This document shows, piece by piece, positions 1 to 64,000 of a stretch of 64,000 nucleotides of DNA. The DNA comes from Candidatus Nomurabacteria bacterium (GTDB taxonomy: Bacteria; Patescibacteriota; Minisyncoccia; Phycocordibacterales; SBAW01), in the NCBI GenBank assembly GCA_943356495.1, contig CALRFF010000002.1, positions 165,875 through 229,874 of the forward strand, in the 5' to 3' direction. The translations under genes were made by a program, and so were the position numbers. Every line of letters starts with the position of its first letter. Positions within the stretch are counted from its first letter, which is position 1. A model generated the notes under the pieces. That model saw only the letters and a list, made by a program, of their open reading frames with translations, was not told where the DNA came from and searched no databases.

Positions 1-703
1 CGGCTCGTTTGCAGGCAATACCACAGAGCACCGTTTTACCGAAGCGGAGCGTTTTCGCAAGTCGGAGTACTTGTACGCGGAAGAAAAGCGCATTGCGGAG
101 GAGTATTTGGAAGAGCGGTATGCGGCCCGCGCTAATACTAATGTGGCGGTTGCGATAGTGCGTCCGGCCGCTATTACAGGGCCCCGAGGACGTTTTATGC
201 GTATCCGCTTTGGTTTGCAGGCGACGCTTTCCGGACAAATGAAGGATTCTTTTGTATATCGGCTAGTTTCCGCGATGGTGTCGTTTGTGCCTATTACACC
301 CAAGTGGCTGCGGCAGTTTATCCATGAGGACGACGTTGTGGGTATTACAGAGCGTTTGGCGTTCGGGCCGGGCATCGTCGGCTACGAAGCGTACAACATA
401 TGCCCGCCGGGTGATGTGGTACACGGCAAAGACATGGCAAAAGCGGTGGGTAAGCGCGTGTTGCCGGTCTGGCCGTGGATGGTGCGCCTGCCGTTTTTTG
501 TATTTTGGCATCTTACGCGTGGCAAGATCCCAACTGGCAAAGGTGCGTGGCGTGGGTACTCTTATCCGATAGCCGTGGACGGCTCTAAGCTTACGCGGAT
601 GCTCGGGTACCGGTACCGGCATAACTCCTTTGATGCGTTTTTTTATACCGACGGGAAGTATGAGTCGTATGTGCCCGCAGAAAGCCGTCGCCATAACGCA
701 TGA
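1..703 (+). CDS. NAD-dependent epimerase/dehydratase family protein, 5'-truncated by the window edge (reading frame continues upstream of the listed TTG start at 71)
   Basis: Frame 2 is open from position 2 (GSFAGNTTEHRF...). The sequence resembles C-terminal short-chain epimerase/dehydratase motifs (VAIVRPAAITGPRG). The stop overlaps the folD ATG (ATGA at 700-703). Confidence 0.5.
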   Translation, partial: GSFAGNTTEHRFTEAERFRKSEYLYAEEKRIAEEYLEERYAARANTNVAVAIVRPAAITGPRGRFMRIRFGLQATLSGQMKDSFVYRLVSAMVSFVPITPKWLRQFIHEDDVVGITERLAFGPGIVGYEAYNICPPGDVVHGKDMAKAVGKRVLPVWPWMVRLPFFVFWHLTRGKIPTGKGAWRGYSYPIAVDGSKLTRMLGYRYRHNSFDAFFYTDGKYESYVPAESRRHNA

Positions 704-1455
704 TTATCGACGGCAAGAAAATAGCCGAAGAAATTATCGTCTCGCTCGAGCAGGAGCGTGCCGCGTTTGGCCCGCTTAGCCTCGGTGTATTGATGAGCTC
801 CGGCGATGCCGCCACGGAGTCGTTTGTAAAAATAAAATCCCGCGTGGCCGCGCGGCTGCAGGTTGATGTAAGACTGTTTAAGCCCGATGAGCTCGAGCAA
901 GCACTGCAATGCGACGGTATTATCGTGCAGATGCCTATAGATAACGCCGAGGCGTTGATTGCGGCACTGCCGCGCGAAAAAGACGTCGACGCACTCGGCG
1001 AGCGGCCGTTGGTATTGGCGCCGGTTGCCGCGGCTATTGCCGATTTGTTTGTACGGCACAGCATAACCGCCGCCGGTACAAAAGCGGTCGTAGTAGGTGC
1101 CGGCCGTTTGGTAGGAGTGCCGGCCGCCGCACTGTTGCGCGACTTGGGTGCCGAGGTTGAGGTAGTGACAAAAAATGACGGCTCACTCGCGGGTCTTAAA
1201 GACGCCGACATTGTGATACTTGGGGCAGGCGAGCCGGGGATAGTAAAGCCCGAGATGCTAAAAGAGGGCGTTGTGTTGATAGACGCAGGCACGAGTGAGG
1301 CAAGCGGCCGCATCGCCGGCGACGCGGACCCGCGCTGTGCGGAAGTCGCATCCGTATTTACCCCCGTGCCGGGCGGCATCGGCCCTATTGCCGTTGCGAT
1401 GATTTTTAAAAACTTGTTTGCGTTAAAAAAAGCAAAAGAAAACTCCGACCGTTAG
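700..1455 (+). CDS. folD: Bifunctional 5,10-methylene-tetrahydrofolate dehydrogenase/cyclohydrolase
   Basis: The translation is a typical FolD: MIIDGKKIAEEI start, NAD(P)-binding VVGAGRLVGVPAA, and C-terminal TPVPGGIGPIAVAM. Confidence 0.9.
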   Translation: MIIDGKKIAEEIIVSLEQERAAFGPLSLGVLMSSGDAATESFVKIKSRVAARLQVDVRLFKPDELEQALQCDGIIVQMPIDNAEALIAALPREKDVDALGERPLVLAPVAAAIADLFVRHSITAAGTKAVVVGAGRLVGVPAAALLRDLGAEVEVVTKNDGSLAGLKDADIVILGAGEPGIVKPEMLKEGVVLIDAGTSEASGRIAGDADPRCAEVASVFTPVPGGIGPIAVAMIFKNLFALKKAKENSDR

Positions 1456-1462
1456 GTCGGAG
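1443..1462. terminator. Perfect 8-bp hairpin (CTCCGACC-GTTA-GGTCGGAG) between convergent folD and the minus-strand oxygenase; T-tract on the minus strand
   Basis: Read directly from the sequence. The hairpin contains the folD stop codon and is followed on the minus strand by a TTTTCTTTTGCTTTTTTT run. Confidence 0.6.
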
Positions 1463-1469
1463 GTGTTGC

Positions 1470-2327
1470 TTAACCCGGCATCATGACAGGGCGCGGGACG
1501 AAGTATTTGTCGAACTCGTTGAAGGGTATTTCGTAGTTGAAGCCCGGCTCGAAGTCCTTCATGTTGAAGCGCGAGTCGTCGAAACGATGCGTGCCCTGAA
1601 AGTCGACGAAGGTCACCATCGCGAAGCGTTCGCTGGCCGACGACTCGGTCGGCACGACTTGGTGCCACAGAGCCTTGAGCTGGCCCTTTGAGCGGTGCTG
1701 CAACCCCATGCTCGGGAAGATGATGGTCCGCTTTTCGCTCACGGGCCACTCCTTCCACACACGTTCGTGGAGGTCGAGGTATTGGCCGCCCCCCTCGGTT
1801 TCGCCGAGATGGAACGTAAACCCGCCGCGATCGCCGTGCTTGTTGGCCAAGATAGGCTTGTTTTTGGGATACCGCAGATACCGGAACGTCCAGTAATCCT
1901 GGCTTTGCATGACGTCGTCCTCAAAGCCGGGGATGCCGTAACGCTTTTCGACCTCGCGAGCAAAGATCTGCACCACGGGGCCCATCCGGTACAGCAACAC
2001 ATCGACCGCCTCAATGAAGTCGGTCGCGCGCTTGTCGCCGACGAGTTGTGCTTTGGGCAGAAGCTCCGGATAGTTCGCCCGCAGAGCATGAAATAGCTCT
2101 TTTTCATCGGCGTTGGGGCCGGCGTCTTGCCGACACATGTAACCGAAATCTTTGATGCGGTCGCCGCCGGAGAGCAAACGCTTTTGCTCTATTGGCAGCG
2201 TGCAGAACGCTTTCCAAGACTCCATAGCTTCGCCTACCGCATCGCGCAGAAGGATAGGGTAGTCAAACGAGACGAACCCGTTTGTATCGAGTGTACGCAC
2301 GTCCATGCGAGTACTCCTTCGCTTCAA
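1470..2327 (-). CDS. Putative 2-oxoglutarate/Fe(II)-dependent oxygenase (isopenicillin-N-synthase-like fold)
   Basis: HGD (HxD) motif, a downstream His (LWHQVV) and an RFAMVTF (RxS/T-like) motif in a 285-aa protein. No database search was possible. Confidence 0.4.
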   Translation of the reverse strand: MKRRSTRMDVRTLDTNGFVSFDYPILLRDAVGEAMESWKAFCTLPIEQKRLLSGGDRIKDFGYMCRQDAGPNADEKELFHALRANYPELLPKAQLVGDKRATDFIEAVDVLLYRMGPVVQIFAREVEKRYGIPGFEDDVMQSQDYWTFRYLRYPKNKPILANKHGDRGGFTFHLGETEGGGQYLDLHERVWKEWPVSEKRTIIFPSMGLQHRSKGQLKALWHQVVPTESSASERFAMVTFVDFQGTHRFDDSRFNMKDFEPGFNYEIPFNEFDKYFVPRPVMMPG

Positions 2328-2447
2328 ATATCAGTCTGCTCTCAGTATGAGCCCGCCTCGGCAGGGCAAAAGGGGACAACCTGTGGATTACTGGTGGATA
2401 GCTCAGCCGCATTGCCCAAAGGGCTCATTTTTGGTAAGGTAGGCGTC

Positions 2448-3770
2448 ATGTTTGCCATACGGTACGGGGCGGTGGTCGTACTCCTAGTCGCCGGACTGTT
2501 GGGCTTTTTTGTATACAGCACCAATAACCCCGACAGCCGTTTTGCGTTTAAGCTCGGCCTCGACCTTTCCGGCGGTACGCATTTGGTCTACAACGCCGAT
2601 ACGTCCAAGCTTGCGGGCGCCGACATTGCCGATTCTCTGGCGGCACTGCAGGCGGTTATCGAGCGACGCGTCAACGCCTTTGGTGTCGGCGAGCCGGTGG
2701 TGCAGGTACAACAGGGAGGTGCCTTGGGCGGCGGTCAGTACCGTCTTATCGTCGAGTTGCCCGGCATTACCGATGTTAACGAGGCGGTGCGACGCATCGG
2801 CCAGACGCCGACGTTGGAGTTTAAGCTCGTTAAAAAAGAGTTTGAAAATAATTTAGTCGACGCCAACAACGTGCCTAACCCGGAGGCGTTTACCGACACC
2901 GGGCTTACCGGCAAATATCTCTCAAGCGCGTCGCTGCAGTTTAGCGGCTCGACAGGGGTGGCCAGCCAGCCGGTGGTGCAGGTGACCTTTAACAACGAGG
3001 GTGCGAAACTTTTTGGTGATATTACACTGCAAAATAAAGGTAACCTCTTAGCGATATTTCTCGACGGCAACCTTATTTCTGCCCCGACCATACAAGACTC
3101 GATTACCGACGGTAAGGCGATTATCAGCGGCAGCTTTACCGCCCAAACCGCCAAAGAACTGGCGACCAACCTTAACCTCGGCGCACTGCCGGTGCCTATT
3201 GCTCTGGAGTCTACACAAACTATCGGTGCTACCTTGGGCCAAGAGGCCACCCGCGCTGGGCTTGTGGCCGGTATTATCGGCTTTATAGCGCTCGCGGCAT
3301 TTATGATTTTTTGGTACCGCTTGCCCGGCGTTGTGTCGGTGGTGTCGCTTTTTATCTACGTCGTGCTTATGCTCGCGCTCTTTAAACTTATGCCGGTGGT
3401 GCTTACGGCCGCGGGTATTGCGGCGTTTATACTTTCGGTCGGGTTGGCGGTTGACGCTAACGTGCTTATCGCCGAGCGCATGAAGGAGGAGTTGGCGGCC
3501 GGCGCCAAGCCCGAGGCGGCCATCCGCGAGGGCTTTAGCCGTGCATGGCTTGCCATACGCGACAGCAACGTCGCGCACATTATCGCGGCGGTTATTCTCT
3601 TTTGGTTTTCAACCTCGCTTATTAAAGGCTTTGCGTTGGTGTTCGGGCTTGGTGTAGTTATCTCGATGCTTTCGGCTATTACTATCTCGCGCACCTTTAT
3701 GCTGGCGCTCGGAGTCAATACCGACACCACACTGGGTCGCTTCCTGATGCGCTCAGGGCTTCGTAAATAA
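2448..3770 (+). CDS. secD: Protein translocase subunit SecD
   Basis: Start chosen at the ATG (MFAIRYGAVVVLLVAG...) preceding the first TM helix. The long periplasmic domain and C-terminal 6-TM region are typical of SecD. The listed 2127 start would overlap the divergent upstream gene. Confidence 0.85.
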   Translation: MFAIRYGAVVVLLVAGLLGFFVYSTNNPDSRFAFKLGLDLSGGTHLVYNADTSKLAGADIADSLAALQAVIERRVNAFGVGEPVVQVQQGGALGGGQYRLIVELPGITDVNEAVRRIGQTPTLEFKLVKKEFENNLVDANNVPNPEAFTDTGLTGKYLSSASLQFSGSTGVASQPVVQVTFNNEGAKLFGDITLQNKGNLLAIFLDGNLISAPTIQDSITDGKAIISGSFTAQTAKELATNLNLGALPVPIALESTQTIGATLGQEATRAGLVAGIIGFIALAAFMIFWYRLPGVVSVVSLFIYVVLMLALFKLMPVVLTAAGIAAFILSVGLAVDANVLIAERMKEELAAGAKPEAAIREGFSRAWLAIRDSNVAHIIAAVILFWFSTSLIKGFALVFGLGVVISMLSAITISRTFMLALGVNTDTTLGRFLMRSGLRK

Positions 3771-3774
3771 TTCT

Positions 3775-4674
3775 ATGAACATCGCAAAAAATCTTAAATA
3801 CTTTTTTATCCTGCCGGCGGCTCTTACTATTGCGTCGATATTGGCGCTTGCGCTGTGGGGGCTTAAGCCGGGCATCGACCTTTCCGGCGGGTCGCTCCTT
3901 GAGGTGGCGTACCCCGCGGGCCGCCCGCCGGTCGAGCTGGTGCGCTCGGCGGTCAATAACATCGGTCTTGGCGAAGTGCGCGTGCAGGAGAGCGGTGATT
4001 TTGATTACGTACTGCGTCAGCGTAATTTGAGCGAAGAGGAGCGCTTGCAGTTGCTGCAACCCTTGCGCAACCTAGGCGAGATGGAGGAGGTGCAGTTTAC
4101 CTCGGTAGGGCCGACGCTCGGCGCCGAGCTGCTCCACAAGGCATGGATAGCGATTGCGTTGGTGGTGCTGTGCATTATTGCGTTTATCGCTTTTGCGTTC
4201 CGTGGCGTGTCTAAGCCGGTTGCTTCGTGGAAGTACGGCATTGTGGCTATTGTCACGTTGCTGCACGACATTATTATCCCGGCAGGCCTTTTTGCGGCGC
4301 TGGGGCACTTTATCGGCGCCGAGGTTGACTCGTTGTTTATTGTGGCACTTCTGACTATTCTTGGTATTTCTATCAACGACACTATTGTCGTCTTTGATCG
4401 TATCCGCGAGAACTTGCGTCGCAACATCGACCACAATAAAAAAGAGGCGTTTGACGAGGTGGTGGGCCGCTCGATTATGCAGACGCTCGCGCGCTCTATT
4501 AACACCAGCCTTACGGTGGTGATTGTGCTTGTTGCGCTGTACTTCTTTGGCCCTGTAGCGACCCAAAACTTTGCGCTCACGCTTATTGTCGGCATGGTCG
4601 CCGGCACCTACTCGTCGATATTCCTCGCGTCTCCGCTCTTGGTGGCTTGGGAAAAATGGCAGAAAAAGAGCTAA
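3775..4674 (+). CDS. secF: Protein translocase subunit SecF
   Basis: A SecF-like protein (GIDLSGGSLLEV motif, C-terminal TM bundle) immediately downstream of secD. Confidence 0.85.
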   Translation: MNIAKNLKYFFILPAALTIASILALALWGLKPGIDLSGGSLLEVAYPAGRPPVELVRSAVNNIGLGEVRVQESGDFDYVLRQRNLSEEERLQLLQPLRNLGEMEEVQFTSVGPTLGAELLHKAWIAIALVVLCIIAFIAFAFRGVSKPVASWKYGIVAIVTLLHDIIIPAGLFAALGHFIGAEVDSLFIVALLTILGISINDTIVVFDRIRENLRRNIDHNKKEAFDEVVGRSIMQTLARSINTSLTVVIVLVALYFFGPVATQNFALTLIVGMVAGTYSSIFLASPLLVAWEKWQKKS

Positions 4675-4683
4675 ACTAGGCTC

Positions 4684-5229
4684 ATGATTATCGGGATTAC
4701 CGGCACCAACGGGGCAGGCAAGGGCACGGTGGTCGACTATTTGGTTAAGCAAAAAGGTTTTACGCACTACTCGGGGCGAGCTTTTATCACCGAAGAGATT
4801 TTGAAACGCGGTTTGCCGGTTAACCGCGACAATACTAACTTGGTGGGTAATGATTTGCGCAAAACATACGGCGCCGGTTACATCGCCGAACAGCAACTGG
4901 CTCGAGCACAGGCAAAGGGGGGCGATGCGGTTATCGAGAGTATTCGCGCCATTGGCGAGGCGGAGTTTTTAAAATCACAGGGAGCAAAAATATGGGGAGT
5001 CGACGCCGATCGTCGGGAGCGTTATGAGCGCAGTGTCATGCGAGGAACCGATTTGGATAAGATTTCGTTCGAGAAGTTTTGCGAGCAGGAGGATAGGGAG
5101 ATGGCTCAGACCGAAAAGTTTGATATGAACGTCCGCGGCGTTTTTGCCTTGGCCGACGTTATTTTGACCAACAACGGCACCCAAGAGGAGCTTTTTACCC
5201 AGGTAGAGGAAGCCCTGAAAATGGCCTGA
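4684..5229 (+). CDS. P-loop nucleoside/nucleotide kinase-like protein (AAA family ATPase; dephospho-CoA kinase/cytidylate kinase-like)
   Basis: N-terminal Walker A IIGITGTNGAGKGT. Small 181-aa size typical of NMP kinases. Confidence 0.5.
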   Translation: MIIGITGTNGAGKGTVVDYLVKQKGFTHYSGRAFITEEILKRGLPVNRDNTNLVGNDLRKTYGAGYIAEQQLARAQAKGGDAVIESIRAIGEAEFLKSQGAKIWGVDADRRERYERSVMRGTDLDKISFEKFCEQEDREMAQTEKFDMNVRGVFALADVILTNNGTQEELFTQVEEALKMA

Positions 5230-5237
5230 ATAGGCCA

Positions 5238-5270
5238 TTTGACATCCCCTCGGGGCTGTATATACTGTCT
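5238..5270 (+). promoter_or_regulatory. Candidate rRNA promoter (TTGACA -35, TG-extended TATATACT -10) upstream of the 16S leader
   Basis: TTGACATCCCCTCGGGGCTGTATATACT read directly from the sequence. About 300-nt leader before the 16S 5' end. Confidence 0.4.
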
Positions 5271-5573
5271 TTATTACTGCCACACGGCGGTTTTTTATTC
5301 GCCCGGACAGCGACTGGGGTGTAGGAGGCTTGCACGGTAGGGACAGTCGGTCATTGAAAATTGAATAAGAAGAAATTGTAAGAATTGATCACACCAAAGA
5401 CCTTTGCCGTACAAGCGGCGAAGGCAAGCAAGCAAAAGTATCTTCTTAAAAAGCTTTAGGAGAGTTTGAGAGAAGAAAACCAAGAGAAACCTGCCAGCCT
5501 AGCGGCTGGTTACATTTCTCTTGTTCCGTTCATCGAGTCTAGGGAGCGAGATTAAAACCTCGTTCTTATATTC

Positions 5574-7030
<1,457 letters not shown>

Positions 7031-7458
7031 AAATGCATTTCTGTATCTCGTACGAGTACAGAAATTGAATCGGCGATCTCATTCGCAAGAATGAAGGCAT
7101 GATAGTGCTAATGCTAAATTGCACTCGGTTTGTGGCCCATACACGTTAGGGCCCTCGAGACCGCCCCAGTACACTGTGGAGTACACAGTCGGAAGCAAGG
7201 CGGTTCGAACGGAACAAGAGAAAGGTAGTTTCTCACTTTTGCGGGTACTCAGTTTTTACAATCCACACCGCCCCTTTACACTAAAAGGGGTTTGGTGCTA
7301 TGGTCGAGTTAGACGCTTTCGCCGGTTCACCAAGCAGAGGAGAAGCGCATGTCGGCCAGTCGCCGCCAACAGCCCACCGAATTTACGTGGCGGGTGCTTA
7401 TCTTCCACCTCAAGAGAACGAGGAGACTGCTCCGATCCTGATTTTTTATGAACGATGT

Positions 7459-7492
7459 CCCGACCGCGCTTTGCGGTCGGGATTTTTCTTTT
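7459..7492 (+). terminator. Rho-independent terminator closing the 16S transcription unit
   Basis: CCCGACCGC-GCTTT-GCGGTCGGG followed by ATTTTTCTTTT. Confidence 0.7.
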
Positions 7493-7586
7493 CTGTGGAT
7501 AACTGTCCTGCTTTTTCTTGTGCTCGTCGGCAATGGGTGCTAAAAATTACCATTAGTTGCACGAATTTCGGAGGGGGAGAAAAATA

Positions 7587-7877
7587 GTGGATTGTCCGCG
7601 CAAGGTTGAGCGCCGCGTTGGCACTCTGACATCCTTCAACACCAAGCCCGGCGAAAGCCACGCGTACGTGCGCGTAAAAGACACATTACTGCACGTGCCT
7701 ATCAGCGCGCGCGGAGTATTGCAGGACGACGGTCAGACCATTGTCCTGTGCGCTAACGGCGACCGTTACAATCCTCTTAAGCTGGGGAGCGCCATTGCTA
7801 TCGACTTGGTGTTCGATGCCGACGGCAAGAACCCCGCCCCGGGCCTTTGGGCCCCAAAACAAAAGCCGCAGCCCTAG
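7587..7877 (+). CDS. Hypothetical small protein (96 aa)
   Basis: GTG start preceded by a strong SD (GGAGGGGGAG, 6-nt spacer). The listed ORF begins at an upstream in-frame TTG. No recognisable domain. Confidence 0.4.
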   Translation: MDCPRKVERRVGTLTSFNTKPGESHAYVRVKDTLLHVPISARGVLQDDGQTIVLCANGDRYNPLKLGSAIAIDLVFDADGKNPAPGLWAPKQKPQP

Positions 7878-7924
7878 CGCTGCGGCCTTTTTCTTTTGCC
7901 GTATTTTTGCTACTATCCCAGAAC

Positions 7925-7997
7925 GCGCGCTTAGCTCAGTTGGTAGAGCATTCGACTGATACTCGAAAGGTCCTAGGTTCGATCCCTAGAGCGCGCA
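7925..7997 (+). tRNA. tRNA-Ile (anticodon GAU)
   Basis: Cloverleaf folded by hand. Acceptor GCGCGCT/AGCGCGC, D-arm AGCTCAGTTGGTAGAGC, anticodon loop CTGATAC, T-arm CTAGGTTCGATCCCTAG. Preceded by a TG-extended -10 (TGCTACTAT at 7903-7911). CCA not encoded. Confidence 0.8.
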
Positions 7998-8032
7998 CCC
8001 GTCAGATCAGAAAAAGTATTCGTGTATTGAGT

Positions 8033-8114
8033 GGGCATGTGGCGGAACTGGTATACGCGTACGTCTCAGAAGCGTATCCCGTAAGGGTTGGGAGTTCGAG
8101 TCTCCCCATGCCCA
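8033..8114 (+). tRNA. tRNA-Leu (anticodon CAG), long variable arm
   Basis: Acceptor GGGCATG/CATGCCC, anticodon stem TACGT/GCGTA with loop CTCAGAA, variable stem-loop CCCGTAAGGG, T-arm GGGAGTTCGAGTCTCCC. Confidence 0.75.
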
Positions 8115-8204
8115 CTCAGTGCAGGAACCGGTAGTGTCCCCATACTCGTTTTTGTAGTTTTAATCGGGCGTATACTTATAGCTAGTTATTACTAGTGGTC
8201 TTTT

Positions 8205-8813
8205 TTGTATATGAACAAAAAAACTAGAAGCCGTTTTATTGGTCTCGCGGTTATTGTCGGTTTTGCGTTGGGGTTGTGGTGGTTTATAGCGGTGGCGCCG
8301 AATATGGGCATGCCTACCGCGCAAACCGCAACAACTACGCCTGTAGTGCGTAATACCACTGCTTCGGCACCTAAGCCGGCGGGTGGCACCGATATTGTGT
8401 CCGTACTTGGGGGTATTACTAACGCAGGTACTTTTGCCTCGTACCTACGCACAACCGGCGTTGTTAAAACACTTACCGGAGCGGGCCCCTATACGGTGTT
8501 TGCGCCGACTGACTCGTCGTTTGCCCTGCTCGCTAAAGGCAGTATTAGCGGGCTCGGCGCCTTGGCGCAAAAGCGTCTTGTCGAATATCACGTAGTCTCC
8601 GGCAAATTACTCGATGCTGATGCGGTGTACAGCGGCATTTACTACGCTCTCTCGCGCGACGCACTTAACTTCTCGGTGCCGATTAACAGCGGCAAGGTCT
8701 ATATAAACAGCGCTACTGTTGTGGGGCAATACAAAGCCAGCAACGGCATCGTCTACATGATTTCCTCAGTCCTGTTCCCTCCGACCGCAAGTGTTACACC
8801 GACGCCGCACTAA
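8205..8813 (+). CDS. Fasciclin (FAS1) domain-containing membrane-anchored protein
   Basis: N-terminal TM helix, Thr-rich linker, then FAS1 motifs (GPYTVFAPTDSAF ... SNGIVYMISSVLFPP). Confidence 0.75.
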   Translation: MYMNKKTRSRFIGLAVIVGFALGLWWFIAVAPNMGMPTAQTATTTPVVRNTTASAPKPAGGTDIVSVLGGITNAGTFASYLRTTGVVKTLTGAGPYTVFAPTDSSFALLAKGSISGLGALAQKRLVEYHVVSGKLLDADAVYSGIYYALSRDALNFSVPINSGKVYINSATVVGQYKASNGIVYMISSVLFPPTASVTPTPH

Positions 8814-8840
8814 GTAGTTCTCTAGCGTAGATATAAAAGA

Positions 8841-8870
8841 CCCCAAGCTCGCGCTTGGGGTTTGTCGTTT
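8841..8870. terminator. Bidirectional hairpin terminator (CCCCAAGC-TCGC-GCTTGGGG) flanked by A/T runs on both strands
   Basis: Read directly from the sequence. It separates the convergent fasciclin gene and the minus-strand small ORF. Confidence 0.55.
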
Positions 8871-9063
8871 ATCGTGCCGCGATAGTATTGGGGGACCCTT
8901 CGTCGTCATCGTTGTAGTTGGCCTGGGCCTGCTGTTGCTGACCCTCGTTCGAAAGGTTGTTAACGCCGGCCGCCCGACGGAGCATCTGGTCGGCCCGTAT
9001 CCGGACGGGTTGAGATGGTGGGTTGATGGGGAATACCTTCTTGGGGATCCTCTTTTCAGACAT
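8869..9063 (-). CDS. Hypothetical small protein (64 aa, Gln/Asp-rich C-terminus)
   Basis: ORF ends adjacent to the bidirectional terminator and sits between the two fasciclin paralogs. No domain recognised. Confidence 0.25.
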   Translation of the reverse strand: MSEKRIPKKVFPINPPSQPVRIRADQMLRRAAGVNNLSNEGQQQQAQANYNDDDEGSPNTIAAR

Positions 9064-9231
9064 TTTCGTCTTCCACTTGTTTGAGTTGCCGTCGCCGCAC
9101 GCAGTACAAACTTATATAACCCTACAACACTTCTGTTACTGCATCAACCATGAGCGCTTCAGACTCCCTTCACGCGCTGTCTGTACAGTTGAGCTATTAC
9201 CCGCAGTTTTTAACACATCCAATATTATTTT

Positions 9232-9870
9232 ATGGACTCTAACAATACGTGGGGCTGGGTCGTCGGTGTCATTATTGTGCTGCTCGTCATACTGGGCCTT
9301 TGGTGGCTTGTAAGCGCCAACCCTGCTACCGACAATAACGGCATAGCGACTACCACTCCGCAGACGGCTACCACCACTAACACCGGCACCAACCCGGCGC
9401 CGGTCGTTTCAGAGACGCGCACTTCATCGACCGTCGCGGCAATCGCCGCAAGTCTCACCGGCTCAAGCAACTTCGAGGCACTTCTCGTCTCGACCGGCGT
9501 TGCCGCCACCCTTGCAGGCAAGGGTCCGTACACGCTCTTTATCCCGACCGACTCTGCTTACGCGAGCCTTACCCCCGGCACCCTTAGTCAGGCGACTGCC
9601 GCGCAAAAGAAGCGCATCGCACAATACGCGGTCGTCTCGGGCAAGGCGCTCGACATCGACGCGGTTAGCAGCGGCACCTACGCGGCGCTCTCCAAAGACA
9701 TGCTCAACTTTCAGGTCAACCTGCAAAAAAGCACGGTGATGGTTAACAGCGGTACCGCTATCCGCCAGTACAAGGCAAGCAACGGCATTGTCTACGTCAT
9801 CAACGCGGTGCTCGTGCCGCCGCAAACGGGCGCAACCACCACCGGCTCCACCGGCACCCCGCACCCTTAA
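9232..9870 (+). CDS. Fasciclin (FAS1) domain-containing membrane-anchored protein (paralog of 8205-8813)
   Basis: Same architecture as its neighbour (GPYTLFIPTDSAYASL ... SNGIVYVINAVLVPP). Confidence 0.75.
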   Translation: MDSNNTWGWVVGVIIVLLVILGLWWLVSANPATDNNGIATTTPQTATTTNTGTNPAPVVSETRTSSTVAAIAASLTGSSNFEALLVSTGVAATLAGKGPYTLFIPTDSAYASLTPGTLSQATAAQKKRIAQYAVVSGKALDIDAVSSGTYAALSKDMLNFQVNLQKSTVMVNSGTAIRQYKASNGIVYVINAVLVPPQTGATTTGSTGTPHP

Positions 9871-10544
9871 GCCAACTCTTTAAGCGCTCGAATATCGTTG
9901 CTCCAACTCTCCCCGCTCCACCACTGGAGTGGGGAGAAGTTCGTTTTATAGAGCGCTTTCTCTCCGTATACGGTGCCAAGATAGTAATACTCCAGTCCGC
10001 GGTCTTTGGCGCCGCGGATAGCATCAAGCATGAGCCAAAGGCCAAGTGACTGTCGTGCATACGCTAGGTCATAAAAAGAAAACCAGTAATGCGCCATCTT
10101 ATCCTCTGCAACCTCTAGTACATAGGCAACCGTGCTACTGGAACTACTACGATATATCGTAGTAGTTGTGACACTTTTAAATACTTGTGCAAGACGCTCG
10201 CGCGGCATGGCGCGCTCACCGTGCTTTTGCGCAAAATAGGTTAAGCAAAAATCAACGGCGTCTTCCTTAGGTGGGCCGGACAATACCTCTTTGGTAAATT
10301 GCCCGTCAAACTTTTTAGCGATGCGACGATTTTCACTGGTTGGTTCAAATTTTGACAATACTACTCGGGCGCTCCGTGCAGAATAAAAAATATTATCGAC
10401 GCCAACAGCGCCGGAGTAGGGAAGATAGCCCCGCTCATATAATGATTCTAAAGAATCATCCCGTTCGCGCTCGCACCACATAGTCTCCGGTCGGGCTACG
10501 TAGATATCAAAGTCTTGCCGCGGTACCGCTGATAGTATTTTCAT
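9867..10544 (-). CDS. Putative arginyl/leucyl-tRNA--protein transferase-like (Ate/Bpt family) protein
   Basis: ARVVLSKFEPTSENRRIAKK matches the conserved R-x-x-F-x-x-S-x-x-RR segment of ATE_N. C-terminal YYLGTVYGEKALYK resembles ATE_C. Assignment from memory of family motifs. Confidence 0.4.
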   Translation of the reverse strand: MKILSAVPRQDFDIYVARPETMWCERERDDSLESLYERGYLPYSGAVGVDNIFYSARSARVVLSKFEPTSENRRIAKKFDGQFTKEVLSGPPKEDAVDFCLTYFAQKHGERAMPRERLAQVFKSVTTTTIYRSSSSSTVAYVLEVAEDKMAHYWFSFYDLAYARQSLGLWLMLDAIRGAKDRGLEYYYLGTVYGEKALYKTNFSPLQWWSGESWSNDIRALKELA

Positions 10545-11947
10545 TTAGGAAACTTTTCTTCGGCAAGTTTGGGGATCGCCTCGACGAGCCCGCCCATCGC
10601 GCCGGAGGAGGAGAGGAGGATACAGTCGTCGGCTGATAGGTCTTGCTTGATAAGCGCGAGCGCTTCGTCGGCGGTTGAGACACCTACGGCGTCGATACCG
10701 CTTTCGCGTACACGGGCAACTATGTCTTGCAGACTCAGCTCGGTCTCTTTGCCGTCGTGCGGCGGATTGAAAATATATACCTTTGCGGCACCGACAAATG
10801 CCATGTCGTACTGCTCAAGCGTGGCCCGCGAACGCCAGCCTATGGTGTTGGGCTCAAAGACAACCAACAGACGGCGGTCGGTGAAATGCTGGCGCATCGC
10901 GGCGACGGCGCTTTGCAGTTTTTCGAAACTCGAGCCAAAGCCTTCAAAAATAGGAATGGAGGTGCGTTCTGACTTGCGGTCGAGCCGGCGCACGATACCC
11001 TTAAAGCTCGCTACCCCTTTGGCAAACTGCTCGGGGCTCATGAGTTTAAGTGTAAAGACAAGCGCGGCAACACCCACGATATTCTGAATATTGTGTACGC
11101 CCAGCTGGGTCGTTTCGATAGATACTATTATTTTGTCGTTTTGCAAAATGTTGAAATGAGTTTTTTCGCCCCATACGATATTGGCGGTTGTATAGTCGCC
11201 CTCGTGAAGACCGTAGGTAACGACCGGGCGCGTGATGGTGCCCAAGAACTCTTTGCTGAGCGGTCCCTCAACACATACAACCATTGTCGCGCTTGCAGGC
11301 AAGAGTTTAGTAAGTTCATAAAAAGGTTTCAGATAATCGGCCGGCGTGGGGAAGATATTGAAATGGTCGTGCGCGAGCGGGGTCAACAGCAAGTGCGCCG
11401 GCTGCATGAGTAAAAATTTGGAGCGCGGGTCGGTGTTGCTGGCGGGGTACTCGTCGCCCTCAAGCACAAACAACGGGCCACTTTGCATACGGGCACTCGT
11501 TTTTGGGGAGATGGGTACTGCGCCGATAAAGTATGACGGCGCAAGGTCCGCTTGCTCGAGGCAATGTGCCAAGAGTGCTGTCGAAGTCGACTTGCCGTAG
11601 CTCCCCGCGACAACAATGTTTTCTTTGTCTTTGCTTACCTCGGCCAGCACCTCGGGGAAGGAGAGCACGAGCTTTTTTGATTCGAGCGCCGCAGCCACCT
11701 CGGCGTTGGTCTCGGGGATCAGTTTGGCGTTCTTGCCAATAACTATAAGGTCGACATCCGCCGGAATGTTTGTGGCGGCGTAGGGTGTTTTGTAAGCAAT
11801 ACCTTCGGCCTCGAGCATGGTCGAGATAGGCGGGTATACCGCCTCGTCAGAGCCGGAGATAGCAACGCCGGCATCGCGCAGGAGTTTGGCGGTGGCCGAC
11901 ATCCCTACGCCGCCGATGCCTATAAAATGGGCCTTTTTCCACTGCAT
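10541..11947 (-). CDS. murC: UDP-N-acetylmuramate--L-alanine ligase
   Basis: MQWKKAHFIGIGGVGMSATAKLL N-terminus and Mur ligase central/C-terminal regions (GSYGKSTSTALLAH, FEGFGSSFEKL). The listed ORF has a spurious 100-aa N-terminal extension. Confidence 0.8.
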   Translation of the reverse strand: MQWKKAHFIGIGGVGMSATAKLLRDAGVAISGSDEAVYPPISTMLEAEGIAYKTPYAATNIPADVDLIVIGKNAKLIPETNAEVAAALESKKLVLSFPEVLAEVSKDKENIVVAGSYGKSTSTALLAHCLEQADLAPSYFIGAVPISPKTSARMQSGPLFVLEGDEYPASNTDPRSKFLLMQPAHLLLTPLAHDHFNIFPTPADYLKPFYELTKLLPASATMVVCVEGPLSKEFLGTITRPVVTYGLHEGDYTTANIVWGEKTHFNILQNDKIIVSIETTQLGVHNIQNIVGVAALVFTLKLMSPEQFAKGVASFKGIVRRLDRKSERTSIPIFEGFGSSFEKLQSAVAAMRQHFTDRRLLVVFEPNTIGWRSRATLEQYDMAFVGAAKVYIFNPPHDGKETELSLQDIVARVRESGIDAVGVSTADEALALIKQDLSADDCILLSSSGAMGGLVEAIPKLAEEKFPK

Positions 11948-11996
11948 GGCACAACTGTAGCAAAGAAAAACCCTCCGCCAAAGGCGGAGGGGAAGC

Positions 11997-12860
11997 TTAG
12001 TGGCGCACAACCGCGACGAGGTACCTGCCGCCGCCGTTGCGGGTGGTCGGCAGCTCATCGCTGAGGTAGGCGTGCTCGAGCGAGATATTCTGCTCGGGCA
12101 CCCCGTGCTGCATGAACTGGAGTTTGGCGATGGTGGGGATGTCGAGCCAGACATCCTCAACTGACTTTTGCATCCCGCCCACGAGGCCGAGCGTCTCAAG
12201 GTGTGGGACCACGAGCCTGTTGTACACGTGATGCTTTTCGTCATCAAACCGGTGAACGAAGTTCTCCGGCTTGATCGAGTAGAGCACCCATGCCCGTATA
12301 TTACTCAGCACCGGCTCGCTGCCCTCGAATTCAAGAAACGCCTTAACGATGTTATCAACGACGCTTTCGAACGGCCTTGCATCGGGTTCGCCCAGCACGC
12401 GCTTACGATTGATAACGCAGTCGCGCCCCGCGTGAGCAAAGATAACGTAATCGCCGAGCACGGCGACGATGACGCTGCATCCGCTGGCACTGAAGATGCC
12501 GGCATCGCCCCTTTGCCGCAAAAACGTGCCGTCCGCCGGCATGTTGTTGTTACGGAACATCAACATGCCGGGCTCGAGCAGGAACACCTTGGAGAGTTCG
12601 ACAGGCTTGATGATCACCCCGTTGAAGTTCACCGGGTACGGTGCATAGGCGCGGTTGGCGCCCAAGTGCCGCATGGCGCTGCGTAGGCGTGCCGTAAGCA
12701 GGGGATGTTTACGGGCATCCTCCGGCTCTTTGAGCGGCCCGAGTGACAGTTCGTTGCCCGGGCCTTGAAAGCACGCCGCACTAAAGCGGACGCGCTTTGA
12801 CTCAAACGTATTGAAGACGAGCGGCACCAACGGCGCCGTTTCGTGGGTCATGGCGTCCAT
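11997..12860 (-). CDS. Hypothetical protein, possibly YfiH/PgeF (DUF152) family
   Basis: Start supported by a strong SD (AAGGAGG, 5-nt spacer) upstream of MDAMTHET. SGCSVIVAVLGDYVIFAHAGRD loosely resembles the TADCxP...aHAGWRG core. Confidence 0.3.
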   Translation of the reverse strand: MDAMTHETAPLVPLVFNTFESKRVRFSAACFQGPGNELSLGPLKEPEDARKHPLLTARLRSAMRHLGANRAYAPYPVNFNGVIIKPVELSKVFLLEPGMLMFRNNNMPADGTFLRQRGDAGIFSASGCSVIVAVLGDYVIFAHAGRDCVINRKRVLGEPDARPFESVVDNIVKAFLEFEGSEPVLSNIRAWVLYSIKPENFVHRFDDEKHHVYNRLVVPHLETLGLVGGMQKSVEDVWLDIPTIAKLQFMQHGVPEQNISLEHAYLSDELPTTRNGGGRYLVAVVRH

Positions 12861-12934
12861 GACGACCTCCTTATGTAAGAGCCTACTCTTTCCTTTATAT
12901 ACGATATTTTTTGTAAATGTGCTAGTGTAGCCGC

Positions 12935-13582
12935 ATGAACGGCAAACTTTCGGTCGTCGCAACACCCATCGGCAACCTAGAGGATATTACTCTGCGCGCG
13001 CTACGCACGTTTAAAGAGGCTGACTTTGTCGCTTGCGAGGACACCCGCACTACGCGCAAACTCCTCTCGCATTTTGACATCCATACGCCCGCAATCGCCG
13101 ACAGCAAGGTGCTCGGGCTTCTGGCGCAAGGTAAGCATGTCGCGCTGGTAAGCGACGCCGGTACGCCGGGGGTAAGCGACCCCGGCGGTGAGTTGGTAGC
13201 CAAAGCGCGCGAGCAGGGCGCGCAGATAGAAACTATCCCCGGCGCTTCGGCATTGCCCGCGGCGCTTGCTATTGCGGGCATACGCGTACCGTCATTTACG
13301 TTCTACGGATTTTTGCCGCAAAAGAAAGGCCGAGAAAGTTTGTTTAAAGAAATTGCCCAAACCAAGCGCGCCAGTATCTTTTACGAGTCGCCGCACCGGA
13401 TTATGAAAGCGTTGGAGTCGATGGCTAAAGCCATGCCCGAGCGCCGGGTGGGCCTGTACCGCGAGTTGACCAAGATATACGAAGAGGCGCTTATAGGCAC
13501 CGCGGCAGAACTCCATGACCTCTTAACCAACGACCCCCAAAAACAGCGGGGCGAGTTTGTTGTCATTGTAGAAGGGGAGTAA
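12935..13582 (+). CDS. rsmI: 16S rRNA (cytidine1402-2'-O)-methyltransferase
   Basis: LSVVATPIGNLEDITLRA, CEDTR, TPGVSDPG, FYESPHR - tetrapyrrole-methylase-fold RsmI signature. Confidence 0.9.
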   Translation: MNGKLSVVATPIGNLEDITLRALRTFKEADFVACEDTRTTRKLLSHFDIHTPAIADSKVLGLLAQGKHVALVSDAGTPGVSDPGGELVAKAREQGAQIETIPGASALPAALAIAGIRVPSFTFYGFLPQKKGRESLFKEIAQTKRASIFYESPHRIMKALESMAKAMPERRVGLYRELTKIYEEALIGTAAELHDLLTNDPQKQRGEFVVIVEGE

Positions 13583-13668
13583 CGCCTACACAGGCGATAA
13601 CGCCGTCGCTCCGCTCGGGAACAAAGCTGTGCTTTGACCCTCGCTACGCTAGGCGATAGACTAAAGTC

Positions 13669-13920
13669 ATGTCTAAAGAGATGACCATTATTGTCCTCGG
13701 TCTCTTTGTGGTCGTGGTGCCGTACCTCGGCATCCCCGGTGAGTGGCGCGTTATCTTACTGGTACTTTCCGGTCTTGGGCTCGCGGTCACCGGATTTCTC
13801 CTGCGCGGCGAGGCGCTTGCTCGCGGCGGACGCGCACATGCGCACAACTCTTTTGTCGAAAGCGAGCACACTCACTCTACACATGAGCATACCCACGAGG
13901 GCATCACGTCACTCAACTAA
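13669..13920 (+). CDS. Hypothetical small membrane protein (2 TM, His-rich C-terminus)
   Basis: Two hydrophobic helices then HAHNSFVESEHTHSTHEHTHEG. Overlaps the start of the next ORF in another frame, so only one of the two N-terminal models may be right. Confidence 0.3.
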   Translation: MSKEMTIIVLGLFVVVVPYLGIPGEWRVILLVLSGLGLAVTGFLLRGEALARGGRAHAHNSFVESEHTHSTHEHTHEGITSLN

Positions 13921-14995
13921 GCTTCTGTACGCGCTCCTTGCGTGTGTAGGCATCGGCGTACTTTGCGGCGTCTTTTTTTATTTGCCGAAAGTCGGTGCCG
14001 TATCCTACGGCTCCGGGTCGGCCACGCAAACAAAAAAACCGCCGAAGGTAGTGCCGCTTAATACGCTCGAGTACGACACGCGGCTGCTGGCACTTGCACA
14101 TGTGGCAACTTCAAGCCCGTGGCACGCCGCTTTTTTGCAGGGTACCACCAGCGCCTCAACCACCGAGCCCAAGCCCCTGTGGCCCGTGCGCAAAGCCTAC
14201 CCCAACGTCGGCGCGCTACTGCCGTTTAACCGTATTGTCGCGTACTACGGCAACTTTTACTCCAAACAAATGGGCGTGCTCGGCGAGTATCCGGAGGAGG
14301 TAGTGCTGCAAAAACTGCAGGCAGAAGTAGACGCGTGGGAGGCCGCTGATCCCACCACGCCGGTTGTGCCGGCTATCGAGTATATCGATGTCACCGCGCA
14401 GGGCAGCGCCGGTAAAGACGGCAAGTATCGCTTGCGCATGCCTGATACGCAAATAGACAAAGCTATCGCGATGGCCGCAACAATAAACGCCATTGTCATT
14501 CTCGACATCCAAGTCGGACTTTCCTCGGTCGAGGAGGAACTGCCGCTCTTAAAAGACTATCTTGCGCTGCCGCAGGTGCATTTGGCCATAGACCCGGAGT
14601 TTGATATGCAGGGCAACACGCCGCCCGGGCGTGTTATAGGCACCACCGACGCCGCGACCATCAACAATGCCGCGCAATACTTGGCCGCGTTGGTACGCGA
14701 GCATAACTTGCCGCCGAAGATTCTCCTCCTGCACCGTTTTACCGAAGATATGATTACGGGCTACAAGCAGATAACACCCTTGCCGGAGGTGCAGATAATC
14801 GTGCAGATGGACGGTTGGGGCTCGCCGCAACGCAAAATAGGCACCTACCGCCACGTGATATATCCCGAGCCGGTGCAGTTTACGGGGCTAAAAATATTTT
14901 ACAAAAACGACCTTAAAGAAATCCCGAGCCGCCTCTTAACGATGCAAGAAGTGCTCAACCTTACTCCTGCACCGAGCTTTATCCAGTATCAATAA
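13883..14995 (+). CDS. Hypothetical membrane-anchored/exported protein (possible polysaccharide-active hydrolase-like fold)
   Basis: N-terminal TM/signal anchor (LLYALLACVGIGVLCGVFFYL) after ATG 13883. An upstream in-frame ATG at about 13838 is also possible. No confident domain assignment. Confidence 0.4.
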   Translation: MSIPTRASRHSTKLLYALLACVGIGVLCGVFFYLPKVGAVSYGSGSATQTKKPPKVVPLNTLEYDTRLLALAHVATSSPWHAAFLQGTTSASTTEPKPLWPVRKAYPNVGALLPFNRIVAYYGNFYSKQMGVLGEYPEEVVLQKLQAEVDAWEAADPTTPVVPAIEYIDVTAQGSAGKDGKYRLRMPDTQIDKAIAMAATINAIVILDIQVGLSSVEEELPLLKDYLALPQVHLAIDPEFDMQGNTPPGRVIGTTDAATINNAAQYLAALVREHNLPPKILLLHRFTEDMITGYKQITPLPEVQIIVQMDGWGSPQRKIGTYRHVIYPEPVQFTGLKIFYKNDLKEIPSRLLTMQEVLNLTPAPSFIQYQ

Positions 14996-15007
14996 GGGCT
15001 TTACAGT

Positions 15008-15016
15008 TTGCTATAA
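15008..15016 (+). promoter_or_regulatory. TG-extended -10 element (TGCTATAAT) 11 nt upstream of GTG 15027
   Basis: Read directly from the sequence. The spacing implies a leaderless or near-leaderless transcript. Confidence 0.35.
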
Positions 15017-15026
15017 TTAACGGCAA

Positions 15027-16775
15027 GTGGAAGATCCTAATCAAATAACGTTTTTTGCGCAGACCAACTCGCGCGGGAGCGCTATGCCGTTCGGTATTAA
15101 GCGCAAGGACCGCGCCCGCCACATGTACGTCATCGGCAAAACGGGCATGGGCAAAAGCACCCTGCTGGAGAACATGGCCATACAGGACATCCGCAACGGC
15201 GAAGGTATTGCTTTTATCGACCCGCACGGCAGCACAGCAGACCGCATTATGGAGTATGTGCCGGCGCACCGCGTTAAAGACGTAGTGTACTTTGCGCCGT
15301 TTGACATGGAGCATCCGGTGGCCTTTAACGTGATGGAAGACGTCGGCTACGACAAGCGCCACTTGGTGGTCTCCGGCCTGCTCTCCGCGTTTCGCAAAAT
15401 CTGGGTAGACGCATGGAGCGCCCGCATGGAGTACATCCTTTCGAACACACTCCTTGCGCTTTTGGAGTACGAAGGCGCGACACTACTTGATGTTAACCGC
15501 ATGCTTATCAACAAAGCCTTCCGCAAAAAGGTAGTGGAAAATGTTAAAGACCCGATAGTAAAAAGTTTTTGGGTGGACGAGTTTGCCAACTACACCGACC
15601 GCTATACACAGGACGCGACGCCCGCCATACAAAACAAGGTCGGGCAATTTACCTCGAACCCTCTTATCCGCAACATCGTGGGGCAGCCCAAGTCGTCTTT
15701 TGACATACGCAAGTTGATGGACGAAAAGAAGATTCTTATCATGAACCTTTCCAAAGGCCGCGTGGGTGAGGTCAACGCGACACTCCTAGGCTCGATGCTG
15801 GTAACCAAAATTTATTTGGCGGCGATGTCTCGCGCCGATGTATCGCTGGAGGTAATGAACACGCTTCCGAACTTTTACTTTTATGTAGACGAGTTCCAAA
15901 ACTTTGCCAACGAAAGTTTTGCCGACATACTTTCCGAGGCGCGCAAATACAAACTCAACCTGCTTATTGCCCACCAGTACGTCGAGCAAATGGAGGAAGA
16001 GGTACGCGACGCGGTCTTCGGCAACGTGGGCACGACGGTGGCGTTTCGTGTCGGGCCGTTTGATGCCGAGGTGTTGGAAACAATTTTCAACCCGCAGTTT
16101 ACCGCGACCGATTTGGTTAATTTAGGTTTCGCCCAAATTTACTTAACGCTCATGATAGACGGTGTCGGCTCGCCACCTTTTAGCGCTACAACCTTACCTC
16201 CGTTTGACCTGCCGCCGGAGCGTTTTGTCGATCGCGTGCTCGAGTCCTCGCGCTCAACCTACGGTAAGCCGCGCGCCCAGGTAGAGCGTGATATAGACGA
16301 GTGGCACAAGGTAGACCCTGTCGTGCCCGACTTGTCTAAACCTAAAAAATCGTACACCGCTACTGTGCGCGCCACCGCGCCGCGCGTACAAACCGTACCC
16401 GTGCCGGTTGCCCCCGCACATCCCGTGCATCACCCGACGCCGGAATTGAAGAGGGAAGTAGAAATACTGCACAAAGCCGCCGCCGCTCCCGCAGTGCCCC
16501 GTAGCGAAGAGCCCCGCGGCCATAGCTCTTCGGGCGAGGCCCGCAGAACTCCGGCCCCGGCACCTCAACAGCAGCCGCAAAAGCCGCCGCTCGGAGGGGC
16601 TAAAAGTTTGCGCGAAGCGTTGGCGATGGCTACCGGTAAAAAAGCCGAGATACACGCCCCCGACCTTAAGCGCACGCTCGGTAAGGTAGCGCCCGAGGCA
16701 CATAAAACACCCGAGCTGAGCCAAGAAAAAATCCGCGAGATGCTCGCGGTAGAGCCGTTTGATGACGCTGCGTAA
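15027..16775 (+). CDS. TraD/VirD4-like (type IV coupling protein family) P-loop ATPase without an N-terminal TM anchor; Pro-rich disordered C-terminus
   Basis: Walker A YVIGKTGMGKST, hydrophobic Walker-B-like YFYVDEFQNF, and ARKYKLNLLIAHQYVEQM typical of the TrwB/TraD C-terminal motor region. Start is either GTG 15027 or ATG 15084. Confidence 0.55.
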   Translation: MEDPNQITFFAQTNSRGSAMPFGIKRKDRARHMYVIGKTGMGKSTLLENMAIQDIRNGEGIAFIDPHGSTADRIMEYVPAHRVKDVVYFAPFDMEHPVAFNVMEDVGYDKRHLVVSGLLSAFRKIWVDAWSARMEYILSNTLLALLEYEGATLLDVNRMLINKAFRKKVVENVKDPIVKSFWVDEFANYTDRYTQDATPAIQNKVGQFTSNPLIRNIVGQPKSSFDIRKLMDEKKILIMNLSKGRVGEVNATLLGSMLVTKIYLAAMSRADVSLEVMNTLPNFYFYVDEFQNFANESFADILSEARKYKLNLLIAHQYVEQMEEEVRDAVFGNVGTTVAFRVGPFDAEVLETIFNPQFTATDLVNLGFAQIYLTLMIDGVGSPPFSATTLPPFDLPPERFVDRVLESSRSTYGKPRAQVERDIDEWHKVDPVVPDLSKPKKSYTATVRATAPRVQTVPVPVAPAHPVHHPTPELKREVEILHKAAAAPAVPRSEEPRGHSSSGEARRTPAPAPQQQPQKPPLGGAKSLREALAMATGKKAEIHAPDLKRTLGKVAPEAHKTPELSQEKIREMLAVEPFDDAA

Positions 16776-17895
16776 ACATTTTTTACTTATATTCTTTTTT
16801 CTTTTACTCCTGCCTGCGCAGGCGCTTGCCGTTGATTTGGTAAATATTAATACCGCCGACTCGGCGACCCTGCAGACATTAAACGGCATTGGCCCCTCTA
16901 AAGCGCAGGCGATTATCGACTACCGTACGCAATACGGCCTGTTTGCGGCAATAGAGGATATCCAAAACGTCAGCGGCATAGGCACGGCCACATACAACGG
17001 CATTAAAGACTTTATTACGGTAAGCGCCGCCGTGCAGAACCAGCCTCAAACTCAAACCCAAACGCAGACCTCCACCCAAACGCAAGTACAAATAACCGGC
17101 AGTAATTCGCAACCGGCTATCGCCGCCTATATCACCACCGGCGCTAGTGCGCTGGCGGGCGCGGGTACGGTGTTTGACGGATCGGCCGTCGGCAGTAAAG
17201 GAGAGCCCCTTATCGCCAATGTGCGGTATATATGGAACTTCGGTGACGGTGTCGTTGCAGAAGGCGCGCACGCGCTGCACACCTATGCGTACCCGGGCAC
17301 GTACGGAGTACAGTTGTCCGTTGCGTACAACTACTCAAGCGCTACGGCACGACTCGACTTGTCCGTTGCTGTTGCGTCGGTCAAGTTGTTTGCCGAGGGC
17401 GACGGGTCGCTTACCGTTGCCAACACTTCAAACGGAGATCTTGATGTAGGGCTGTGGTCTTTGACGCAAGGCAACAACACCCCGTTTAGTATCCCTGCGC
17501 AGACCGTCGTACTTGCCGGCAAGGGTGTGCGCTTTGCGCCTCTTGTCATGGGGTTTGCGGGCGACACTGCCGCACTATTACGTTACCCAAATGGTGCGCT
17601 TGCCGCGAGTGCCACACCCAGTGCGCAGTCGCCGTTGCGCGGACAACAAGTCGAGATTCCGCAAAAACCTGCCACCGCAGCTGCGGTGGCAGCAAAAACG
17701 GCAGCATCAAAAGAACCAACCACAGCACAAGTTGCCGCAGCAGCACAAGCTCTCCCCGCGGCCGAGGGAGTCTTGTGGAGCTATTTAGTGGGGTTGTCGG
17801 CTATCATTGCGGTAGGGGCCGTTGGGGCCTACTATGCTCATAGGCCGTCAGGACCTGAAACTAGGGCCTTGGCCGAGGAGTTTGAGATTGAATAG
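16759..17895 (+). CDS. ComEA-like helix-hairpin-helix DNA-binding protein fused to a PKD domain with a C-terminal TM anchor
   Basis: Signal peptide, then INTADSATLQTLNGIGPSKAQAIIDYR (ComEA HhH), a TQ-repeat linker, a PKD-like IWNFGDGVVAEGAHALHTYAYPGTYGVQLSVAYN, and a C-terminal hydrophobic helix. Confidence 0.6.
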   Translation: MMTLRKHFLLIFFFLLLLPAQALAVDLVNINTADSATLQTLNGIGPSKAQAIIDYRTQYGLFAAIEDIQNVSGIGTATYNGIKDFITVSAAVQNQPQTQTQTQTSTQTQVQITGSNSQPAIAAYITTGASALAGAGTVFDGSAVGSKGEPLIANVRYIWNFGDGVVAEGAHALHTYAYPGTYGVQLSVAYNYSSATARLDLSVAVASVKLFAEGDGSLTVANTSNGDLDVGLWSLTQGNNTPFSIPAQTVVLAGKGVRFAPLVMGFAGDTAALLRYPNGALAASATPSAQSPLRGQQVEIPQKPATAAAVAAKTAASKEPTTAQVAAAAQALPAAEGVLWSYLVGLSAIIAVGAVGAYYAHRPSGPETRALAEEFEIE

Positions 17896-17899
17896 CCAT

Positions 17900-18751
17900 A
17901 TGGATAAGAAAACTATACTGGTCACCGGCGGCGCCGGATTTATCGGCTCGCACTTGTGTGAGCGTCTTGTCGCGCAAGGGCATAGGGTTATTTCACTTGA
18001 TAATTACTTCGCCGGCTCAAAAGACAATCATGTCGCGGGAGTAGAGTATCGTACGGGCCACACCAAAGACATCGAAACACTGGTCCCCGAGACACCGGAT
18101 GTGGTGTACCACTTAGGCGAGTACTCGCGCGTCGAAATTTCTTTAGAGGAGCCGGCGCTGGTGTGGGACTTAAACAAAGACGGCACGTTCGGCGTAGCGG
18201 AGTTTTGGCGCAAAAAAAAGTGCAAGCTGGTGTACGCGGGCTCAAGCACCAAGTTTGGCGACGGCGGGCTGGGGCGCGTACAAAGCCCTTACGCGTGGAC
18301 CAAAGCAAGCAACACCGAGTTGGTGCAGAATTACGGCCGGTGGTACTCCTTGCCGTACGCTATTACGTACTTTTATAACGTGTACGGTCCGCGCGAGCGC
18401 GCGGGCAAGTACGGTACGGTGATCGAGATATTTAGACAAAAAAAGATGCACGGCGAGCCACTGACCGTGGTTGCTCCGGGTACACAAAAGCGCAATTACA
18501 CGCATGTCGGCGATATTGTGGAAGGATTGCTGGCGGTGGGAGAGCGCGGCGAAGGCGACGAGTACGGACTCGGCGCCGAAGAGCAGTACTCGGTGCTCGA
18601 TGTGGCGCGGATGTTCGGCGGGGAAGTGACGATGCTGCCCGAGCGCGCCGGCAACCGTATGGACGCGACGCTCGATACCACCAAGTCGCAAGCGATAGGG
18701 TGGAGGCCTACACACAAGCTTGCAGATTACATACAAGCCGCTATTGCATGA
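17900..18751 (+). CDS. NAD-dependent nucleotide-sugar epimerase/dehydratase (UDP-glucuronate decarboxylase/UDP-glucose 4-epimerase-like)
   Basis: ILVTGGAGFIGSHLCERL Rossmann motif, YxxxK region. Start at MDKK. Confidence 0.75.
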   Translation: MDKKTILVTGGAGFIGSHLCERLVAQGHRVISLDNYFAGSKDNHVAGVEYRTGHTKDIETLVPETPDVVYHLGEYSRVEISLEEPALVWDLNKDGTFGVAEFWRKKKCKLVYAGSSTKFGDGGLGRVQSPYAWTKASNTELVQNYGRWYSLPYAITYFYNVYGPRERAGKYGTVIEIFRQKKMHGEPLTVVAPGTQKRNYTHVGDIVEGLLAVGERGEGDEYGLGAEEQYSVLDVARMFGGEVTMLPERAGNRMDATLDTTKSQAIGWRPTHKLADYIQAAIA

Positions 18752-19839
18752 AAAAGATTTTAATATTTTCTTTAGCCTACTACCCGCGCGTGGGCGGGGC
18801 CGAGGTGGCTATTAAAGAAATAACCGACCGTATTGCAGACATCGAATTCCACATGGTTACGATGCGTTTTTCACGTACTGATGCGCCGGTCGAACAGGTG
18901 GGCCATGTGCTGGTGCATCGGGTGGGCGGTGGGAGTTCATATATAGACAAAATATTGTTTATCCCGCGCGCGGTACAAACCGCGCGGCGCTTGCACAAAC
19001 AAATCGGGTTTGATGCTTGTTGGTCGATGATGAGTTATATGCTTTTACCTGTAGTTTTGGCGCGGCTCGGCATCCCCTATGCATTAACTCTGCAAGAAGG
19101 AGATACAGAAGAGTACATGTTTGCCCGCGCGCGCATACTGCCGTTTTTATTCTTGTTAAAAAAAGGATTCCGCAATGCCACGGCCGTGTCGGCTCTCTCT
19201 ACTTTTTTGGCGGCGTGGGCAAAACGCATGGGATACGCGGGTAAAGTCGAAGTCATACCCAACGGCGCTGATGTGCAAAAATTTTCAGGAACAAAAGTCT
19301 CGCATCAGGGCACAGTACTTATTACGTCCTCGCGTCTGGTACACAAAAACGCCGTCGACGACGTAATACGAGCGATGGTTTTAGTGCCGGAGGTGCGGTT
19401 TCAAATCGCGGGAGCGGGGCCAGAAGAAGAAAATCTCAAGGCATTAGCTTGCGAGCTTAAGGTCGAGAACCGTATCGAGTGGCTCGGCTATATGGACCAT
19501 AGCCGTTTGGTGTCTCTGCTACATGCCGCGGATATTTATATACGCCCCAGCCGGAGCGAGGGCTTTGGGGCTTCTTTCCCCGAAGCAATGGCGGCGGGGA
19601 TCCCTGTTATTACTACACAAGAAGGGGGTCTTAAAGACTATATAACCCCCGAGGTGGCATGGCCTGTAGAGAAAGATCGGCCCGATCAAATTGCCTTGCA
19701 AATTAAAGCTATTTTGAGTAACCCAGAGCGTACGGCCCAGGTTATAGAAACGGCTCGGGCCATGGTCGTACAAAAATATGACTGGAGCCTCATAGCGCGC
19801 GATATGCGGGAGAAGGTATTCGCCCGTCTTTTTGTATGA
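18748..19839 (+). CDS. Glycosyltransferase family 4
   Basis: C-terminal PSRSEGFGASFPEAMAAGIPVI (E-x7-E GT4 motif). ATG overlaps the upstream stop. Confidence 0.8.
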   Translation: MKKILIFSLAYYPRVGGAEVAIKEITDRIADIEFHMVTMRFSRTDAPVEQVGHVLVHRVGGGSSYIDKILFIPRAVQTARRLHKQIGFDACWSMMSYMLLPVVLARLGIPYALTLQEGDTEEYMFARARILPFLFLLKKGFRNATAVSALSTFLAAWAKRMGYAGKVEVIPNGADVQKFSGTKVSHQGTVLITSSRLVHKNAVDDVIRAMVLVPEVRFQIAGAGPEEENLKALACELKVENRIEWLGYMDHSRLVSLLHAADIYIRPSRSEGFGASFPEAMAAGIPVITTQEGGLKDYITPEVAWPVEKDRPDQIALQIKAILSNPERTAQVIETARAMVVQKYDWSLIARDMREKVFARLFV

Positions 19840-20840
19840 CGCAAAAAAAAGTTTTTATAGCAACCGGCCTGTATCCGCCCCAAAGCGGCGGGCCGGCCAC
19901 CTACAGCAAATTTCTTGAAGAGCGCCTGCCGGCTCTCGGGTTTGCCGTGTCTGTGTTGCCGTACCGCCGCGTGCGCCGTGTGCCGAAGATACTCAGGCAT
20001 GCCGCATATTTTTTTATGAGCATCGGCTACGCGGCCGACGCCGATATAGTGTATGCGCTCGACACGGTAAGCGTCGGGTTCCCCGCGGTGCTGGCGGCCA
20101 TGGTAACGGGTAAACCGTTTGTGGTACGGGTGCCCGGGGATTACGCGTGGGAGCAGGGGCGGCAACGCTTCGGTGTTACCGAGGAGCTCGACGAATTTCA
20201 AACTAAAAAGTACGGTTGGAAGCTGGAGCTCTTGCGCCGCGCGCAGCGGTTTGTGGTTAACCGTGCGCGTGTGGTCGTGGTGCCGAGCGAGTATATGAAA
20301 CAGCTCGTCAGCGCGTGGACAAACCCTGCAAAAGTGCACCGTATCTACACCAGTATCGCGCTCCCGCCGGCGTACGAATTGCCGCAGGACAGACCTCAGG
20401 GTTTTCTTGTGGTGTCGTTCGGGCGCAAGGTACCGTGGAAAGGTTTTGAGGCGCTTGAGCGCGTGGTGTCCCAAGAGCCGCGTTGGAAGCTAAAAATCTT
20501 CAGCGAGTTGCCGCACGCGCAAGCCATGGGATGGCTTAAAACCGCGGACGTGTACGTTAACAACTCTACCTACGAAGGCCTTTCGCACCAGTTAGTCGAG
20601 GCGTTGTCGCTCGGCACGCCGATTATTGCCACCGATGTTGGCGGCAACCCAGAGGTAGTAAAAGACGCAGGGCTTTTAGTGCCGGCTCAAGACGACGAAG
20701 CGCTGTATCAGGCCATACGTAACGTCGAGGCGGACAGAGTTGCGGCCAGCGAGCGCGCGGTACGCGGCTTGGTGCGCGCGAAAGAATTTAACATTGATAG
20801 CGCGCTTACCCGCCTTTCGACACTTCTTAACACCTTATGA
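19836..20840 (+). CDS. Glycosyltransferase (GT4-like)
   Basis: NNSTYEGLSHQLVEALSLGTPIIATDVGG motif. Translationally coupled (ATGA) to its neighbours. Confidence 0.75.
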   Translation: MTQKKVFIATGLYPPQSGGPATYSKFLEERLPALGFAVSVLPYRRVRRVPKILRHAAYFFMSIGYAADADIVYALDTVSVGFPAVLAAMVTGKPFVVRVPGDYAWEQGRQRFGVTEELDEFQTKKYGWKLELLRRAQRFVVNRARVVVVPSEYMKQLVSAWTNPAKVHRIYTSIALPPAYELPQDRPQGFLVVSFGRKVPWKGFEALERVVSQEPRWKLKIFSELPHAQAMGWLKTADVYVNNSTYEGLSHQLVEALSLGTPIIATDVGGNPEVVKDAGLLVPAQDDEALYQAIRNVEADRVAASERAVRGLVRAKEFNIDSALTRLSTLLNTL

Positions 20841-21724
20841 AAGTCCTTATGATAACGGGCGACAAACGGTTCGGCCCCGGCCACCCGCGTTTCGATGCGC
20901 AGGCCGGGGCGGTTGAGCGCTTGGAGGTCATTTTTTGGGGCCGCGGAGCTTTGTGGCCCAAAGTGCCGCAAGGCCCCTTCGATGTGGTGACCGTGCAGGA
21001 CCCCTTTTGGCGGGGGCTGTTTGCCAAGCGAGTCGCGCGCATGTTGGGCGCGCGTTTTAACGTACAAGTCCACACCGACCTTGCGGCCCAGCCGCTGGTG
21101 CGGCGCGTGTTGGCGAGTATGGTGTTGCGCAAGGCGACTTCGGTCCGCGTGGTGTCGGAAACAATTAAAAAACAGGTGCTACGTTTGGGCGTCCGCGCGC
21201 CTATAACCGTATTGCCGGTGTTTGTAGAGTTGGAGCGTTTTAAAGCGATAGTGCCGGTGCCGCACGCGCAAAAAACAATATTGTGGGTCGGCCGTTTTGA
21301 ATATGAAAAAGACCCCTTACGTGCGCTTGAGATTATACAAACCATACCGGAAGCAACGTTGGTTATGTTGGGCAGCGGGAGTTTAGAGCAAAAACTTCGC
21401 ACCGTATCTGGGAGGCTAAACCTTCCAGTGGAGTTTCCCGGCTGGCACGAGCCGGCGGGTTACTTGGCGCGGGCAGACGTCGTACTGTCGACCTCGCGGC
21501 ACGAAAGTTGGGGGCAAAGCATAGTAGAGGCGCTCGCGGCAGGCGTGCCGGTGGTAGCCCCCGATGTCGGCATTGCGCGGGAAGCCGGCGCTGTAGTCGT
21601 ACCAAGGTCAGACCTCGGTCGGGCGGTTGCTCAGGTGTTGGCCTCGGGTACACGCGGGGTACTTGCGCTTTCGTTGCCTACCAAAGAAGCGTGGGCAAAG
21701 GAGTGGGCACAAAGCCTTGTATGA
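20837..21724 (+). CDS. Glycosyltransferase (GT4-like)
   Basis: SRHESWGQSIVEALAAGVPVVAPDVG motif. Confidence 0.75.
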   Translation: MKVLMITGDKRFGPGHPRFDAQAGAVERLEVIFWGRGALWPKVPQGPFDVVTVQDPFWRGLFAKRVARMLGARFNVQVHTDLAAQPLVRRVLASMVLRKATSVRVVSETIKKQVLRLGVRAPITVLPVFVELERFKAIVPVPHAQKTILWVGRFEYEKDPLRALEIIQTIPEATLVMLGSGSLEQKLRTVSGRLNLPVEFPGWHEPAGYLARADVVLSTSRHESWGQSIVEALAAGVPVVAPDVGIAREAGAVVVPRSDLGRAVAQVLASGTRGVLALSLPTKEAWAKEWAQSLV

Positions 21725-22689
21725 AATTACTTATCTGCGCTCAAGCGGTAGACAAAAACGACCCTATGCTCGGGTTTTTTGTCGCGTGGGTGGCCGAGTT
21801 GTCGACGCACTACGAACAGGTAACCGTGCTGTGTCTGCGGGAAGGTGAGCATAAGCTCCCGCCTAATGTTACGGTGCTGTGCTTGGGGCGCGGACGTCTC
21901 ATGCGTTTGGCCCAACTACTACGATATATCGTAGTGCTTCGAAAAAATTACGACGCGGTATTTGTGCACATGAGCCAAGAGTTTGTGCTTGCCGCCGGCT
22001 GGCTGTGGACGCTGCTTGGTAAAAAAATATATCTCTGGCGCAACCATTATGCGGGCTCATTGCTTACCTCGTTCGCCGCACGTAGCGCTGCAACCGTATT
22101 TTATACATCCGCATTTTCGTATACCGCGCGCTACCGCAATGCGGTACGTATGCCGGTCGGAGTAGTACTGCAGGCAGTGCCCGCACTACCCCGCGTCCCG
22201 CACTCGGTGCTCTTTTTGGGCCGCATTGCCCCTAGCAAACGTCCGGAGCTATTGCTCGAGGCCGCGCGCCTGCTTACAACGCCGGTCCAGCTGTCGTTCG
22301 TTGGTCCTGCAGACAAGGCCTACCTAGCCTCGCTTACGGCCCGCGCACCGGAGGGTACGCAGTTTTCCGCCGGTGTGCCGCACGCCGACACACCGCGGGT
22401 GTTTGCGGCGCACGAACTGTTCGTCAACCTTTCTCCGTCGGGGATGTTTGATAAAACTATCTTCGAGGCCGCGAGCGCGGGCTGTGTACCCTTTGCCACC
22501 AGTAAAGACTGGGGGGCGCTTATGCCGGAGTTGTATGTTGATGGCGCCGTGGCGCTCGCGCGCGCGGTAGACCGTTTTTTTGCGCTGCCGGAGGAAGAAA
22601 GGGCGCGTCTGCGCAACGCGGCACGCGCCGAGGCCGAGCGCCAGAGCCTGCCGCGCCTTGCAAAGCGCCTCGTGGAAGAGATGTCCTGA
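21721..22689 (+). CDS. Glycosyltransferase (GT-B fold, GT4-like)
   Basis: Start at MKLLICAQAV (ATGA overlap with upstream stop). FEAASAGCVPFATS in the C-terminal half. The listed ORF start is a spurious in-frame extension. Confidence 0.6.
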   Translation: MKLLICAQAVDKNDPMLGFFVAWVAELSTHYEQVTVLCLREGEHKLPPNVTVLCLGRGRLMRLAQLLRYIVVLRKNYDAVFVHMSQEFVLAAGWLWTLLGKKIYLWRNHYAGSLLTSFAARSAATVFYTSAFSYTARYRNAVRMPVGVVLQAVPALPRVPHSVLFLGRIAPSKRPELLLEAARLLTTPVQLSFVGPADKAYLASLTARAPEGTQFSAGVPHADTPRVFAAHELFVNLSPSGMFDKTIFEAASAGCVPFATSKDWGALMPELYVDGAVALARAVDRFFALPEEERARLRNAARAEAERQSLPRLAKRLVEEMS

Positions 22690-22707
22690 ATAGCCTATAC
22701 TCACCCT

Positions 22708-23304
22708 ATGCGCATGCCTTGGGACGCGTTTGTAGACAGCCATATACGCGAGTTGGCCCGCAAGCGGGACGTGCTTGATGTGGGCGGCGGGGAGCGGTTT
22801 CAAAAGTGGCTGGCTCCGTACCGCGACCTGTTTGCCGGGTCTAACTACCGTACGTTCGACACCGACAAAGTGTCGGGGGCGGACATCGTGGGCGACATAC
22901 ATCACCTGCCGATGCCGGAGCATTCGCTCGACGGGATTATCTGCCAAAGCGTACTCGAGCATGTACACGACCCGCTGCGCGCGATGGCCGAACTTAAGCG
23001 CGTGTTGCGCCCCGGCGGCGCCATGCTGTTGTATGTGCCGTCTATATATCCGTATCATGCACGCAAAGGCGCGTACGGCGACTATTGGCGGTTTTTTGAC
23101 GACACCATAGCGCTTTTATTCGAAGGTTTTGCCGAGGTCGCGGTGTGCAAACGCGGCGGGTACTTTACCGCACTTTCTTTTTTTGTACCGTTCCAACACA
23201 AGATGCGCTTTGTACTCGACCCGCTGGCCTATGTGCTTGATACGTTGCTTGGGACCGTGCGCCGCACGACCACCGCGGGGTACTACGTGTACGCCATCAA
23301 ATGA
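22708..23304 (+). CDS. Class I SAM-dependent methyltransferase
   Basis: VLDVGGGE (motif I), SLDGIICQSVLEHV, LRPGGAMLLYVP - Methyltransf_11-like. Confidence 0.7.
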   Translation: MRMPWDAFVDSHIRELARKRDVLDVGGGERFQKWLAPYRDLFAGSNYRTFDTDKVSGADIVGDIHHLPMPEHSLDGIICQSVLEHVHDPLRAMAELKRVLRPGGAMLLYVPSIYPYHARKGAYGDYWRFFDDTIALLFEGFAEVAVCKRGGYFTALSFFVPFQHKMRFVLDPLAYVLDTLLGTVRRTTTAGYYVYAIK

Positions 23305-24464
23305 AACAACCGCTTACGGTAGTATATGTAGCCGATACGCGGCTCCCGACCGAAAAGGCTCACGGCCTCGCGCTTATGAAGCTGTGCGAAGCGTTTGCCC
23401 GCGCGGGTACGCGCGTCGAGGTGGTGGCGCCGCGCCTGCTGCGTTTGAGTAAAAAAGACCCGTACGAGTATTACGGCGTCAAGCCGCTCTTTACCATTAC
23501 GCGCGTGCCGAGCATCGACCTGCACCCGCTGCGCGTTGCACGGCGCTTGTTGTATCTGGTGCAGATGGTCTCCTTTTCGCTGTGTGCCGCGGCGTACTGC
23601 GCGTGGCAGTACCGTGGCCGTACCGTGGTTTACTTTTCGCACGACTATATGCCGCTATACTTCCTCTCGTTTCTTGGAGTGCCGGTGTATTACGACATTC
23701 ATCACTTCCCCGGCACAAATTTTATGTATCGCCGGATTATGCGCCGTGCAGCCGGGTTTGCGGTGCAGACTAAATGGAAAATAGACGAGTTGCACCGCCG
23801 GTTCGGCATAGCAAAAGAAAAAATAGTGTATTGGCCGAACGGCACCGACGTAGACATCTTTGCGATAGAAGAGAGTGTTGCCGAGGCGCGGCACGCGGTC
23901 GGTTTAAAGGCGCAGGGCCCCGTGGCGCTGTATGTGGGGCAATTTTTTGCATGGAAGGGCGTGGCCACGCTGGTGCGCGCGCTCGCGCATATGCCCCCGG
24001 CCGTACAGTTGGTGCTGGTCGGGGGCACCGAGGAAGACACCAAGCAATTGCAAAAAGAAGTACCCGAAAGCAACAACCCGCGTATATTGTTTGTGCCGTT
24101 TCAAAAACGGGAGACTGTCCCGCATTGGCTGCGCGCCGCCGATGTGCTCGTCTTGCCCAACACCGGCACGCAGGCGGTGTCCAAGTATTACACTTCGCCT
24201 ATGAAATTGTTCGAGTATTTGGCCTCCGGCCGCCCCGTAGTCGCTTCGGACTTACCGAGTATCCGAGAAATTGTGTCTGAAGATACGGCGTACTTGGTGG
24301 CGGCCGACGACCCCGCGGCGCTTGCCCGCGGCATTACGCATGCGCTTACAGACGTGGCAGACGCGGCCGCGCGTGCGGCCCGCGCGCGGGTGCATGGCGC
24401 GCGCTTTACGTGGGACGCCCGCGCACAGGCCATACTGCCGCACCTGCAGCACTGCTCGCTATGA
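23301..24464 (+). CDS. Glycosyltransferase family 4
   Basis: N-terminal GT4 donor domain, C-terminal FEYLASGRPVVASDLPSIREIV. Confidence 0.75.
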   Translation: MKQPLTVVYVADTRLPTEKAHGLALMKLCEAFARAGTRVEVVAPRLLRLSKKDPYEYYGVKPLFTITRVPSIDLHPLRVARRLLYLVQMVSFSLCAAAYCAWQYRGRTVVYFSHDYMPLYFLSFLGVPVYYDIHHFPGTNFMYRRIMRRAAGFAVQTKWKIDELHRRFGIAKEKIVYWPNGTDVDIFAIEESVAEARHAVGLKAQGPVALYVGQFFAWKGVATLVRALAHMPPAVQLVLVGGTEEDTKQLQKEVPESNNPRILFVPFQKRETVPHWLRAADVLVLPNTGTQAVSKYYTSPMKLFEYLASGRPVVASDLPSIREIVSEDTAYLVAADDPAALARGITHALTDVADAAARAARARVHGARFTWDARAQAILPHLQHCSL

Positions 24465-25549
24465 AGATTTGCTTTCTTGCGCACAATTTGCGGCACGACA
24501 ACGGCGGGGGAGTCTTTTCCGCGCATATTATCGAGGCGGCCCAAGCGGCGGGCGCCGAGGTTGTGGCCCTTACGACTCTGCAGTCGGGTAAACCCTACGA
24601 ACGGCCGCTGTTTACCGGCGGCACGTTTGCGCTGGTACGCGATTTGCTGCGCGTGCGCGCCGCGCTTAAAGAAGCCGATATCGTGCATCCGCTCGACACC
24701 TACCCCTACGGCGTTATCGCCGCGTTTGCGGGGTTGGGGCTAAAAAAGAAGTTTATTATCACGGCGGTCGGTACCGGCGCAATAGCCGGACTCTACCGGT
24801 GGCCGAAAAGTTGGCTCATGCGCTTTGCATATGCGCGGGCGGACACGGTGGTTGCTATAAGCACGTTCGTCCGCGACGAAATACAAAAACGGATACCGCA
24901 CCTTGCTATCAAGGTCATTACCCACGGGGTAGAGTACGAGCAGTTTGCCGCACCGGCGCCGGAGTATGTCCCCGCTGCCGCGCACCGGCCGTATATTATT
25001 TCGGTCGGCTCGTTGCGCTGGCGTAAGGGATACAAGTTTAGTATCCGCGGCTTTGCCGAGATACGCGCGCAGATGCCCTCGCTTCACTACCTTATCGTCG
25101 GCAAACGCTATACGGAAAAAGAGTTTAACAATCTCACCGCGCTGATAACGCAACTGGGACTCCAAGATGCAGTGACTATATTGGAGCAGGTAGACTCCGC
25201 CGAAGATATGCGCGCGCTGTATCAGGGCGCCGAGGCCTTTGGATTGTTGTCGCAAAATGACGACCATGACGTAGAAGGCTTTGGCCTTGTCTTTTTGGAG
25301 GCGGCCGCCGCGGGCTTGCCGGTGGTCGGCAGCAGCGGCTGCGGCGTCGCGGATGCTATGGCCGACGGCATTAACGGGTATTTGGTGCCGCCGCGCGACA
25401 CACACGCCTTTGCCCAAGCGATGCTGAAGATACTGCAGACGCCGGGTTTGCGCGGCAAGATGGCGGACGCATCGCGCGCCTTTGCACGCGACAATACATG
25501 GGACAAAAAAATCCCGCAGTACCTAGCGCTGTGGGGGTTACCGCACTAA
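24461..25549 (+). CDS. Glycosyltransferase family 4
   Basis: Start at MKICFLAHNL (ATGA overlap). FLEAAAAGLPVVGSSGCGVADAMADGINGYLVPP. Confidence 0.8.
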   Translation: MKICFLAHNLRHDNGGGVFSAHIIEAAQAAGAEVVALTTLQSGKPYERPLFTGGTFALVRDLLRVRAALKEADIVHPLDTYPYGVIAAFAGLGLKKKFIITAVGTGAIAGLYRWPKSWLMRFAYARADTVVAISTFVRDEIQKRIPHLAIKVITHGVEYEQFAAPAPEYVPAAAHRPYIISVGSLRWRKGYKFSIRGFAEIRAQMPSLHYLIVGKRYTEKEFNNLTALITQLGLQDAVTILEQVDSAEDMRALYQGAEAFGLLSQNDDHDVEGFGLVFLEAAAAGLPVVGSSGCGVADAMADGINGYLVPPRDTHAFAQAMLKILQTPGLRGKMADASRAFARDNTWDKKIPQYLALWGLPH

Positions 25550-26091
25550 CGTTGTTTCGATATTTTCGGCGGGGAAGAGTCCCGAAAGGAAAGACAGTTC
25601 GTACAGGCGCATGCGGCGGCGGTTGGCGTTTACCCAGCGCTCAACCAACCGGTTAAGGAACAGCAGTTTTGAGCCGCGGGGGAAGGTGATGCGCATGCGC
25701 GCGATAGAGGAAAAATGAAAGTCGGTGTAGTAGGTAAGCGCGTGGTTAAACTCGGGCTCGGCCAAAAAAAACTCAAACGTATCGATACTAAAAGTTTTGC
25801 AGTGGGTCGGGTCGACCGCGTTGTTGCGCGAGGTGTAGTGCGGCACGCGCACCACCAAGCGGCCTCCCGGCGCAAGGACGCGATGGATTTCTTTAAGCAG
25901 GGGCAGGTAGTCTATATGCTCGAGCACGTCTTGGCACAACACCTCGTCGCACGAGCCGTCGGCAAAAGGCAGGGGCGCCGCCGCCACGTTAAGTACCATG
26001 TCGACGCCGGGGAGCGCTACGGAGTCTATGTTGACGTAGCCTTGCCGTATATCGCGTCCGCATCCGAGGTTGAGTTTTTGTGCCTCCATGT
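25538..26091 (-). CDS. Class I SAM-dependent methyltransferase (one of only two minus-strand genes in the island)
   Basis: LNLGCGRD (motif I), VLCQDVLEHIDY, LAPGGRLVVRVPHY. Start at MEAQK. Confidence 0.7.
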
Positions 26092-26111
26092 TAGGGTATA
26101 CTAGCGTAAAA

Positions 26112-27137
26112 ATGGCGAAAAAACGAGCATTTATAACAGGCATTACGGGGCAGGACGGGTCGTATTTAGCCGAGCTTCTGCTTGCAAAAGGCTATACCGT
26201 GTACGGCCTTATCCGCCGCAGTTCCAACGATCCGTTGGTGCGGCTGCCTCAGCGTGTCCGCAAAGACATTACCTACTTGTACGGCAACTTGCGCGACAGC
26301 GCCTCGCTGCGCCGCGCGCTCGAGGTGGCGCGGCCGGACGAGATATATAACTTGGCGGCCCAATCGGATGTCGGCGTCTCTTTTAAAATTCCTGAAGAAA
26401 CGTTTGAGATAAACTACCACGGTCTTGGCCGGCTTATACACGAGGCGGTCGCGATTAACCCGAAGGTCCGCATATATCAGGCTTCCACCAGCGAAATGTA
26501 CGGTTCGACCAAGCCGCCGCAGAACGAGCGCTCGCCCTTTAATCCTGTGTCGCCGTACGGCGAAGCAAAGCTGCGCGCACATGAAGACTATGTGGTCGGC
26601 TACCGCGACCGGTACGGCCTGTTTATCTGCTCGGGCATACTTTTTAATCACGAGTCGCCGCGGCGCGGGGAACATTTTGTCACCCGCAAAATAACGCAGT
26701 CGCTCGCCAAGATAAAACTGGGGCTCCAAAAACAGCTCGAGCTCGGAAACCTAGACGCCAAGCGCGACTGGGGGTTTGCCGGCGATTATGTAGAGGCGAT
26801 GTGGCGCATGCTCCAGCAAAAAAAGCCGGTTGACTATGTTATCAGTACGGGCGAAACGCACACGGTGCGTGAGTTTTTGGCCGCGGCCGCTAAGGCACTG
26901 GGTATGACGCTGACGTTTACAGGCAAAGGTCTGCGCGAAACCGCGATGGATGAAAAAGGCCGCGTGCTGGTAAAAATAAATAAAAATTTTTACCGTCCGC
27001 GCGAGGTCCACAGCCTGCGCGGCGACAGCCGCAAGGCGCGCAAAGAACTCGGTTGGGATCCGCAGGTTTCCTTTGACGAGCTGGTAACCATGATGGCGCT
27101 TGCCGACTTTGAGCGCGTGCGACGGGAGCAAAAATGA
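26112..27137 (+). CDS. gmd: GDP-mannose 4,6-dehydratase
   Basis: RAFITGITGQDGSYLAELLLAKGYTVYGLIRRSS plus conserved YGEAKL and NHESPRRG motifs. Confidence 0.9.
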   Translation: MAKKRAFITGITGQDGSYLAELLLAKGYTVYGLIRRSSNDPLVRLPQRVRKDITYLYGNLRDSASLRRALEVARPDEIYNLAAQSDVGVSFKIPEETFEINYHGLGRLIHEAVAINPKVRIYQASTSEMYGSTKPPQNERSPFNPVSPYGEAKLRAHEDYVVGYRDRYGLFICSGILFNHESPRRGEHFVTRKITQSLAKIKLGLQKQLELGNLDAKRDWGFAGDYVEAMWRMLQQKKPVDYVISTGETHTVREFLAAAAKALGMTLTFTGKGLRETAMDEKGRVLVKINKNFYRPREVHSLRGDSRKARKELGWDPQVSFDELVTMMALADFERVRREQK

Positions 27138-28354
27138 ATATCGCCATTATCGTCAGGCGCCTGGACCGCATCGGGGGCGTTGAGCGGCAGGCGTTGTGTC
27201 TTGCCAAGGGCTTGCGCGAGCGCGGACACACCGTAACGCTGTATACTTTTTTCTATAACCCCGAGGCGCTGTTCGGCGGGCTCCGTGATGTTGCGCCGGT
27301 CGTCTCTTTGGGCGCACGGCAGGGCGCGCTGGAGCGGTTTTTGCTTGCGGTGCCGCTCGTCTCTTTTTTTGTGATGGCATATGTCGACCGCCGCCGCTCG
27401 CACGCATTGGCGTTGCGCATTGACCGGTCGACCGAGGTGTTAAACCCCCACGACCAAGTGGTGTATCAGGTGGCGCACTATTATAAAACGTTGGTGCGCG
27501 ACATACCGTCGGTGTGGACGATGGACGACTTGCCCACGCGCGCGTTTACCCGTTACCGCGATGCCGCCTGTTCGGGCCGTAGTGTAGGACTTTTGCATCG
27601 TGTCGTGGACCGCGCGCTTGACGCGGTGGCGGTGCTGCCGTTTATCCCCGCGCAAACAGCGGTTGCCGTGCTTGATGAGCGTGACAAAGCGTGGGTGCGC
27701 GAGCAGTTTGGTAAAGACGCAGTCGTGGTGCGCCCCGGCGCCGACACTGCGGGCTTTGCCTACCGCGCCCGCACGGCGGCAGGGCGTCCGCTGCGTATGC
27801 TTATGGCGGGGATTTATTTCCCGCATCGCCGGTTCGAGGACGGTATTAGAGCGCTCGCACTGTTGCGCGAGCGCGGCATAGAGGCGACGCTTACTATTGT
27901 CGGGCGTTCGCACGCGGCCGATCCGTACGTGTTGCGCGTGCGCGCATTGATAACACAGTTGGGTCTTGAGTCGCAGGTGACTTTGCGGGGAGAAGTAACC
28001 GAAGAAGAGCTGCACGCGCTCCATAGCGCGGCGGACGCGTTTGTGTTTGCCAGCCATTTGCAGTCGTGGGGTATTGCCGTATTTGAGGCCATGGCCTCGG
28101 GTACGCCGGTAGTGGTGTCGCGTAGTGCGGGGGCTTCTGAGGTGCTTACCCACGGACAGACGGCTTTGTTGGTGAAGCCGCTTTCGCCGGTGCAGATTGC
28201 CGACGCCGCAGAGGCATTGGCGGGCGACCCCGCGCTGTATGGGCGCTTAAGCGCGCAAGGCAGGGCGTTTGTCGAGGGGAACCTGCGCTGGGATACAATG
28301 GTTACACAGATGGAGGCGCTTCTGCGGAGCGCCTCTGCTACGTATGGACACTAA
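27134..28354 (+). CDS. Glycosyltransferase family 4
   Basis: FEAMASGTPVVVSRSAGASEVL motif. Confidence 0.75.
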   Translation: MNIAIIVRRLDRIGGVERQALCLAKGLRERGHTVTLYTFFYNPEALFGGLRDVAPVVSLGARQGALERFLLAVPLVSFFVMAYVDRRRSHALALRIDRSTEVLNPHDQVVYQVAHYYKTLVRDIPSVWTMDDLPTRAFTRYRDAACSGRSVGLLHRVVDRALDAVAVLPFIPAQTAVAVLDERDKAWVREQFGKDAVVVRPGADTAGFAYRARTAAGRPLRMLMAGIYFPHRRFEDGIRALALLRERGIEATLTIVGRSHAADPYVLRVRALITQLGLESQVTLRGEVTEEELHALHSAADAFVFASHLQSWGIAVFEAMASGTPVVVSRSAGASEVLTHGQTALLVKPLSPVQIADAAEALAGDPALYGRLSAQGRAFVEGNLRWDTMVTQMEALLRSASATYGH

Positions 28355-29723
28355 TATTTCTCTTACAAAAAAATTTCTGACGGGAGAGTCGTACTACCGG
28401 TTTTCTTCCATTGCCACAAAAGGGCTCGGCTTTATGACGACCTTGTTCGTCTTGCACTCGCTGACGCTGTACCAGTACGGCGTCTTTCAACTGTTGTTGT
28501 CTATCTTTGGAGCGGGTATGGTGGTTTTTTATTTGGCGGGCAATGTCGTGGGCAACGACATACAGCGTTTTATAGCGGCAGGGCAGGAGGGGCGGGCAAA
28601 AAAACTTTTTACCGAGTACAATATCATACGCTTAAGCCTTGGCGTGCTGCTGACGCTCGGCATGGTGCTCGGCGCACCGCTGTTGTCGCGCTGGTACCAG
28701 CCGGACTTTATCCAGATGCTCCAGATAGTAGGGTTGTACTTTTTTGTCGAAGCGCTTTCAGGCTCGCTGTTGTCGTTGGTCAAGGTACGCCTTAACTTCA
28801 GGGCGGCGGCCATGGAGCCCGCCTACGGCAAAGTGGGCCAACTCGCTTTGCTTATAGTATTTTCGCTCACCATAGGCATCTCGACGCGCGAGGCGCTTAT
28901 TGCGGGGCTTATCGGCAACATAGTCGCGGCGCTTACCATGCTCCCCGGCGCCCGCGCCTCGTGGCGGCAATGGCGCGGTGTGCCGCTCCATCATGTGTCG
29001 GTGCTGTGGGGAGTATTGCGCGGCTACGGCAAGTGGGATACTGCGCGGCAAGTCGTGTCTAATTTGGTTTCCAACATACAGCCGTGGCTTATCAAAGTAT
29101 TTATCTCTACCGAAGCGGTGGCTATTTATAGCGTTGCGCTTACCATGGTTGATCTTAGTAAAACCTTTTTGTCTTTTAATACGCTCAGTTCTATCGTGCC
29201 GCGCCAGCTTGCCGACGCGGCGGCTTCGCGCAGGACCTTTGTGCTTAGCATTAAATACCTGTTGTGGATGGCGGTAGTCTGTACCGCCGTAGCGCTTGTC
29301 GCGGGCCCGCTTGGTATAGCGACATTCTTCCCTAAATACCTGGCGGCACTCCCGTATTTTGCCGCGCTGGTGTGGACCGTGCCGTTGGTGGTGTTTACCA
29401 TGCAGGCGGAAACGTTTTTGGTGGCGCTGCGCGAACAGCGGTTTCTCTTTTTGGCGTCGCTGTCGCGCAATGCCGTAACGCCGTTGCTTTTGGTCGCGAC
29501 GCTGCCGGTGCTTGGTTTGTGGGGGGTGGTGGCGACCAAACTGCTGGTAACCGCAAGTTTAATTGTGGCGGAGTTGCGATACCTGTTTCGCAAGCACGCG
29601 CATCTACGGTTTGTGCCCCGCGAACTCCTTACGTTTACCGCCGCCGATACGGTGTTTTTGACCGGTCTTTGGCGCCACAGCCGCGAGCTCCTATCGGTCA
29701 AAGTACGCTCTGTGTTAGGATAA
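28344..29723 (+). CDS. Oligosaccharide/polysaccharide flippase (Wzx-like, MOP superfamily)
   Basis: About 12 predicted hydrophobic helices. Start at MDTNIS. Confidence 0.6.
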   Translation: MDTNISLTKKFLTGESYYRFSSIATKGLGFMTTLFVLHSLTLYQYGVFQLLLSIFGAGMVVFYLAGNVVGNDIQRFIAAGQEGRAKKLFTEYNIIRLSLGVLLTLGMVLGAPLLSRWYQPDFIQMLQIVGLYFFVEALSGSLLSLVKVRLNFRAAAMEPAYGKVGQLALLIVFSLTIGISTREALIAGLIGNIVAALTMLPGARASWRQWRGVPLHHVSVLWGVLRGYGKWDTARQVVSNLVSNIQPWLIKVFISTEAVAIYSVALTMVDLSKTFLSFNTLSSIVPRQLADAAASRRTFVLSIKYLLWMAVVCTAVALVAGPLGIATFFPKYLAALPYFAALVWTVPLVVFTMQAETFLVALREQRFLFLASLSRNAVTPLLLVATLPVLGLWGVVATKLLVTASLIVAELRYLFRKHAHLRFVPRELLTFTAADTVFLTGLWRHSRELLSVKVRSVLG

Positions 29724-29727
29724 TTTT

Positions 29728-30432
29728 ATGAGCGGCAAGGAGCCTTTTATGACCGTGGCCGAGATGCGCGCCAACCCCGAGCGGGTGCGGGCGCTTGATG
29801 TCAGCCCCAAAGACGGCAAGGCAAAAAGCCGCCGTTTTGACGGTTCAACCCGCCCGTCGCTTGTGTATGAGTTTGTAGACAAAGACGCCAAGTTGCTCGA
29901 GCTGGGGCCCTTCGGCGGCCCGCTCACCAAAGAGCTGCAGGAGCAGGGCTACAACCGCATCTCGACGCTCGATTTTATAGACTTGCTCGAGCTGCCTGAC
30001 CGCTCGAAGCTCGAAGCTATAGGCGTCGTCGATTTTAATCGCGACACCTTCCCGCACCCGGACAACACGTTTGACGCGGTAGTGTCCTTCGGTATGTTTG
30101 AGCATTTGGAAAATCCGTTCCATGCGGCGCGCGAGGCGGCGCGCGTGCTTAAGCCCGGAGGTGTGTTTGTTATGGCGATACCGAACGTATTCCATATCGT
30201 CAGCAAGTTAGTCTTTTTGCGTCGGGGGATGTTCCCGCGCTGGAGTTACGGCAATAACCATATTTCCATACTGCCGCACGGCGTGTTTGAAAAGACGATC
30301 CTGCGCGATTTTAAGCTTAAAAAGACCCTGTACTACAAACCTTTCTTGCATTGGTTAGGAGCAAACGCAAAATATCTGCCCGCCAACGAGTGGTTTAGCG
30401 ACTACGTCGCGTACGTGCTGGTAAAAAAATGA
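29728..30432 (+). CDS. Class I SAM-dependent methyltransferase (paralog A)
   Basis: FDAVVSFGMFEHLENP, LKPGGVFVMAIPN. C-terminal 110 aa almost identical to 31368-32078. Confidence 0.65.
   Translation: MSGKEPFMTVAEMRANPERVRALDVSPKDGKAKSRRFDGSTRPSLVYEFVDKDAKLLELGPFGGPLTKELQEQGYNRISTLDFIDLLELPDRSKLEAIGVVDFNRDTFPHPDNTFDAVVSFGMFEHLENPFHAAREAARVLKPGGVFVMAIPNVFHIVSKLVFLRRGMFPRWSYGNNHISILPHGVFEKTILRDFKLKKTLYYKPFLHWLGANAKYLPANEWFSDYVAYVLVKK
30100..30313 (+). repeat. Near-identical 214-bp direct repeat copy A (inside methyltransferase paralog A)
   Basis: Aligned by eye to 31746-31959 with only about 6 mismatches, while flanking gene sequence is much more diverged. Confidence 0.8.
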
Positions 30433-31361
30433 TAACGCGCATAAAAAATGCCTTGGCGCGTCGGTATTGGCGGGTGCGCATGAGCCCCCCGCTGTGGCGT
30501 TTTATCAACCGTGGCCGCAGGCGCACGTGGCAGGCGTTGGCTCTGCGGGAGGCGCCGCACGAGCGGCGCATTGCCGACGCATTACGTGCCGACGGTATCG
30601 CGTTTTCATCGCTCCAAGAGCTGGGGCTCGACCATCTTTGGCCGGCCATGCAGGAAAACGCGCGTGCGCTCAAACAACGCTGGGTCAGTGACGCGTCGTT
30701 TAGAGAACATATTTTAGGCGAACTTGAAAGTAAAGAAATAGCCAAAGGCGCCAAAAAAACATTTTTACTTCCGCTCTACGGCGGCGGCTGGACCACGCCT
30801 ATGCTTGAACCGGAAAATCCGTACATACAGTTTTCTCTTTCCGACACGGTGCTTACTATTGCGGGGATGTACCTCGGTCTTATGCCGAAGTTTGACTCGT
30901 TTAACCTTTCTGAGACGGTGTTGGTCGCGGGGGATGCAAAATTTTCCCAGCGATGGCACCGCGACCCGGAGGACCGCCGGCTGCTCAAAGCTTTTATTTA
31001 TGTCTCCGACGTGCTCGACGACGGTGTGGGGCCGTTTACGTATGTGCGGGGAAGTCAGGAGGGCGGCAGGTACCACCACCTTTTTCCGCAGCAATTTCCG
31101 CAGGGGAGTTATCCGGCGCCCGAGGCACTTGAGCGCACGGTGCATCCCAAGGATATCCAAAAAGCTTTCGGAAAAGCGGGCACGGTGGTGTTTGCCGACA
31201 CCGCGGGTCTGCATCGCGGCGGCTTTAGCACCACGCGGGAGCGTATGATGTACACCGCCGGATACGTCGCTGCAACCTCGACCCAGCCGCGCAAGTTTAC
31301 TATAGGGGAGGCCCCCGCCCATCTATCGGTATTGGCGGACGCGTCGCTCAGAGTATACTAA
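30429..31361 (+). CDS. Phytanoyl-CoA dioxygenase (PhyH)-like Fe(II)/2OG oxygenase family protein
   Basis: WHRDPED (HxD) and a distal HRGG histidine. Size and spacing fit PhyH. Confidence 0.45.
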   Translation: MITRIKNALARRYWRVRMSPPLWRFINRGRRRTWQALALREAPHERRIADALRADGIAFSSLQELGLDHLWPAMQENARALKQRWVSDASFREHILGELESKEIAKGAKKTFLLPLYGGGWTTPMLEPENPYIQFSLSDTVLTIAGMYLGLMPKFDSFNLSETVLVAGDAKFSQRWHRDPEDRRLLKAFIYVSDVLDDGVGPFTYVRGSQEGGRYHHLFPQQFPQGSYPAPEALERTVHPKDIQKAFGKAGTVVFADTAGLHRGGFSTTRERMMYTAGYVAATSTQPRKFTIGEAPAHLSVLADASLRVY

Positions 31362-31367
31362 ACCCTT

Positions 31368-32078
31368 ATGCGCATCGAACCTTTTACACTTATCCGCGGT
31401 CGCCACCCCTTTGTAACGGTCGAAGAGCTCCGTCGCGATTCCACGCTCCTTTTAGAGCCCAAGGGCGATTGGACGGGGCCGCGGTTTGAGGGTTCTACAA
31501 CCACCTCACTGGTCGAAAAGTACTGCCCTAAAGAAAGGCCAATACTTGAATGCGGCCCTATTTGGGGAAAGTTTACAGAATGGCTGCAGAATTACGGCTA
31601 CCGCGATGTACGCGTACTCGATTTTGCAGATATGCTCCGGTGGGGCGACCGCGCCAAGATGCAGTTTGCGGTAACCGATTTTAACAAGGACCGCATGCCG
31701 TATGCGGACAATACCATCGGGAGTGCGGTCGCGTGGGGGATATGCGAGCATTTGGAAAATCCGTTCCATGCGGCCCGCGAGGTAGCACGCGTGCTTAAGC
31801 CCGGAGGTGTGTTTGTTATGGCGATACCGAACGTATTCCATATCGTCAGCAAGTTGGTCTTTTTGCGTCGGGGGATGTTTCCGCGCTGGAGTTACGGCAA
31901 CAACCATATTTCCATACTGCCGCACGGCGTGTTTGAAAAGACAATTCTGCGCGATTTTACGCTTGTCGAAACACGCTACTACAAGCCGTTCTTGCATTGG
32001 CTGGGTGCAAAGGCAAAGTACCTGCCGGCAAACGAGTGGTTTAGCGATTATGTCGCCTATGTGCTGGTAAAAAAATAA
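31368..32078 (+). CDS. Class I SAM-dependent methyltransferase (paralog B)
   Basis: N-terminal half about 35% identical to paralog A, C-terminal half about 95% identical. Confidence 0.65.
   Translation: MRIEPFTLIRGRHPFVTVEELRRDSTLLLEPKGDWTGPRFEGSTTTSLVEKYCPKERPILECGPIWGKFTEWLQNYGYRDVRVLDFADMLRWGDRAKMQFAVTDFNKDRMPYADNTIGSAVAWGICEHLENPFHAAREVARVLKPGGVFVMAIPNVFHIVSKLVFLRRGMFPRWSYGNNHISILPHGVFEKTILRDFTLVETRYYKPFLHWLGAKAKYLPANEWFSDYVAYVLVKK
31746..31959 (+). repeat. Near-identical 214-bp direct repeat copy B (inside methyltransferase paralog B)
   Basis: See copy A. Copies are 1.65 kb apart in the same orientation. Confidence 0.8.
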
Positions 32079-32091
32079 CTACACGAGCCGC

Positions 32092-33441
32092 ATGAAGACC
32101 CTGCTTATTACCAGCTTTCATCCGGTTGTGTTGCGCAACCTGCTGATGACCGAGGCCCTGAGTCTGCTTATGGCGCGCACCGACGTGCGGGTGGTGGTGC
32201 TTGTGCCGGGATATAAAAAAGAGTATTTTGCCGCGCAACTTCAGTACCCGAACCTTATAGTCGAGGGCATTACGCTCGGTTCGCCTTCAAAACAGTTTGT
32301 TACGCTTATTATAAAACGGCTCGCAAAACTTTCTATCGATACTGCATCGGCCAAAATTCAGCGCCGTATGAAGTGGGAGCGCGAGGGCAAGTGGTGGTAC
32401 TATGCGGCCGCTGCCGTACCGGCATGGTTGTCACGTCACGGGTGGTACCGCGCCGCGTTGCGCTATGCCGACCGCGTACTTACCGCTACAAATCGCTACG
32501 AGGAACTCTTTAACACCTACGCTCCCGACTTGGTATTGGTAACCGACGTGCAGAACGAGCGCGATGTCGAGGTGTCGCAATACGCCAAGCGCCGCGGTAT
32601 CCGCACCTACGCGCTGGTGCGCAACTGGGACAACCTTACAAGTCACGGGCTTATCCGTAGCGTGCCGGATGTGCTGCTGGTGGGGAGCGGCGAGTTGCGT
32701 CGGCAGGCAATACATTTAAACGGCCTGCGGCAGGAGCGGGTGCGGTTGGTGGGCAACCCGCACCATGACCGTTGGGTTAAAGGATCACCCCAAAGTCGCG
32801 AGGCTTTTTTTGCCGAGCACGGTTTTGACCAAAAAAAGCCGCTTATTCTCCTCGCTCTTATCGGCGATTGGTATATCCCCGACAACGATACCGACGCCTA
32901 CTTGCTTGAGCTTGCTGCAACGTGGGACGCAAATGTGATGGTGCGTTTTCATCCGACGGTAGAAGTGGCGGCGTTGCGGGACGCCAAACCAGCCCCTAAT
33001 ATGGCGTTTGACCGGCCGGGACAGGCGTTTAGTAGCGAGTATGCCGACCGTGTACTCGACACCAAAGACGACGAGCGGCTTATGTGCGAGCTTTCTTACA
33101 GTGACATGGTGGTGTGCGGGCCGACTACGTTGGGCATGGAGGCGATGTTGTTCGGCAAGCCGGTTGCGCTTATTAACTTTCACCGCCGCAGCCGTTCGCT
33201 CAAAGAGGGTATTGTACTGTACGAGTATGACCACCTGCGTTTTGTGCGGCAGTATCGCGCCGCGTGGTTGACCGAAAGCGCCGAAGAGCTCGGCCGCGCG
33301 ATAACAACCTATCTCAAAAATCCTGAGTTACATGCAGAGGGACGCGCGGTTGTGGCAAATGCCTACGGCGGCCCGCAGGACGGCCGCTCGGGCAAGCGTC
33401 TTGCGCAGGAGCTGCTCGACGGCCTCGGGCTCTTGACGTAA
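32092..33441 (+). CDS. CDP-alditol:polymer alditol-phosphotransferase-like protein (TagB/TagF 'Glyphos_transf' family), paralog 1
   Basis: KPLILLALIGDWY, VMVRFHPT, SYSDMVVCGPTTLGMEAMLFGKPVALINFH resemble the TagF K-x-vLYAPTwR / HP / ADvLITDYSSvfFDf motifs. Confidence 0.4.
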   Translation: MKTLLITSFHPVVLRNLLMTEALSLLMARTDVRVVVLVPGYKKEYFAAQLQYPNLIVEGITLGSPSKQFVTLIIKRLAKLSIDTASAKIQRRMKWEREGKWWYYAAAAVPAWLSRHGWYRAALRYADRVLTATNRYEELFNTYAPDLVLVTDVQNERDVEVSQYAKRRGIRTYALVRNWDNLTSHGLIRSVPDVLLVGSGELRRQAIHLNGLRQERVRLVGNPHHDRWVKGSPQSREAFFAEHGFDQKKPLILLALIGDWYIPDNDTDAYLLELAATWDANVMVRFHPTVEVAALRDAKPAPNMAFDRPGQAFSSEYADRVLDTKDDERLMCELSYSDMVVCGPTTLGMEAMLFGKPVALINFHRRSRSLKEGIVLYEYDHLRFVRQYRAAWLTESAEELGRAITTYLKNPELHAEGRAVVANAYGGPQDGRSGKRLAQELLDGLGLLT

Positions 33442-33467
33442 ACGCCCGCCAGCGACACCATCACCCT

Positions 33468-35168
33468 ATGAACGTACTCGGACTCAAAATAGCTAACCAC
33501 GACACGGGCGCCGCGCTTATTGCGCACGGGCGCGTCGTCGCCGTCTCCGAAGAGCGGCTTAACCGGGTTAAGCACTCGTTTAATATGTTCCCCACGCTCG
33601 CGATAGACTACTGCCTTGCGGAGTTGGGGCTTACACCGGCAGAGCTGGACCTTATTGTTATCGATCAAACCGGCGTGCGCGAAGAGGCACCGATGAAAGA
33701 AATTTTTGCGCGCGAGACAGGTGCCCGCTTTGCGGGCGTGCGGGTGGAGGTTATCAACCACCACGACGCGCACGCGGCATCGGCTTTTTTTGCATCACCG
33801 TTTAGCGAGTCGGCGGTGCTGGTGTACGACGGCTCGGGCGAGCGCTTTTTGACGCAAGAAGGCGTAGTGGTAGAAACAGAGACGCTCTACCAAGGCCGCG
33901 ACAACACGCTTACCGAACTGCAGAAAGTGCGCCACTTGCGCGACGGACGCCGCGCGACCATCGGCATCGGCAAAGTGTACAGTCTGCTTTCAAGCTCGTA
34001 CCTCGGCTTCGGCAACTACAACGAAGGCAAAATGATGGGGTTAGCGCCGTTTGGGGACCTGTCGTTGCTACAAAAAATCCCCGAACACCGCTGGTGGAAA
34101 GAGGTAGACGGCGAAATTGTCTGCAACGCGCAGATATTCCCCGCATGGCGTATTCCGCTTATCGGCGGCGCATTGGCGGCGCTGTGGCACCGCGCACGTT
34201 TGGGCAGCAGTGTCTTTGCCCCTATTATCCTGCCGCGCCCGGCGCGCAATGGGGAGCAGCTACCCGACACGTACTATGCAAGCGTGGCGCGCACCGCCCA
34301 GCATGTGCTCGAGGCCGTTGCGGTCGCGCTCGGTTTAAAACTTAAAGCGCTGACCGGCTCGGATAATTTGGCGATAGCCGGCGGCATCGGCCTTAACATC
34401 GACGCCAATAAAAACTTTTTAGACAAAGCGGGTTTTAAGCGCTTGTTCGTACAGCCCGGCAGCTCCGACAGCGGAGTACCGCTTGGGTGCGCGCTGTGGG
34501 GCTACCATGTACTCCTTAAACAGCCGCGCTTTTGGGAGATGAAGCATGCCTATCTCGGACGCGCCTACTCTACCCTAGAGGTTGAAGCGGCCCTAGACGC
34601 TTTTAAAGATAAGGTGCGCTGGAGACGCTCCGCCACGATAGCCAAAGACGCGGCCGCGCTGTTGGCCGACGGCAAAGTGGGGGCGTGGTTTCAGGGCGGG
34701 AGCGAGTATGGGCCGCGCGCGCTCGGGCACCGCTCGATTATTGCCGATGCCCGCCGCCCCGACATGGCCGACACGCTTAACTATCGCGTCAAGCACCGCG
34801 AGGCGTGGCGGCCGTTTGCCACCTCGATGCTTAAAGACAAGTTGAGCGAGTGGTTTGACCTTGCGCACGAAAGTCCGTACATGCTGCTTGCGGCGCAGGC
34901 GCTCCCCGGCGTAGCCGCGCAGGTGCCGTCGGTCATACACGTCGACAACACCTCGCGCATACAAACCGTGACCAAAGAAGACAATGGGCGGTACTTCGAG
35001 CTGATAGACGAGTTTTACAAACTGACCGGTGTGCCTATTATCCTCAACACCTCCTTTAACCTCGGCGGCGAGCCTATTGTCGAAAGCCCGCAAGACGCCC
35101 TGCGCACCTTTACCTCGACCGACATGGATTACTTGGTGCTCGAGGAGTATGTGGTAGAGAAGCTCTAA
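33468..35168 (+). CDS. Carbamoyltransferase (NodU/CmcH/TobZ family)
   Basis: N-terminal LGLKIANHDTGAALI (ASKHA-like) and C-terminal EYGPRALGHRSIIADARRP ... NTSFN..GEPIV, characteristic of O-carbamoyltransferases. Confidence 0.85.
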   Translation: MNVLGLKIANHDTGAALIAHGRVVAVSEERLNRVKHSFNMFPTLAIDYCLAELGLTPAELDLIVIDQTGVREEAPMKEIFARETGARFAGVRVEVINHHDAHAASAFFASPFSESAVLVYDGSGERFLTQEGVVVETETLYQGRDNTLTELQKVRHLRDGRRATIGIGKVYSLLSSSYLGFGNYNEGKMMGLAPFGDLSLLQKIPEHRWWKEVDGEIVCNAQIFPAWRIPLIGGALAALWHRARLGSSVFAPIILPRPARNGEQLPDTYYASVARTAQHVLEAVAVALGLKLKALTGSDNLAIAGGIGLNIDANKNFLDKAGFKRLFVQPGSSDSGVPLGCALWGYHVLLKQPRFWEMKHAYLGRAYSTLEVEAALDAFKDKVRWRRSATIAKDAAALLADGKVGAWFQGGSEYGPRALGHRSIIADARRPDMADTLNYRVKHREAWRPFATSMLKDKLSEWFDLAHESPYMLLAAQALPGVAAQVPSVIHVDNTSRIQTVTKEDNGRYFELIDEFYKLTGVPIILNTSFNLGGEPIVESPQDALRTFTSTDMDYLVLEEYVVEKL

Positions 35169-35169
35169 G

Positions 35170-36543
35170 ATGAAAACTGTTTTTATTACGAGCTTTCATG
35201 CGCTTATATCGCGCAATATCCTAATGGCCGGCGTACCCGCGCTGTTGGCTAATACACACCGCGTGGTGCTGTTGGTCCCGCAGGAAAAAGTATCCTACTT
35301 TGCCGACGAGTTCGGCCTGCCTGCCGGCAAGGCAGGCGGTGGCGAAATTATAGTTGAAGGCGTGGATACGACGCTTACCCGCCGCGACCGCCTGCTGCGG
35401 TATGCAGTGCTGGCAATTACCCGTACCAAAGGCCTTGCGATAAAAAGACGCGCTAAATATGCCGCCGGCGGGAACTTACTTTCCTATATCGGCTCGGCAC
35501 TGCCCTCGGCGCTGCTGCGCGGCGCGCGGCCGGTTGTTGCCGCTTTACGTTTTTTTGACCCATTGGTGCTGCGCTCGCGCCGTTTTGCACCGTTGTTTGC
35601 AAAGTATCAGCCGGCGCTCGTGTTTGCTACCGACCTGCAAAACGAAATGGATGTGCGCCTGCTCGAAGAGGCAAAGGCCCGCGGTGTTGCCACTGCGGGC
35701 ATGATCCGCTCGTGGGACAACGTGTCATCAAAGGGTTTGTTGCGCGCGGTGCCCGCGCTGGTGGTGGTACACAACGAGTCTTTGAAGCGCCAAATGATTG
35801 AAAAAAATTTCATACCAGCAGACACTATTGCGGTGGTAGGTATCCCGCATTACGACCGGTATGCGGAGCCCGCCGTTACCGTGCGGGAAGATTTTTTTGC
35901 CCCGCTCGGGCTCGATAAAAACCGGAAACTTGTTTTGTTCGCGCCGATAGGCGACCGCTATATCCGCGACAACAAGCTCGATGCGCTTATACTCGAGACA
36001 CTTTCCCACCTCGATGTAAACGTTCTGGTGCGTTTGCCGCCGACCGACACTATCGCGTACCTGCCGGTGCCGAATAATCGCGCGCATATAGTAGTGCAAA
36101 AAACCGGCGACCGTCCGTGGAAGAATGCTCATGGAGGGGGAGCTTCTAAACTCAATGAGATAACGCGCCAAGACGAACAGACGCTTATAGACTCGCTCTA
36201 CTACGCCGACGTATTAGTGACAGGGCAGTCGACCATGGTTATCGATGCGGCGGCCTTTGATACCCCGAGCATTATTATCGACTTTGACACCGAGCCGCGC
36301 GAGTACTACGACAGCATGCATCGCTACTACGACTACGAGTACTATCCGCCGGTTATACAAAGCGGCGGGGTGTTTGTGGCGCGCTCACCCGAGGAGTTGC
36401 GTATACTGGTCGAGTCTTCGCTTACGGACCGCGCACTCGGCCACGATGGCCGTATGCGGCTGTTTGCTGAGCAAGCGGGGGAGTTAGGGGGCGGTTCGGC
36501 GGAACGACTTGTGGAGGCGTTGCGGTCGGCGATATACTCCTAA
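35170..36543 (+). CDS. TagB/TagF-family alditol-phosphotransferase-like protein, paralog 2
   Basis: RKLVLFAPIGDRY, VLVRLPPTD, YYADVLVTGQSTMVIDAAAFDTPSIIIDFDTEPREYY. Confidence 0.45.
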   Translation: MKTVFITSFHALISRNILMAGVPALLANTHRVVLLVPQEKVSYFADEFGLPAGKAGGGEIIVEGVDTTLTRRDRLLRYAVLAITRTKGLAIKRRAKYAAGGNLLSYIGSALPSALLRGARPVVAALRFFDPLVLRSRRFAPLFAKYQPALVFATDLQNEMDVRLLEEAKARGVATAGMIRSWDNVSSKGLLRAVPALVVVHNESLKRQMIEKNFIPADTIAVVGIPHYDRYAEPAVTVREDFFAPLGLDKNRKLVLFAPIGDRYIRDNKLDALILETLSHLDVNVLVRLPPTDTIAYLPVPNNRAHIVVQKTGDRPWKNAHGGGASKLNEITRQDEQTLIDSLYYADVLVTGQSTMVIDAAAFDTPSIIIDFDTEPREYYDSMHRYYDYEYYPPVIQSGGVFVARSPEELRILVESSLTDRALGHDGRMRLFAEQAGELGGGSAERLVEALRSAIYS

Positions 36544-36547
36544 TATC

Positions 36548-37807
36548 ATGGAAGGGCCTCTTATAAGCGTATATATACCCACCAACGGGCGTCCGGAGCT
36601 GGAGTATGCGATTGATTCGATACTCAATCAGGATATACCGGGAGTCGAGATAGTGGTGAGTAGTTGCGCCAAACAAGAGGAGGTTGCTCGGCTCATCAGG
36701 AGATATAATAACCCTTTAATTAAAAACGCTCCCTTGCCGGAGGGGATGCCGACTAACGGTACTTTTGATTATGCGGCGCGACACACGACCGGGCGGTATA
36801 TTTTTTTCCTGAGCGACGACGACTGTTTTTTGCCGGGGGCGCTTGCTTTGATGGTCGCCGTGGCGCGCTCTACCGGCGCCGACCTAGTGGCGGGCAACCA
36901 CCTGTACTTTTACGACAACAGGCATGCGCGCCGCTATTTGTGGCATGCGATGGGCGTCGTTCCGTACACCGGCACTACACGCACTTTTAATCCGTTTCAG
37001 GCTATCCGGGCGTTTTTTGCCTTCGATCGCATAGGTCCCAAGCATCAAATTCCGCGTCTCCATCCGTCTACGATTATGGTCGAGCGGGGCGTGATGGAGC
37101 GGGCGTGGAAACAGATAGGGACGATTATGTTCGACGATTTGCCGAACGGGCTTTCGCATCAGCCGATTCTTCTCGCGCATGCGCAGCGCTGCGTGTCGGT
37201 TGATTACCCCGTGGTCATCGTCGGACGCCTCGGCGTCTCTATGAGTCAGGTGTGGTCGACGGCTGCCCGCAACCGCTTTCGCAAAACACCGTTTCCTTTG
37301 GAATATTCGCCGGTCATCGGCTACACGCGCATTAACGGCTCGATAGAAAATTATCTCCGCCTGCAAAAACGGTATCCGGAGGTGTTCGGTGATATTCCCA
37401 TCAATTACAATGTATTTGCCCGTATTTATGTGCAGGAGTTGCGGTACTTGGACATGGAGTGGAACATGATGGTGCCGGTATGGCGCGACGCCTTTGCGTT
37501 TTTGCGCACCTTGCCGGAGCCGGTACGCACCGAACTGCTCGCCAAAGCGCGGCGTTTTGCGCTTCTGTATCCTGTCGTATTCGTTGCGCGGCGCACGGGG
37601 CTGCATCACCTGTGGCGGGTACTGCTCGGACGGCGGATCGCCGCTCGCGCTCCGTCTCCTGCGGTGGAGTTTGCACACAAGCGGGAATTTTATATACCGC
37701 TTGCAAAGTATCCAACGGTTCGCACCATCAGCGATGTGGCGGCCAACGCCTTTTCTATTTTGCGCCATGAGATAGGCCAAGGCCTTCCTTCGGCACCAAG
37801 TATATGA
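36548..37807 (+). CDS. Glycosyltransferase family 2 with extended C-terminal domain
   Basis: ISVYIPTNGRPELEYAIDSILNQ, and FLSDDD (DxD). Confidence 0.7.
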   Translation: MEGPLISVYIPTNGRPELEYAIDSILNQDIPGVEIVVSSCAKQEEVARLIRRYNNPLIKNAPLPEGMPTNGTFDYAARHTTGRYIFFLSDDDCFLPGALALMVAVARSTGADLVAGNHLYFYDNRHARRYLWHAMGVVPYTGTTRTFNPFQAIRAFFAFDRIGPKHQIPRLHPSTIMVERGVMERAWKQIGTIMFDDLPNGLSHQPILLAHAQRCVSVDYPVVIVGRLGVSMSQVWSTAARNRFRKTPFPLEYSPVIGYTRINGSIENYLRLQKRYPEVFGDIPINYNVFARIYVQELRYLDMEWNMMVPVWRDAFAFLRTLPEPVRTELLAKARRFALLYPVVFVARRTGLHHLWRVLLGRRIAARAPSPAVEFAHKREFYIPLAKYPTVRTISDVAANAFSILRHEIGQGLPSAPSI

Positions 37808-39006
37808 AGATACAACACTGCAGACTCTGTAAGGGGACTTTGAGCGAACCCAAACTCAAATTTCCACCCACTCCTCTGGCGAACGAGTATTTAAAAGACC
37901 CTACTCCGCAGGAACTTTTTCCGCTCGAGGTGTGCGTATGTACGGTGTGCGGGCATTATCAGCTGAACGAAAGCGTCGACCCTGCGCGGCTGTTTCGCTA
38001 TTATCAATATGTAGCGGGGCATTCGGCGGTTAACAAAGAGCATTTTGTACGCTACGCCGGGCATGTGGTAGAGCGTTTTGCGTTGCCGGAGGGCAGCGCG
38101 GTGCTCGATATCGCCAGCAACGACGGCATATTGCTGCAGGCGTTTAAAGAGCGGGGTATGCGGGTACTCGGCATTGATCCGGCGGAGAACTTGGCCGCGC
38201 TGGCGAATGCAAACGGCATCGAAACCATCCCCGACTTTTTTACCGAGGCGAAAGCGTTAGAAATGCGCGCACACTACGGCACATTCGACCTTGTCACGGC
38301 AAACAATGTCTTTGCGCATGTGCCCGATTTGGAGGACTTTGCAAAAGGGGTACAGGTCATGCTCGCGCCCCGCGGCGTATTTTCTTTCGAGGTGTCTTAT
38401 TTTCTCGATGTGTGTGACAAGACGCTGTTTGACACTATTTATCACGAACACTCCTCGTACCACACTCTTACGCCGCTCGTTCCGTTTTTTAAACGGCTCG
38501 GTATGGAACTCTTTGACGTAGAGCATATCGAAAATCACGGGGGCTCTGTCCGGGTGTTTGTTACGCGCGCGGGCGCGCGGCCCGTTGAGTTGCAGGTTGC
38601 TGAGCTTTTGGCAAAAGAGCAGGATATGGAAGGCAAGGTTGCACGGCTGGGGGTAAAAGTGGAGGAGTTGGGGCAGGCTTTGCGCGCCAAACTCAATGAG
38701 CTCAAGAGTGCGGGCAAGCGGATAGCAATTTTCGGCGTGCCGGCAAAGGCCACGACGTTGATATACGCGCTCGGCATCGACGAAAGAACAATAGAGTTTG
38801 CGGTAGATGATACAACGCTTAAACAAGGCACCTATACGCCGGGCAAACATATCCCGATACTGCCCTCGAACGCCATCTATGAGCGCAAGCCCGATGTCCT
38901 GCTGGTGCTGGCGTGGAATTTTGCCGATAGTATCATGCAGAAGCATGCGGCATTTACGGGTACATGGATCGTCCCTATCCCCGAATTGAAAGAATACGGT
39001 ATATGA
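37804..39006 (+). CDS. SAM-dependent sugar C-methyltransferase (TylCIII/NDP-hexose 3-C-methyltransferase-like: Zn-ribbon + MT + C-terminal domain)
   Basis: N-terminal CRLC...CTVCGH zinc ribbon, VLDIASNDG motif I, and a C-terminal domain typical of Methyltransf_13/14 C-methyltransferases. Confidence 0.65.
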   Translation: MKIQHCRLCKGTLSEPKLKFPPTPLANEYLKDPTPQELFPLEVCVCTVCGHYQLNESVDPARLFRYYQYVAGHSAVNKEHFVRYAGHVVERFALPEGSAVLDIASNDGILLQAFKERGMRVLGIDPAENLAALANANGIETIPDFFTEAKALEMRAHYGTFDLVTANNVFAHVPDLEDFAKGVQVMLAPRGVFSFEVSYFLDVCDKTLFDTIYHEHSSYHTLTPLVPFFKRLGMELFDVEHIENHGGSVRVFVTRAGARPVELQVAELLAKEQDMEGKVARLGVKVEELGQALRAKLNELKSAGKRIAIFGVPAKATTLIYALGIDERTIEFAVDDTTLKQGTYTPGKHIPILPSNAIYERKPDVLLVLAWNFADSIMQKHAAFTGTWIVPIPELKEYGI

Positions 39007-39962
39007 AAAAAATATTAGTGACCGGAAGCTGCGGGTTTATCTTTAGTAATTTTATGCGCAAAGTGATGCGCGAGAAGACGCCGTACACATTCGTGAGCGT
39101 CGACAAAGTTATTGCTCCGTATAATTTATATAACGTCGGGCTTAATAGGGACCACGCGTTTTACATGGGGGATATCGCCGATGAGGCGTTTATTAATAAC
39201 GTATTTTTGCTTGAAAAGCCGGACATCGTCATCCACGGCGCCGCCGAGAGCTTTGTCGACGCCTCGATACAAAGCGCCGGACCGTTTATCCACTCAAACG
39301 TGGTTGGCACGCAGGTGATGGTCGATATGGCGCTGAGGCACGGCGTCGAGCGTTTTGTCTATGTAAGCACCGACGAGGTCTACGGACAGCTGGGGAAGGA
39401 CGAACCGTCCTGGACCGAGGAGACTCCCATCAACCCGCGCAATCCGTACTCCGCCTCTAAAGCGGCAGGGGAGCTTATCGTGCGCGCCGCCGGCGAAACG
39501 CACGGTCTGCAATACACTATTACCCGCTGTTGCAATAATTACGGGCCGGGTCAGCCGCCCCGCAACTTGGTACCGAGGGCAATCAAATCTATTCTGGCGG
39601 ATGAACCGGTACCTATTCACGGGAGCGGCAAGTATATCCGCGAGTGGCTGTATGTTGATGACCATTGCACGGCGATACTTGCGATTCTGGAGAAATCTCC
39701 CTACAACGAAATCTACAACATCGGTTCCGGCATATCCTGTTCTAATTTGGACATGGTGCAAAAAATCGGAACGTGTCTTAACAAGACTCCGAAAATCGAA
39801 TTTATGAAAGATAGGCTCGGTCAGGACTTCAGATACTCGGTAGAGTTCTCAAAAACTCAGAAACTCGGATGGAAAATCGCGCACACGTTTGATGCGGGTA
39901 TTGAAAAGTGCGTCAAGTGGTATGTCGACAACGGATGGTTTTTACAGAGCACCGGTATGTAA
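39003..39962 (+). CDS. dTDP-glucose 4,6-dehydratase-like NDP-sugar dehydratase (extended SDR)
   Basis: ILVTGSCGFIFSNF, YVSTDEVYG, YSASKAAGE. ATGA overlap with the upstream stop. Confidence 0.7.
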   Translation: MKKILVTGSCGFIFSNFMRKVMREKTPYTFVSVDKVIAPYNLYNVGLNRDHAFYMGDIADEAFINNVFLLEKPDIVIHGAAESFVDASIQSAGPFIHSNVVGTQVMVDMALRHGVERFVYVSTDEVYGQLGKDEPSWTEETPINPRNPYSASKAAGELIVRAAGETHGLQYTITRCCNNYGPGQPPRNLVPRAIKSILADEPVPIHGSGKYIREWLYVDDHCTAILAILEKSPYNEIYNIGSGISCSNLDMVQKIGTCLNKTPKIEFMKDRLGQDFRYSVEFSKTQKLGWKIAHTFDAGIEKCVKWYVDNGWFLQSTGM

Positions 39963-41327
39963 CACATCAGGGAGAGCCTGAAGTATCGCTTGTGCGATGC
40001 GTTCCCCCGCTTTGCCGTCTTGCAATGGCCCGTACTGCTCTCGCGAGAGCAACTCGCGCCGTTCGCGGTCGAGCTCGGGATGTGCGAGATACTTCAGCAG
40101 CCACTCCAAAAGCTCCACTTTGCTTTTGACGATACGAAAGCCGCCGGTAGCGACCGCGTTACTATGGTGCTCGGTGCCGTAATAAAAGGTAGGGGTCTTG
40201 AGCCACTCTTTTACGGGCTTTAATAAAAAATCGATATTTATGACCGGCGTACCGACCACGGCGGCGTCGACGCTGATTGACGAGGTGTAGGTAACCAACA
40301 CGGCGGCATGCTTGAGCGATGAGTTGAGGTCGCGCAGGTCGGCGTCTGTCATGTCCCAGTCGCCGCCGCGCTCGGGCCCTAGCCGTATGCCCGGCAAGTC
40401 GTAGATAAGCCACGGGCGTTTAGCAATTTCCTCTTTATCTAAAAAGTCGTTGGGCTGAAAGCGCACCAACATCTGCGCATCGGGGACCTCCTTTGTTTCG
40501 TCGATCATCCGGTGCAAGAGGTCGATGAGCTCCCAGTCACTGTCGCTAAAGGTGGCACCCATGGGGGCGACCAGTACCAGTTTTTTGGCGGGATCGAGGC
40601 CCTTTTTTGCAAAAAATGTCTCCCGCGGCTCGGGCTCTTCGGTGATGTAGCGGTCGTACTGCGGTATACCAGTGAGCACGATACGCTCGGCCGGCATGTC
40701 CGCATGCCGCACAGCGTCCCTTTTAACGGCCTCGTTGTACACAATCATCACGTCGGGCAGTAGCCGCACAGTCCAACGGGCCGTCAGGCGGTCCCATGAG
40801 TTGATAAACCCAACGGTCTTGATACCGAGCCGCTTGGCCTCGCGCAGGAGCGATATCTCCACATCGTCGAAAAGGTTGGTGCACACCAACAAATCCGGCG
40901 CCTCGGCGCGCAAAAGTTCTGATACCCGCGGATCGCGGATAAGATGACGGTCGAGCGTGCGGATCACTCGGCGCACTGGCCCCATCGAGCAGATGCGATT
41001 GAGCAGAACGCCGCCGATAAAGTTGGCGTACCGCCCAGTGTCGTGAGCCAGCATGCGGCGGCGCAAGTCGGTGGTCTTGGTACGTATCGTGTATTTTTTT
41101 AGAAAGCCGAACAGCTTCTCGAACATGCCTGGCGGCGCCTCATAAAACGCGATATACGAGGTGCGCGGCAGGGTAAACTCTTGCGCATAATGAAAGGCAC
41201 GTTCCTCGCTTTGCACGAGCATCTGTAGCTCGACCTGTGGGTCGGCAAGAAGGGTCTTTACAATATCGGTCCGCAGGACATTTTTGACCGTAACGGCCTG
41301 CGTAATGGTTACAAGGACTTTTTGCAT
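39942..41327 (-). CDS. TagB/TagF-family alditol-phosphotransferase-like protein, paralog 3 (minus strand)
   Basis: KKLVLVAPMGATF, MLVRFQPNDF, LKHAAVLVTYTSSISVDAAVVGTPVINIDF. Confidence 0.45.
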   Translation of the reverse strand: MQKVLVTITQAVTVKNVLRTDIVKTLLADPQVELQMLVQSEERAFHYAQEFTLPRTSYIAFYEAPPGMFEKLFGFLKKYTIRTKTTDLRRRMLAHDTGRYANFIGGVLLNRICSMGPVRRVIRTLDRHLIRDPRVSELLRAEAPDLLVCTNLFDDVEISLLREAKRLGIKTVGFINSWDRLTARWTVRLLPDVMIVYNEAVKRDAVRHADMPAERIVLTGIPQYDRYITEEPEPRETFFAKKGLDPAKKLVLVAPMGATFSDSDWELIDLLHRMIDETKEVPDAQMLVRFQPNDFLDKEEIAKRPWLIYDLPGIRLGPERGGDWDMTDADLRDLNSSLKHAAVLVTYTSSISVDAAVVGTPVINIDFLLKPVKEWLKTPTFYYGTEHHSNAVATGGFRIVKSKVELLEWLLKYLAHPELDRERRELLSREQYGPLQDGKAGERIAQAILQALPDVLHTGAL

Positions 41328-41359
41328 GTGGTGTAGTTATATACTACTATTGCCGCTGT

Positions 41360-42538
41360 ATGAAGGTAACCTCGGTAGACATGCTGCACGCCGACGCGGG
41401 TTGGCGCCCGTGGTCGTTCGTTAAAATCGTGACCGACACGGGGCTTGTGGGCTGGAGCGAGTGCACCGACTCGCACGGTTCGCCGCGGGGCATGGAGGGG
41501 GTGGTGCGCGACTTGGCGCCGCTTATTGTGGGAGAGGACCCGCGCCGCATCGAATTGTTGCTTGCCCGCATGCACGCGCGCACGCGCCAAAGCCCCGGTA
41601 GTGTAGTCCAAAAAGCAATCGGCGGGATAGAAAACGCATTGTGGGATATTACCGGCAAGGCGCTCGGCGTGCCGGTGCACGCCCTTTTTGGCGGCGCGGT
41701 GCGTGACCAGATACCGCTGTATTGGTCGCACTGCGGCACGTCGCGCGTGCGCGCGTGGCAGACCGTAGGGAAGCCCCAGATTAAAACGCAGGCGGACCTC
41801 GACTTGTTTGGCGCAGAAGTGAAAGCCTCGGGATTTACCGCGCTCAAGACGAATATCGGCATACTCTCCGGCGAGCCGCGGGTGTATATGCCGGGATTTT
41901 ATAAAAGCGAAGGCGGCCCCGAACGTAACGCCGACACAGCGCTGCTAAAAGAAATAGACGCCTGGGTCGGCGGCATGCGCCGCGCGGTGGGGGACGATAT
42001 CGGCATTGCGCTCGACCTTAACTTTAACTTTAAGACCGAAGGGTACATTAAGGTCGGCCGCATGTTAGAGAAATATAATTTATTGTGGCTCGAGATAGAC
42101 ACCTACGACCCCGATGCCCTGCGGCAGATAAAAGACGCAGTACGCACGCCGGTTACTTCGTGCGAAAACCTGTACGGTTTGCGCCAATATCGCCCCTATT
42201 TTGAAAAGCATGCCATGGACGTCGCTTCGGTAGATGTTATTTGGAACGGATTTTCCGAATCAAAAAAAATAGCCGACATGGCCAACTTGTATGAAATGAA
42301 CGTCACCCCGCACAACTACAACGGGCATCTTTCGACCGCGATAAGCGCTCATTTTTGCGCGCTGGTACCGAACCTGCGCATGATGGAAGTCGACGTGGAC
42401 GACGTGCCGTGGCGCGACGAGTTGTTTACCGCGGTGCCTAAGGTGGTAAACGGCATGCTCGGCGTACCGCAAAGTCCCGGTTGGGGAGTCGATGTCAATG
42501 AAGAGGTACTTAAAGCGCATCCGTGGCCAAAACCATAA
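41360..42538 (+). CDS. Enolase-superfamily enzyme (mandelate racemase/muconate lactonizing enzyme family; acid-sugar dehydratase-like)
   Basis: SFVKIVTDTGLVGWSEC, ALDLNFNF, metal-ligand spacing typical of the galactonate/rhamnonate dehydratase subgroup. Confidence 0.75.
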   Translation: MKVTSVDMLHADAGWRPWSFVKIVTDTGLVGWSECTDSHGSPRGMEGVVRDLAPLIVGEDPRRIELLLARMHARTRQSPGSVVQKAIGGIENALWDITGKALGVPVHALFGGAVRDQIPLYWSHCGTSRVRAWQTVGKPQIKTQADLDLFGAEVKASGFTALKTNIGILSGEPRVYMPGFYKSEGGPERNADTALLKEIDAWVGGMRRAVGDDIGIALDLNFNFKTEGYIKVGRMLEKYNLLWLEIDTYDPDALRQIKDAVRTPVTSCENLYGLRQYRPYFEKHAMDVASVDVIWNGFSESKKIADMANLYEMNVTPHNYNGHLSTAISAHFCALVPNLRMMEVDVDDVPWRDELFTAVPKVVNGMLGVPQSPGWGVDVNEEVLKAHPWPKP

Positions 42539-43365
42539 TCCCTAAGACTATAGGCATACTCGGCCCCGGCGCCATCGGGGGTCTTTTGGCGCAGCGCTTG
42601 GCCGCCTGCGGGCATCGCATGGTGCTACTTGGCCGCGGCGAACGGCTTACCGAGCCGGTCGACCTGCTTTTTATAACCGTTAAGTCGCCGCATCTTGTCG
42701 AGGCGCTTGCCCAAGTGCCGCGCGAGCATGTGGTGGGCGCGGTAACCGTGCCGCTCTTAAACGGCGCGGGTCATGCGGCAGCCGTCCGCGCCGCGCTCGG
42801 CACGCCGGTTGCTGCAGGCACTATCGGTTCGGTCGAGGCAGTAGTTGAAGACGGTGTGGCAAAACAGTTGTCGGTTAATCCGCCGCATATAGACCTTGCC
42901 TCGCGCGAAGTGTCGCGCGAAATGCTCAATACTATAGCCGAGATACTGCGCGACGCGGGGCTGAGCGTCTCGGTCTTAGATAGCGAAGAAGAAGTGGTAT
43001 GGAAAAAGTTGGTGCGGCTTAACGCGATAGCCACCGCCACCGCCGCGGCAGGCCAGCCACTGGGTATGGTGCGCACCGACCCTGTGTGGCGCCCCGTGCT
43101 TGAAGCGTTAGTGCAAGAAAGTTCTGCGGTTGCCGCCGCCGAAGGGGTTGCGGTACCGCCCGCACAAGTACTTGCCGACATCGACAAGTTGCCGGCATCG
43201 CTTATGACGTCGCTCCAACGCGATATCGCGGCGGGGAAACCATCGGAACTCGATGCCATACCGGGCGGGGTGCTTGCGCTTGCGGCGCGCTACGGCGTGG
43301 CGTGCCCCGTGCTTGCGGCGCAGTATGCCGCCTTGATAAAACACACAAAGTCGCCAATAGTATAA
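42523..43365 (+). CDS. 2-dehydropantoate 2-reductase (ketopantoate reductase, ApbA/PanE) family oxidoreductase
   Basis: IGILGPGAIGGLLAQRLAACGH Rossmann N-terminus, ApbA_C-like VWKKLVRLNAIATATAAAG. Confidence 0.65.
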   Translation: MAKTIIPKTIGILGPGAIGGLLAQRLAACGHRMVLLGRGERLTEPVDLLFITVKSPHLVEALAQVPREHVVGAVTVPLLNGAGHAAAVRAALGTPVAAGTIGSVEAVVEDGVAKQLSVNPPHIDLASREVSREMLNTIAEILRDAGLSVSVLDSEEEVVWKKLVRLNAIATATAAAGQPLGMVRTDPVWRPVLEALVQESSAVAAAEGVAVPPAQVLADIDKLPASLMTSLQRDIAAGKPSELDAIPGGVLALAARYGVACPVLAAQYAALIKHTKSPIV

Positions 43366-43369
43366 CGGT

Positions 43370-44104
43370 ATGGATAGCGCGCCGAAGATTATGGTGCTTG
43401 TGGGCATACGCTCGGGCTCTAAGGGCGTGCCTAATAAAAATATACGGCCCTTGGCGGGCAAGCCCTTGGTCGGCTGGATACTTGAGGCCGCCGCGCGCTC
43501 AAAGCACGTCAATCGGATTGTCGTGTCGACCGACAGCGAAGAGTATGCCGCAGTAGCGCGTAGCTTTGGCGCCGAGGTGCCGGTGCTGCGCCCTGTCGAG
43601 CTTGCGGCAGACCGCTCTCCGGAGTTTGAGTATGTCAAACACATGCTGGCGTGGTTGCGCGAACACGAAGGCTACGAGCCCGACCTTGTGGTGCGTGCGA
43701 TGGCGACGGTGCCGCTACAATCAACCGAGGACATCGACGGCGTGGTGGAGCTGTTGCTCGGCGACTCCGCGGCGGACTCGGCGGTAGTCGTTGCCGAGGC
43801 GCATCAGCATCCGCACAAAGCGTTAAAAATAGTAGAGGAGGGAGGGCATAAAAAAGTACTCACCTATTTTACCGACAGCGGCCGCGAGGTAACGCCGCTT
43901 GCGCGCCAAGGGTACGAAAAAGCCTACTTCCGCGCCAACATTATCGCGTTCCGTCCGCGGGTTATTAAAGACACCGACTCGCTTACCGGCGACACCGTGC
44001 GGCCGTACGTCATACCGCAGGACCGTGCGGTCGATATAGACAGTGAAGCGGATTTTTTTATCATCGAACAGCTTATCAATAGCCGCCGCGGGGAAAACCG
44101 ATAA
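43370..44104 (+). CDS. Acylneuraminate cytidylyltransferase-like (CMP-ulosonic acid synthetase family, CTP_transf_3), copy 1
   Basis: VGIRSGSKGVPNKNIRPLAGKPLVGW (NeuA/KdsB-type motif). Confidence 0.75.
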   Translation: MDSAPKIMVLVGIRSGSKGVPNKNIRPLAGKPLVGWILEAAARSKHVNRIVVSTDSEEYAAVARSFGAEVPVLRPVELAADRSPEFEYVKHMLAWLREHEGYEPDLVVRAMATVPLQSTEDIDGVVELLLGDSAADSAVVVAEAHQHPHKALKIVEEGGHKKVLTYFTDSGREVTPLARQGYEKAYFRANIIAFRPRVIKDTDSLTGDTVRPYVIPQDRAVDIDSEADFFIIEQLINSRRGENR

Positions 44105-44109
44105 TTCGT

Positions 44110-44526
44110 ATGGCCGTACATATTATAAAAGCGCAGATAGACGAAACGCTTGCCGCGGCGCCGCTGCAGGGCAAACATCTCGTCGAGCCGCTCAAAAGCA
44201 TTGCCGCCCAAACCGGCTTCCCGCTTAAAGTGCTTGAGGACGTTGCCGTAGTAAACGAGGCCGAGATACATAAGACCGAAGGCGACCTCTGGCAATGCGT
44301 CGAAGGAGAGGTGGAGTTTATATGCGGGGGCGAATTGGTTGACCCGCGTTTTGTTAAACGCGCCGACGGCTCGGACAATACTGATGAGCTTAAGGCGGCG
44401 GAGATACGCGGCGGCGTTAAAACTATACTGCGTCCCGGCGATTGGCTGTGGATACCTCCGGGCGAGCCGCACGTGCACTCATGTGCCGGCGTCGCGCGGT
44501 TGCTTATAGTTAAAATTCCGCGGTAA
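44110..44526 (+). CDS. Cupin-fold protein
   Basis: Small beta-rich protein ending LRPGDWLWIPPGEPHVH. Cupin assignment is tentative. Confidence 0.35.
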   Translation: MAVHIIKAQIDETLAAAPLQGKHLVEPLKSIAAQTGFPLKVLEDVAVVNEAEIHKTEGDLWQCVEGEVEFICGGELVDPRFVKRADGSDNTDELKAAEIRGGVKTILRPGDWLWIPPGEPHVHSCAGVARLLIVKIPR

Positions 44527-44529
44527 TCT

Positions 44530-44578
44530 TGACAAAAATAATTTTTGTGATTACTGTATGCGCAGAGTCAACTGAGGA
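44530..44578 (+). promoter_or_regulatory. Internal sigma70-like promoter (TTGACA-17-TACTGT) plus strong SD (GAGGAG) ahead of the second cupin gene
   Basis: TTGACAAAAATAATTTTTGTGATTACTGT ... TGAGGAGATCTTCCATG read directly from the sequence. Confidence 0.45.
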
Positions 44579-44586
44579 GATCTTCC

Positions 44587-45018
44587 ATGGCTAAACACAT
44601 CGGTGTTGAGTTCGTTGAGCCCAAAGAAGTCGGCCCGCGGCCATGGGGGCGCGAGCTCCTTATCGGCGTGGTACCGGGGCACTACAGCTTCAAGATTCTG
44701 GAAGTGAAGGCCGGCAACAAGGGCGGCCTCCAGAAGCATCACCAGAAGGACGAGATGGGGTATCTGGTGTCGGGGCGGCTTATTGTGCGCTTTGACCCCG
44801 GCACCGGCACGATTGAGGAGAAGGTACTCGGTCCCGGCGCCTGCTTCCACTTTCCGCCCGGGGCGGTGCATCAGGAAGAGGCTCTGACCGACTGCGTCAT
44901 CATCGAAGCCTCGACCCCGCACTTTAACGACCGGGTGCGGATGGAGCCCCAGTACGGGATGGAAATCCCGCCGGGTGGGCTCCCTTCAACCAAGCCCGAG
45001 GACGTCGAAACCCGCTGA
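44587..45018 (+). CDS. Cupin_2 domain protein (resembles the C-terminal cupin of mannose-6-phosphate isomerase/GDP-mannose pyrophosphorylase)
   Basis: PWGRELLIG ... KAGNKGGLQKHHQKDEMGYLVSGRL ... FHFPPGAVHQEE. Confidence 0.55.
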   Translation: MAKHIGVEFVEPKEVGPRPWGRELLIGVVPGHYSFKILEVKAGNKGGLQKHHQKDEMGYLVSGRLIVRFDPGTGTIEEKVLGPGACFHFPPGAVHQEEALTDCVIIEASTPHFNDRVRMEPQYGMEIPPGGLPSTKPEDVETR

Positions 45019-45107
45019 ATATGCAACCTTTTCCCCCGTGTGCCGTTATAAATGGCACCCGGGGTATTTTCTTGATAGAAACAAAACCTTGTGGTACAGT
45101 GCGACCC

Positions 45108-46244
45108 ATGTCAGAGAGCCCAAAACCCAACTTCCGGGAGCAATTGCGCGGTGCTAAAAGCACCTTTTATCTCAGTGCTCAAAAGATAGGTCACGGCCAG
45201 CCGGCGTACTTTATCGCCGAGATAGGCAACAACCACAACGGAGACTTTTTTCTTGCCAAACGCAGTATCGAAGAAGCGGCCAAGGCGGGCGCTCACGCGG
45301 TCAAATTTCAAAAACGCTCTATCAACGACACGTTTGCAAAAGAGTTGCGCGATAAGCCCCAGACCAAAGGTGACATTAAAGGCACTACGTACGGCACCTA
45401 TCGCGAAGGGCTTGAGCTTTCGTTCGAGCAGTTTGTCGAGCTTAAAAAGGTCGCCGAGTTCCACAAGGTCGCCTTTTTTGCGACTCCGTTTGATATACCG
45501 AGCGTCGACTTTTTGGAAAAGGTAGGGGTGCCGTTTTATAAAATAGCGTCCTTCGATGTTACTAACCTGCCGCTTCTTGCGCGCGTTGCCGAAACAAAGA
45601 AGCCGGTCATACTCTCGACCGGCATGGCCACACTCGAAGAGATAGATGAGGCTGTCTCCACGATACTTGCGCACCACAACGAGCTCGCAATTTTGCACTG
45701 CGTTTCTATTTACCCGTCTCCGGACGAGGTTATTAATATCGGCGGCATCAAAATTTTGGAGCGGCGCTACCACCCGTTGCCGATAGGCTACTCGGGCCAC
45801 GAGCAGGACATATTGGCCAGCCTGACCGCCGTCGCGCTCGGCGCATCTATTGTCGAGCGGCATTTTACCCTGTCGCGTTTGCTCCCCGGCCCCGACCATG
45901 CGTCGGTGTCGATAGAACCCCACACCTTTGCCGAGATGGTGCGCTCGGCCGCGCGTATGCGCACTATCCGCGGCACTCGCGGCAAAGAGCTTCTTGATGC
46001 GGAAAAAGTAACCCGCGACAAGCACGGCAAAAGCGTCGTTGCAAAAGTCGCCATACCTAAAGGTGCGATCATTACCGAAGCTATGCTTACCTGCAAGAGC
46101 CCCGGGTACGGACTGAAGCCCCGCGACCTACCGGCGTTGGTCGGTTTGCGTACCACGTGCGCTATTGATGCCGACGCCGTTATCCGACGCGAGGACATCG
46201 CTTGGGAAGACCGCTTGGTCCCCGCCGTACACCCGCAGTCATGA
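45108..46244 (+). CDS. N-acetylneuraminate synthase family (NeuB/LegI/PseI-like PEP-condensing synthase) with C-terminal SAF domain
   Basis: YFIAEIGNNHNGDFFLAKRSIEEAAKAGAHAVKFQKR, plus a C-terminal antifreeze-like/SAF region. Start at MSESPK. Confidence 0.8.
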   Translation: MSESPKPNFREQLRGAKSTFYLSAQKIGHGQPAYFIAEIGNNHNGDFFLAKRSIEEAAKAGAHAVKFQKRSINDTFAKELRDKPQTKGDIKGTTYGTYREGLELSFEQFVELKKVAEFHKVAFFATPFDIPSVDFLEKVGVPFYKIASFDVTNLPLLARVAETKKPVILSTGMATLEEIDEAVSTILAHHNELAILHCVSIYPSPDEVINIGGIKILERRYHPLPIGYSGHEQDILASLTAVALGASIVERHFTLSRLLPGPDHASVSIEPHTFAEMVRSAARMRTIRGTRGKELLDAEKVTRDKHGKSVVAKVAIPKGAIITEAMLTCKSPGYGLKPRDLPALVGLRTTCAIDADAVIRREDIAWEDRLVPAVHPQS

Positions 46245-46990
46245 GCGTCCCAAAAATTTTAGCCGTTATACCCGTGCGCGGGGGCTCTAAGTCGGTCCCG
46301 CGCAAAAATATCCGCCTGCTCGGAGGCAAGCCTTTGGTTGCGCACGTACTCGATGCGGCGCTCGACTCGAAGATGCTTACTTGTGTGGCGGTGTCCTCTG
46401 AAGACCCGGAGATTCTTGCGGTCGCCGCCCAGCACGGCCGCGGTCGCGCGGAAATTATTACCCGCCCCGCGGCGTTGGCTCAGGACGACACGCCCTCCTT
46501 GCCGGTTATTGTGCACGCGGTCGAGGAGCTGGAAAAAAAGCACGGCCGCTTTGACTACGTGGTCATGTTGCAGGCGACTACTCCTTTTGTGCGCACGGAA
46601 GACATAGACGCCTCTCTGAAACTCCTTTTAGATGCCGGCACCGACTCGGTGTTTTCGGTCTGCAAGGCGACCTCGTATCATCCTGCAAAAATGAAGCGCA
46701 TTACCGACGATAACCGCTTGGTGCAGTATGTCGAAGGTATGCCTGAAACCCAGTTTACCCGACAGAAGTTAGATCCAGTATACCGCCGCAACGGCGGGAT
46801 ATACGCGCACAAGCGCGCGGTCGTTATGGAGCGGGGGCTCCTGTACGGTTCGGACAGTACGGTGTGCCGGCCGTATATCATGAGCGACGAACGCTCGGTC
46901 GACATAAACAGCATGGCCGACTTTTTGGCGGCTGAAGCCATTTTCGGCTATTTGCAGGCAGGAGGAGAAGAAAAGTTCGGTAAAAAATAA
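46241..46990 (+). CDS. Acylneuraminate cytidylyltransferase-like (CTP_transf_3), copy 2
   Basis: LAVIPVRGGSKSVPRKNIRLLGGKPLVAHVL. ATGA overlap with the upstream stop. Confidence 0.75.
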   Translation: MSVPKILAVIPVRGGSKSVPRKNIRLLGGKPLVAHVLDAALDSKMLTCVAVSSEDPEILAVAAQHGRGRAEIITRPAALAQDDTPSLPVIVHAVEELEKKHGRFDYVVMLQATTPFVRTEDIDASLKLLLDAGTDSVFSVCKATSYHPAKMKRITDDNRLVQYVEGMPETQFTRQKLDPVYRRNGGIYAHKRAVVMERGLLYGSDSTVCRPYIMSDERSVDINSMADFLAAEAIFGYLQAGGEEKFGKK

Positions 46991-46991
46991 T

Positions 46992-48707
46992 ATGCCCGCC
47001 CATAAAAATATAGACACTATTTGCATAGCGCCCGACACCGCGATAGCGGACACGTTGCGGGTGCTTGCCCGCAACAAGCCGCAAAAAAGCGGTATCCCCG
47101 GCGGCATCGCATTAGTGGTCGACGATTCCCGCACGCTTTTAGGGCTCGTCACCAGCGGAGACTTGCTGCGCGCGGTCGCCAAAGGCACGCCTTTGGCGCG
47201 GCCGGTGCGGAGCATTATGAATAAGGACCCGTTTGTGATTGTCGGCCGGCAGCCCGCCGCCGAGGTGGTGCGCCTTGCGGTGCAAAAAACCCGCGAAGAG
47301 GGCTGGCACAAAGACAGGCTGGAAAAAATTGTCATTGTCGACGCCAAGCGCAAGGTGCTTGATTTGGTCGACCTGTATGACCTGTGGCAGGGCAGCGACA
47401 TACGTCTGCGCCGTATCGCGGTCGTGGGGCTCGGCTACGTAGGGCTTACGTTGGGCCTGACGCTCGCGGATTTGGGCTTTGAAGTGCGGGGGTTTGATCT
47501 GAACGAAAAAGTGCGTGCCATGGTGTCGCGCAAAAAAGCGCCGTTTTTTGAGCTGGGGCTCCCCGAGCTTTTGACCACGCATGTGGGCAAGCGCTTTGCG
47601 GCCGTGGGCACGCTTACCGGCAACGAGTGCGAGGCGTATTTTATTGCCGTCGGTACGCCGCTTAACGCCGCTAAAAAGCCGGACCTCGGACACTTGCGCG
47701 CCGCGGCACAAAGCGTCGGTAAAGTATTAAAGCAAGGTGATGTCGTTATATTGCGTTCGACCGTGCCGCTCGGCACCACGCGCACGGTGGTAGTGCCGAT
47801 ACTGGAAAAGGCATCGGGGCTTACGGCGGGCGAAGACTTTTATGTCGCGTTTGCGCCGGAGCGCACGGTCGAGGGCAAGGCGCTCGAAGAGCTGCGCACC
47901 CTGCCGCAGGTTATCGGCGGTATTAACCGCGCCTCGGCCAACGTGGCGGCGGATATTTTTAACCTGATGACGCGCACTATCCACTTGGTGGACACGCTCG
48001 AAGAGGCCGAGGTGATAAAACTTATCAACAACACCTACCGCGACGTGTCCTTTGCTTTTGCCAACGAAGTGGCGCTTATCTGCCAACGCTGGGGGATAGA
48101 TACCAACAAAGTCATTACCGCGGCCAACGCCGGCTACGAGCGCAGCCGCGTCCCCAAGCCGTCCCCCGGGGTGGGCGGGTACTGTTTGGACAAAGATCCG
48201 TACATTTTTATCGAAGGCGGCAAAGCAAAACAGTACGAGTCCGCGCTGTTTAAAGAAGCGCGCGCGGTTAATACCGCTATTTTGCAGGTAGTGGTCGCTG
48301 ACGCCGTGGCGCACTTGCGTGCCGCGGGCAAAAAAAATCCGAAAGTCTTCGTGCTCGGCTTTGCCTTTAAGGGCAAGCCGGCCACCTCCGACCTGCGCGG
48401 CTCCTCCACGCTTATATTGGTCGAGGGTCTGCGTAAAGCGGGATACAAAAACATCCACGGCTTTGACCCGGTGGTCGGCGCTGCCGAGCTGCGCAAACTG
48501 CGCGTGCGCCCCGTTGCCGACCCGAAAGAAGGGTTTAAAGCTGCCGACTTGGTGATTATTATGAACAATCACGCGTACTTCGAGCAGCCCGACATGGTGC
48601 GCCACCTGCGCCACGCCGCCAAAGGCGCGCTCTTTTTTGACACTTGGGCGCTCCACAATCCGGAAGAAGTCGCCAAAATCTCCAACATCAAGTACCGCCG
48701 CCTATAA
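46992..48707 (+). CDS. CBS-pair domain fused to a UDP-glucose/GDP-mannose dehydrogenase family nucleotide-sugar dehydrogenase
   Basis: N-terminal about 130 aa CBS pair, then IAVVGLGYVGLTLGLTLADLGFEV Rossmann motif and catalytic PGVGGYCLDKDP. Confidence 0.8.
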   Translation: MPAHKNIDTICIAPDTAIADTLRVLARNKPQKSGIPGGIALVVDDSRTLLGLVTSGDLLRAVAKGTPLARPVRSIMNKDPFVIVGRQPAAEVVRLAVQKTREEGWHKDRLEKIVIVDAKRKVLDLVDLYDLWQGSDIRLRRIAVVGLGYVGLTLGLTLADLGFEVRGFDLNEKVRAMVSRKKAPFFELGLPELLTTHVGKRFAAVGTLTGNECEAYFIAVGTPLNAAKKPDLGHLRAAAQSVGKVLKQGDVVILRSTVPLGTTRTVVVPILEKASGLTAGEDFYVAFAPERTVEGKALEELRTLPQVIGGINRASANVAADIFNLMTRTIHLVDTLEEAEVIKLINNTYRDVSFAFANEVALICQRWGIDTNKVITAANAGYERSRVPKPSPGVGGYCLDKDPYIFIEGGKAKQYESALFKEARAVNTAILQVVVADAVAHLRAAGKKNPKVFVLGFAFKGKPATSDLRGSSTLILVEGLRKAGYKNIHGFDPVVGAAELRKLRVRPVADPKEGFKAADLVIIMNNHAYFEQPDMVRHLRHAAKGALFFDTWALHNPEEVAKISNIKYRRL

Positions 48708-49813
48708 TGGAACCCTGCATTGTCACTAACTTCGCGTACGGCACGGGGCCGTACCTGCGCACGACCGAGCTTGCGCTCGCCTTTAACGACGAGCTCGAGC
48801 GCCGCGGGCACAAGCGCATGAAGATAGTGGTGCCCTTGGTGTACGGCGAGCGGCAAAAACAAGTATTGGCAGAGGAATTCGGCGAGCATCCTGAAATTAT
48901 ATTTGACGAAACGCTCGGTGCGCTGTTAAAGAGCGTGTTTTATACGGGCGAGAAAAAATATGAAGAGAGTCTGCGTACGTGGATAACAAAGGCAGACGAG
49001 GTGTCGCGCGCCGCGCATGAGTATTTGAAAGACAAAAACGTCGCGGTCGAGATTAACCGCTCTCCGCGCGTGCGCTACGATGTGGCGCCCAGCTACTCGA
49101 CCGGCTTTGGCTACGTCGCCGATATTCTGGAGCATGCGCTGGCCGCGGGCCGTAGTGTGGTCGATGTAGACCCCGAGTTGCTTAAGGCCGGTATTGCGCT
49201 TGCCGACCGCATCGAGGGTAAGCAAGATTTGCGTTGCATGGCGTATCCCGCAACCTTTTCGTCGTTCCAAAACTACAAGCCGCGCTACGACGGCGAGGTG
49301 CTTGTCCCGCCGATTACCGACCTGCCCAAGGCGCGCGTGCACGAGCCGATGGAAGACGGTTTGTTTGTAACGATTACCGGTATTGAAGGGCTCGAACGTT
49401 TGTACGCCGAGGCCCGCGCGCTGGGGCTAAAGCTGTACTCCAACGACACCGGTGCCGTAGCGGGTGCGGTTAAAGCGTTACCGCACGTGCTCGGTAACCC
49501 CGCTATTAAACTGCAGTTTGCGCGCGCGGGCTGGGGGTCGGTATGGCTGTCGATGTTTACCGGCGTGCCGGTAGTGGTGCCGCAATACGACAAAACCGAT
49601 GACCCGGAGATTTATTGCAACAACAAAGCGGTCGAAGCAACCGGCATCGGTGTGGTGTACCGCGGCCAGCCGCTTGTGGAGATTATGGCGCAGGGCGACG
49701 CCGTGCGCGCAGCCCAAAAAAAGATGCGGGACGCTATTGTGGCGCGGTGGGGGACGCTTAGCGGCAACGAGGTGTGCGCCAAACTCATGGCCGACCGGTT
49801 TCTTGCCAAGTAG
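48707..49813 (+). CDS. Hypothetical GT-B-fold-like protein (possible nucleotide-sugar hydrolase/glycosyltransferase such as PseG/MurG-like)
   Basis: C-terminal ARAGWGSVWLSMFTGVPVVVPQY resembles the GT28 C-terminal donor-binding motif. Start chosen at MEPCIV. Weak assignment. Confidence 0.3.
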   Translation: MEPCIVTNFAYGTGPYLRTTELALAFNDELERRGHKRMKIVVPLVYGERQKQVLAEEFGEHPEIIFDETLGALLKSVFYTGEKKYEESLRTWITKADEVSRAAHEYLKDKNVAVEINRSPRVRYDVAPSYSTGFGYVADILEHALAAGRSVVDVDPELLKAGIALADRIEGKQDLRCMAYPATFSSFQNYKPRYDGEVLVPPITDLPKARVHEPMEDGLFVTITGIEGLERLYAEARALGLKLYSNDTGAVAGAVKALPHVLGNPAIKLQFARAGWGSVWLSMFTGVPVVVPQYDKTDDPEIYCNNKAVEATGIGVVYRGQPLVEIMAQGDAVRAAQKKMRDAIVARWGTLSGNEVCAKLMADRFLAK

Positions 49814-49840
49814 GCGGTTTTTATGTACAGTGTTTCGGCT

Positions 49841-50821
49841 ATGACAAAGCTGATAGTCGAGATTTGCCAAAACCACAACGGCTCGCGCGAGACCGTGCGC
49901 GAAATGATACAGGCCGCCGCACTGGCCGGCGCCGATATTATTAAAATGCAGTCTATGTGGTCGGCCGACCTACCTAAGCGCGAGCGCTTTGAGGAAGGCG
50001 AAGTGCACGCGCAGACCGGTATCCGCACCGCTATTAAGCGCCCCCACGGCCCCGAGCAGGAGCGTCTTGCCACACTTGACCTCTCTATAGACGACCATCA
50101 GTTTTTTATCGACACCTGCCACCGGTACGGGGTGTTGCCGATGACCACTATTTTCTCGCGGCACCGTATTGCGGAGGTTGCGGGCCCCAAAGCCCCCGGC
50201 AAATGGGTTAAGGTGGCAAGTTACGATTGCGCCAGTTACCCCATGCTGCGCGAGCTTGCCGAGCATTTTGATAACTTTATTATCTCGACCGGCGCAACCT
50301 ACGACCACGAGATACAAAAAACCGCCGAGCTTATGAAAAGTTTGGGTAAAAACTTTTCCTTTTTGCATTGCGTCACCAGCTACCCTAACGCGCTCGAAAT
50401 CTGCAACCTTGCGCGCATGGAGTGGTTGCGGCAGTTTACGCCGACGGTCGGTTGGAGCGACCACACCAAGATAGCCGACACCGGTTTGGCGGCGGCAAAA
50501 ATCGCCATTATGCTCGGTGCCGACTACGTCGAGCGGCACTTTACTATTTTGCCCGCCGATCAGACCAAAGACGGACCGGTTTCGATTAATCCCGCGATGC
50601 TCCGCGAGCTCTCCGCGTTTCGCAATCTTTCCAAAGCGCAGCAGCAGGAGCAGATAGCAAAAGAATATCCTAACTGGAAGTCTGCCGTAGGCGTGCCGGT
50701 GCGCGAGATGGGCCATATCGAGCTCCTCAACCGCGACTATTACCGTGGTCGCTTCGCCAGCCCCGACGGCAACGGCGGGTGGATATATAATTGGGAGGAA
50801 AAGCCGGTGCGCTTTGCCTAA
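49841..50821 (+). CDS. Divergent NeuB-family (N-acetylneuraminate synthase-like TIM barrel) protein without SAF domain
   Basis: LIVEICQNHNGSRETVREMIQAAALAGADIIKMQ and HCVTSYP parallel the first NeuB-like gene (IAEIGNNHNGD ... AVKFQ, HCVSIYP). Confidence 0.55.
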   Translation: MTKLIVEICQNHNGSRETVREMIQAAALAGADIIKMQSMWSADLPKRERFEEGEVHAQTGIRTAIKRPHGPEQERLATLDLSIDDHQFFIDTCHRYGVLPMTTIFSRHRIAEVAGPKAPGKWVKVASYDCASYPMLRELAEHFDNFIISTGATYDHEIQKTAELMKSLGKNFSFLHCVTSYPNALEICNLARMEWLRQFTPTVGWSDHTKIADTGLAAAKIAIMLGADYVERHFTILPADQTKDGPVSINPAMLRELSAFRNLSKAQQQEQIAKEYPNWKSAVGVPVREMGHIELLNRDYYRGRFASPDGNGGWIYNWEEKPVRFA

Positions 50822-51765
50822 TGAAAATTCTCAACCTGGTCGAACAATTTAGCGAGGAAGCAAAAAGCGTCCTTGCGGCGCTCGGCGAGGTTGACTATCG
50901 CTCGGTACGCCAAGAGGAGCTTGCGGCCGCAGTGGCGCCGTATGAGGCGCTCTTTGTGCGTCTCGGTCTCCAATACGACAAGACGGTTATAGACGCCGCG
51001 CCGAATCTGAAATACATCGCGACCGCTACGACCGGTCTTAACCATATCGATGTCGCGTATGCCGAGTCTAAAGGTATCAAGGTCATATCGCTGCGCGGCG
51101 AGAACCAATTTTTAGACACCATTACCTCGACCGCCGAGCTTGCCTTTGGTTTGCTGATAGATCTCGCGCGTTACACGCCGTGGGCCTACGACTCTATCCG
51201 CCGCTACGAAATGAAGATGGACGATTTTAGGGGCACCAGCCTGTTCGGCAAAACACTGGGCATTGTCGGCATGGGGCGCTTGGGCAAGATTATCGCCGCG
51301 GGCGCCGCGGGTTGGCGCATGAACGTTGTCTTTACCGACCCCAATGTTCCGCAGGAAAAATTTCCGCAGTATACAAAAGTATCGATGGACGAGCTGCTTG
51401 GCCAAAGCGACTTCGTAAGCCTGCACGTGCACCTGCTGCCGGAAACCGCGGGGCTACTGGGGGAGTCGGCGATAGGAAAAATGAAAAAAGGCGCACTGCT
51501 GGTTAACACCTCGCGCGGCGAGTTGGTGGACGAGGCAGCGGTGTTGCGCGCGCTAGAGAACGGGCACTTGGGCGGCTACGCCACCGACGTGCTTACCCGC
51601 GAGCTCGATTTTACTAAAAAGTTTGAGAACCATCCGCTCGTTGAGTACGCCAAAAAAAGCCACAACTGCATTATGGTCCCGCACACCGGCGGCCTTACGC
51701 ACGAGTCGCGCCGCGACACCGACGTCTTTATAGCCACCAAGCTCGCTGCTGCGGTGCGCGGGTAG
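50821..51765 (+). CDS. D-isomer-specific 2-hydroxyacid dehydrogenase family protein
   Basis: GKTLGIVGMGRLGKIIA NAD motif and catalytic region LLVNTSRGELVD ... HTGG. Confidence 0.8.
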   Translation: MKILNLVEQFSEEAKSVLAALGEVDYRSVRQEELAAAVAPYEALFVRLGLQYDKTVIDAAPNLKYIATATTGLNHIDVAYAESKGIKVISLRGENQFLDTITSTAELAFGLLIDLARYTPWAYDSIRRYEMKMDDFRGTSLFGKTLGIVGMGRLGKIIAAGAAGWRMNVVFTDPNVPQEKFPQYTKVSMDELLGQSDFVSLHVHLLPETAGLLGESAIGKMKKGALLVNTSRGELVDEAAVLRALENGHLGGYATDVLTRELDFTKKFENHPLVEYAKKSHNCIMVPHTGGLTHESRRDTDVFIATKLAAAVRG

Positions 51766-51857
51766 GGTACTTGCTTTTTTATATTATACGTGCTATAATA
51801 GAAGCAGACGGCCATTACTAATACAACCGCCCCTCAGTGGGCAGAAAGAGGTGACTC

Positions 51858-52901
51858 GTGGCGAAGATTGTGCTCGCGGCCCACGATGCGGGTCCGTCGA
51901 ACGCGCTTGGCGCGTTTGCCAAGGTGCTCGACTCTCCGGCGGTGTTTCTCGCGAACGCCGGCAAGACCTACCTGAACGAAAAGGCGACGGATGCCATGCG
52001 TTACAGCATACGCACCGCCGACTTCGTGCTTATCGGGATGTCGTTCCCGGAGGCTAATGCCGCCATCGAACTGATGGCGGCAAAGACCGCCGCGGAAGCG
52101 CGGATCCCGTACGGTTTCTGCGCCGACATACCGGGCGCGTGGAACCGTGTATGGTTTGCACCGTACCGCGCGTCGGCATCATTGTTGCTTACGGTGGGCG
52201 GCGTTGAGGAGATTGCCAAAGCGACGGCGCTCTTCCCCAAAGCCTACATCACCCGCACGGGCAACCCCGAGTGGGAGAAGTACTTCCTGCCCGCGAGCCG
52301 GAGTGCGGCCCGCGGCGCAATGGGCGCAAGTGATGACGAGTTTGTCATCCTTTCGCCCGGCGGCAAAGACGCGGTGCTCAATATCCAGTCATGGTCGACG
52401 GTGGTCGAGGCCGCCTCCTTGTACCGGAGTAATGTGGCGGTCGTGCTGACTTGCCACCCCGGCGACCGCACTCCGAAGGACGTGTACCAGTCGTTGGCAC
52501 ACTACGGCCAAAAGCTCGGCGTGCGGGTGCTCTGCTCGGAAACGCCAAGCGATGTACTGGTACCCGGCGTTGATGTGGTGGTACAGACACCAAACTTTTC
52601 GGTCGGCCTGCACGCGATGTGCAGGCGAGTCCCCGTCATCGATATGATGGGGGCCATGGCCGCGGAGCGGGTGTTTGAAAACACGGGTACGCGCGAAGGT
52701 CAGTTTGCGGGTACCGAGGCGGTGTTGTCGCTGTATTACGAAGAGGCGACCGCCCCCGCTCTGGCGCAAGCATTGGTGTCGGTGCGCACCAACACCGTCA
52801 TGCGCGAAGCGCAAGAGCGGTTGCTTCCGCCGCTTAAGCAAGGCGGTGCGGTCGCGGCGATGAAAGCCGCGGTCGAAGAAGTGCTCAATAAGAAGCGTTA
52901 G
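51858..52901 (+). CDS. Hypothetical protein (last gene of the ulosonic-acid-like sub-cluster)
   Basis: GTG start with SD AAAGAGG. No recognisable motif. Followed by a strong terminator. Confidence 0.4.
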   Translation: MAKIVLAAHDAGPSNALGAFAKVLDSPAVFLANAGKTYLNEKATDAMRYSIRTADFVLIGMSFPEANAAIELMAAKTAAEARIPYGFCADIPGAWNRVWFAPYRASASLLLTVGGVEEIAKATALFPKAYITRTGNPEWEKYFLPASRSAARGAMGASDDEFVILSPGGKDAVLNIQSWSTVVEAASLYRSNVAVVLTCHPGDRTPKDVYQSLAHYGQKLGVRVLCSETPSDVLVPGVDVVVQTPNFSVGLHAMCRRVPVIDMMGAMAAERVFENTGTREGQFAGTEAVLSLYYEEATAPALAQALVSVRTNTVMREAQERLLPPLKQGGAVAAMKAAVEEVLNKKR

Positions 52902-52908
52902 CCAGCAG

Positions 52909-52937
52909 CCCCTCCGTCAAACGGAGGGGCTTTTTTC
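52909..52937 (+). terminator. Rho-independent terminator (CCCCTCCGT-CAA-ACGGAGGGG + CTTTTTTC)
   Basis: Read directly from the sequence. Confidence 0.7.
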
Positions 52938-52941
52938 TATA

Positions 52942-52951
52942 ACGCCCCGTG
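52942..52951 (+). promoter_or_regulatory. GTGGTATAGT extended -10 motif 16 nt upstream of the ligase-like gene ATG
   Basis: The same 10-mer recurs at 55199-55208 and 56687-56696. Confidence 0.35.
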
Positions 52952-52967
52952 GTATAGTCTCTGTCAT

Positions 52968-55199
52968 ATGCAATACACCACGTACTTGCGCTGGGGCGTC
53001 ATAGCCGGCGTTTTTTTGGTTCTTATTACTCCGTTTTTGGTCGCCGGTTCCTGGGGCATACCGCCGTACTTTTTCCCTTTTATAACGGCTAAAAACTTTA
53101 CTTTCCGCATACTGGTCGAGTTGTCGCTCCTGTTGTACGTGATACTCGCCCTGCGCGAGCCCAAGTACCGCCCCCGCCCGTCGCTCATTATGTGGGCGGT
53201 GCTCGGGCTTGTGGTGTGGATGGGCTTGTCGACCATTACCAGCGTCGACCCGATAAAAAGCTTTTGGAGCAACTTCGAGCGCATGGACGGTTATGTTAAC
53301 CTCCTACACCTCTTTGCGTGGTTTGTTATCACCGGCGCGGTATTAACCGCCGAGAACTTGTGGGGGCGTTTTATTAATACCTCCATCGGTCTTAGTGCCG
53401 TGCAAGGGCTTGTGGCGCTTTTGCAGGTGATGCACCTGTTTGGGTTTGCCCCGAGTTCGCAAAGCGGCATACGCGCCGACACCACGTTCGGTAACGCGAC
53501 CTACTTGGCCGTGTTTATGCTGTTTAACATCTTCCTTACACTCTTTATGCTCGCGGGCCGTCTGCAAAAAGGCCGCCTCAGCGGCGGGTGGCAGGCGCTC
53601 TATGGTTTGGCGTTGGTGCTGCAGTTTGCGGGGCTCTTCTTTACCGAAACGCGCGGTGCACAACTTGGCGTTATCGGCGGGCTTATCGTCAGCGCGCTTT
53701 GGATAGCGGTATTTGCGGGGGCCAACCTTAAGGCGGCGCGGCGCTACGCGCTCTATACGCTCGGCGGACTCGCGGTGCTTATCGCGGTGTTTATAGGCAT
53801 CCGCGACACGCAGTTTGTCCAAAGCTCTTCGACGCTCAGTCGCTTGGCCTCTATCTCGCTCAGCGACTCTACCATCGCGGCCCGCATTCACTTTATCTGG
53901 CCGACGGCCATTAAAGGCATTATGGAAAAACCGGTAACCGGCTGGGGTGCGGAGAACTTTAGTTTCGTCTTCAATAAATATTACGAGCCGGGTATGTACA
54001 ACCAAGAGCAGTGGTTTGACCGCGCGCACAACCAATTCCTCGACTTCGGGATCGCGGGCGGCGTGCCGGCGCTCCTGTTGTACCTGTCACTCTTCTTCCT
54101 CGGTCTGTGGGCGCTGTGGCGCTCAAATCTCGGCGTGGCCGAGCAGGCGGTGCTCGTGGGGCTGTTGGCCGCATACGGGTTTAACAACTTGGCGGTCTTT
54201 GACAACGTAGTGAGCTTTATCTACTTCTTCGCGTTGATGGCGTACCTGCACAGCATCTCGCGCAAGGAGCTGCCGGGGTGGTTGTTCCTGTCGCGCAAAG
54301 TAGGCGAGCAGCCGCTGGCCATAGCCGCGCCGGTGCTCGCGATACTGATACTCGGCGCGGGCTTTGTGGTAAACGCGCCGGCGATGGCGCGCGCCTCGCA
54401 GCTGGTGCAGGCGCTCGGCTCGCAAAGCTCGGCCGACAAAAACTTGGCGCTCTTTGCCGCCTCGCTTGAAAACACAAAGCTGCCGGGCAACCCGATAGGG
54501 CTGCAGGAGGCGGTCGAGCAGTTGTCGCAGTTCAGCGTTAACACGGTGGCGCCTTCCTCCGTCGCCCCGGGCGTTAAGCAGCAGTACTTCTCGCTTACCG
54601 CCGGCAATCTTGAAATATTGATGCAGCAGCGCCGGCACGACGCGCGCCTCGAGCTCTTTATGGGGTTGCTGCTTTCGACCTTCGGCGACTATCAAAACTC
54701 AATCTCCTACCTTAACCAAGCCCTTGCCGACAGCCCTAAAAAACAGCAGATACTTATGCAGCTGGGCCTTACCCAAATACAAAGCGGTCAGCTTATAGAT
54801 GCGGTTGCAACGTTGCGCACCGCGTTTGAGTCGGAGAAAAACTATGACACCGCGCGCGTACTGTACGCCAGCGCGTACTACTATGCGGGGGATACCGCGC
54901 AAGGCGACGCGCTCCTGATAGAAAAGTGGGGTTCGGTCGTGGTAGACAACGACCAACTGATGCAGGTGTACACCAACACCAAGCAATGGTCGCGCGCCGT
55001 CGCTATCTGGAAGCTCCGCATCAGCAAAGACGACACCAACGTCCAGCTCCGCCTTGGCCTTGCGGGCGTGTACTTTGCCTCGGGTGACAATGCCTCGACT
55101 ATCGCCGAGTTGCGCGCCGTGGCCAAACTCCAGCCCGCTTCCGCCGGCCAAATGGAGACACTTATAAAGCAGATTCAAGACGGCACCCTAAAGCCCTAG
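52968..55199 (+). CDS. O-antigen ligase/PglL-like (Wzy_C) polytopic membrane protein with C-terminal TPR repeats
   Basis: About 12 hydrophobic helices with a large loop (HNQFLDFGIAGGVPALLLYL) typical of Wzy_C, then about 200-aa TPR-like helical repeats (YLNQALADSPKKQQILMQLGLTQIQSGQLIDA...). Confidence 0.6.
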   Translation: MQYTTYLRWGVIAGVFLVLITPFLVAGSWGIPPYFFPFITAKNFTFRILVELSLLLYVILALREPKYRPRPSLIMWAVLGLVVWMGLSTITSVDPIKSFWSNFERMDGYVNLLHLFAWFVITGAVLTAENLWGRFINTSIGLSAVQGLVALLQVMHLFGFAPSSQSGIRADTTFGNATYLAVFMLFNIFLTLFMLAGRLQKGRLSGGWQALYGLALVLQFAGLFFTETRGAQLGVIGGLIVSALWIAVFAGANLKAARRYALYTLGGLAVLIAVFIGIRDTQFVQSSSTLSRLASISLSDSTIAARIHFIWPTAIKGIMEKPVTGWGAENFSFVFNKYYEPGMYNQEQWFDRAHNQFLDFGIAGGVPALLLYLSLFFLGLWALWRSNLGVAEQAVLVGLLAAYGFNNLAVFDNVVSFIYFFALMAYLHSISRKELPGWLFLSRKVGEQPLAIAAPVLAILILGAGFVVNAPAMARASQLVQALGSQSSADKNLALFAASLENTKLPGNPIGLQEAVEQLSQFSVNTVAPSSVAPGVKQQYFSLTAGNLEILMQQRRHDARLELFMGLLLSTFGDYQNSISYLNQALADSPKKQQILMQLGLTQIQSGQLIDAVATLRTAFESEKNYDTARVLYASAYYYAGDTAQGDALLIEKWGSVVVDNDQLMQVYTNTKQWSRAVAIWKLRISKDDTNVQLRLGLAGVYFASGDNASTIAELRAVAKLQPASAGQMETLIKQIQDGTLKP

Positions 55200-55246
55200 T
55201 GGTATAGTAAGAGAGTGGGTACAGGGGAGCTCCCTGCCATTGTCCG

Positions 55247-55277
55247 CAACAAGCCGCCGCAAGGCGGCTTGTTGTTT
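55247..55277 (+). terminator. Hairpin (CAACAAGCCGCC-GCAA-GGCGGCTTGTTG) followed by a short T run
   Basis: Read directly from the sequence. Lies 40 nt downstream of a GTGGTATAGT motif. Confidence 0.45.
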
Positions 55278-55396
55278 GCGCTATATACTACAGAGGTAGC
55301 GCTTTGAGCGGGGAGCGGAGCACTCACATTAGGACAATGTATTGGAGCTCGCTTTCCGCTTCCCGTTCAGAGCACAACTCGGTACACTGGTTGTGT

Positions 55397-56383
55397 ATGA
55401 CTATCGAAGAGCATGTGCCGCTTGCCCCGTTGACCACGTTTGGTCTTGGCGGCGCGGCGCGTTTTTTATTGCGGGTGGGCGATGTCGTGCAGTTGCAAGA
55501 AGCCATTACCTTTGCGCAAGAAAAAAAACTCAACACGTTGTTGCTTGGGGGTGGGTCTAATCTGCTGGTGGGCGACGGCGGGTTTGACGGACTGGTTATT
55601 AAAATAGAAATGCGAGGCGTAGTGCAAGACGGCGACACGCTGGTAGCGGGTGCGGGAGAGAGTTGGGATGCACTGGTGGCGCGTAGTGTCGCGGACGGTT
55701 TGTGGGGGCTCGAAAATCTTTCCGGCATCCCCGGCACGGTAGGTGCCGCGCCCATACAAAACATCGGCGCGTACGGCGCAGAAGTTGCGGATACGCTTGC
55801 GTGGCTCGATGCTTTTGATACGCACGAAGACAAGACGGTACGTTTTTTGGCGCAAGAGTGCGGCTTTGCGTACCGCACCAGCCGGTTTAAACAGGAGTCG
55901 GGGCGCTATGTGGTGCTGCAAGTTGCGTTTGCTCTTAAGAAAAACGGCGTACCAAACCTATCGTACAAAGACCTTGCGGGATTGAAGCAACCGACTCTCG
56001 CCGGCATACGAGCGCAGGTGCTTTCGGTGCGCGCGCAAAAGTTCCCCGACCTCGCCAAAGAGGGCACTGCAGGCTCGTTTTTTCTTAATCCTATTGTGTC
56101 CGGCGAAGTCGCGGGCCGTTTGGCCGCGCAGTATCCGGAGTTGCCGCAGTTCCCCGCAGAGGGCGGCGTAAAACTATCGCTCGCATGGCTGCTCGACGAA
56201 GTATTGCACCTCAAAGGCGCACGTGTCGGCGGCGCGCGGACCTTTGAGCGTCAGCCGCTGGTGCTGGTTGCGACGCCCGACGCGCGCGCAGGCGATGTGT
56301 GCGCGCTTGCCGAACAAATAAAAAAAGAAGCAAAAGAAAAATTAGGAATCGAAATCCAAGAAGAAGTGCGTATCGTGCGGTAA
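55397..56383 (+). CDS. murB: UDP-N-acetylenolpyruvoylglucosamine reductase
   Basis: PLAPLTTFGLGGAARFLL, LLLGGGSNLLV FAD-binding motifs. Start at MTIEEHV. Confidence 0.85.
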   Translation: MTIEEHVPLAPLTTFGLGGAARFLLRVGDVVQLQEAITFAQEKKLNTLLLGGGSNLLVGDGGFDGLVIKIEMRGVVQDGDTLVAGAGESWDALVARSVADGLWGLENLSGIPGTVGAAPIQNIGAYGAEVADTLAWLDAFDTHEDKTVRFLAQECGFAYRTSRFKQESGRYVVLQVAFALKKNGVPNLSYKDLAGLKQPTLAGIRAQVLSVRAQKFPDLAKEGTAGSFFLNPIVSGEVAGRLAAQYPELPQFPAEGGVKLSLAWLLDEVLHLKGARVGGARTFERQPLVLVATPDARAGDVCALAEQIKKEAKEKLGIEIQEEVRIVR

Positions 56384-56554
56384 ATCAGTCGAAGCAGTTA
56401 TCCACAGTTAGAGATTATTTTTCGTTGTATAAGCAGACATAACGTTCGATACTTATTACTAGAGCATCGAATTGCTCTTCTGAGATACTCCTAGGATATT
56501 TCTTTAGAGCGGTCGAGCGATGCGCAACCCAATGCGGTGCAAACCGCCACTATT

Positions 56555-56608
56555 ATGGCCAAGAAAAAGAAGGCAAAGAAAAAGAAGGCAAAGAAGTCGC
56601 GCCGCTAA
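56555..56608 (+). CDS. Micro-ORF encoding a 17-aa poly-lysine peptide (MAKKKKAKKKKAKKSRR)
   Basis: Intact ATG...TAA frame built from a duplicated AAGAAAAAGAAGGCA unit. Followed by two hairpins. Could be a coding peptide, a leader peptide or chance. Confidence 0.2.
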   Translation: MAKKKKAKKKKAKKSRR

Positions 56609-56654
56609 GCGCGAATGTCCCGCACTATTGTGCGGGCATCCTCTCGAAAGAAAA

Positions 56655-56680
56655 GCCGCCGAGCAATCGGCGGTTTTTCT
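56655..56680 (+). terminator. Rho-independent terminator (GCCGCCGA-GCAA-TCGGCGGT + TTTTTCT) just upstream of the secA promoter
   Basis: Read directly from the sequence. A second 7-bp hairpin (CCCGCAC-TATT-GTGCGGG) lies at 56619-56636. Confidence 0.6.
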
Positions 56681-56686
56681 TATAGT

Positions 56687-56696
56687 GTGGTATAGT
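56687..56696 (+). promoter_or_regulatory. GTGGTATAGT extended -10 motif 16 nt upstream of the secA ATG
   Basis: Read directly from the sequence. No SD before secA, consistent with a very short leader. Confidence 0.35.
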
Positions 56697-56711
56697 ATTT
56701 GCCTCACTGGT

Positions 56712-59198
56712 ATGTCATTTCTAACAAAACTATGGGGCGATCCTGCTCAAAAAATAGTAGCCGCAAGTCGCGGCATAGTCGAGGCGGTAAACGGCTTCGA
56801 ACCCGAGTATAAAGCGCTCTCTACCGAGGAGCTGTACGACCGCACCCACAAGTTCCGCAACCGCATATCGGCGGGGGAGACGCTGGAGGATTTGTTGCCC
56901 GAGGCTTTTGCGGCGGTACGCGAAGCGTCGGTGCGCACGGCTGGGCTCCGGCATTTTGACGTACAACTGGTGGGCGGCGTGGTGCTAAACAACCGCGGTA
57001 TTGCGGAAATGAAGACCGGCGAAGGTAAAACCTTGGTCGCCACTTTGCCGGCGTACCTTAACGCGCTTATGGCCAAGGGCGTGCACGTGGTAACGGTCAA
57101 CGATTACTTGGCGCGTCGCGACGCGGCGTGGATGGGGCAGATATACGCGGCGCTCGGCATGTCGGTGGGGATTATCGGCGCCGACGGCTCGTACCGCTAC
57201 GACCCCAAGCATATCGAGACCGACAAAGAGCGTGACCAAGAGGGGAGCTTTAAAGTATTTTATGACTTTTTGCGCCCCTGCACACGGCGCGAGGCGTACG
57301 AGGCCGACATTACCTACGGCACCAACTCGGAATTCGGCTTTGACTACCTGCGCGACCATATTTCCTACGATGCCAAAGATCTGCGCCAGCGCGGCCACTT
57401 TTTTGCGCTGGTAGACGAGATAGACTCTATCCTTATCGACGAGGCGCGCACACCGCTTATTATCTCCGCGCCCACCACCGAGTCGGAAGACCTCTACCGC
57501 ACCTTCGCGCGCATTGCCGGTACGCTCGAGCCCCTACGCGACTACACGGTAGACGAAAAACAACGGGCGATACAGCTGACTGACGAGGGCATTACCCGTG
57601 CGGAAAAGGCACTGGGCGTAGACAATATATACAGCGAGGGCGGTATTAAGTACGTGCACCATTTAGAAACCGCGGTGCGGGCGCAAGCGCTCTTTCATTT
57701 GGACAAAGAGTACGTTATCCGCAGCGGCGAGGTGGTGATAGTCGACGAGTTTACGGGCAGGCTCCAACCGGGGCGCCGCTGGAGCGAGGGGCTCCATCAG
57801 GCCATCGAGGCAAAAGAGGGTGTGGCGGTACAAAAAGAGTCCCGTACTTTTGCGTCTATTACCTACCAAAACTACTTCCGTCTGTACGACAAGCTTGCGG
57901 GCATGACGGGCACCGCTAAAACAAGCTCCGAGGAGTTTTATAAAGTGTACGGGCTCGAGGTTATCGAGGTGCCGACCAACCGCCCCGTACAGCGCAAGGA
58001 CGACAACGACCGCATCTTCCAGACCGAAAACGGCAAGTTTCAGGCGATAGCCTATGGGGTTAAGGAGCTGCATAAAAAAGGCCAGCCGGTGCTTATAGGC
58101 ACGGTGAGCATCGAAAAGAACGAGCTTCTGTCGAACTTTCTAAAGCGCGAGGGCGTGCCGCACGAAATGCTTAACGCCAAAAACCACGAGCGCGAAGGCG
58201 AGATAATCGCGCAGGCCGGGCAAAAAGGCAAAGTTACGGTAGCGACCAACATGGCGGGCCGCGGCGTCGACATTAAGCTCGGCGGTGCTTTGGCTACCCC
58301 TGAGCAGGCCGAAGAGGTCAAGAAACTCGGCGGCCTTTTTGTGCTGGGCACCGAGCGCCACGAGGCGCGGCGCATAGACAACCAGCTGCGCGGCCGCTCG
58401 GGCCGCCAAGGCGACCCGGGCGAAACGCAGTTTTTTGTGTCGCTCGAAGACAGCCTGATGCGTATTTTTGCCCCCGACTCTATTAAGACCATGATGGGCC
58501 GCTTCGGGATACCGGAGGACGAGCCGATAGAAAACCGGATAGTTAACCGCGCACTCGAAAGCGCCCAAAGCAAAATCGAGGGCTTTAACTTCGACGCGCG
58601 TAAGCACGTGCTCGAGTTTGACAACGTGCTCGACAAACAGCGCCGCGCGATATACGACCGCCGCACAAAAATTTTGACCGGCGGGCCGGAGCGCGTTACC
58701 GATGTCCTTACGGAGTTGGCGGCGGACAGTACCGAAGCCCTCGAGCTGCTCAACAAAAAGTCGCACGAGGTGGGGGAGGAGAAGTTTCTTGCCATGGCGC
58801 GCGGCATACTCCTGCAGACGCTCGATTTGCTGTGGGTCGACCACTTGGAGTCAATGGAGTACCTGCGCGGCAGTGTTAACCTGCGCGCCTACGGCCAACG
58901 CGACCCGTTAACCGAGTACCGCCGCGAGGGCACCCGCCTGTATAAAGACCTCGAGGAGATGTACCGTACCCGCGTATTTGAGTTGTTGGAAAAGTTGTCC
59001 GACCTGCCTGCCGGCCAGGCAGGCCAGCCTGCCGCCACGCCGATGCCGAGCCCCGCGCAGGTGTTTACCGTGCGCGCGCCGGGGGCCGACAAAATCGAGC
59101 GCAACGACCCGTGCCCGTGCGGCTCCGGCAAAAAATGGAAGTCCTGCGGGCTACTCAACACCTCCGAGCACCAAACGCTCTTAGCCGCAAAACACTAG
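56712..59198 (+). CDS. secA: Preprotein translocase ATPase SecA
   Basis: TGEGKTLVATLPAYLNAL (Walker A), DEIDSILIDEARTPLIIS, C-terminal zinc finger CPCGSGKKWKSCG. Confidence 0.9.
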   Translation: MSFLTKLWGDPAQKIVAASRGIVEAVNGFEPEYKALSTEELYDRTHKFRNRISAGETLEDLLPEAFAAVREASVRTAGLRHFDVQLVGGVVLNNRGIAEMKTGEGKTLVATLPAYLNALMAKGVHVVTVNDYLARRDAAWMGQIYAALGMSVGIIGADGSYRYDPKHIETDKERDQEGSFKVFYDFLRPCTRREAYEADITYGTNSEFGFDYLRDHISYDAKDLRQRGHFFALVDEIDSILIDEARTPLIISAPTTESEDLYRTFARIAGTLEPLRDYTVDEKQRAIQLTDEGITRAEKALGVDNIYSEGGIKYVHHLETAVRAQALFHLDKEYVIRSGEVVIVDEFTGRLQPGRRWSEGLHQAIEAKEGVAVQKESRTFASITYQNYFRLYDKLAGMTGTAKTSSEEFYKVYGLEVIEVPTNRPVQRKDDNDRIFQTENGKFQAIAYGVKELHKKGQPVLIGTVSIEKNELLSNFLKREGVPHEMLNAKNHEREGEIIAQAGQKGKVTVATNMAGRGVDIKLGGALATPEQAEEVKKLGGLFVLGTERHEARRIDNQLRGRSGRQGDPGETQFFVSLEDSLMRIFAPDSIKTMMGRFGIPEDEPIENRIVNRALESAQSKIEGFNFDARKHVLEFDNVLDKQRRAIYDRRTKILTGGPERVTDVLTELAADSTEALELLNKKSHEVGEEKFLAMARGILLQTLDLLWVDHLESMEYLRGSVNLRAYGQRDPLTEYRREGTRLYKDLEEMYRTRVFELLEKLSDLPAGQAGQPAATPMPSPAQVFTVRAPGADKIERNDPCPCGSGKKWKSCGLLNTSEHQTLLAAKH

Positions 59199-59199
59199 C

Positions 59200-59901
59200 A
59201 TGCCGGCACGCACCATCGGCGCATCGACCGGTTGTTTTTGGAAGCTGGGCGCATCACTGTCGGAGTCGTTGCGCGGATTGAGAGAGAAGGGTATTACCGC
59301 CGTGGAGTTGCACCTTGACGCAGGCTTCGACACTGTAACGCAGGGAGACCTGTCGGGATTTTCGTATATAAGCGTGCATGCCCCGAAACACGATTACAGA
59401 AACAATGCGGAAACACGCGAGCTGCTCGGTCGCATTGCCGCTCTGCATGCGCGGGCGCCGCTGAGTCTAGTGCTCTTTCATCCCGATGTTGTGGCGGAAT
59501 CCGATATGCTTGAAGGTTTGCCGTTTCCTATCGGATTTGAAAACATGGACAGTCGCAAGAGTATGGGCCAGCAGCCCGAAGATCTCCGCCCGCTACTGGA
59601 GCGTTTTCCCGAGTCAAAGTTTGTCTTTGATGTTAACCACATTATGACCAACGACCCGACTATGGCGCTTGCGGAAGAGTTTTACCGCGTGTGGGGTCAT
59701 CGGCTCGGGCAGGTCCACATCAGCGGTTTTGGCGGATTTGCCGACGGCCAGGACCATGTCCCCCTGTTTAAGACAAAACAAACCGAAATTATCAAGGCTG
59801 CCGCGCGGGCTCGTGCTCCGTTTATTATAGAAAGCGCGTTGAGCTTGTTTGACGATATAGTACAAGAATCCGCGTACATTAACGAAGTACTGGCAACATG
59901 A
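59200..59901 (+). CDS. Hypothetical protein, possibly xylose-isomerase-like TIM-barrel (sugar-phosphate isomerase/epimerase) family
   Basis: Weak resemblance only (AVELHLDAG ... SVHAP ... VLFHPD). Confidence 0.3.
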   Translation: MPARTIGASTGCFWKLGASLSESLRGLREKGITAVELHLDAGFDTVTQGDLSGFSYISVHAPKHDYRNNAETRELLGRIAALHARAPLSLVLFHPDVVAESDMLEGLPFPIGFENMDSRKSMGQQPEDLRPLLERFPESKFVFDVNHIMTNDPTMALAEEFYRVWGHRLGQVHISGFGGFADGQDHVPLFKTKQTEIIKAAARARAPFIIESALSLFDDIVQESAYINEVLAT

Positions 59902-60317
59902 CCCCCAGAGAAACAGCGGGTGGTGTGGTATTGGGCCCCGATGGTCGTATCGTGCTGGTTAACCAAGGGAGCAACGTGTGGTCCTTGCCCAAAGGCGGTG
60001 TGGACGAGGGCGAGTCGCTTGCCGATGCGGCGCGCCGCGAGGTAACCGAAGAATGCGGGCTTACCGACCTTACGTTGCGTAAAGAGCTTGGCTCATACTC
60101 CCGCTACCGCACCGGCAAGGGCGGCATCGGCGAGGTTACGACCGAGCCTATAAAACACATCACTATATTTTTGTTTACCACCGCGCAGACGGCTCTTGTC
60201 CGCCAAGAGGGCGAGACCGTGGAGGTGCGCTGGGCCACTGTTGATGAAGCTACTGAGATGCTTACCCACCCTAAAGACAAAGAGTTCCTCCGTTCCGTAC
60301 GCGGTATAATCGGGTAA
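59898..60317 (+). CDS. NUDIX hydrolase
   Basis: Nudix box GGVDEGESLADAARREVTEECGL. Confidence 0.75.
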   Translation: MTPRETAGGVVLGPDGRIVLVNQGSNVWSLPKGGVDEGESLADAARREVTEECGLTDLTLRKELGSYSRYRTGKGGIGEVTTEPIKHITIFLFTTAQTALVRQEGETVEVRWATVDEATEMLTHPKDKEFLRSVRGIIG

Positions 60318-61033
60318 TGCTTTCCTTGACGCTTATATTCGGAGCGTTTGCCGCCGGTATATTGATGTTTCTTGCGCCGTGCACGCTCCCTATTGTACCG
60401 GGGTACTTGGCGTTTATAGCGGGGGAGCGCAAGCGGGTCATGCGCAACGCACTGGCATTTGTGCTCGGGTTTTCTGTGGTGTTTATAGTGCTCGGCGCGT
60501 CTGCGGGACTTTTCGGTATTATTGTCGGACCGTGGCGCTATGCGCTCGGGCAACTCGGTGGGGCGCTTATTATACTCTTCGGGCTTACGATGCTGGGGCT
60601 GCTGCGCATACCTTTCCTTAGCGGCGAGCGGCATATCAAACTGCCGAAGTATATTACCGTCGGCAACCCTTCGAGCTCGCTCCTTATCGGCGTTCTTTTT
60701 GCGCTCGGGTGGAGCCCGTGCATCGGGCCGATACTGGGCACGATACTGTTTTTTGCATCTTCTTCGGCCACCGCCCTTTCGGGCGCACTGCTGCTCACGG
60801 TCTTTAGCGCGGGGCTTGCATTGCCGTTTATCCTTACGGCACTACTGTTGTCGCATGCGCAGAGTATCGTGGTGCACGCGGGCAAAGTGTCGCGGGTCCT
60901 TTCGGTCGTGGGGGGTATCTTTTTAATACTCATCGGTACCGCTATGCTTTTGGGCATGCAAGGACAATTGGTTGCGTGGGCGTACGGAGCACTCGATGTT
61001 GTGGGGTATGACCGATTGCTCAACTACTTGTAA
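60317..61033 (+). CDS. ccdA: Cytochrome c-type biogenesis/thiol-disulfide transfer membrane protein CcdA (DsbD family)
   Basis: Six TM helices with the CTLP and WSPCIGP cysteine motifs. Confidence 0.7.
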   Translation: MLSLTLIFGAFAAGILMFLAPCTLPIVPGYLAFIAGERKRVMRNALAFVLGFSVVFIVLGASAGLFGIIVGPWRYALGQLGGALIILFGLTMLGLLRIPFLSGERHIKLPKYITVGNPSSSLLIGVLFALGWSPCIGPILGTILFFASSSATALSGALLLTVFSAGLALPFILTALLLSHAQSIVVHAGKVSRVLSVVGGIFLILIGTAMLLGMQGQLVAWAYGALDVVGYDRLLNYL

Positions 61034-61050
61034 TAGACTACAGTGTCTGT

Positions 61051-61188
61051 ATGCCGTGGATCGAGATAGCCGTCATCATCGTCGTGGGATTTCTAGCCTT
61101 AAAGTTTTTGGTTAAGCCTTTATTTAAAGTTATCGCGATAGCGGTGATTGGATTTTTTGTATGGCGTTTGTTGATGAACTTTCTATAG
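61051..61188 (+). CDS. Candidate 45-aa two-helix membrane micro-protein overlapping the obg start
   Basis: ATG at 61051 gives MPWIEIAVIIVVGFLALKFLVKPLFKVIAIAVIGFFVWRLLMNFL*. Not in the supplied ORF list (under 60 aa). Overlaps obg by 28 nt in another frame. Confidence 0.25.
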   Translation: MPWIEIAVIIVVGFLALKFLVKPLFKVIAIAVIGFFVWRLLMNFL

Positions 61189-62138
61189 ACGCGCGTGCCG
61201 GCAAGGGCGGCGACGGTGTGGTGCGCTGGCTCCACCTTAAGGGCAAGGAGTACTCGGGCCCCGCGGGGGGTAACGGCGGCAACGGCGGCGATGTATATAT
61301 CCGCGGGGTGCGCGACATTGCGCTCCTTGGCCGCTACCGCGGCGAAAAAAACTTTAAAGCCGGCGACGGCGACGACGGCCAAAGTTACAGCATGGACGGC
61401 AAGCAAGGCAAAGATTTAATTATCGACCTGCCGGTAGGCTCGGTGGTGGAAAACAAAACCACCGGCGAACTCTTTGAGCTCCTTACCGAAGGCGAGCCCA
61501 AAATGATTTTAAAAGGCGGCCGCGGCGGCGCGGGCAACGTGGTGTTTAAGTCCTCCGTTAATACGGCTCCTACCGAATGTACGCCGGGGGCCATGGGGGA
61601 GTCAGCGCCGTTGCATATAGAGTTGCGGCTTATAGCCGACGCGGGATTTGTCGGGCTCCCCAACGCGGGCAAGACGTCGCTTCTTAACGCGCTTACTAAT
61701 GCCGCTGCGAAAGTGGGTGCCTATGCTTTTACTACCCTTGACCCAAATCTTGGAGTATTGCCCGGTGGGTACATACTTGCCGACATCCCCGGCCTTATCG
61801 AAGGGGCCTCGGAAGGGAAGGGTCTTGGCTCTAAGTTCCTCCGCCACGTCTCCCGCACCCGCGAATTAATACACTGCGTTTCGCTCGAATCCGAGAATCC
61901 GGCCGAGGATTATCGGGTAGTACGGGCAGAACTGGAGCAATTCTCGGCAGAATTGGCTCAAAAACCCGAGATTATCGTATTAACGAAGTCGGATACCCGA
62001 GAACCACCGGCTATTAAGGAGATACAGGCATTGTTTAAAAAAGACAAAAAAGAAACTTTGGTGGTAAGTGTTATAGATGACGCATCGGTCAAAGCTTTAC
62101 GCGACCGGTTGGCGGCACTGTTGAGCAAGAGCGTCTAG
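61161..62138 (+). CDS. obg: GTPase Obg/CgtA
   Basis: Obg-fold N-terminus (FVDELSIDARAGKGGDGVV ... GGNGGNGGDVY) and G domain (GLPNAGKTSLLNAL, DIPGLIEGA, TKSD). Confidence 0.85.
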   Translation: MAFVDELSIDARAGKGGDGVVRWLHLKGKEYSGPAGGNGGNGGDVYIRGVRDIALLGRYRGEKNFKAGDGDDGQSYSMDGKQGKDLIIDLPVGSVVENKTTGELFELLTEGEPKMILKGGRGGAGNVVFKSSVNTAPTECTPGAMGESAPLHIELRLIADAGFVGLPNAGKTSLLNALTNAAAKVGAYAFTTLDPNLGVLPGGYILADIPGLIEGASEGKGLGSKFLRHVSRTRELIHCVSLESENPAEDYRVVRAELEQFSAELAQKPEIIVLTKSDTREPPAIKEIQALFKKDKKETLVVSVIDDASVKALRDRLAALLSKSV

Positions 62139-62156
62139 CGCGGTATCCTACTCTAC

Positions 62157-63539
62157 ATGTCCGAGTATCGCCTGACCGTTGGCCTCGAGGTCCATGCCGA
62201 GTTGCGCACGGAGACCAAAATGTTTTGTGCCTGCCGCAATGCGCCCGATGAGCGCGCGCCCAATGTGCACGTGTGCCCGGTATGCTTGGCGCACCCCGGC
62301 ACCTTGCCGGTTATCAACAAACAAGCGGTGCATAACGTGCTCCGCATGGGCGTTGCCATGGACGGCACGCTCGCCGACTACACGGAGTTTGACCGTAAAA
62401 ATTATTTTTACCCCGACATACCCAAGGGCTACCAGATAAGTCAGTATCAACATCCGCTTGTGCGCGGCGGTACGCTTGCGGGCGTTGCGCTTACGCGCGT
62501 GCACCTCGAGGAGGACACCGCCCGTTCGCAACATACCCTTGGTAAGGGCACAAGCGAGGGAGAAAAAAGTTTAGTCGACTACAACCGTGCCGGCGTGCCG
62601 CTCCTCGAGCTGGTGACCGAGCCGGTGATACATAGTGCCGAAGACGCGGGCCGGTTTGCCCGCGAACTGCAGCTGCTGTTGCGATCGGTCGGGGCAGGGG
62701 AAGCCAATATGGAAAAGGGCGAAATGCGCCTAGAGGCAAATATTTCAGTATCAAAGGACGGCACGCTCGGTACAAAGGTAGAGGTCAAAAATATTAATTC
62801 CTTCCGCTCGGTAGAACGGGCTATTGCGTTTGAGGCGGCACGGCAAAGTGCCGCACTGGAGAAGGGGGAAGTGATAGTGCAGGAAACGCGCGGATGGGAC
62901 GAGGCCGCTCAAAAAACATTCTCCCAGCGCAAAAAAGAAAGCAGTCACGACTACCGCTATTTTCCCGACCCCGATTTGCCTAAGCTCGTACTCTCCGAGT
63001 TGCCCGAATGTTCTGCCGCCGCGTTGCGCGCAGGTTTGCCCGAGTTGCCCGCCGCAAAGCGCGCTCGCTTGCAAGCGTTGGGTATCCTGCAAAACCAAGA
63101 CATCGCGCAGCTGGTGGAAGACGCCGTATTGTCCGATTTTTTCAGCAAGGTGGAAACAGAGCTTGATACGCCGGAATTGCTTAAGACAGCGGCCAATTTC
63201 ATACTTAACGACATTGCCGGAGAGCGAAAAAAGAATCCGGATTGGATGCCGCAGGCTGCTCATGTTGTTGCGGTAGTACGCGCGTACCAGAGCGGCGCGC
63301 TGGCGTCTCCGCAAGCAAAAAGTTCTATCTTAAGCGGTACTATGGCGTCAGTAACTGCCGCAGAAACGCTACCCGCGCTGGTCGCCGGTATTATTGACGC
63401 GCACCCGCAGGTCGTCGCCGACTATAAAGCGGGGAAGGGGGCGGCACTCCAATTCCTTATAGGGCAAGGCATGAAAGAGAGTAAAGGCTCGGCTAATCCC
63501 CAGGCCTTGCGCGAGGCTATACAAAAAATTCTCGGATAG
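62157..63539 (+). CDS. gatB: Aspartyl/glutamyl-tRNA(Asn/Gln) amidotransferase subunit B
   Basis: RLTVGLEVHAEL, cysteine-rich CACRNAPD ... CPVC segment, C-terminal GatB/YqeY domain. Confidence 0.9.
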   Translation: MSEYRLTVGLEVHAELRTETKMFCACRNAPDERAPNVHVCPVCLAHPGTLPVINKQAVHNVLRMGVAMDGTLADYTEFDRKNYFYPDIPKGYQISQYQHPLVRGGTLAGVALTRVHLEEDTARSQHTLGKGTSEGEKSLVDYNRAGVPLLELVTEPVIHSAEDAGRFARELQLLLRSVGAGEANMEKGEMRLEANISVSKDGTLGTKVEVKNINSFRSVERAIAFEAARQSAALEKGEVIVQETRGWDEAAQKTFSQRKKESSHDYRYFPDPDLPKLVLSELPECSAAALRAGLPELPAAKRARLQALGILQNQDIAQLVEDAVLSDFFSKVETELDTPELLKTAANFILNDIAGERKKNPDWMPQAAHVVAVVRAYQSGALASPQAKSSILSGTMASVTAAETLPALVAGIIDAHPQVVADYKAGKGAALQFLIGQGMKESKGSANPQALREAIQKILG

Positions 63540-63554
63540 GAGTATACTGTCCGC

Positions 63555-64000
63555 ATGGACGAACTCCAGATATCGGGCAAGCGATTTATCTCGTCGCGCC
63601 GCGTTGCAAAAGAAAACGGCTATCACACCGACTATATCGGCCAACTGATACGTGGCGGAAAAATCAAAGGTCAAAAAGTCGGCCGGGCGTGGTATGTCGA
63701 GGCGTCGTCGCTTGCCGAGTTTTTGGGTACCGAAAGTGCTCCTGCGTTGGTCGAGGCTTCGGTAGAGCAAGTCCCCGAGGTTCCGGCCGCTCCTGTGGTG
63801 CAGACGCCGAGTATGGTGGAGCAAGCCGAGAAGAAAGAGATTACTGTTCCGGTTGCAGAAAAAATAGAAGAAGTAAAAGTCGAGATAGCGGCAGAACCGA
63901 TACCGGAGACAAAGGTTGTAATTAACAAGGAAGAAAAAAAAGTTCTCCCGCATATCTCGGCAGGACTTAAGTATCTTGCCGACGACGAGCCTCTATTGCC
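63555..64000 (+). CDS. Hypothetical protein, 3'-truncated by the window end (possible small HTH-like N-terminus, acidic/Pro-rich tail)
   Basis: Open frame from ATG 63555 to the window edge (MDELQISGKRFISSRRVAKENGYHTDYIGQLIRGGKIKGQKVGRAWYVE...). Confidence 0.35.
   Translation, partial: MDELQISGKRFISSRRVAKENGYHTDYIGQLIRGGKIKGQKVGRAWYVEASSLAEFLGTESAPALVEASVEQVPEVPAAPVVQTPSMVEQAEKKEITVPVAEKIEEVKVEIAAEPIPETKVVINKEEKKVLPHISAGLKYLADDEPLL

Follow-up and report, generated by a model that had tools for sequence, protein, structure and literature searches.

The locus analysed here raises the question of what a coupling-protein-like ATPase does beside a stalk protein tipped with a DNA-binding domain when no secretion system is encoded around it. 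The window (the whole stretch of DNA that was analysed, 64 kb), chromosomal DNA from the patescibacterial class Paceibacteria, contains no type IV secretion system (T4SS), relaxase, ComEC or pilus genes, which agrees with the absence of T4SS genes reported by the sequence-only reading. Orphan homologues of type IV coupling proteins (T4CPs) are already known in Patescibacteria. According to Quinonero-Coronel et al. 2025 (PMC12102498), they occur in 2,918 of 3,035 genomes, 148 of 5,713 homologues lie near virB4, and the authors raise exaptation of the orphan T4CPs as a possibility. The ATPase described here most likely belongs to the same gene family as these orphan VirD4-type proteins. Its pairing with a stalk partner, on the other hand, was found undescribed in the literature searched. 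Neither in the searched passages of that paper nor in that literature was there mention of a division between soluble and long membrane-anchored T4CPs, of a conserved downstream stalk partner whose helix-hairpin-helix (HhH) and lamin-tail (LTD) heads are swapped, or of the tail motif and the leaderless promoter presented below.

A soluble ATPase of the coupling protein family

The features of the ATPase gene are the following:

15027..16775, + strand: soluble T4CP-family (TrwB/VirD4-like) P-loop ATPase, GTG start, 582 aa, read as an open reading frame
15135..15161, + strand: Walker A GKTGMGKST (aa 37-45), aligned with the P-loop of TrwB
15357..15722, + strand: all-alpha insert in the nucleotide-binding domain (aa ~111-232), from the AF2 model
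15873..15896, + strand: Walker B FYFYVDEF (aa 283-290), aligned with TrwB LWLFIDEL
15939..15992, + strand: motor motif ARKYKLNLLIAHQYVEQM (aa 305-322), aligned with TrwB GRKAGLRVVAGLQSTSQL
16314..16772, + strand: Pro-rich C-terminal extension (15% Pro), mostly disordered, with low pLDDT

The P-loop, the motor motif and the Pro-rich tail that had been read from this 582-aa protein are all present in the ORF. An alignment of 59 homologues showed that Walker A is unchanged, and that D288 and E289 of Walker B and R306, K307, H316 and Q317 of the motor motif are invariant. Judged by these motifs, the ATPase is catalytically intact. In the AF2 model the insert is made of eight helices, flanked by the strands at residues 86-89 and 236-240. 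The C-terminal extension is about 150 aa long and carries short blocks that are conserved in the homologue consensus (GAKSLREALA, APDLK and LR.ML); more distant loci do not conserve the extension.

The start codon in public gene calls is the ATG at 15084, which gives a protein of 563 aa. Nevertheless, the GTG start is correct, since homologues conserve the 19 residues upstream of that ATG (EDPNxITYFAxTNSRG). An N-terminal transmembrane domain would not fit, because Walker A begins at residue 37 and the start is preceded by an in-frame TAA at 15018-15020, 9 nt upstream. The protein has no hydrophobic segment either, so the missing anchor described by the sequence-only reading is real. Moreover, a hydropathy scan found no transmembrane segment in the soluble-form relatives, where Walker A is also near residue 37.

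Concerning the family, four Pfam models reached their cut-offs: TrwB_AAD_bind (PF10412; 33.7 bits, cut-off 20.5, with a match spanning aa 27-342), TraG-D_C (PF12696; 28.1 bits, cut-off 22), DUF87 (25.6 bits, cut-off 23.2) and, at the borderline, T4SS-DNA_transf (PF02534; 20.1 bits, cut-off 20.1). TrwB was the sole PDB sequence match. The quality of the AF2 model is no more than moderate (pLDDT 62.7), which leaves the structural matches with low TM-scores; Foldseek ranked DotL (4.6e-8), TrwB (about 1e-7) and Cag-beta (1e-6) before HerA. The NCBIfam TraD and CD1115 VirD4-like models fell well short of their cut-offs (44.5 bits, with cut-offs of 366 and 250, respectively). FtsK_SpoIIIE (PF01580) gave 12.9 bits against a cut-off of 24 and matched only the P-loop, and the protein has no transmembrane segments. 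HerA-specific models were below their cut-offs, with weak HerA profile matches, and the matches to Ced models were confined to the N-terminal P-loop region. The strongest single profile match was PADLOC mad8 (6e-14, 50 bits). By Pfam and predicted fold, the ATPase belongs to the TrwB/VirD4 branch of the FtsK-HerA superfamily. The TraD/VirD4-like identity first proposed is thus upheld by profile searches and structure prediction, which set the ATPase apart from HerA of defence systems and from KAP NTPases.

The canonical T4CPs (TrwB of R388, VirD4, DotL and Cag-beta) have in common with this ATPase the nucleotide-binding domain with its all-alpha insert and matching Walker and motor motifs, and they are its best fold and sequence matches. 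However, identity to them is about 18%, and the ATPase differs in lacking the N-terminal transmembrane domain, in its long Pro-rich C-terminal extension and in having no relaxosome or T4SS genes around it in the 64-kb window. The HerA/FtsK translocases (defence HerA, MAD8 of MADS and the archaeal Ced system) belong to the same ASCE P-loop superfamily and come as second-tier fold matches.

The stalk partner and its operon

The gene directly downstream encodes the partner protein, and its features are listed together with those that frame the pair:

15009..15017, + strand: extended -10 element TGCTATAAT, ending 9 nt before the GTG, read from the sequence
16762..17895, + strand: partner gene, type-I membrane stalk protein, 377 aa from the ATG; the TTG at 16759 is an alternative start (378 aa)
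16762..16830, + strand: putative Sec-type signal peptide (aa 1-23, ...AQALA/VD), from the sequence; helix at aa 4-15 in the model
16837..17025, + strand: ComEA-type HhH DNA-binding head (aa 26-88), HHH_3 5e-19, pLDDT above 95
17026..17121, + strand: disordered TQ-repeat linker (aa 89-120), pLDDT below 50 at aa 91-106
17122..17370, + strand: PKD Ig-like domain (aa 121-203), PKD 4.7e-11, PKD_4 1.2e-10
17380..17619, + strand: second beta-sandwich, divergent lamin-tail-like (aa 207-286), LTD E=0.037
17620..17775, + strand: disordered stalk rich in Ala, Pro and Thr (aa 287-338), pLDDT below 50 at aa 295-336
17776..17838, + strand: C-terminal transmembrane helix (aa 339-359), AF2 helix with pLDDT about 90
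17839..17892, + strand: cytoplasmic tail of 18 aa ending in ...ETRALAEEFEIE, with the motif ET-x(5-6)-(D/E)EF(D/E)IE at the extreme C-terminus
17888..18751, + strand: NAD-dependent sugar epimerase/dehydratase, overlapping the partner stop by 8 nt

Pfam and NCBIfam profiles and the AF2 model recovered the order of parts originally described for this protein (ComEA HhH module, TQ linker, PKD domain and C-terminal anchor). The 17-nt overlap with the ATPase gene is exact when counted from the TTG, and becomes 14 nt with the start chosen in public gene calls, the ATG at 16762. Judged from sequence and model, the partner is a Sec-exported stalk protein anchored at its C-terminus, whose signal peptide would be cleaved after ...AQALA. 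The head scored 72.3 bits with TIGR00426, the model of the ComEA HhH region (cut-off 53.1), and superposed on ComEA from G. stearothermophilus (8dss_B) over 62 columns with an rmsd of 0.6 A and 48% identity. The PKD domain resembles that of ColG (TM-score 0.79) and the second beta-sandwich the lamin B1 tail (3jt0, TM-score 0.52). In the homologues P0359 and P0274 this last domain is recognised by LTD with E-values from 1e-7 to 3e-5.

The ComEA of Bacillus and Geobacillus is, like the partner head by domain match, a membrane-tethered, extracytoplasmic module that binds dsDNA. However, the topology of the partner is reversed, with a cleaved signal peptide, a distal N-terminal head and a C-terminal anchor, and the protein adds two Ig-like domains and long linkers. 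The full-length ComEA model TIGR01259 stays below its cut-off (76.8 bits against 152.35), comEC was not found near the partner in the 64-kb window, and most orthologous partners have an LTD instead of the ComEA-type head. One such partner (L019) has an N-terminal LTD that matches that of the extracellular nuclease ExeM (6e-7); unlike the ExeM/NucH LTD nucleases, the partners lack a nuclease domain. Surface proteins in general often carry LTDs, and ExeM without its LTD shows lower nuclease activity in vitro (PMC6085458).

Regarding transcription, 73 of 76 related loci have a -10-like hexamer, TGn-extended in 45 of them, that ends 6-11 nt 5' of the ATPase start, against a background of 2.4%. This position supports a leaderless transcript. 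The promoter first read at this locus therefore holds in its nature and recurs in relatives, with a spacing of 9 nt and not 11. Downstream, the epimerase is the first gene of a glycan cluster of about 35 kb and is probably in the same transcript; overlaps of 4-17 nt run from the ATPase through the partner and the epimerase to four GT4 glycosyltransferases. In most related loci the gap between the epimerase and the gene before it, the partner or else the ATPase, is roughly 0-170 nt. The two genes would be the first of an operon under a leaderless-type promoter that continues into surface-glycan biosynthesis. Their GC content (0.54-0.57) is the same as in the rest of the window.

Conservation of the pair among relatives

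Across the class Paceibacteria, sequence identity of the ATPase is about 70%. Among 80 GTDB species the identity of the motor is about 60-90% and the gene order RsmI, ATPase, partner, epimerase is kept. In the neighbourhoods examined, RsmI is itself preceded by a Mur ligase, and the three more distant relatives examined have DUF4015, a putative glycosyl hydrolase domain, upstream. In a library of 50%-identity cluster representatives, 5,862 representatives match the ATPase at E<=1e-30; its relatives are named 'type IV secretion system DNA-binding domain-containing protein' in the sources. With this identity across the class and such housekeeping synteny, the ATPase is not on a mobile element, and the sequence comparison indicates that it is inherited vertically on the chromosome.

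The pairing first noticed in a single genome recurs in its relatives, since a partner gene lies directly 3' of the ATPase in 58 of 72 related species, usually overlapping or a few nucleotides apart. The other 14 loci have no partner there; the ATPase is kept, followed by the epimerase or glycosyltransferases. Nearly all partners have a C-terminal transmembrane helix in a hydropathy scan. Their heads vary: the ComEA HhH domain is found in only 12 of the 58 and an LTD takes its place in most, including close relatives whose PKD and C-terminal regions are 52-54% identical. The tail motif is found in 33 of the 58 partner ORFs, under either head, and more distant relatives carry it as GYEVVEVKE and GFEVIEDES. 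About 40% of the partners, forming one clade, stop just past the transmembrane helix and have no tail motif.

Function of the pair

These results are best explained, with a probability of about 0.4, by a split T4CP-like module of Paceibacteria that probably handles DNA at the envelope. The partner would supply the membrane anchor and an extracellular stalk for binding ligand or DNA, and its tail may dock the soluble ATPase hexamer on the membrane, by analogy with anchorless T4CPs such as TraJ of pIP501. In this organism the tip of the stalk would bind extracellular double-stranded DNA, while at the cytoplasmic surface of the membrane the motor could work on nucleic acid, in concert with ComEC or the chromosomal T4SS as a channel whose genes lie elsewhere. 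A likely role would be the acquisition of DNA or nucleotides by a bacterium that is unable to make nucleotides. As context from the literature, comEC is dispensable for the growth of a saccharibacterium (PMC10633639), and ComEA is annotated in just 31% of CPR genomes, which pointed to an alternative DNA-binding mechanism (PMC6744442).

Anchorless T4CPs are a recognised subfamily, and in TraJ/TraI of pIP501 a soluble motor is encoded next to a distinct membrane protein believed to stand in for the absent anchor (PMC7434980). However, TraJ/TraI are encoded in the tra operon of a plasmid, together with a relaxase and a T4SS, whereas the pair described here is chromosomal, vertically inherited and not linked to a T4SS. 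Furthermore, TraI is small, and the protein paired with this ATPase is a large type-I stalk whose ectodomains are DNA-binding or Ig-like. The likeness is one of gene arrangement (adjacency and overlap), and the conserved cytoplasmic tail motif is suggestive of tethering.

It should be noted that several observations count against a split coupling protein, or against its docking or its DNA role: the pair encodes no membrane channel, 14 of 72 loci keep the ATPase with no adjacent partner, a recognised DNA-binding head is limited to 12 of 58 partners, about 40% lack the tail motif, and the conserved co-transcription with glycan genes suits an envelope role equally well. For the minimal DNA-capture and translocation module initially suggested, the chief argument for capture was the ComEA head, and it is weakened by the small share of partners (12 of 58) that carry one. 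The pair is not self-sufficient for translocation, since it encodes no channel and has a single transmembrane helix.

Other explanations share part of this evidence. The ATPase could be the coupling protein of a chromosomal T4SS encoded elsewhere, usually near dnaA, that exports protein or DNA to the host, with the partner as merely a membrane adaptor and surface adhesin. Its T4CP-family membership would fit, as would the typical presence of PKD and LTD Ig-like stalks in adhesins and the fact that the anchorless T4CP and membrane protein of pIP501 operate inside a T4SS. In PMC12102498, VirB4 is reported in 2,417 of the 3,035 genomes and a T4CP far from virB4 is not unusual. Nevertheless, the same paper shows T4CP homologues exceeding VirB4 in number of genomes and seldom near virB4 (the proportions given at the outset), relaxases almost absent (109 in 3,035 genomes) and, in S. 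epibionticum, essential T4SS genes beside a T4CP homologue reported as non-essential, an observation that also weighs against the split coupling protein. With an extracellular dsDNA-binding head that is unexpected in the adaptor of an exporter, and a 64-kb window with no T4SS gene, this explanation is rather doubtful.

An envelope-biogenesis module with no DNA role appears unlikely. In such a module a glycosylated surface stalk protein or glycan would be assembled, anchored or turned over with power from the ATPase, and the HhH head of this lineage would be a late add-on. The continuation of the operon into the surface-glycan cluster leaves room for it, and the overlapping genes up to the four glycosyltransferases, the ATPase adjoining an epimerase or glycosyltransferase even without a partner, the envelope genes upstream (Mur ligase, and DUF4015 in the three more distant relatives), the long Thr/Ala/Pro linkers and the generic nature of LTD and PKD as surface modules are all in its favour. 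However, we know of no FtsK/HerA/T4CP-type ATPase in glycan export or protein glycosylation, a dedicated exporter would be needless for a partner with its own Sec signal and transmembrane anchor, the HhH head is truly of the ComEA type, and streamlined genomes keep long stretches of gene order regardless of function. The ATPase might instead be left over from a conjugative or mobile element, or belong to an anti-phage defence system as a HerA-type or MADS-like ATPase; the mad8 score, the weak HerA profile matches and the HerA structures that follow the T4CPs in the fold search point that way. Against this, the synteny is of a housekeeping kind over 80 species and includes no partner gene for an integrase, relaxase or methyltransferase, MADS detection needs MAD6, MAD7 and MAD8 together and the neighbours have no PADLOC match, the GC content does not deviate, and near-universality in the phylum with about 70% identity across the class is unlike defence islands. 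The obligatory partner genes of defence HerA and MADS (Sir2, DUF4297 or NurA, and MAD6/MAD7) are absent nearby, and this reading is effectively refuted.

Returning to the split coupling protein, a broader form of it can be considered, although it is quite improbable as a whole: a T4SS-independent envelope machine, class-wide in Paceibacteria and possibly wider, in which a cytoplasmic hexameric translocase would sit docked on the …EFxIE tail while the heads capture nucleic acid, giving uptake of DNA or nucleotides independent of comEC. If this were true, nucleotide-auxotrophic bacteria would have a comEC-independent route of DNA or nucleotide supply, and bacterial lamin-tail domains would gain a nucleic-acid-binding role. 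The HhH-tipped stalk in the operon of the ATPase offers a new lead on the role of this nearly universal orphan ATPase.

An anchorless ATPase of the coupling-protein family

The two genes described in the sequence-only reading, an ATPase and a partner overlapping it, are both present, with small corrections. The ATPase has the following features:

15027-16775, + strand: ATPase ORF, GTG start, 582 aa
ATPase residues 37-45: Walker A GKTGMGKST (sequence)
ATPase residues 283-290: Walker B FYFYVDEF (sequence)
ATPase residues 305-322: ARKYKLNLLIAHQYVEQM motif (sequence)
C-terminal end: extension of ~150 residues, 15% proline

Public gene calls begin this gene at ATG 15084 (563 aa). That start, preceded by a GGGAG Shine-Dalgarno-like site, was rejected because the 19 residues ahead of it (EDPNxITYFAxTNSRG) are kept in homologue alignments and in almost all related loci, so the GTG chosen from the sequence alone is the correct start. 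A longer N-terminus is excluded by an in-frame TAA at 15018-15020, and no hydrophobic segment was found in relatives with the same soluble architecture, as expected from the claim that the protein lacks an N-terminal transmembrane (TM) anchor.

The HMM search suggested for this ATPase returned four coupling-family-related Pfam models, all at or above their gathering cut-offs (TrwB_AAD_bind, 33.7 bits; TraG-D_C, 28.1; DUF87, 25.6; T4SS-DNA_transf, 20.1), and on these profile matches Pfam assigns the predicted protein to the coupling-protein family. NCBIfam TraD/VirD4 models matched weakly, and TrwB was the sole solved structure retrieved by sequence search. The AlphaFold model is moderate (pLDDT 62.7, pTM 0.61), probably because the alignment is low in diversity, with every row at least ~72% identical, and it was used for fold-family ranking only. 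In this model a helical domain (residues 111-232) is inserted into the P-loop fold, and the fold search placed DotL, TrwB and Cag-beta best and HerA next, which agrees with the TraD/VirD4-like character first proposed.

The gene family is already known and uncharacterised. It is very large, with more than 8,000 close homologues; in a library clustered at 50% identity, 21,569 representatives match the ATPase, and 5,862 of these matches reach E<=1e-30. Across the class Paceibacteria the motor retains about 70% identity, and its catalytic residues are invariant. These results show an anchorless member of the type IV coupling protein (T4CP) family that is predicted to be catalytically intact.

Two architectures occur in the family: the soluble form of the window and a long form, 52% identical to the ATPase over the motor, whose N-terminal extension of ~400 residues contains one or two TM helices. 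Long-form paralogues are the homologous proteins P0183, P0186, P0187, P0204, P0212, P0216 and P0228; their extension holds a conserved block (…EKGP..AEQMFASLHG…ISFEI…IRFY…EGQ.YAQYP.VEI) recognised by no Pfam model. The long form was considered as a Rosetta-stone fusion and rejected, as the ~400-aa extension has no Pfam hit and no match to HhH (helix-hairpin-helix), PKD or lamin-tail (LTD) domains. A metagenome scan using the distant homologue P0246 gave four short loci only and was uninformative.

The stalk partner, its exchangeable head and its tail motif

The partner gene overlaps the ATPase gene by 17 nt (TTG start) or 14 nt (ATG at 16762), and its product is organised as follows:

16759/16762-17895, + strand: partner ORF, 378/377 aa
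Partner residues 1-23: signal peptide (helix 4-15 in the model; cleavage inferred)
Partner residues 26-88: ComEA-type HhH domain (HHH_3 5e-19; TIGR00426 72.3 bits, cut-off 53.1)
Partner residues 89-120: disordered TQ linker (model)
Partner residues 121-203: PKD domain (TM-score 0.79 to the ColG PKD domain)
Partner residues 207-286: divergent lamin-tail-like beta-sandwich (LTD E=0.037, reaching 1e-7 in homologues)
Partner residues 287-338: disordered Ala/Pro/Thr-rich stalk (model)
Partner residues 339-359: TM helix (model)
Partner residues 360-377: cytoplasmic tail ending ...ETRALAEEFEIE (sequence)

Confidence of the AlphaFold model is high in the folded regions; together with the profile matches, the model bears out the succession of HhH module, TQ linker, PKD domain and C-terminal anchor read from the sequence. 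The HhH domain lies within 0.6 A rmsd of ComEA from G. stearothermophilus, with 48% identity, and this head is shown by these matches to be a bona fide ComEA-type domain; fold matches of residues 207-286 include the lamin B1 tail. The partner is a type-I membrane protein with a predicted DNA-binding head at the far end of the stalk, a topology opposite to that of canonical ComEA.

The order RsmI - ATPase - partner - epimerase recurs throughout 80 species-representative loci. Downstream sequence was sufficient in 72 of them, and in 58 of these 72 a homologous partner, mostly overlapping or a few nt apart, lies directly 3' of the ATPase, which confirms the pairing in related genomes. The partner heads are distributed as follows:

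HhH head: 12 loci
LTD head in the same position: 44 loci (PKD absent in 13 LTD-Cterm and 4 LTD-only)
Neither HhH nor LTD detected: 2 loci

Over the PKD and C-terminal regions, some proteins share 52-54% identity with the window partner and yet have an LTD where it has the HhH head, so the head swap is recent. One of the LTD heads matches, at 6e-7, the corresponding region of ExeM, an extracellular nuclease whose activity in vitro is lower without its LTD (PMC6085458). The partner is absent in 14 loci, and the epimerase directly follows the ATPase in 9 of them. Distant relatives (motor 60-71% identical) present the order Mur ligase - RsmI - small ORF - DUF4015 - ATPase - partner - epimerase/glycosyltransferase, with partners that carry an HhH or LTD head; C-termini such as GYEVVEVKE and GFEVIEDES are found in distant relatives, and a single relative with 46% identity has no partner.

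Despite the variable ectodomains, 33 of the 58 partner ORFs end in ET-x(5-6)-(D/E)EF(D/E)IE-COOH, a motif found with HhH as well as LTD heads. It is best explained as a putative docking site for the ATPase, since it is a short constrained cytoplasmic motif on a single-pass protein encoded beside a 70%-conserved soluble ATPase. Its co-variation with the C-terminal extension of the ATPase is not clean, as several loci keep the motif with an extension that is not alignable. A second clade of partners has no tail and ends right after the TM helix, with an SPW(T/S)LGF-like motif (e.g. SPWTLGF) before the helix that could be a sorting signal; this clade is found at the related loci L041, L045, L055, L056, L061, L075, L078, L080 and L082. 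Overall, the comparison shows a conserved type-I stalk partner, predicted to be translationally coupled, whose head is exchangeable and whose tail motif recurs.

Promoter and genomic setting

Just ahead of the ATPase lies a promoter element:

15009-15017, + strand: -10 element TGCTATAAT, ending 9 nt upstream of the GTG

Among 76 related loci, 73 have a -10-like hexamer that ends 6-11 nt (mode 7) upstream of the ATPase start (45 of them TGn-extended), against a background of 2.4% at random positions. Within the window, 8 of 48 genes have a TATAAT/TATACT -10-like box whose end lies 4-12 nt ahead of the start codon (background 1.7%). From these two counts, leaderless-type initiation looks like a genome-wide trait of the organism, and the related loci show a conserved, predicted leaderless-type promoter ahead of the ATPase, where the sequence-only reading had suggested a leaderless transcript from a TG-extended -10. 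Window starts with a near-start box include 22708, 26112, 31368, 44110, 52968, 60317 and 63555, and most window genes lack a Shine-Dalgarno motif. Consecutive genes overlap by 4-17 nt from the ATPase and partner to the epimerase and four glycosyltransferases, and the next promoter of this arrangement is at about 22.7 kb; the ATPase probably opens a transcription unit.

The window comes from the chromosome of a member of the class Paceibacteria within the Patescibacteria (CPR); the names attached to relatives of the ATPase are Adlerbacteria, Kaiserbacteria, Nomurabacteria, Paceibacterota and the like. Its main features around the pair are:

5567-7029: complete bacterial 16S rRNA gene
7925-8115: tRNA-Ile(GAT) and tRNA-Leu(CAG), about 900 nt downstream of the 16S
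8304-8813 and 9232-9870, + strand: tandem pair of fasciclin-domain proteins (N-terminal TM helices, Thr-rich linkers)
11997-12860 and 9867-10544, - strand: 287-aa protein and ATE_C/Acetyltransf_6 (FemAB-like or aminoacyl-transferase) gene, respectively
13669-13920, + strand: 83-aa ORF with two hydrophobic segments, overlapping the start of the 385-aa gene
13838-14995, + strand: 385-aa protein, N-terminal TM helix, without hits in Pfam or PADLOC
17888-55199: surface-glycan cluster of ~35 kb, directly following the pair

No 23S gene was found in the remaining 57 kb of the window, and therefore the rRNA operon is unlinked. On the 5' side of the pair the order is SecD/SecF, 16S, the fasciclin-domain proteins, the ATE_C protein, Mur ligase, RsmI and the 385-aa protein. 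GT4 and GT2 glycosyltransferases are numerous in the glycan cluster, which also encodes several SAM methyltransferases and one carbamoyltransferase. Two NeuB-type synthases are accompanied there by CMP-sugar synthetases, and a UDP-glucose/GDP-mannose dehydrogenase and a Wzy_C/TPR protein of 743 aa complete the set; past the cluster come MurB, SecA, Obg and GatB. GC content is uniform across the window. The gene calls with precomputed Pfam hits, spanning ~2.1 kb to the window end, include no type IV secretion system (T4SS), relaxase, ComEC or pilus gene, in line with the earlier remark on relaxase and T4SS genes. Together with the conserved order, this setting shows that the ATPase is vertically inherited in a housekeeping and envelope gene neighbourhood.

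The 287-aa protein has no Pfam hit and adjoins the Mur-ligase and ATE_C/Acetyltransf_6 genes, a block upstream of RsmI that is conserved in distant relatives too. The 83-aa ORF is uncalled by gene callers, and 73-79-aa genes occupy the same post-RsmI position in the related loci L090-L092. Of the 80 loci, about 30 retain the 385-aa protein at its place between RsmI and the ATPase; it was rejected as a module member, being missing from most loci, lacking a Pfam hit and having no similarity by BLASTP to the DUF4015 (putative glycosyl hydrolase) proteins in the same slot of distant relatives.

Possible roles of the pair

The ATPase and its partner quite probably form a functional pair, a claim that is likelier than the DNA-handling reading given next. 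In the tentative reading that we prefer (probability about 0.4), the partner tail would tether the ATPase, making a split T4CP, and the complex, working with a channel encoded elsewhere, may handle DNA at the envelope. A T4CP subfamily without a TM domain works with small membrane proteins, as in TraJ/TraI of pIP501 (PMC7434980). The sequence-only reading had offered a DNA-capture/translocation module as a possibility, and this is partly supported: the conserved pairing and the bona fide ComEA-type head speak for it, and the restriction of the HhH head to 12 of 58 partners and the lack of a channel gene in the window weaken it. These two points, along with the loci without partner or tail, count among the main weaknesses of the split-T4CP reading.

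Patescibacteria cannot make nucleotides. Only 31% of CPR genomes have an annotated ComEA, a figure that led to the idea of an alternative DNA-binding mechanism (PMC6744442), and comEC mediates transformation, yet is dispensable for growth, in one saccharibacterium, the sole species tested (PMC10633639).

The ATPase could instead be the coupling protein of a distant chromosomal T4SS, which is unlikely. A 2025 survey (PMC12102498) reports 5,713 genes for VirD4-type T4CP homologues, spread over 2,918 of 3,035 Patescibacteria genomes, and VirB4 in 2,417 genomes; only 148 of the 5,713 genes are near virB4, and relaxases are almost absent. According to the same survey, the T4CP homologue of S. epibionticum is not essential, and its authors consider that exaptation cannot be excluded. 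A role in envelope biogenesis, tied to the glycan genes that follow the pair, seems rather improbable as well. A defence system was suggested by a PADLOC mad8 match (6e-14) and weak HerA matches of the ATPase, but PADLOC finds nothing in the neighbouring genes, MADS detection needs MAD6-8 together and the housekeeping synteny is conserved, so this option was rejected; a mobile-element remnant was discarded given the synteny over 80 species and the uniform GC content. Both are very improbable.

The literature search found no published description of the ATPase-partner pair, and none of the papers ranked highest brought 'lamin tail' together with Patescibacteria terms. Four elements appear to be new: the conserved partner, the exchange of its head, its tail motif and the promoter. 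The finding is an orphan, T4SS-unlinked motor fixed across the class Paceibacteria in a predicted operon with a surface stalk protein, whose variable head is, in some lineages, a bona fide DNA-binding domain of the ComEA type and whose tail carries a conserved terminal motif. Operon, head and tail together lead to a concrete hypothesis, that of a split, membrane-docked translocase linked to extracellular DNA, and point to individual residues for mutation. Moreover, the HhH/LTD swap offers a handle on the function of bacterial lamin-tail domains. If the module serves envelope biogenesis instead, this would be a new job for the T4CP-type ATPase family. With these four new elements, the question of what orphan T4CPs do becomes testable.

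Follow-up and report, generated by a model that had tools for sequence, protein, structure and literature searches.

The locus raises the question of what a long, almost co-directional run of sugar genes makes in a CPR bacterium, and whether it forms one unit. The window analysed here, meaning the whole 64 kb stretch of DNA, contains 35 tightly packed open reading frames between positions 17,900 and 55,199 (numbered g01–g35), in agreement with the public gene calls on identical contigs. Only g09 (25,538–26,089) and g22 (39,942–41,327) lie on the minus strand, as expected from a preliminary description which counted about 34 consecutive genes from 17.9 to 55.2 kb, two of them on that strand. 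The coupling by ATGA and TAATG overlaps that it proposed was confirmed: 18 of the 34 junctions are overlapping (11 ATGA, 2 TAATG), and the largest gap between genes is at most 92 nt. The co-directionality extends past the island and is not specific to it; the plus strand carries every called gene between 12,935 and 63,539 apart from g09 and g22, and the GC skew stays positive throughout. The island proper consists of 34 genes, g01–g34 (17,900–52,901, about 35 kb). It is closed by an intrinsic-terminator-like hairpin on the plus strand (52907–52931; an 11-bp stem with eight GC pairs, then a T run), the strongest terminator-like site in the 36.5–56.5 kb segment. From the spacing alone, we infer that g01–g34 are co-transcribed.

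The next gene, g35 (52968–55199, plus strand), encodes a membrane protein of the O-antigen-ligase family with 11 TM segments, a Wzy_C domain (69 bits, cutoff 31.7) and a C-terminal TPR, an architecture common to the O-oligosaccharyltransferases WsfB and PglL (PMC2943079); the PglL_A domain is absent from g35. The Wzy_C domain also covers polymerases and lipid ligases. The invariant residues, loop Arg and His among them, are R229, R258, R292, R306, W349-F-D351, H354 and D359. The gene has at least 494 relatives. In most of the 80 loci whose sequence extends far enough downstream, MurB and/or SecA come next, with SecA identity down to 58%. This O-antigen-ligase/PglL-like gene had been taken as the last one of the island. 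It does adjoin the island, but it was ruled out as cargo: a strong terminator stands in between, the gene is present where the island is absent, and it precedes MurB–SecA in most of these loci. The gene g35 is a conserved core gene and the anchor of the locus.

The SecA sequence puts the organism among the Paceibacteria-type CPR, its neighbours carrying the names Kaiserbacteria, Adlerbacteria and Paceibacterota, in line with the CPR-like host assumed earlier. In congeners, SecA, g35 and MurB are 85%, 70% and 59–68% identical to the window's copies; the island genes are matched at 35% at most or are absent, and different glycan genes occupy the site. In the distant relative L084, the island is absent and a TraG-like gene abuts g35. 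A strain contig is 99.5% identical up to position 26,074, then lacks the g10 gene, and identity falls to 87%. The locus L092 shows a compact version with methyltransferase, TagF-like, carbamoyltransferase and cassette genes, without the GT4 block, and carries an 897-aa fused TagF-like form. The segment 17,900–52,901 fills a hypervariable site beside g35–murB–secA. The remark that some 37 kb is disproportionate for a CPR genome gives half the point: the locus is large, but the content of this hotspot differs between relatives, with 0 kb at one extreme and about 35 kb at the other. This variation probably reflects gain, loss and replacement of cassettes among related CPR rather than recent foreign import.

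Domain searches on each protein upheld almost every earlier call (coordinates below are on the plus strand unless stated). The SDR-type g01 (17900–18751; Pfam Epimerase, 146 bits) is nucleotide-sugar epimerase/decarboxylase-like, with UDP-glucose 4-epimerase and UDP-glucuronate decarboxylase as best PDB matches. The g02–g08 block (18748–25549), with ATGA overlaps, comprises six GT4 (18748–19839, 19836–20840, 20837–21724, 21721–22689, 23301–24464 and 24461–25549; Pfam Glycos_transf_1/Glyco_trans_1_4) and the methyltransferase g06 (22708–23304; Methyltransf_11); no NCBIfam equivalog was reached in this block. It is followed by the SAM methyltransferase g09 (minus strand; Methyltransf_11, 43.6 bits), the GDP-mannose 4,6-dehydratase (GMD) g10 (26112–27137; TIGR01472, 414.6 bits for a cutoff of 415) and another GT4, g11 (27134–28354; Glycos_transf_1, 101 bits). 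Seven GT4 and one GT2 were thus found where at least eight and one had been announced. The supposed Wzx flippase, g12 (28344–29723), has no direct Pfam match and is kept as a divergent Wzx/MOP-type candidate on the basis of about 10 predicted hydrophobic TM helices and distant matches, by BLASTP (E = 2e-7) to the Pfam-annotated Wzx (Polysacc_synt protein) of the congener L007 and by tblastn (69 bits) to a Polysacc_synt gene of the locus L091. The methyltransferases g13 (29749–30432) and g15 (31368–32078), both Methyltransf_11, have in common a 300-nt stretch with 89% identity, and complete the predicted four. Between them, g14 (30429–31361) is unmatched itself; the PhyH-like Fe/2OG dioxygenase assignment holds through its family, in which 26 of 45 members match PF05721 and H177-x-D179, H262 and R272 (the HxD...H...R set) are invariant. 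The carbamoyltransferase is g17 (33468–35168), of NodU/CmcH O-carbamoyltransferase type (Carbam_trans_C 226 bits, Carbam_trans_N 132 bits; NodU 163 bits, below cutoff). The GT2 g19 (36509–37807; Pfam) precedes the expected sugar 3-C-methyltransferase g20 (37804–39006; E = 4e-84 to the TylC3-type D-mycarose 3-C-methyltransferase structure 4rv9, with a match to TcaB9 as well) and the second of the two announced dehydratases, g21 (39003–39962), an NDP-hexose 4,6-dehydratase of dTDP-glucose type (TIGR01181, 326 bits for a cutoff of 365). Beyond g22 lie an enolase-superfamily acid-sugar dehydratase, g23 (41360–42538; MR_MLE_C/N), galactonate/mannonate dehydratase-like with scores below cutoffs, and the PanE/ApbA-type 2-ketoacid reductase g24 (42523–43365; ApbA; apbA_panE 146 bits). 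By domain content, the anticipated C-methyl deoxyhexose, O-methyl, carbamoyl and ulosonic-acid chemistry is encoded. All the glycosyltransferase, NeuB and CMP-synthetase matches are below equivalog cutoffs, and therefore sugar identities are not fixed. No initiating phosphoglycosyl transferase, sugar-1-P nucleotidyltransferase or acceptor protein was identified in the 64 kb window.

Two NeuB (g28, g32) and two CTP_transf_3 proteins (g25, g29) are present in the island. The first ulosonate set (43391–46244) includes the CMP-synthetase g25 (43391–44104; CTP_transf_3), the cupins g26 and g27 (44110–44526 and 44587–45018; Cupin_2) and g28 (45108–46244; NeuB 258 bits plus SAF); PseF and NeuB models match it with scores below cutoffs, and g25, g27 and g28 are found again together in the loci L012 and L049. 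The second set belongs to a cassette kept across distant CPR (g29–g33, 46241–51765): the CMP-synthetase g29 (46241–46990), g30 with CBS and NDP-sugar 6-dehydrogenase domains (46992–48707), the orphan GT1-fold glycosyltransferase g31 (48707–49813), the SAF-less NeuB g32 (49823–50821) and the D-2-hydroxyacid dehydrogenase g33 (50821–51765). A complete ulosonic-acid-type module had been claimed. The NeuB/CMP-synthetase sets stand, but the module is not canonical, as an aminotransferase, an N-acetyltransferase and a sequence-recognisable NeuC are all absent from the island. The orphan GT-B protein g34 (51858–52901), for which only three homologs were found, has a predicted structure (AF2, pLDDT 77.8) placed by Foldseek closest to UDP-sugar 2-epimerases (TM 0.55–0.61), GT4s coming next. 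The module may be complete via this 2-epimerase-like protein.

Three proteins had been described as TagF-like phosphotransferases: g16 (32092–33441; NF046086, the BFO_1060 family, E = 4.6e-13, below cutoff), a candidate CMP-ulosonate transferase, g18 (35170–36543; Glyphos_transf 26.4 bits, NF046086 E = 1.7e-7) and g22 (minus strand; Glyphos_transf 30.6 bits, NF046086 E = 2.3e-11). The TagB/TagF-like GT-B character stands, with weak Glyphos_transf matches in two of the three and, for g16, a TarL profile match (E = 1.4e-5) and a paralog alignment. The polyol-phosphate role and the alditol-phosphate chemistry are not supported: domain searches of the window showed no CDP-glycerol/CDP-ribitol synthesis gene, and NF046086 represents the Tannerella Pse/Leg transferase family (PMC5420450). 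Among 33 loci, CTP_transf_3 was present in all 10 with a TagF-like gene versus 4 of the 23 without (Fisher p = 1.1e-5). The association was seen again in the unrelated MAG locus L005, where a homolog 43% identical to g22 adjoins NeuB and a CMP-synthetase. In sequence, g16, g18 and g22 resemble the Tannerella nonulosonic-acid transferase family. In L091, a relative, a TagD-like cytidylyltransferase adjoins the cassette, and therefore the TagF-like family may still include users of polyol-phosphate donors.

The S-layer glycan (slg) gene clusters of Geobacillus stearothermophilus NRS 2004/3a and Paenibacillus alvei are likewise polycistronic, co-directional and from monoderms, with nucleotide-sugar genes, several glycosyltransferases, methyltransferases, the TagF-like CDP-glycerol transferase homolog WsfC, and the Wzy_C O-oligosaccharyltransferases WsaB and WsfB, the latter with a C-terminal TPR like g35 (PMC2943079). 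Unlike them, the present island is far larger (34 genes), contains ulosonic-acid modules, has a Wzx-like flippase instead of ABC export, and lies upstream of a Wzy_C–TPR gene fixed beside murB–secA; an S-layer gene, a WsaP-type initiating transferase and an rml operon were not found here. Tannerella forsythia has a general protein O-glycosylation locus, next to which lies a strain-specific Pse/Leg locus that resembles the island: a TagB-like NulO transferase (Tanf_01245/BFO_1060; such transferases measure about 450 aa) adjoins a NeuB-type synthase and a CMP-synthetase, the ulosonic acid module is swapped between strains, and the NulO acceptor is ManNAcA, a uronic-acid-forming dehydrogenase being present in the island too (PMC5420450). 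The island's TagF-like proteins score 31–49 bits against NF046086 (cutoff 200) and so fall outside the family; of the three paralogs, g16 alone retains the sialyltransferase-type HP motif, PseB/C/H/G or LegB/C/H/G-type enzymes are absent from the island, and the host is a monoderm CPR. Proteobacterial O-antigen/capsule loci also show a fixed chromosomal site, variable glycosyltransferase, flippase and sugar-pathway cargo, and strain-level recombination breakpoints within the locus. In contrast with these, the island has no Wzz, distinct Wzy or atypical GC, its conserved flank is the ligase-family gene itself, and LPS and an outer membrane are not expected in CPR. With the canonical NeuC–NeuB–NeuA/Pse/Leg pathways, the island has in common its NeuB-family synthases and CTP_transf_3 proteins, and the 2-epimerase-like GT-B fold predicted for g34; it differs by matches all below equivalog cutoffs, by the missing amino- and acetyl-transfer steps, and by conserved extra partners (the CBS–NDP-sugar dehydrogenase, the orphan GT1-fold protein, the 2-hydroxyacid dehydrogenase, the enolase-type dehydratase, the PanE-type reductase and the cupins).

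Other readings of the locus were weighed. A recently acquired mobile island, or a prophage-borne glycan-modification module, would explain the presence/absence polymorphism among relatives and the TraG/VirD4-like ATPase upstream, but this is largely refuted and highly improbable. In GC, GC3 and RSCU the island cannot be told from its flanks (the RSCU rms is 0.17 between island and flanks and 0.21 between the two flanks), so that the composition test proposed for horizontal acquisition gave no foreign signal. Moreover, domain searches and repeat comparison of the region found neither an integrase nor a transposase nor direct repeats at the flanks, L084 keeps the TraG-like gene beside g35, and the best relatives of the island genes are in other CPR. 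It is conceivable, though doubtful, that two or more independent glycan systems are juxtaposed at a permissive site, the GT4-rich g01–g11 and the ulosonate/TagF-like g12–g34. The mosaic version in L092, the strain-level breakpoint at 26,074–27,506, the two NeuB/CMP-synthetase sets and the deviant GC3 of g02 (0.525) point that way; the single flippase candidate, the single ligase-type gene, and the short internal gaps with the sole strong terminator at the very end argue for one system.

Kdn teichulosonic acids are made by Streptomyces, and an anionic wall polymer, teichoic or teichulosonic in type, could be envisaged, anchored to peptidoglycan and not to protein, with the TagF-like proteins as polymerases and g35 as a Wzy-type polymerase or unrelated. 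A SAF-less NeuB is also present in Streptomyces (PMC8208679), and the Glyphos_transf and TarL similarities, the three TagF-like paralogs and the fused form in L092, the proximity of murB to g35 and the TagD-like gene of L091 are in favour of such a polymer. It is nevertheless unlikely, as neither a CDP-glycerol/CDP-ribitol synthesis gene nor an LCP ligase nor a TagGH ABC exporter is found in the window, the Wzx-like flippase and nine conventional glycosyltransferases suggest a heteroglycan, and g35 is 35–70% conserved across species with differing gene sets, unlike repeat-unit-specific Wzy polymerases.

We propose with moderate confidence that this Paceibacteria-type CPR uses the island, a hypervariable locus, to make a cell-surface glycan of flippase/ligase type with non-canonical ulosonic acids; the earlier view of a single operon-like surface-glycan locus ending beside an O-antigen-ligase/PglL-like gene is borne out. 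In this model, a lipid-linked oligosaccharide would be assembled on the cytoplasmic face by the seven GT4, the GT2 and the orphan GT1-fold transferase, from building blocks including a GDP-mannose-derived 6-deoxyhexose, a 3-C-methyl-6-deoxyhexose and an NDP-uronic acid. It would be decorated by the O-methyl- and carbamoyl-transferases and the PhyH-like hydroxylase, and would receive one or two CMP-activated ulosonic acids, supplied by the two NeuB/CMP-synthetase sets, through the three TagB/TagF-like transferases. The glycan would then be flipped across the membrane by g12 and transferred en bloc by g35 to an acceptor at the cell surface; a protein is the most likely one, be it of the S-layer, a pilin or otherwise secreted. 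Variable sugar genes at a fixed site are what one expects of a cell-surface coat that differs from strain to strain.

The segment from position 17,900 to 55,199 contained 35 genes (g01–g35 from 5′ to 3′), as determined from the ORF listing and from public gene calls for identical contigs. Only g09 (25,538–26,089) and g22 (39,942–41,327) were on the minus strand. The genes overlapped at 18 of the 34 junctions, with 11 overlaps of the ATGA type and two of the TAATG type, and the widest gap measured 92 nt. The co-directional glycan island of the preliminary description was borne out by this layout and by the domain searches, as were its two minus-strand genes and its ATGA/TAATG coupling; the count was 35 instead of about 34. 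The flanks showed the same co-directionality and the GC skew was positive throughout, so that orientation alone says little, and co-directionality was rejected as island-specific evidence.

Domain calls were checked against Pfam, NCBIfam and the PDB. By profile or structure comparison, seven GT4, one GT2 and one GT1-fold glycosyltransferases were present; the GT2 corresponded to the one initially described, and the number of GT4 enzymes came down from at least eight. They were accompanied by sugar-pathway genes for a GDP-mannose 4,6-dehydratase (GMD, g10; 414.6 bits), a dTDP-glucose-4,6-dehydratase-type SDR and a CBS-fused NDP-sugar dehydrogenase. Together with the two dehydratases, the four Methyltransf_11 methyltransferases, the sugar 3-C-methyltransferase (E = 4e-84 against the TylC3-type structure 4rv9) and the NodU/CmcH-type carbamoyltransferase had all been announced, and all had database matches. 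The ulosonate genes consisted of two NeuB-family synthases and two CTP_transf_3 synthetases. Also confirmed were an enolase-superfamily dehydratase, a PanE-type reductase, two cupins, a D-2-hydroxyacid dehydrogenase and the Wzy_C+TPR membrane protein. For five proteins the profile searches gave no direct match, and relaxing the Pfam thresholds produced only non-significant hints; four of the five were then resolved. Single-sequence PDB searches with g14, g31 and g34 yielded nothing useful. For g14, which is part of a large protein family, PhyH was matched by 26 of the 45 family members sampled, and the HxD...H...R set was invariant.

Module A (17.9–28.4 kb) comprised an SDR, the seven GT4 genes, two methyltransferases and the strain-variable GMD gene. 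Module B (28.3–41.3 kb) contained the Wzx-like g12, a PhyH-like dioxygenase (g14) between two methyltransferases (g13 and g15), three TagB/TagF-like paralogs (g16, g18 and g22) around the carbamoyltransferase g17, and an inserted trio of GT2, 3-C-methyltransferase and 4,6-dehydratase genes. Module C (41.4–52.9 kb) encoded an acid-sugar dehydratase and the PanE-type reductase, a CMP-synthetase/cupin/NeuB(SAF) set that was also found in two relatives' loci (L012 and L049), the cassette g29–g33, and g34. The g13 and g15 genes shared a 300-nt direct repeat with 89% identity (30,091–30,390 and 31,737–32,036), which probably arose by recent duplication and might serve as a substrate for recombination. 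The GT4 gene g02 (18,748–19,839) had a GC3 of 0.525, the lowest of 49 genes measured, the others ranging from 0.57 to 0.78; this hints at a history unlike that of the rest of the island.

The nearest SecA proteins, with 73–79% identity, were named Kaiserbacteria, Adlerbacteria, Paceibacterota and Parcubacteria, which supports the assignment to the CPR. A bacterial 16S rRNA gene was located at 5,567–7,029, followed by tRNA-Ile(GAT) and tRNA-Leu(CAG) in the stretch 5,567–8,115. No 23S rRNA gene was present in the remaining 56 kb of the window, and the rRNA genes are therefore unlinked. A tandem pair of fasciclin-domain proteins (8,205–8,813 and 9,232–9,870) was encoded 8 kb upstream of the island; they are likely secreted or surface-located, and they are possible candidate glycoprotein acceptors. 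The adjacent FemAB/GNAT-like gene (Acetyltransf_6, ATE_C; 9,867–10,544, minus strand) was within a segment of approximately 650 nt missing in the strain contig L009, which was otherwise 99.5–99.7% identical. A 33-nt palindromic element with the core CTACTACGATATATCGTAGTAG existed in two copies, one inside this strain-specific GNAT gene (10,141–10,173) and one inside the GT4 gene g05 (21,908–21,940). At 15,084–17,895, the genes for a TraG/VirD4-like ATPase and a ComEA-HHH+PKD protein overlapped each other and abutted g01, leaving no promoter-sized gap at the 5′ end of the island. A scan for sigma-70 promoters showed no excess of sites over shuffled sequence.

The other end of the island was marked by a strong terminator-like hairpin at 52,907–52,931, between g34 and g35. 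Beyond it, g35 was followed by murB and secA, and this arrangement was widely conserved. In two congeners with SecA 85–86% identical, the order g35 (70%), MurB (59–68%), SecA was the same as here. The genes immediately 5′ of g35 were different glycan genes, for a KpsF-like isomerase, a different Wzx encoded on the opposite strand, and NeuB, methyltransferase and glycosyltransferase proteins other than those found here, with at most 35% identity to the present island. At least 494 relatives of g35 turned up in a metagenome scan. Eighty loci were fetched, and MurB and/or SecA lay 3′ of g35 in most of those with enough downstream sequence; the order held down to a SecA identity of 58%. In the 33 loci that extended 8 kb or more upstream of g35, NeuB was present in 18, a CMP-synthetase in 14, a TagF-like gene in 10, a 4,6-dehydratase in eight, a 2-hydroxyacid dehydrogenase in five and GMD in three, and several loci had none of the surveyed genes. 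On the 519-kb contig L084, an ATPase of the TraG/VirD4 type, 72% identical to the one upstream of the present island, abutted g35 directly and the island was absent. The strain contig L009 (GCA_943354885.1) matched the window at 99.5% identity as far as position 26,074, continued without the GMD gene, and was only 87% identical over 27,506–31,422. The relatives' loci and the terminator together indicate that g35 is a conserved core gene acting as an anchor and that g01–g34 (17,900–52,901) are the cargo of a variable hotspot. The proposed comparison of synteny with CPR genomes thus revealed a conserved anchor with variable upstream cargo; the surface-glycan interpretation was partly supported, and g35, which had been included in the island, is a terminator-separated core gene and not cargo.

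The GC content was approximately 0.56 across the window, and the RSCU distance was 0.17 between island and flanks versus 0.21 between the two flanks. The island cargo is not compositionally foreign, and the horizontal acquisition that was to be probed by GC content and codon usage found no echo in either. A mobile island or prophage was rejected, with no integrase and no flanking repeats at the island and a composition equal to that of the flanks.

The locus is best interpreted as a flippase/ligase-type surface-glycan locus, with g12 as the flippase candidate. No Pfam or NCBIfam match was obtained for g12; it had approximately 10 TM segments and resembled relatives' Pfam-annotated Wzx/Polysacc_synt proteins in pairwise comparison. 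No Bac_transf or Glycos_transf_4 match was present among the window proteins scanned and the precomputed neighbour annotations, and the gene for the initiating phosphoglycosyl transferase may be elsewhere in the genome. The g35 protein matched Wzy_C with 69 bits (cutoff 31.7), possessed 11 TM segments and a C-terminal TPR domain, and in its Wzy_C loop displayed invariant Arg residues and an invariant W-F-D-x-x-H motif (H354). It matched only Wzy_C and TPR families at E ≤ 0.001, and neither PglL_A nor Wzy_C_2. The architecture of Wzy_C with a C-terminal TPR has been ascribed to the O-oligosaccharyltransferases WsfB and PglL (review, PMC2943079). The conservation of g35 across genomes with different cargo suggests a relaxed-specificity ligase or O-oligosaccharyltransferase. 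A repeat-unit-specific Wzy polymerase is expected to vary with its cargo.

The cassette g29–g33 was composed of a CMP-synthetase, the CBS-fused NDP-sugar dehydrogenase, an orphan GT1-fold protein, a NeuB without SAF domain and a D-2-hydroxyacid dehydrogenase. It was found with 49–66% identity, and with its order largely kept, in four further CPR loci, including those of a Candidatus Sungbacteria and a Parcubacteria group bacterium in which SecA was 66–68% and g35 only 34–36% identical. In the locus L092, the order was a methyltransferase, three TagF-like domains, a carbamoyltransferase, the cassette, g35, MurB and SecA. The L092 locus reads largely as modules B and C in compact form, which suggests that the present island is an L092-type core expanded by extra cassettes and the GT4 block. 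NeuB and PseI were the PDB matches of the NeuB-family synthases. The NeuB domain scored 258 bits in g28, which also has SAF, and 152 bits in g32, where SAF is missing; neither protein reached the equivalog cutoff of NeuB_NnaB or of PseI. SAF-less NeuB proteins have been reported in environmental lineages such as Streptomyces (PMC8208679). The CMP-synthetases g25 and g29 matched CTP_transf_3, and scored 114 and 131 bits, respectively, with the PseF model, under its cutoff of 205.7.

A complete ulosonic-acid module had been described. Its NeuB and CMP-synthetase components were recovered, and no aminotransferase, N-acetyltransferase or Epimerase_2 match was obtained among the window proteins scanned. 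On these grounds, and with all scores below the equivalog cutoffs, the canonical Pse, Leg and Neu5Ac pathways were rejected. A di-N-acyl Pse or Leg is unlikely for lack of the aminotransferase and N-acetyltransferase, unless these are encoded elsewhere, and a Kdn-like deaminated or novel acid appears more likely. The orphan GT-B protein g34 had almost no homologs, and its model, of moderate confidence (pLDDT 77.8), was closest in fold to UDP-sugar 2-epimerases, then to GT4 enzymes; it may perform a NeuC-like step. In a Parcubacteria relative (L094, GCA_007375765.1; 17,900–21,179), the CPR cassette was present with a second, canonical-looking set of NeuB, NeuC-type Epimerase_2, CTP_transf_3 and 2-hydroxyacid dehydrogenase genes, near which a formyltransferase and a polysaccharide deacetylase were encoded.

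The three TagB/TagF-like paralogs had led to the proposal of an alditol-phosphate. The TagF-like profile matched TarL (E = 1.4e-5), and Glyphos_transf was matched by g18 (26.4 bits) and g22 (30.6 bits; cutoff 22.1) and not by g16. No genes for CDP-glycerol or CDP-ribitol supply (TagD, TarI/J) were present in the window. All three paralogs matched NCBIfam NF046086, the BFO_1060 family (E = 5e-13 to 2e-7), with scores of 49, 30.7 and 43.4 bits for a cutoff of 200, which denotes resemblance and not membership. The TagB-like enzymes BFO_1060/Tanf_01245 are genetically required for Pse/Leg addition to the Tannerella forsythia O-glycan, where their acceptor is ManNAcA (PMC5420450). In the 33-locus survey, CTP_transf_3 was present in all 10 loci with a TagF-like gene versus four of the 23 loci without (p = 1.1e-5). 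The same association of TagF-like with NeuB and CMP-synthetase genes was seen in L005, L092 and L094; in L005, an unrelated MAG, two TagF-like genes clustered with a carbamoyltransferase, two NeuB and a CMP-synthetase. The lack of CDP-polyol genes, the NF046086 resemblance, the Tannerella role, the co-occurrence with CTP_transf_3 and the L005 cluster lead us to favour transfer of CMP-ulosonates by g16, g18 and g22, and speak against the alditol-phosphate here. As a caveat, the sialyltransferase HP motif was kept in g16 alone of the three paralogs. A search of contigs with the carbamoyltransferase brought up one relative. The parallel with Tannerella extends to the adjacent g30, whose best model was UDP-ManNAc dehydrogenase (227 bits, below cutoff): a uronic-acid acceptor could be supplied and put in place by g30 together with the GT1-fold protein g31. 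In L091, alone among the relatives, the gene for a TagD-like cytidylyltransferase (PF01467, 153 aa; 14,144–14,605) separated the ulosonate cassette from the Wzy_C-TPR gene, and some loci of this type may also use CDP-polyol donors.

The general logic of the locus is familiar, that of a polysaccharide or glycoprotein gene cluster, and its nearest counterparts overall are the S-layer glycan clusters of Gram-positive bacteria and the O-glycan/NulO arrangement of Tannerella. It is noteworthy for its CPR host, its clade-wide anchor with hypervariable cargo, its two orphan GT-B families and its conserved, non-canonical ulosonate cassette. Within the library searched, no paper linked Patescibacteria with nonulosonic acids, and nothing relevant on CPR glycan islands was found. 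We propose only tentatively, and with considerable doubt, a joint reading. Strain-specific glycans would be installed, throughout a broad clade of Paceibacteria, by the conserved Wzy_C-TPR transferase encoded next to murB–secA. These would be capped with an undescribed ulosonic acid made by a CPR-specific g29–g33-type cassette and added by a new TagB/TagF-like branch using CMP-ulosonates. Such a coat, hypervariable, acidic, methylated and carbamoylated, would decide how these episymbionts attach to host cells and how susceptible they are to phages.

CPR bacteria are thought to be host-attached with minimal genomes, and surface display is therefore central to their biology; to our knowledge it is almost entirely unknown. 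The locus gives a defined and conserved address, upstream of Wzy_C-TPR/murB/secA, for the surface-glycan diversity of the clade. It also gives a testable cassette, conserved and with two orphan GT-B families, for making a non-canonical ulosonic acid, and candidate CMP-ulosonate transferases of an enzyme class in which, as far as we know, very few members have been characterised.

Follow-up and report, generated by a model that had tools for sequence, protein, structure and literature searches.

On comparison with orthologous loci, the second of two methyltransferase genes flanking an oxygenase gene, within an uncultured bacterium's gene cluster for cell-surface sugars, proves to be a mosaic, in which a front half of one methyltransferase type (B) is joined to a back half of another (A). 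The direction of copying (A into B), its breakpoints and the conserved order of the surrounding genes can be read from the same comparison, and non-reciprocal transfer between paralogues (gene conversion) very probably accounts for the mosaic. The genes concerned are co-directional in the window (the whole stretch of 64,000 nt that was analysed), and the first three lie in the order MT-A, ORF-X and MT-B in the stretch given by the initial annotation. The stop codon TGA of MT-A overlaps the ATG of ORF-X.

29728–30432, + strand: MT-A, methyltransferase, 234 aa (start at 29749 in public gene calls, giving 227 aa)
30429–31361, + strand: ORF-X, 310 aa, PhyH-type Fe(II)/2-oxoglutarate (2OG) oxygenase by fold, not by Pfam
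31368–32078, + strand: MT-B, methyltransferase, 236 aa
32092–33441, + strand: GT449, TagF-like or BFO_1060-like transferase (NCBIfam BFO_1060 match below the cut-off)
33468–35168, + strand: NodU/CmcH-type carbamoyltransferase (Pfam Carbam_trans_N and Carbam_trans_C), 98.6% identical to the protein of the sister strain L003

The initial annotation had reported a near-identical 214-bp segment in the two methyltransferase genes, with similarity remaining high up to the stop codons, and had ascribed the pattern to gene conversion between paralogues. The segment is borne out at 95.8% identity: positions 30100–30313 and 31746–31959 match at 205 of 214 nt, leaving 9 mismatches rather than about 6. 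Self-comparison of the window with blastn recovers the repeat (90.3% identity over 331 nt, E = 5e-130) and gives no third copy in the 64,000 nt, while a repeat finder delimits one 300-nt direct repeat (30091–30390 and 31737–32036, offset 1646 nt). Further downstream, 30314–30432 differs from its MT-B counterpart at 24 of 119 nt (79.8% identity). Overall, 33 sites distinguish the two repeat copies and the longest identical stretch is 68 nt (30142–30209). The similarity does reach both stop codons, and both proteins finish in ANEWFSDYVAYVLVKK. The N halves are diverged as described, but their protein identity is 41.5% over aligned columns instead of about 35%, with a nucleotide identity of about 50%. 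The parts of the repeat and of MT-B are as follows.

30100–30313, + strand: near-identical repeat core in MT-A, encoding EHLENP, αD, β5, the cap and αE
30314–30330, + strand: divergent patch at β6 (KLKKTL in MT-A, TLVETR in MT-B; 9 of 18 nt differ)
30331–30432, + strand: repeat 3′ tail in MT-A, loop and β7 to the stop TGA (14 of 99 nt differ from MT-B; the same residue in 32 of 33 codons)
31368–31745, + strand: MT-B N half, native B-type, with the N-terminal extension, β1–β4 and the SAM-binding motifs
31746–31763, + strand: 5′ junction at the EHLENP codons (counterpart 30100–30117), the same in the two genes and conserved across A and B types
31746–32078, + strand: MT-B C half, A-type, the probable conversion tract (core 31746–31959, patch 31960–31976, tail 31977–32078)
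32079–32091, + strand: spacer after the MT-B stop, candidate remnant of a lost B-type tail ...FEPYA*

The methyltransferase family consists of two types, A and B, which are distinct along their whole length; of 27 proteins, MT-B alone is discordant, with a B-type front and an A-type back. Its N half is 78%, 67% and 64% identical to the B-type proteins P0015, P0003 and P0004, respectively, and none of 1000 bootstrap replicates placed it nearer to the A group. Its C half is 93.5% identical to that of MT-A and only 49–56% identical to the C halves of B-type orthologues, and was closer to the A group in all 1000 replicates, also when the resident lineage was omitted. Five B-type orthologues (P0003, P0004, P0008, P0012 and P0016) have in common a distinctive C half, NVLHLKSRLKFL..GIFPRWNVKDNH...PNWNLYSN...GNYVVYVLRKKPFEPYA, which is absent from MT-B. 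MT-A is A-type in both halves (mean identity to the A group 0.71 for the N half and 0.79 for the C half), and its protein is 97% identical to the L003 orthologue. Because the orthologues thus assign MT-B a B-type N half and an A-type C half, the transfer is read as A into B. In related genomes, too, the oxygenase gene lies between the two methyltransferase copies, a comparison that had been proposed as a check, and the B gene is fully B-type in four lineages with the order A-X-B-GT-carbamoyltransferase (L003, L005, L009 and L089), where the carbamoyltransferase is the conserved right-hand neighbour of the module.

Synonymous sites follow the same mosaic. The core has a dS of 0.19 and a dN of 0.006, the tail of the repeat has a pS of 0.66, and the N half is saturated at synonymous sites (pS 0.74, pN 0.39); the core differs from the remainder of the repeat at p = 1e-5. 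Since synonymous divergence falls together with protein divergence, selection on the protein cannot explain the mosaic. A reading without any transfer, in which very strong constraint kept the C halves alike while the N halves evolved fast after an old duplication, does find some backing in the family-wide conservation of the C half (50–60% identity between types, against 37–45% for the N half). However, constraint of this kind does not produce a core dS of 0.19 beside a saturated N half, and the C halves of B-type orthologues are clearly different from the A-type ones while being conserved among themselves at 66–75%, which makes this reading extremely improbable. The attribution to gene conversion between paralogues therefore stands with the fall in dS, the discordance of the two halves and an unchanged donor type, and the direction can be added to it.

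Artefactual origins were also considered, namely a chimeric join or a collapse of the methyltransferase genes of two strains during assembly. The source is a short-read metagenome assembly, in which such errors may be suspected; however, the two contigs that were aligned, from the ENA samples ERZ27280196 and ERZ27280224, match the window at 100% over 9 kb, and one of them has an NCBI deposit too. Proteins identical to these occur in NCBI and Logan assemblies, and six contigs encoding them were read in the look-ups. Further, the k141 in the contig names was taken as the last k-mer size of the assembly, 141, and with 33 differing sites and no identical run above 68 nt, any 141-mer within the repeat holds a site that distinguishes the copies. 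Both reading frames are intact and in frame over the junction. An assembly artefact is accordingly very unlikely, as judged from assembled contigs alone. The repeat had further been flagged as a recombination hazard that could delete the oxygenase gene, which is plausible; all inspected contigs carry both methyltransferase genes, in exact-sequence look-ups that are blind to most deletion recombinants. A metagenome scan for the A-type motif LVFLRRGMFPRW returned one match, an ordinary A-type gene (L093), and neither a second chimera nor a deletion variant.

The 5′ junction is sharp at the nucleotide level and lies directly after strand β4. On its 5′ side MT-B reads AVAWGIC, which is B-type and the same as in P0015, and on its 3′ side FHAAREVA, which is A-type, where B-type genes have HHFIRE.H. 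The tract ends at the stop codon. An extension beyond the stop into the ORF-X codons, based on a common AAAAAAATAAC with a 3-nt gap, was rejected, the match being too short. In other genomes the B-type tail overlaps the start of the next gene, and the spacer behind MT-B (CTACACGAGCCGC directly followed by ATGA) can be set beside the corresponding positions in L090 (GAGCCGTTCGC followed by ATGA) and L005 (GAGTCCTACGC followed by ATGA). This likeness, a 6-nt match spotted post hoc, is only suggestive of a relic of the lost B-type tail.

In the favoured scheme, MT-B was originally a complete B-type methyltransferase that adjoined the transferase downstream of it. Non-reciprocal homologous recombination would then have overwritten the last 333 nt, EHLENP codons to stop, with A-type sequence, most likely taken from the same operon, where the paralogue MT-A stands 1.6 kb upstream. 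A short conserved stretch, coding for EHLENP, would have supplied the 5′ exchange edge, and the conserved ...YVL.KK codons with the A-type stop the 3′ edge, so that the B-type ...PFEPYA tail would have been cut off.

The donor need not have been the adjacent copy. The recombining partner may instead have been an A-type gene of a different strain or locus, and variants of this reading have the chimera forming during an exchange that introduced the variable MT-B/GT449 cassette, or a deletion fusing the B gene to a downstream A-type duplicate. The near-equidistance of the tract from the A alleles of the window and of L003 would fit a foreign donor, as would the divergence of 10–14% between the tail and either allele and the recombination hotspot that the locus forms relative to L003. 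Against this, the spacer retains an apparent B-type tail that runs into the GT449 start, which implies that a full B gene already adjoined GT449; no A-type gene stands directly upstream of a GT449-like gene in the fetched A-X-B loci; and past the patch the tail protein agrees with the resident A lineage (represented by P0002) at 33 of 33 positions, while other A-type orthologues differ at 5–6. On balance a foreign A-type donor is rather unlikely, and MT-A appears to be the most likely source.

The age of the copying is bounded by the same alleles. Over the 214 nt, the tract differs from the resident MT-A at 9 sites and from the L003 allele at 10, while the two A alleles differ from each other at 7. 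The copying is about as old as the split of the two strains' A alleles, and is not very recent. Because the tract is nearly equidistant, a different A allele is also a possible donor and the event is not placeable in the recent history of this genome. The description of the conversion as recent thus holds relative to the old paralogy, but not for the event in itself (dS about 0.19). An older long event may have been followed by a shorter one, since both the β6 patch and the tail have diverged further than the core. The divergence of the patch exceeds that of the remaining C half (p = 2.5e-6); here MT-B has the A-type consensus, and KLKKTL is confined to the A genes of the window and L003. With the patch set aside, the tail differs from the core at p = 0.08 with the L003 allele as comparator and at p = 0.004 with MT-A. 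A firm two-event model was not retained, being weakly supported without the patch. The conversion seems to be a rare occurrence that happened once, possibly twice, and is seen in a single lineage.

The wider cluster is a long co-directional series of glycosyltransferases, sugar-nucleotide enzymes, a flippase-like membrane protein, methyltransferases and the carbamoyltransferase. Neither GT449 nor the flippase-like gene has a Pfam or NCBIfam match reaching threshold, and Pfam Glyphos_transf matches are faint and fall on orthologues of GT449. Compared with L003, the flanks of the locus are 97.5–99.2% identical and 27506–31422 is 87% identical, whereas 26075–27505 and 31423–33466 have no nucleotide match. 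The second of these blocks is a strain-variable cassette comprising the MT-B N half and GT449, and GT449 itself is 35% identical to L003 at the protein level between flanking genes that are 97–99% identical. The locus is clearly a recombination hotspot. O-antigen and capsule clusters are likewise mosaic, strain-variable surface-polysaccharide loci with conserved flanks and swapped central cassettes. The present locus resembles them in its near-identical flanks around diverged or non-homologous central blocks, and differs in its host, an uncultured bacterium that the occurrence of homologues alone places, with probability, among the Patescibacteria. Part of the module of A gene, oxygenase, B gene, transferase and carbamoyltransferase falls in the region of this glycan locus that varies between strains of the uncultured lineage.

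The label of PhyH-like dioxygenase for ORF-X agrees with the fold, the homologues and an invariant HxD...H...R signature, but not with the domain models: ORF-X has no Pfam match even at E ≤ 10 (including PF05721) and no NCBIfam match. Several homologues at 35–42% identity carry precomputed PF05721 matches. A fold search was needed because sequence-profile matches to the PDB were marginal, the homologue profile reaching only E = 0.013 to 4xc9_A (deposited as a putative oxidase/hydroxylase). The AF2 model (pLDDT 94) has the double-stranded β-helix fold of PhyH-type enzymes, and the best PDB matches listed are all Fe(II)/2OG oxygenases, among them SnoN, GriE, HygX, EctD, PHYHD1 and KanJ (E 1e-10 to 1e-7, TM 0.5–0.6). 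Across 48 homologues, H177, D179, H262 and R272 do not vary; H177, D179 and H262 are the predicted iron triad, with R272 as the predicted 2OG-binding arginine. The best structural matches include SnoN, HygX, AviO1 and KanJ, enzymes that modify the sugars of natural products, and ORF-X is comparable to them in having HxD...H plus Arg within a glycan-decorating cluster; in contrast, it is only 14–16% identical to them, fails the Pfam PhyH model and carries about 110 additional residues at the N-terminus that form a helical region. A profile scan of a genome collection found 79 loci, mostly labelled Patescibacteria and none closer than 43% identity. Methyltransferases of this family occur at only four of these loci, and at none as a pair, so the A-X-B trio is confined to a narrow group. 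A 539-aa reading frame in L089 that appeared to fuse A and X was rejected, since a run of N (XXXX) lies exactly at the joint, a masking or scaffolding artefact. The suggested decoration step, hydroxylation by ORF-X followed by methylation by its neighbours, is a guess.

Both methyltransferases match Pfam Methyltransf_11/23 above the gathering score (55.7 and 43.1 bits against a cut-off of 21.2; E = 8e-15 for MT-A with Methyltransf_11), and neither reaches an NCBIfam family. The AF2 model of MT-B (pLDDT 86) shows the seven-stranded fold of class I methyltransferases, with strands at 59–62, 81–85, 98–102, 117–123, 143–154, 197–205 and 228–235, and Foldseek matches it to methyltransferase structures at E = 1e-12. 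Structures matched by the predicted fold are 3l8d, 3cc8, 2avn, AtmM (6uv6) and RebM (3bus). G63, G67 and D85 are invariant in the family. The diverged N half comprises the SAM-binding Rossmann part β1–β4, with the LECGPxxG loop and D85, and a 57-residue N-terminal extension; the shared half comprises αD-β5-cap-αE-β6-β7. The paralogues had been proposed to share a catalytic core and to differ in N-terminal substrate recognition. The N halves are diverged indeed, but the shared half is not the catalytic core, the SAM-binding motifs being in the diverged half, and both halves probably contribute contacts to the substrate. Chimeric MT-B is probably active, because its reading frame is intact, every invariant family residue is kept and the in silico fold is confident. 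The likeness to the Methyltransf_11 sugar O-methyltransferases RebM and AtmM extends to the Pfam score and the predicted Rossmann fold; the present family differs in its degenerate glycine-rich motif LECGPxxG and in its own EHLENP and NNH motifs.

Textbook cases of gene conversion include tufA/tufB, rRNA operons and antigen gene families. MT-B is a clear but ordinary case, as its mechanism is known and no known principle is challenged. Intragenomic gene conversion between bacterial paralogues (concerted evolution) has been surveyed across prokaryotes (PMC6053082). As in known paralogue conversion, a segment was copied non-reciprocally between nearby paralogues with breakpoints in conserved sequence, the segment groups by genome while the remainder groups by orthologue, and synonymous divergence is lower in the tract. 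In contrast to it, MT-B is only part-converted and forms a stable hybrid of two functionally distinct subfamilies instead of homogenised copies, and the event is apparently a one-off in one lineage rather than continuing homogenisation. MT-B may be viewed as a clean example of a natural hybrid enzyme made by partial gene conversion, with direction and both breakpoints resolved. Its 5′ breakpoint, between β4 and αD of a Rossmann-fold methyltransferase, marks a natural splice point for chimeras and suggests that the halves of the two subfamilies are exchangeable. An adaptive role of the half-gene swap, in which the A-type cap/β5–β7 half would have changed the sugar or position methylated by MT-B along with the replacement of GT449, is possible but rather doubtful. 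If the swap was adaptive, conversion between methyltransferases flanking an oxygenase would be one way to vary a surface glycan between strains. The bacteria concerned have small genomes and are probably host-attached.

Partial gene conversion is well supported as the origin of MT-B, a stable hybrid of two methyltransferase subfamilies (A and B types) that was seen only in the window's lineage, inside a mosaic glycan locus. Gene conversion is a well-known mechanism in bacteria (e.g. PMC6053082), and the MT-B conversion is a new and unsurprising instance. MT-B and its paralogue MT-A, both class I SAM-dependent methyltransferase genes, flank ORF-X, a gene for a predicted PhyH-type Fe(II)/2OG oxygenase:

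29728-30432, + strand: MT-A, ORF; start at 29749 in public gene calls
30429-31361, + strand: ORF-X, ORF; its ATG overlaps the MT-A stop (ATGA)
31368-32078, + strand: MT-B, ORF; head to tail with MT-A and ORF-X

Both methyltransferase proteins matched Pfam Methyltransf_11/23 above threshold. A repeat finder returned one 300-nt direct repeat in the window (offset 1646 nt), and the self-comparison by blastn proposed in the initial annotation recovered it at 90.3% identity over 331 nt (E = 5e-130), with no third copy in the 64-kb window. Divergence is not uniform: 30100-30313 and 31746-31959 differ at 9 of 214 positions (not about six, as first counted) and the remaining 119 nt to the stop codons at 24, with a longest identical run of 68 nt, whereas 5' of 30100 nucleotide identity is about 50% (41.5% for protein over aligned columns).

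Synonymous and non-synonymous divergence between MT-A and MT-B (Nei-Gojobori)
Core, 30100-30312: dS 0.19; dN 0.006
Last 39 codons: pS 0.66; dN 0.07
N halves: pS 0.74, saturated; pN 0.39

Similarity of the C halves through protein constraint, with no transfer, cannot explain these values, as selection on the protein is unable to lower synonymous divergence to the 0.19 of the core. The conversion between paralogues originally proposed is supported by the low core dS against saturated N halves, and by the grouping of the two halves of MT-B with different types.

A search of 5.8 billion proteins gave 26 close family members (E <= 4e-59), which form two clear types and a third group less clearly either:

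A type: N terminus MTVAEMRANP...; C half NVFHIVSRLVFLRRGMFPRWSYGNNH...YYKPFLHWLG...DYVAYVL.KK
B type: N terminus ...RGRHPFVTVEELRR...; C half NVLHLKSRLKFL..GIFPRWNVKDNH...PNWNLYSN...GNYVVYVLRKKPFEPYA

The N half of MT-B (31368-31745) is 78%, 67% and 64% identical to the B-type proteins P0015, P0003 and P0004, while its C half (31746-32078) is 93.5% identical to MT-A, 81-83% to A-type proteins of other organisms and only 49-56% to any B-type C half. Mean identities to the A and B types are 0.39 and 0.57 for the N half and 0.81 and 0.52 for the C half; in column bootstraps MT-B was closer to the A group in 0/1000 (N half) and 1000/1000 (C half), also with the resident lineage left out. Among proteins clearly of A or B type, MT-B is the sole discordant one. 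Since MT-A is A-type over its full length, the direction of transfer was A into B. The upstream methyltransferase of the related locus L005 (P0009, 7390-8127) is clearly A-like in its C half (0.70 vs 0.50) and equidistant in its N half (0.45 to A, 0.46 to B); it could represent an older mosaic or a third subtype.

Along the MT-B nucleotide sequence, the change of type is abrupt: B-type ...AVAWGIC is followed by EHLENP, whose 18 nt are the same in MT-A and MT-B and conserved in both types, and then by A-type FHAAREVA.... MT-B stops directly after ...VLVKK, like A-type genes, and the PFEPYA extension of B-type genes is absent. The 13 nt between this stop and the next gene read CTACACGAGCCGC|ATGA, similar to how B-type genes end (...GAGCCGTTCGC|ATGA), their stop codon overlapping the next gene's start; this resemblance is suggestive of a complete B-type gene once present here and overwritten in place.

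With regard to assembly artefact, positions 27000-36000 are 100% identical to two MEGAHIT contigs, each of a separate ENA sample (ERZ27280196, 76.5 kb, and ERZ27280224). Six contigs read, the longest 233 kb, carry the exact methyltransferase proteins, and both genes occur in every contig inspected. The contig names contain 'k141', which we take to be the final assembly k-mer; because each 141-nt window within the repeat holds at least one site distinguishing the copies, they should remain unmerged in the assembly graph at that k-mer.

Elements of MT-B (residues; predicted model, pLDDT 86)
1-57: N-terminal extension
59-62, 81-85, 98-102, 117-123: beta1, beta2, beta3, beta4
127: junction
132-142: alphaD
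143-154: beta5
159-185: cap, less confident
186-196: alphaE
197-205: beta6
228-235: beta7

In the class I methyltransferase fold, SAM is bound by a glycine-rich loop and an acidic residue after beta2. In MT-B the loop (G63, G67) and D85 lie in the diverged half, so the structure does not suggest the common catalytic core with diverged N-terminal substrate recognition that was first envisaged. Family-specific invariant residues (H128, E130, N131, N179, H180) lie either side of the junction.

Mismatches in the core (31746-31959 in MT-B), patch (31960-31976) and tail (31977-32078)
MT-B vs MT-A: 9/214; 9/18; 14/99
MT-B vs A_L003 (sister-strain A allele): 10/214; 9/18; 10/99
MT-A vs A_L003: 7/214; 0/18; 4/99
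MT-A vs A_L093 (distant orthologue): 51/213; 10/18; 27/99

These counts date the core transfer to roughly the time at which the A alleles of the strains diverged; the event initially called recent is so only when set against the much older A/B paralogy. Within the beta6 patch (30314-30330), MT-B has the A-type consensus TLVETR, and MT-A and A_L003 the derived KLKKTL. The excess of differences there is strong (p = 2.5e-6); for tail against core, p = 0.004 with MT-A and 0.08 with A_L003 as comparator. A two-event history fits, in which an older event would have covered the whole C half and a later, shorter one the 214 bp. It is also possible that there was one event, after which changes clustered in the A lineage. 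A-lineage substitutions are clustered, with four within 12 nt at 30355-30366 specific to the window's MT-A, and nine within 18 nt at 30314-30330 (KLKKTL) common to the window and L003 A genes; they could be micro-conversions or multi-nucleotide mutations.

The order A, X, B, TagF-like transferase, carbamoyltransferase recurs in four further lineages, as the proposed check of orthologous loci revealed: L003 (GCA_943354885.1), L005, L009 and L089. L090, a short contig, covers just the X-to-transferase part. The B gene is fully B-type in each.

Blocks compared with L003, the nearest relative
18633-26074: 99.2% identical
26075-27505: no match
27506-31422: 87.3% identical
31423-33466: no nucleotide match; protein identity 51% (MT-B N half) and 35% (GT449, the transferase 3' of MT-B)
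33467-40458: 97.5% identical

This pattern places the chimera in the strain-variable middle part of a glycan cluster about 27 kb long, which contains GT4 and GT2 glycosyltransferases, GDP-mannose dehydratase, epimerases, a C-methyltransferase, TagF-like enzymes and a cytidylyltransferase, with homologues almost exclusively in Patescibacteria (CPR) genome bins. The conversion may possibly have been adaptive, in that it would have altered acceptor specificity in connection with the swapped transferase next to MT-B.

GT449 (32092-33441, + strand) has diverged more than any other gene of the module, sharing at most about 37% identity with the counterparts found, sister strain included, and its BFO_1060/TagF-type transferase matches are sub-threshold only. 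The second strain-specific block, 26075-27505 (against L003 7443-7781), comprises a GDP-mannose 4,6-dehydratase gene and a 5' portion of a GT4 gene, without L003 nucleotide match; the L003 counterpart has a different GT4 (58% protein identity) and no dehydratase. Just 5' of the cluster are ORFs for a TrwB/TraG-like coupling protein (15027-16775) and a ComEA-like helix-hairpin-helix protein with PKD domains (16759-17895). A complete 16S rRNA gene (5567-7029) is followed by tRNA-Ile(GAT) (7925-7999) and tRNA-Leu(CAG) (8033-8115); 23S and 5S rRNA had no match anywhere in the 64-kb window, and the rRNA genes therefore seem unlinked.

ORF-X had no Pfam or NCBIfam match, and several of its 287 homologues have PF05721 or bear the name phytanoyl-CoA dioxygenase. 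H177-x-D179, H262 and R272 are invariant in 48 aligned homologues, and the best PDB matches listed for its AF2 model (pLDDT 94) are all Fe(II)/2OG oxygenases; among them, SnoN, HygX, AviO1 and KanJ tailor sugars. The label 'PhyH-like' therefore holds by fold and motif, not by Pfam. A called 539-aa 'methyltransferase-oxygenase fusion' (L089 3889-5508) contains a stretch of N where the two parts meet and is an artefact. A second PhyH-like gene lies on the opposite strand in L005 (8117-8863, -), L009 (5934-6884, -) and L089 (1909-2859, -), paired in the latter two with a Methyltransf_21 gene, and oxygenase-methyltransferase pairs are thus recurrent in related clusters.
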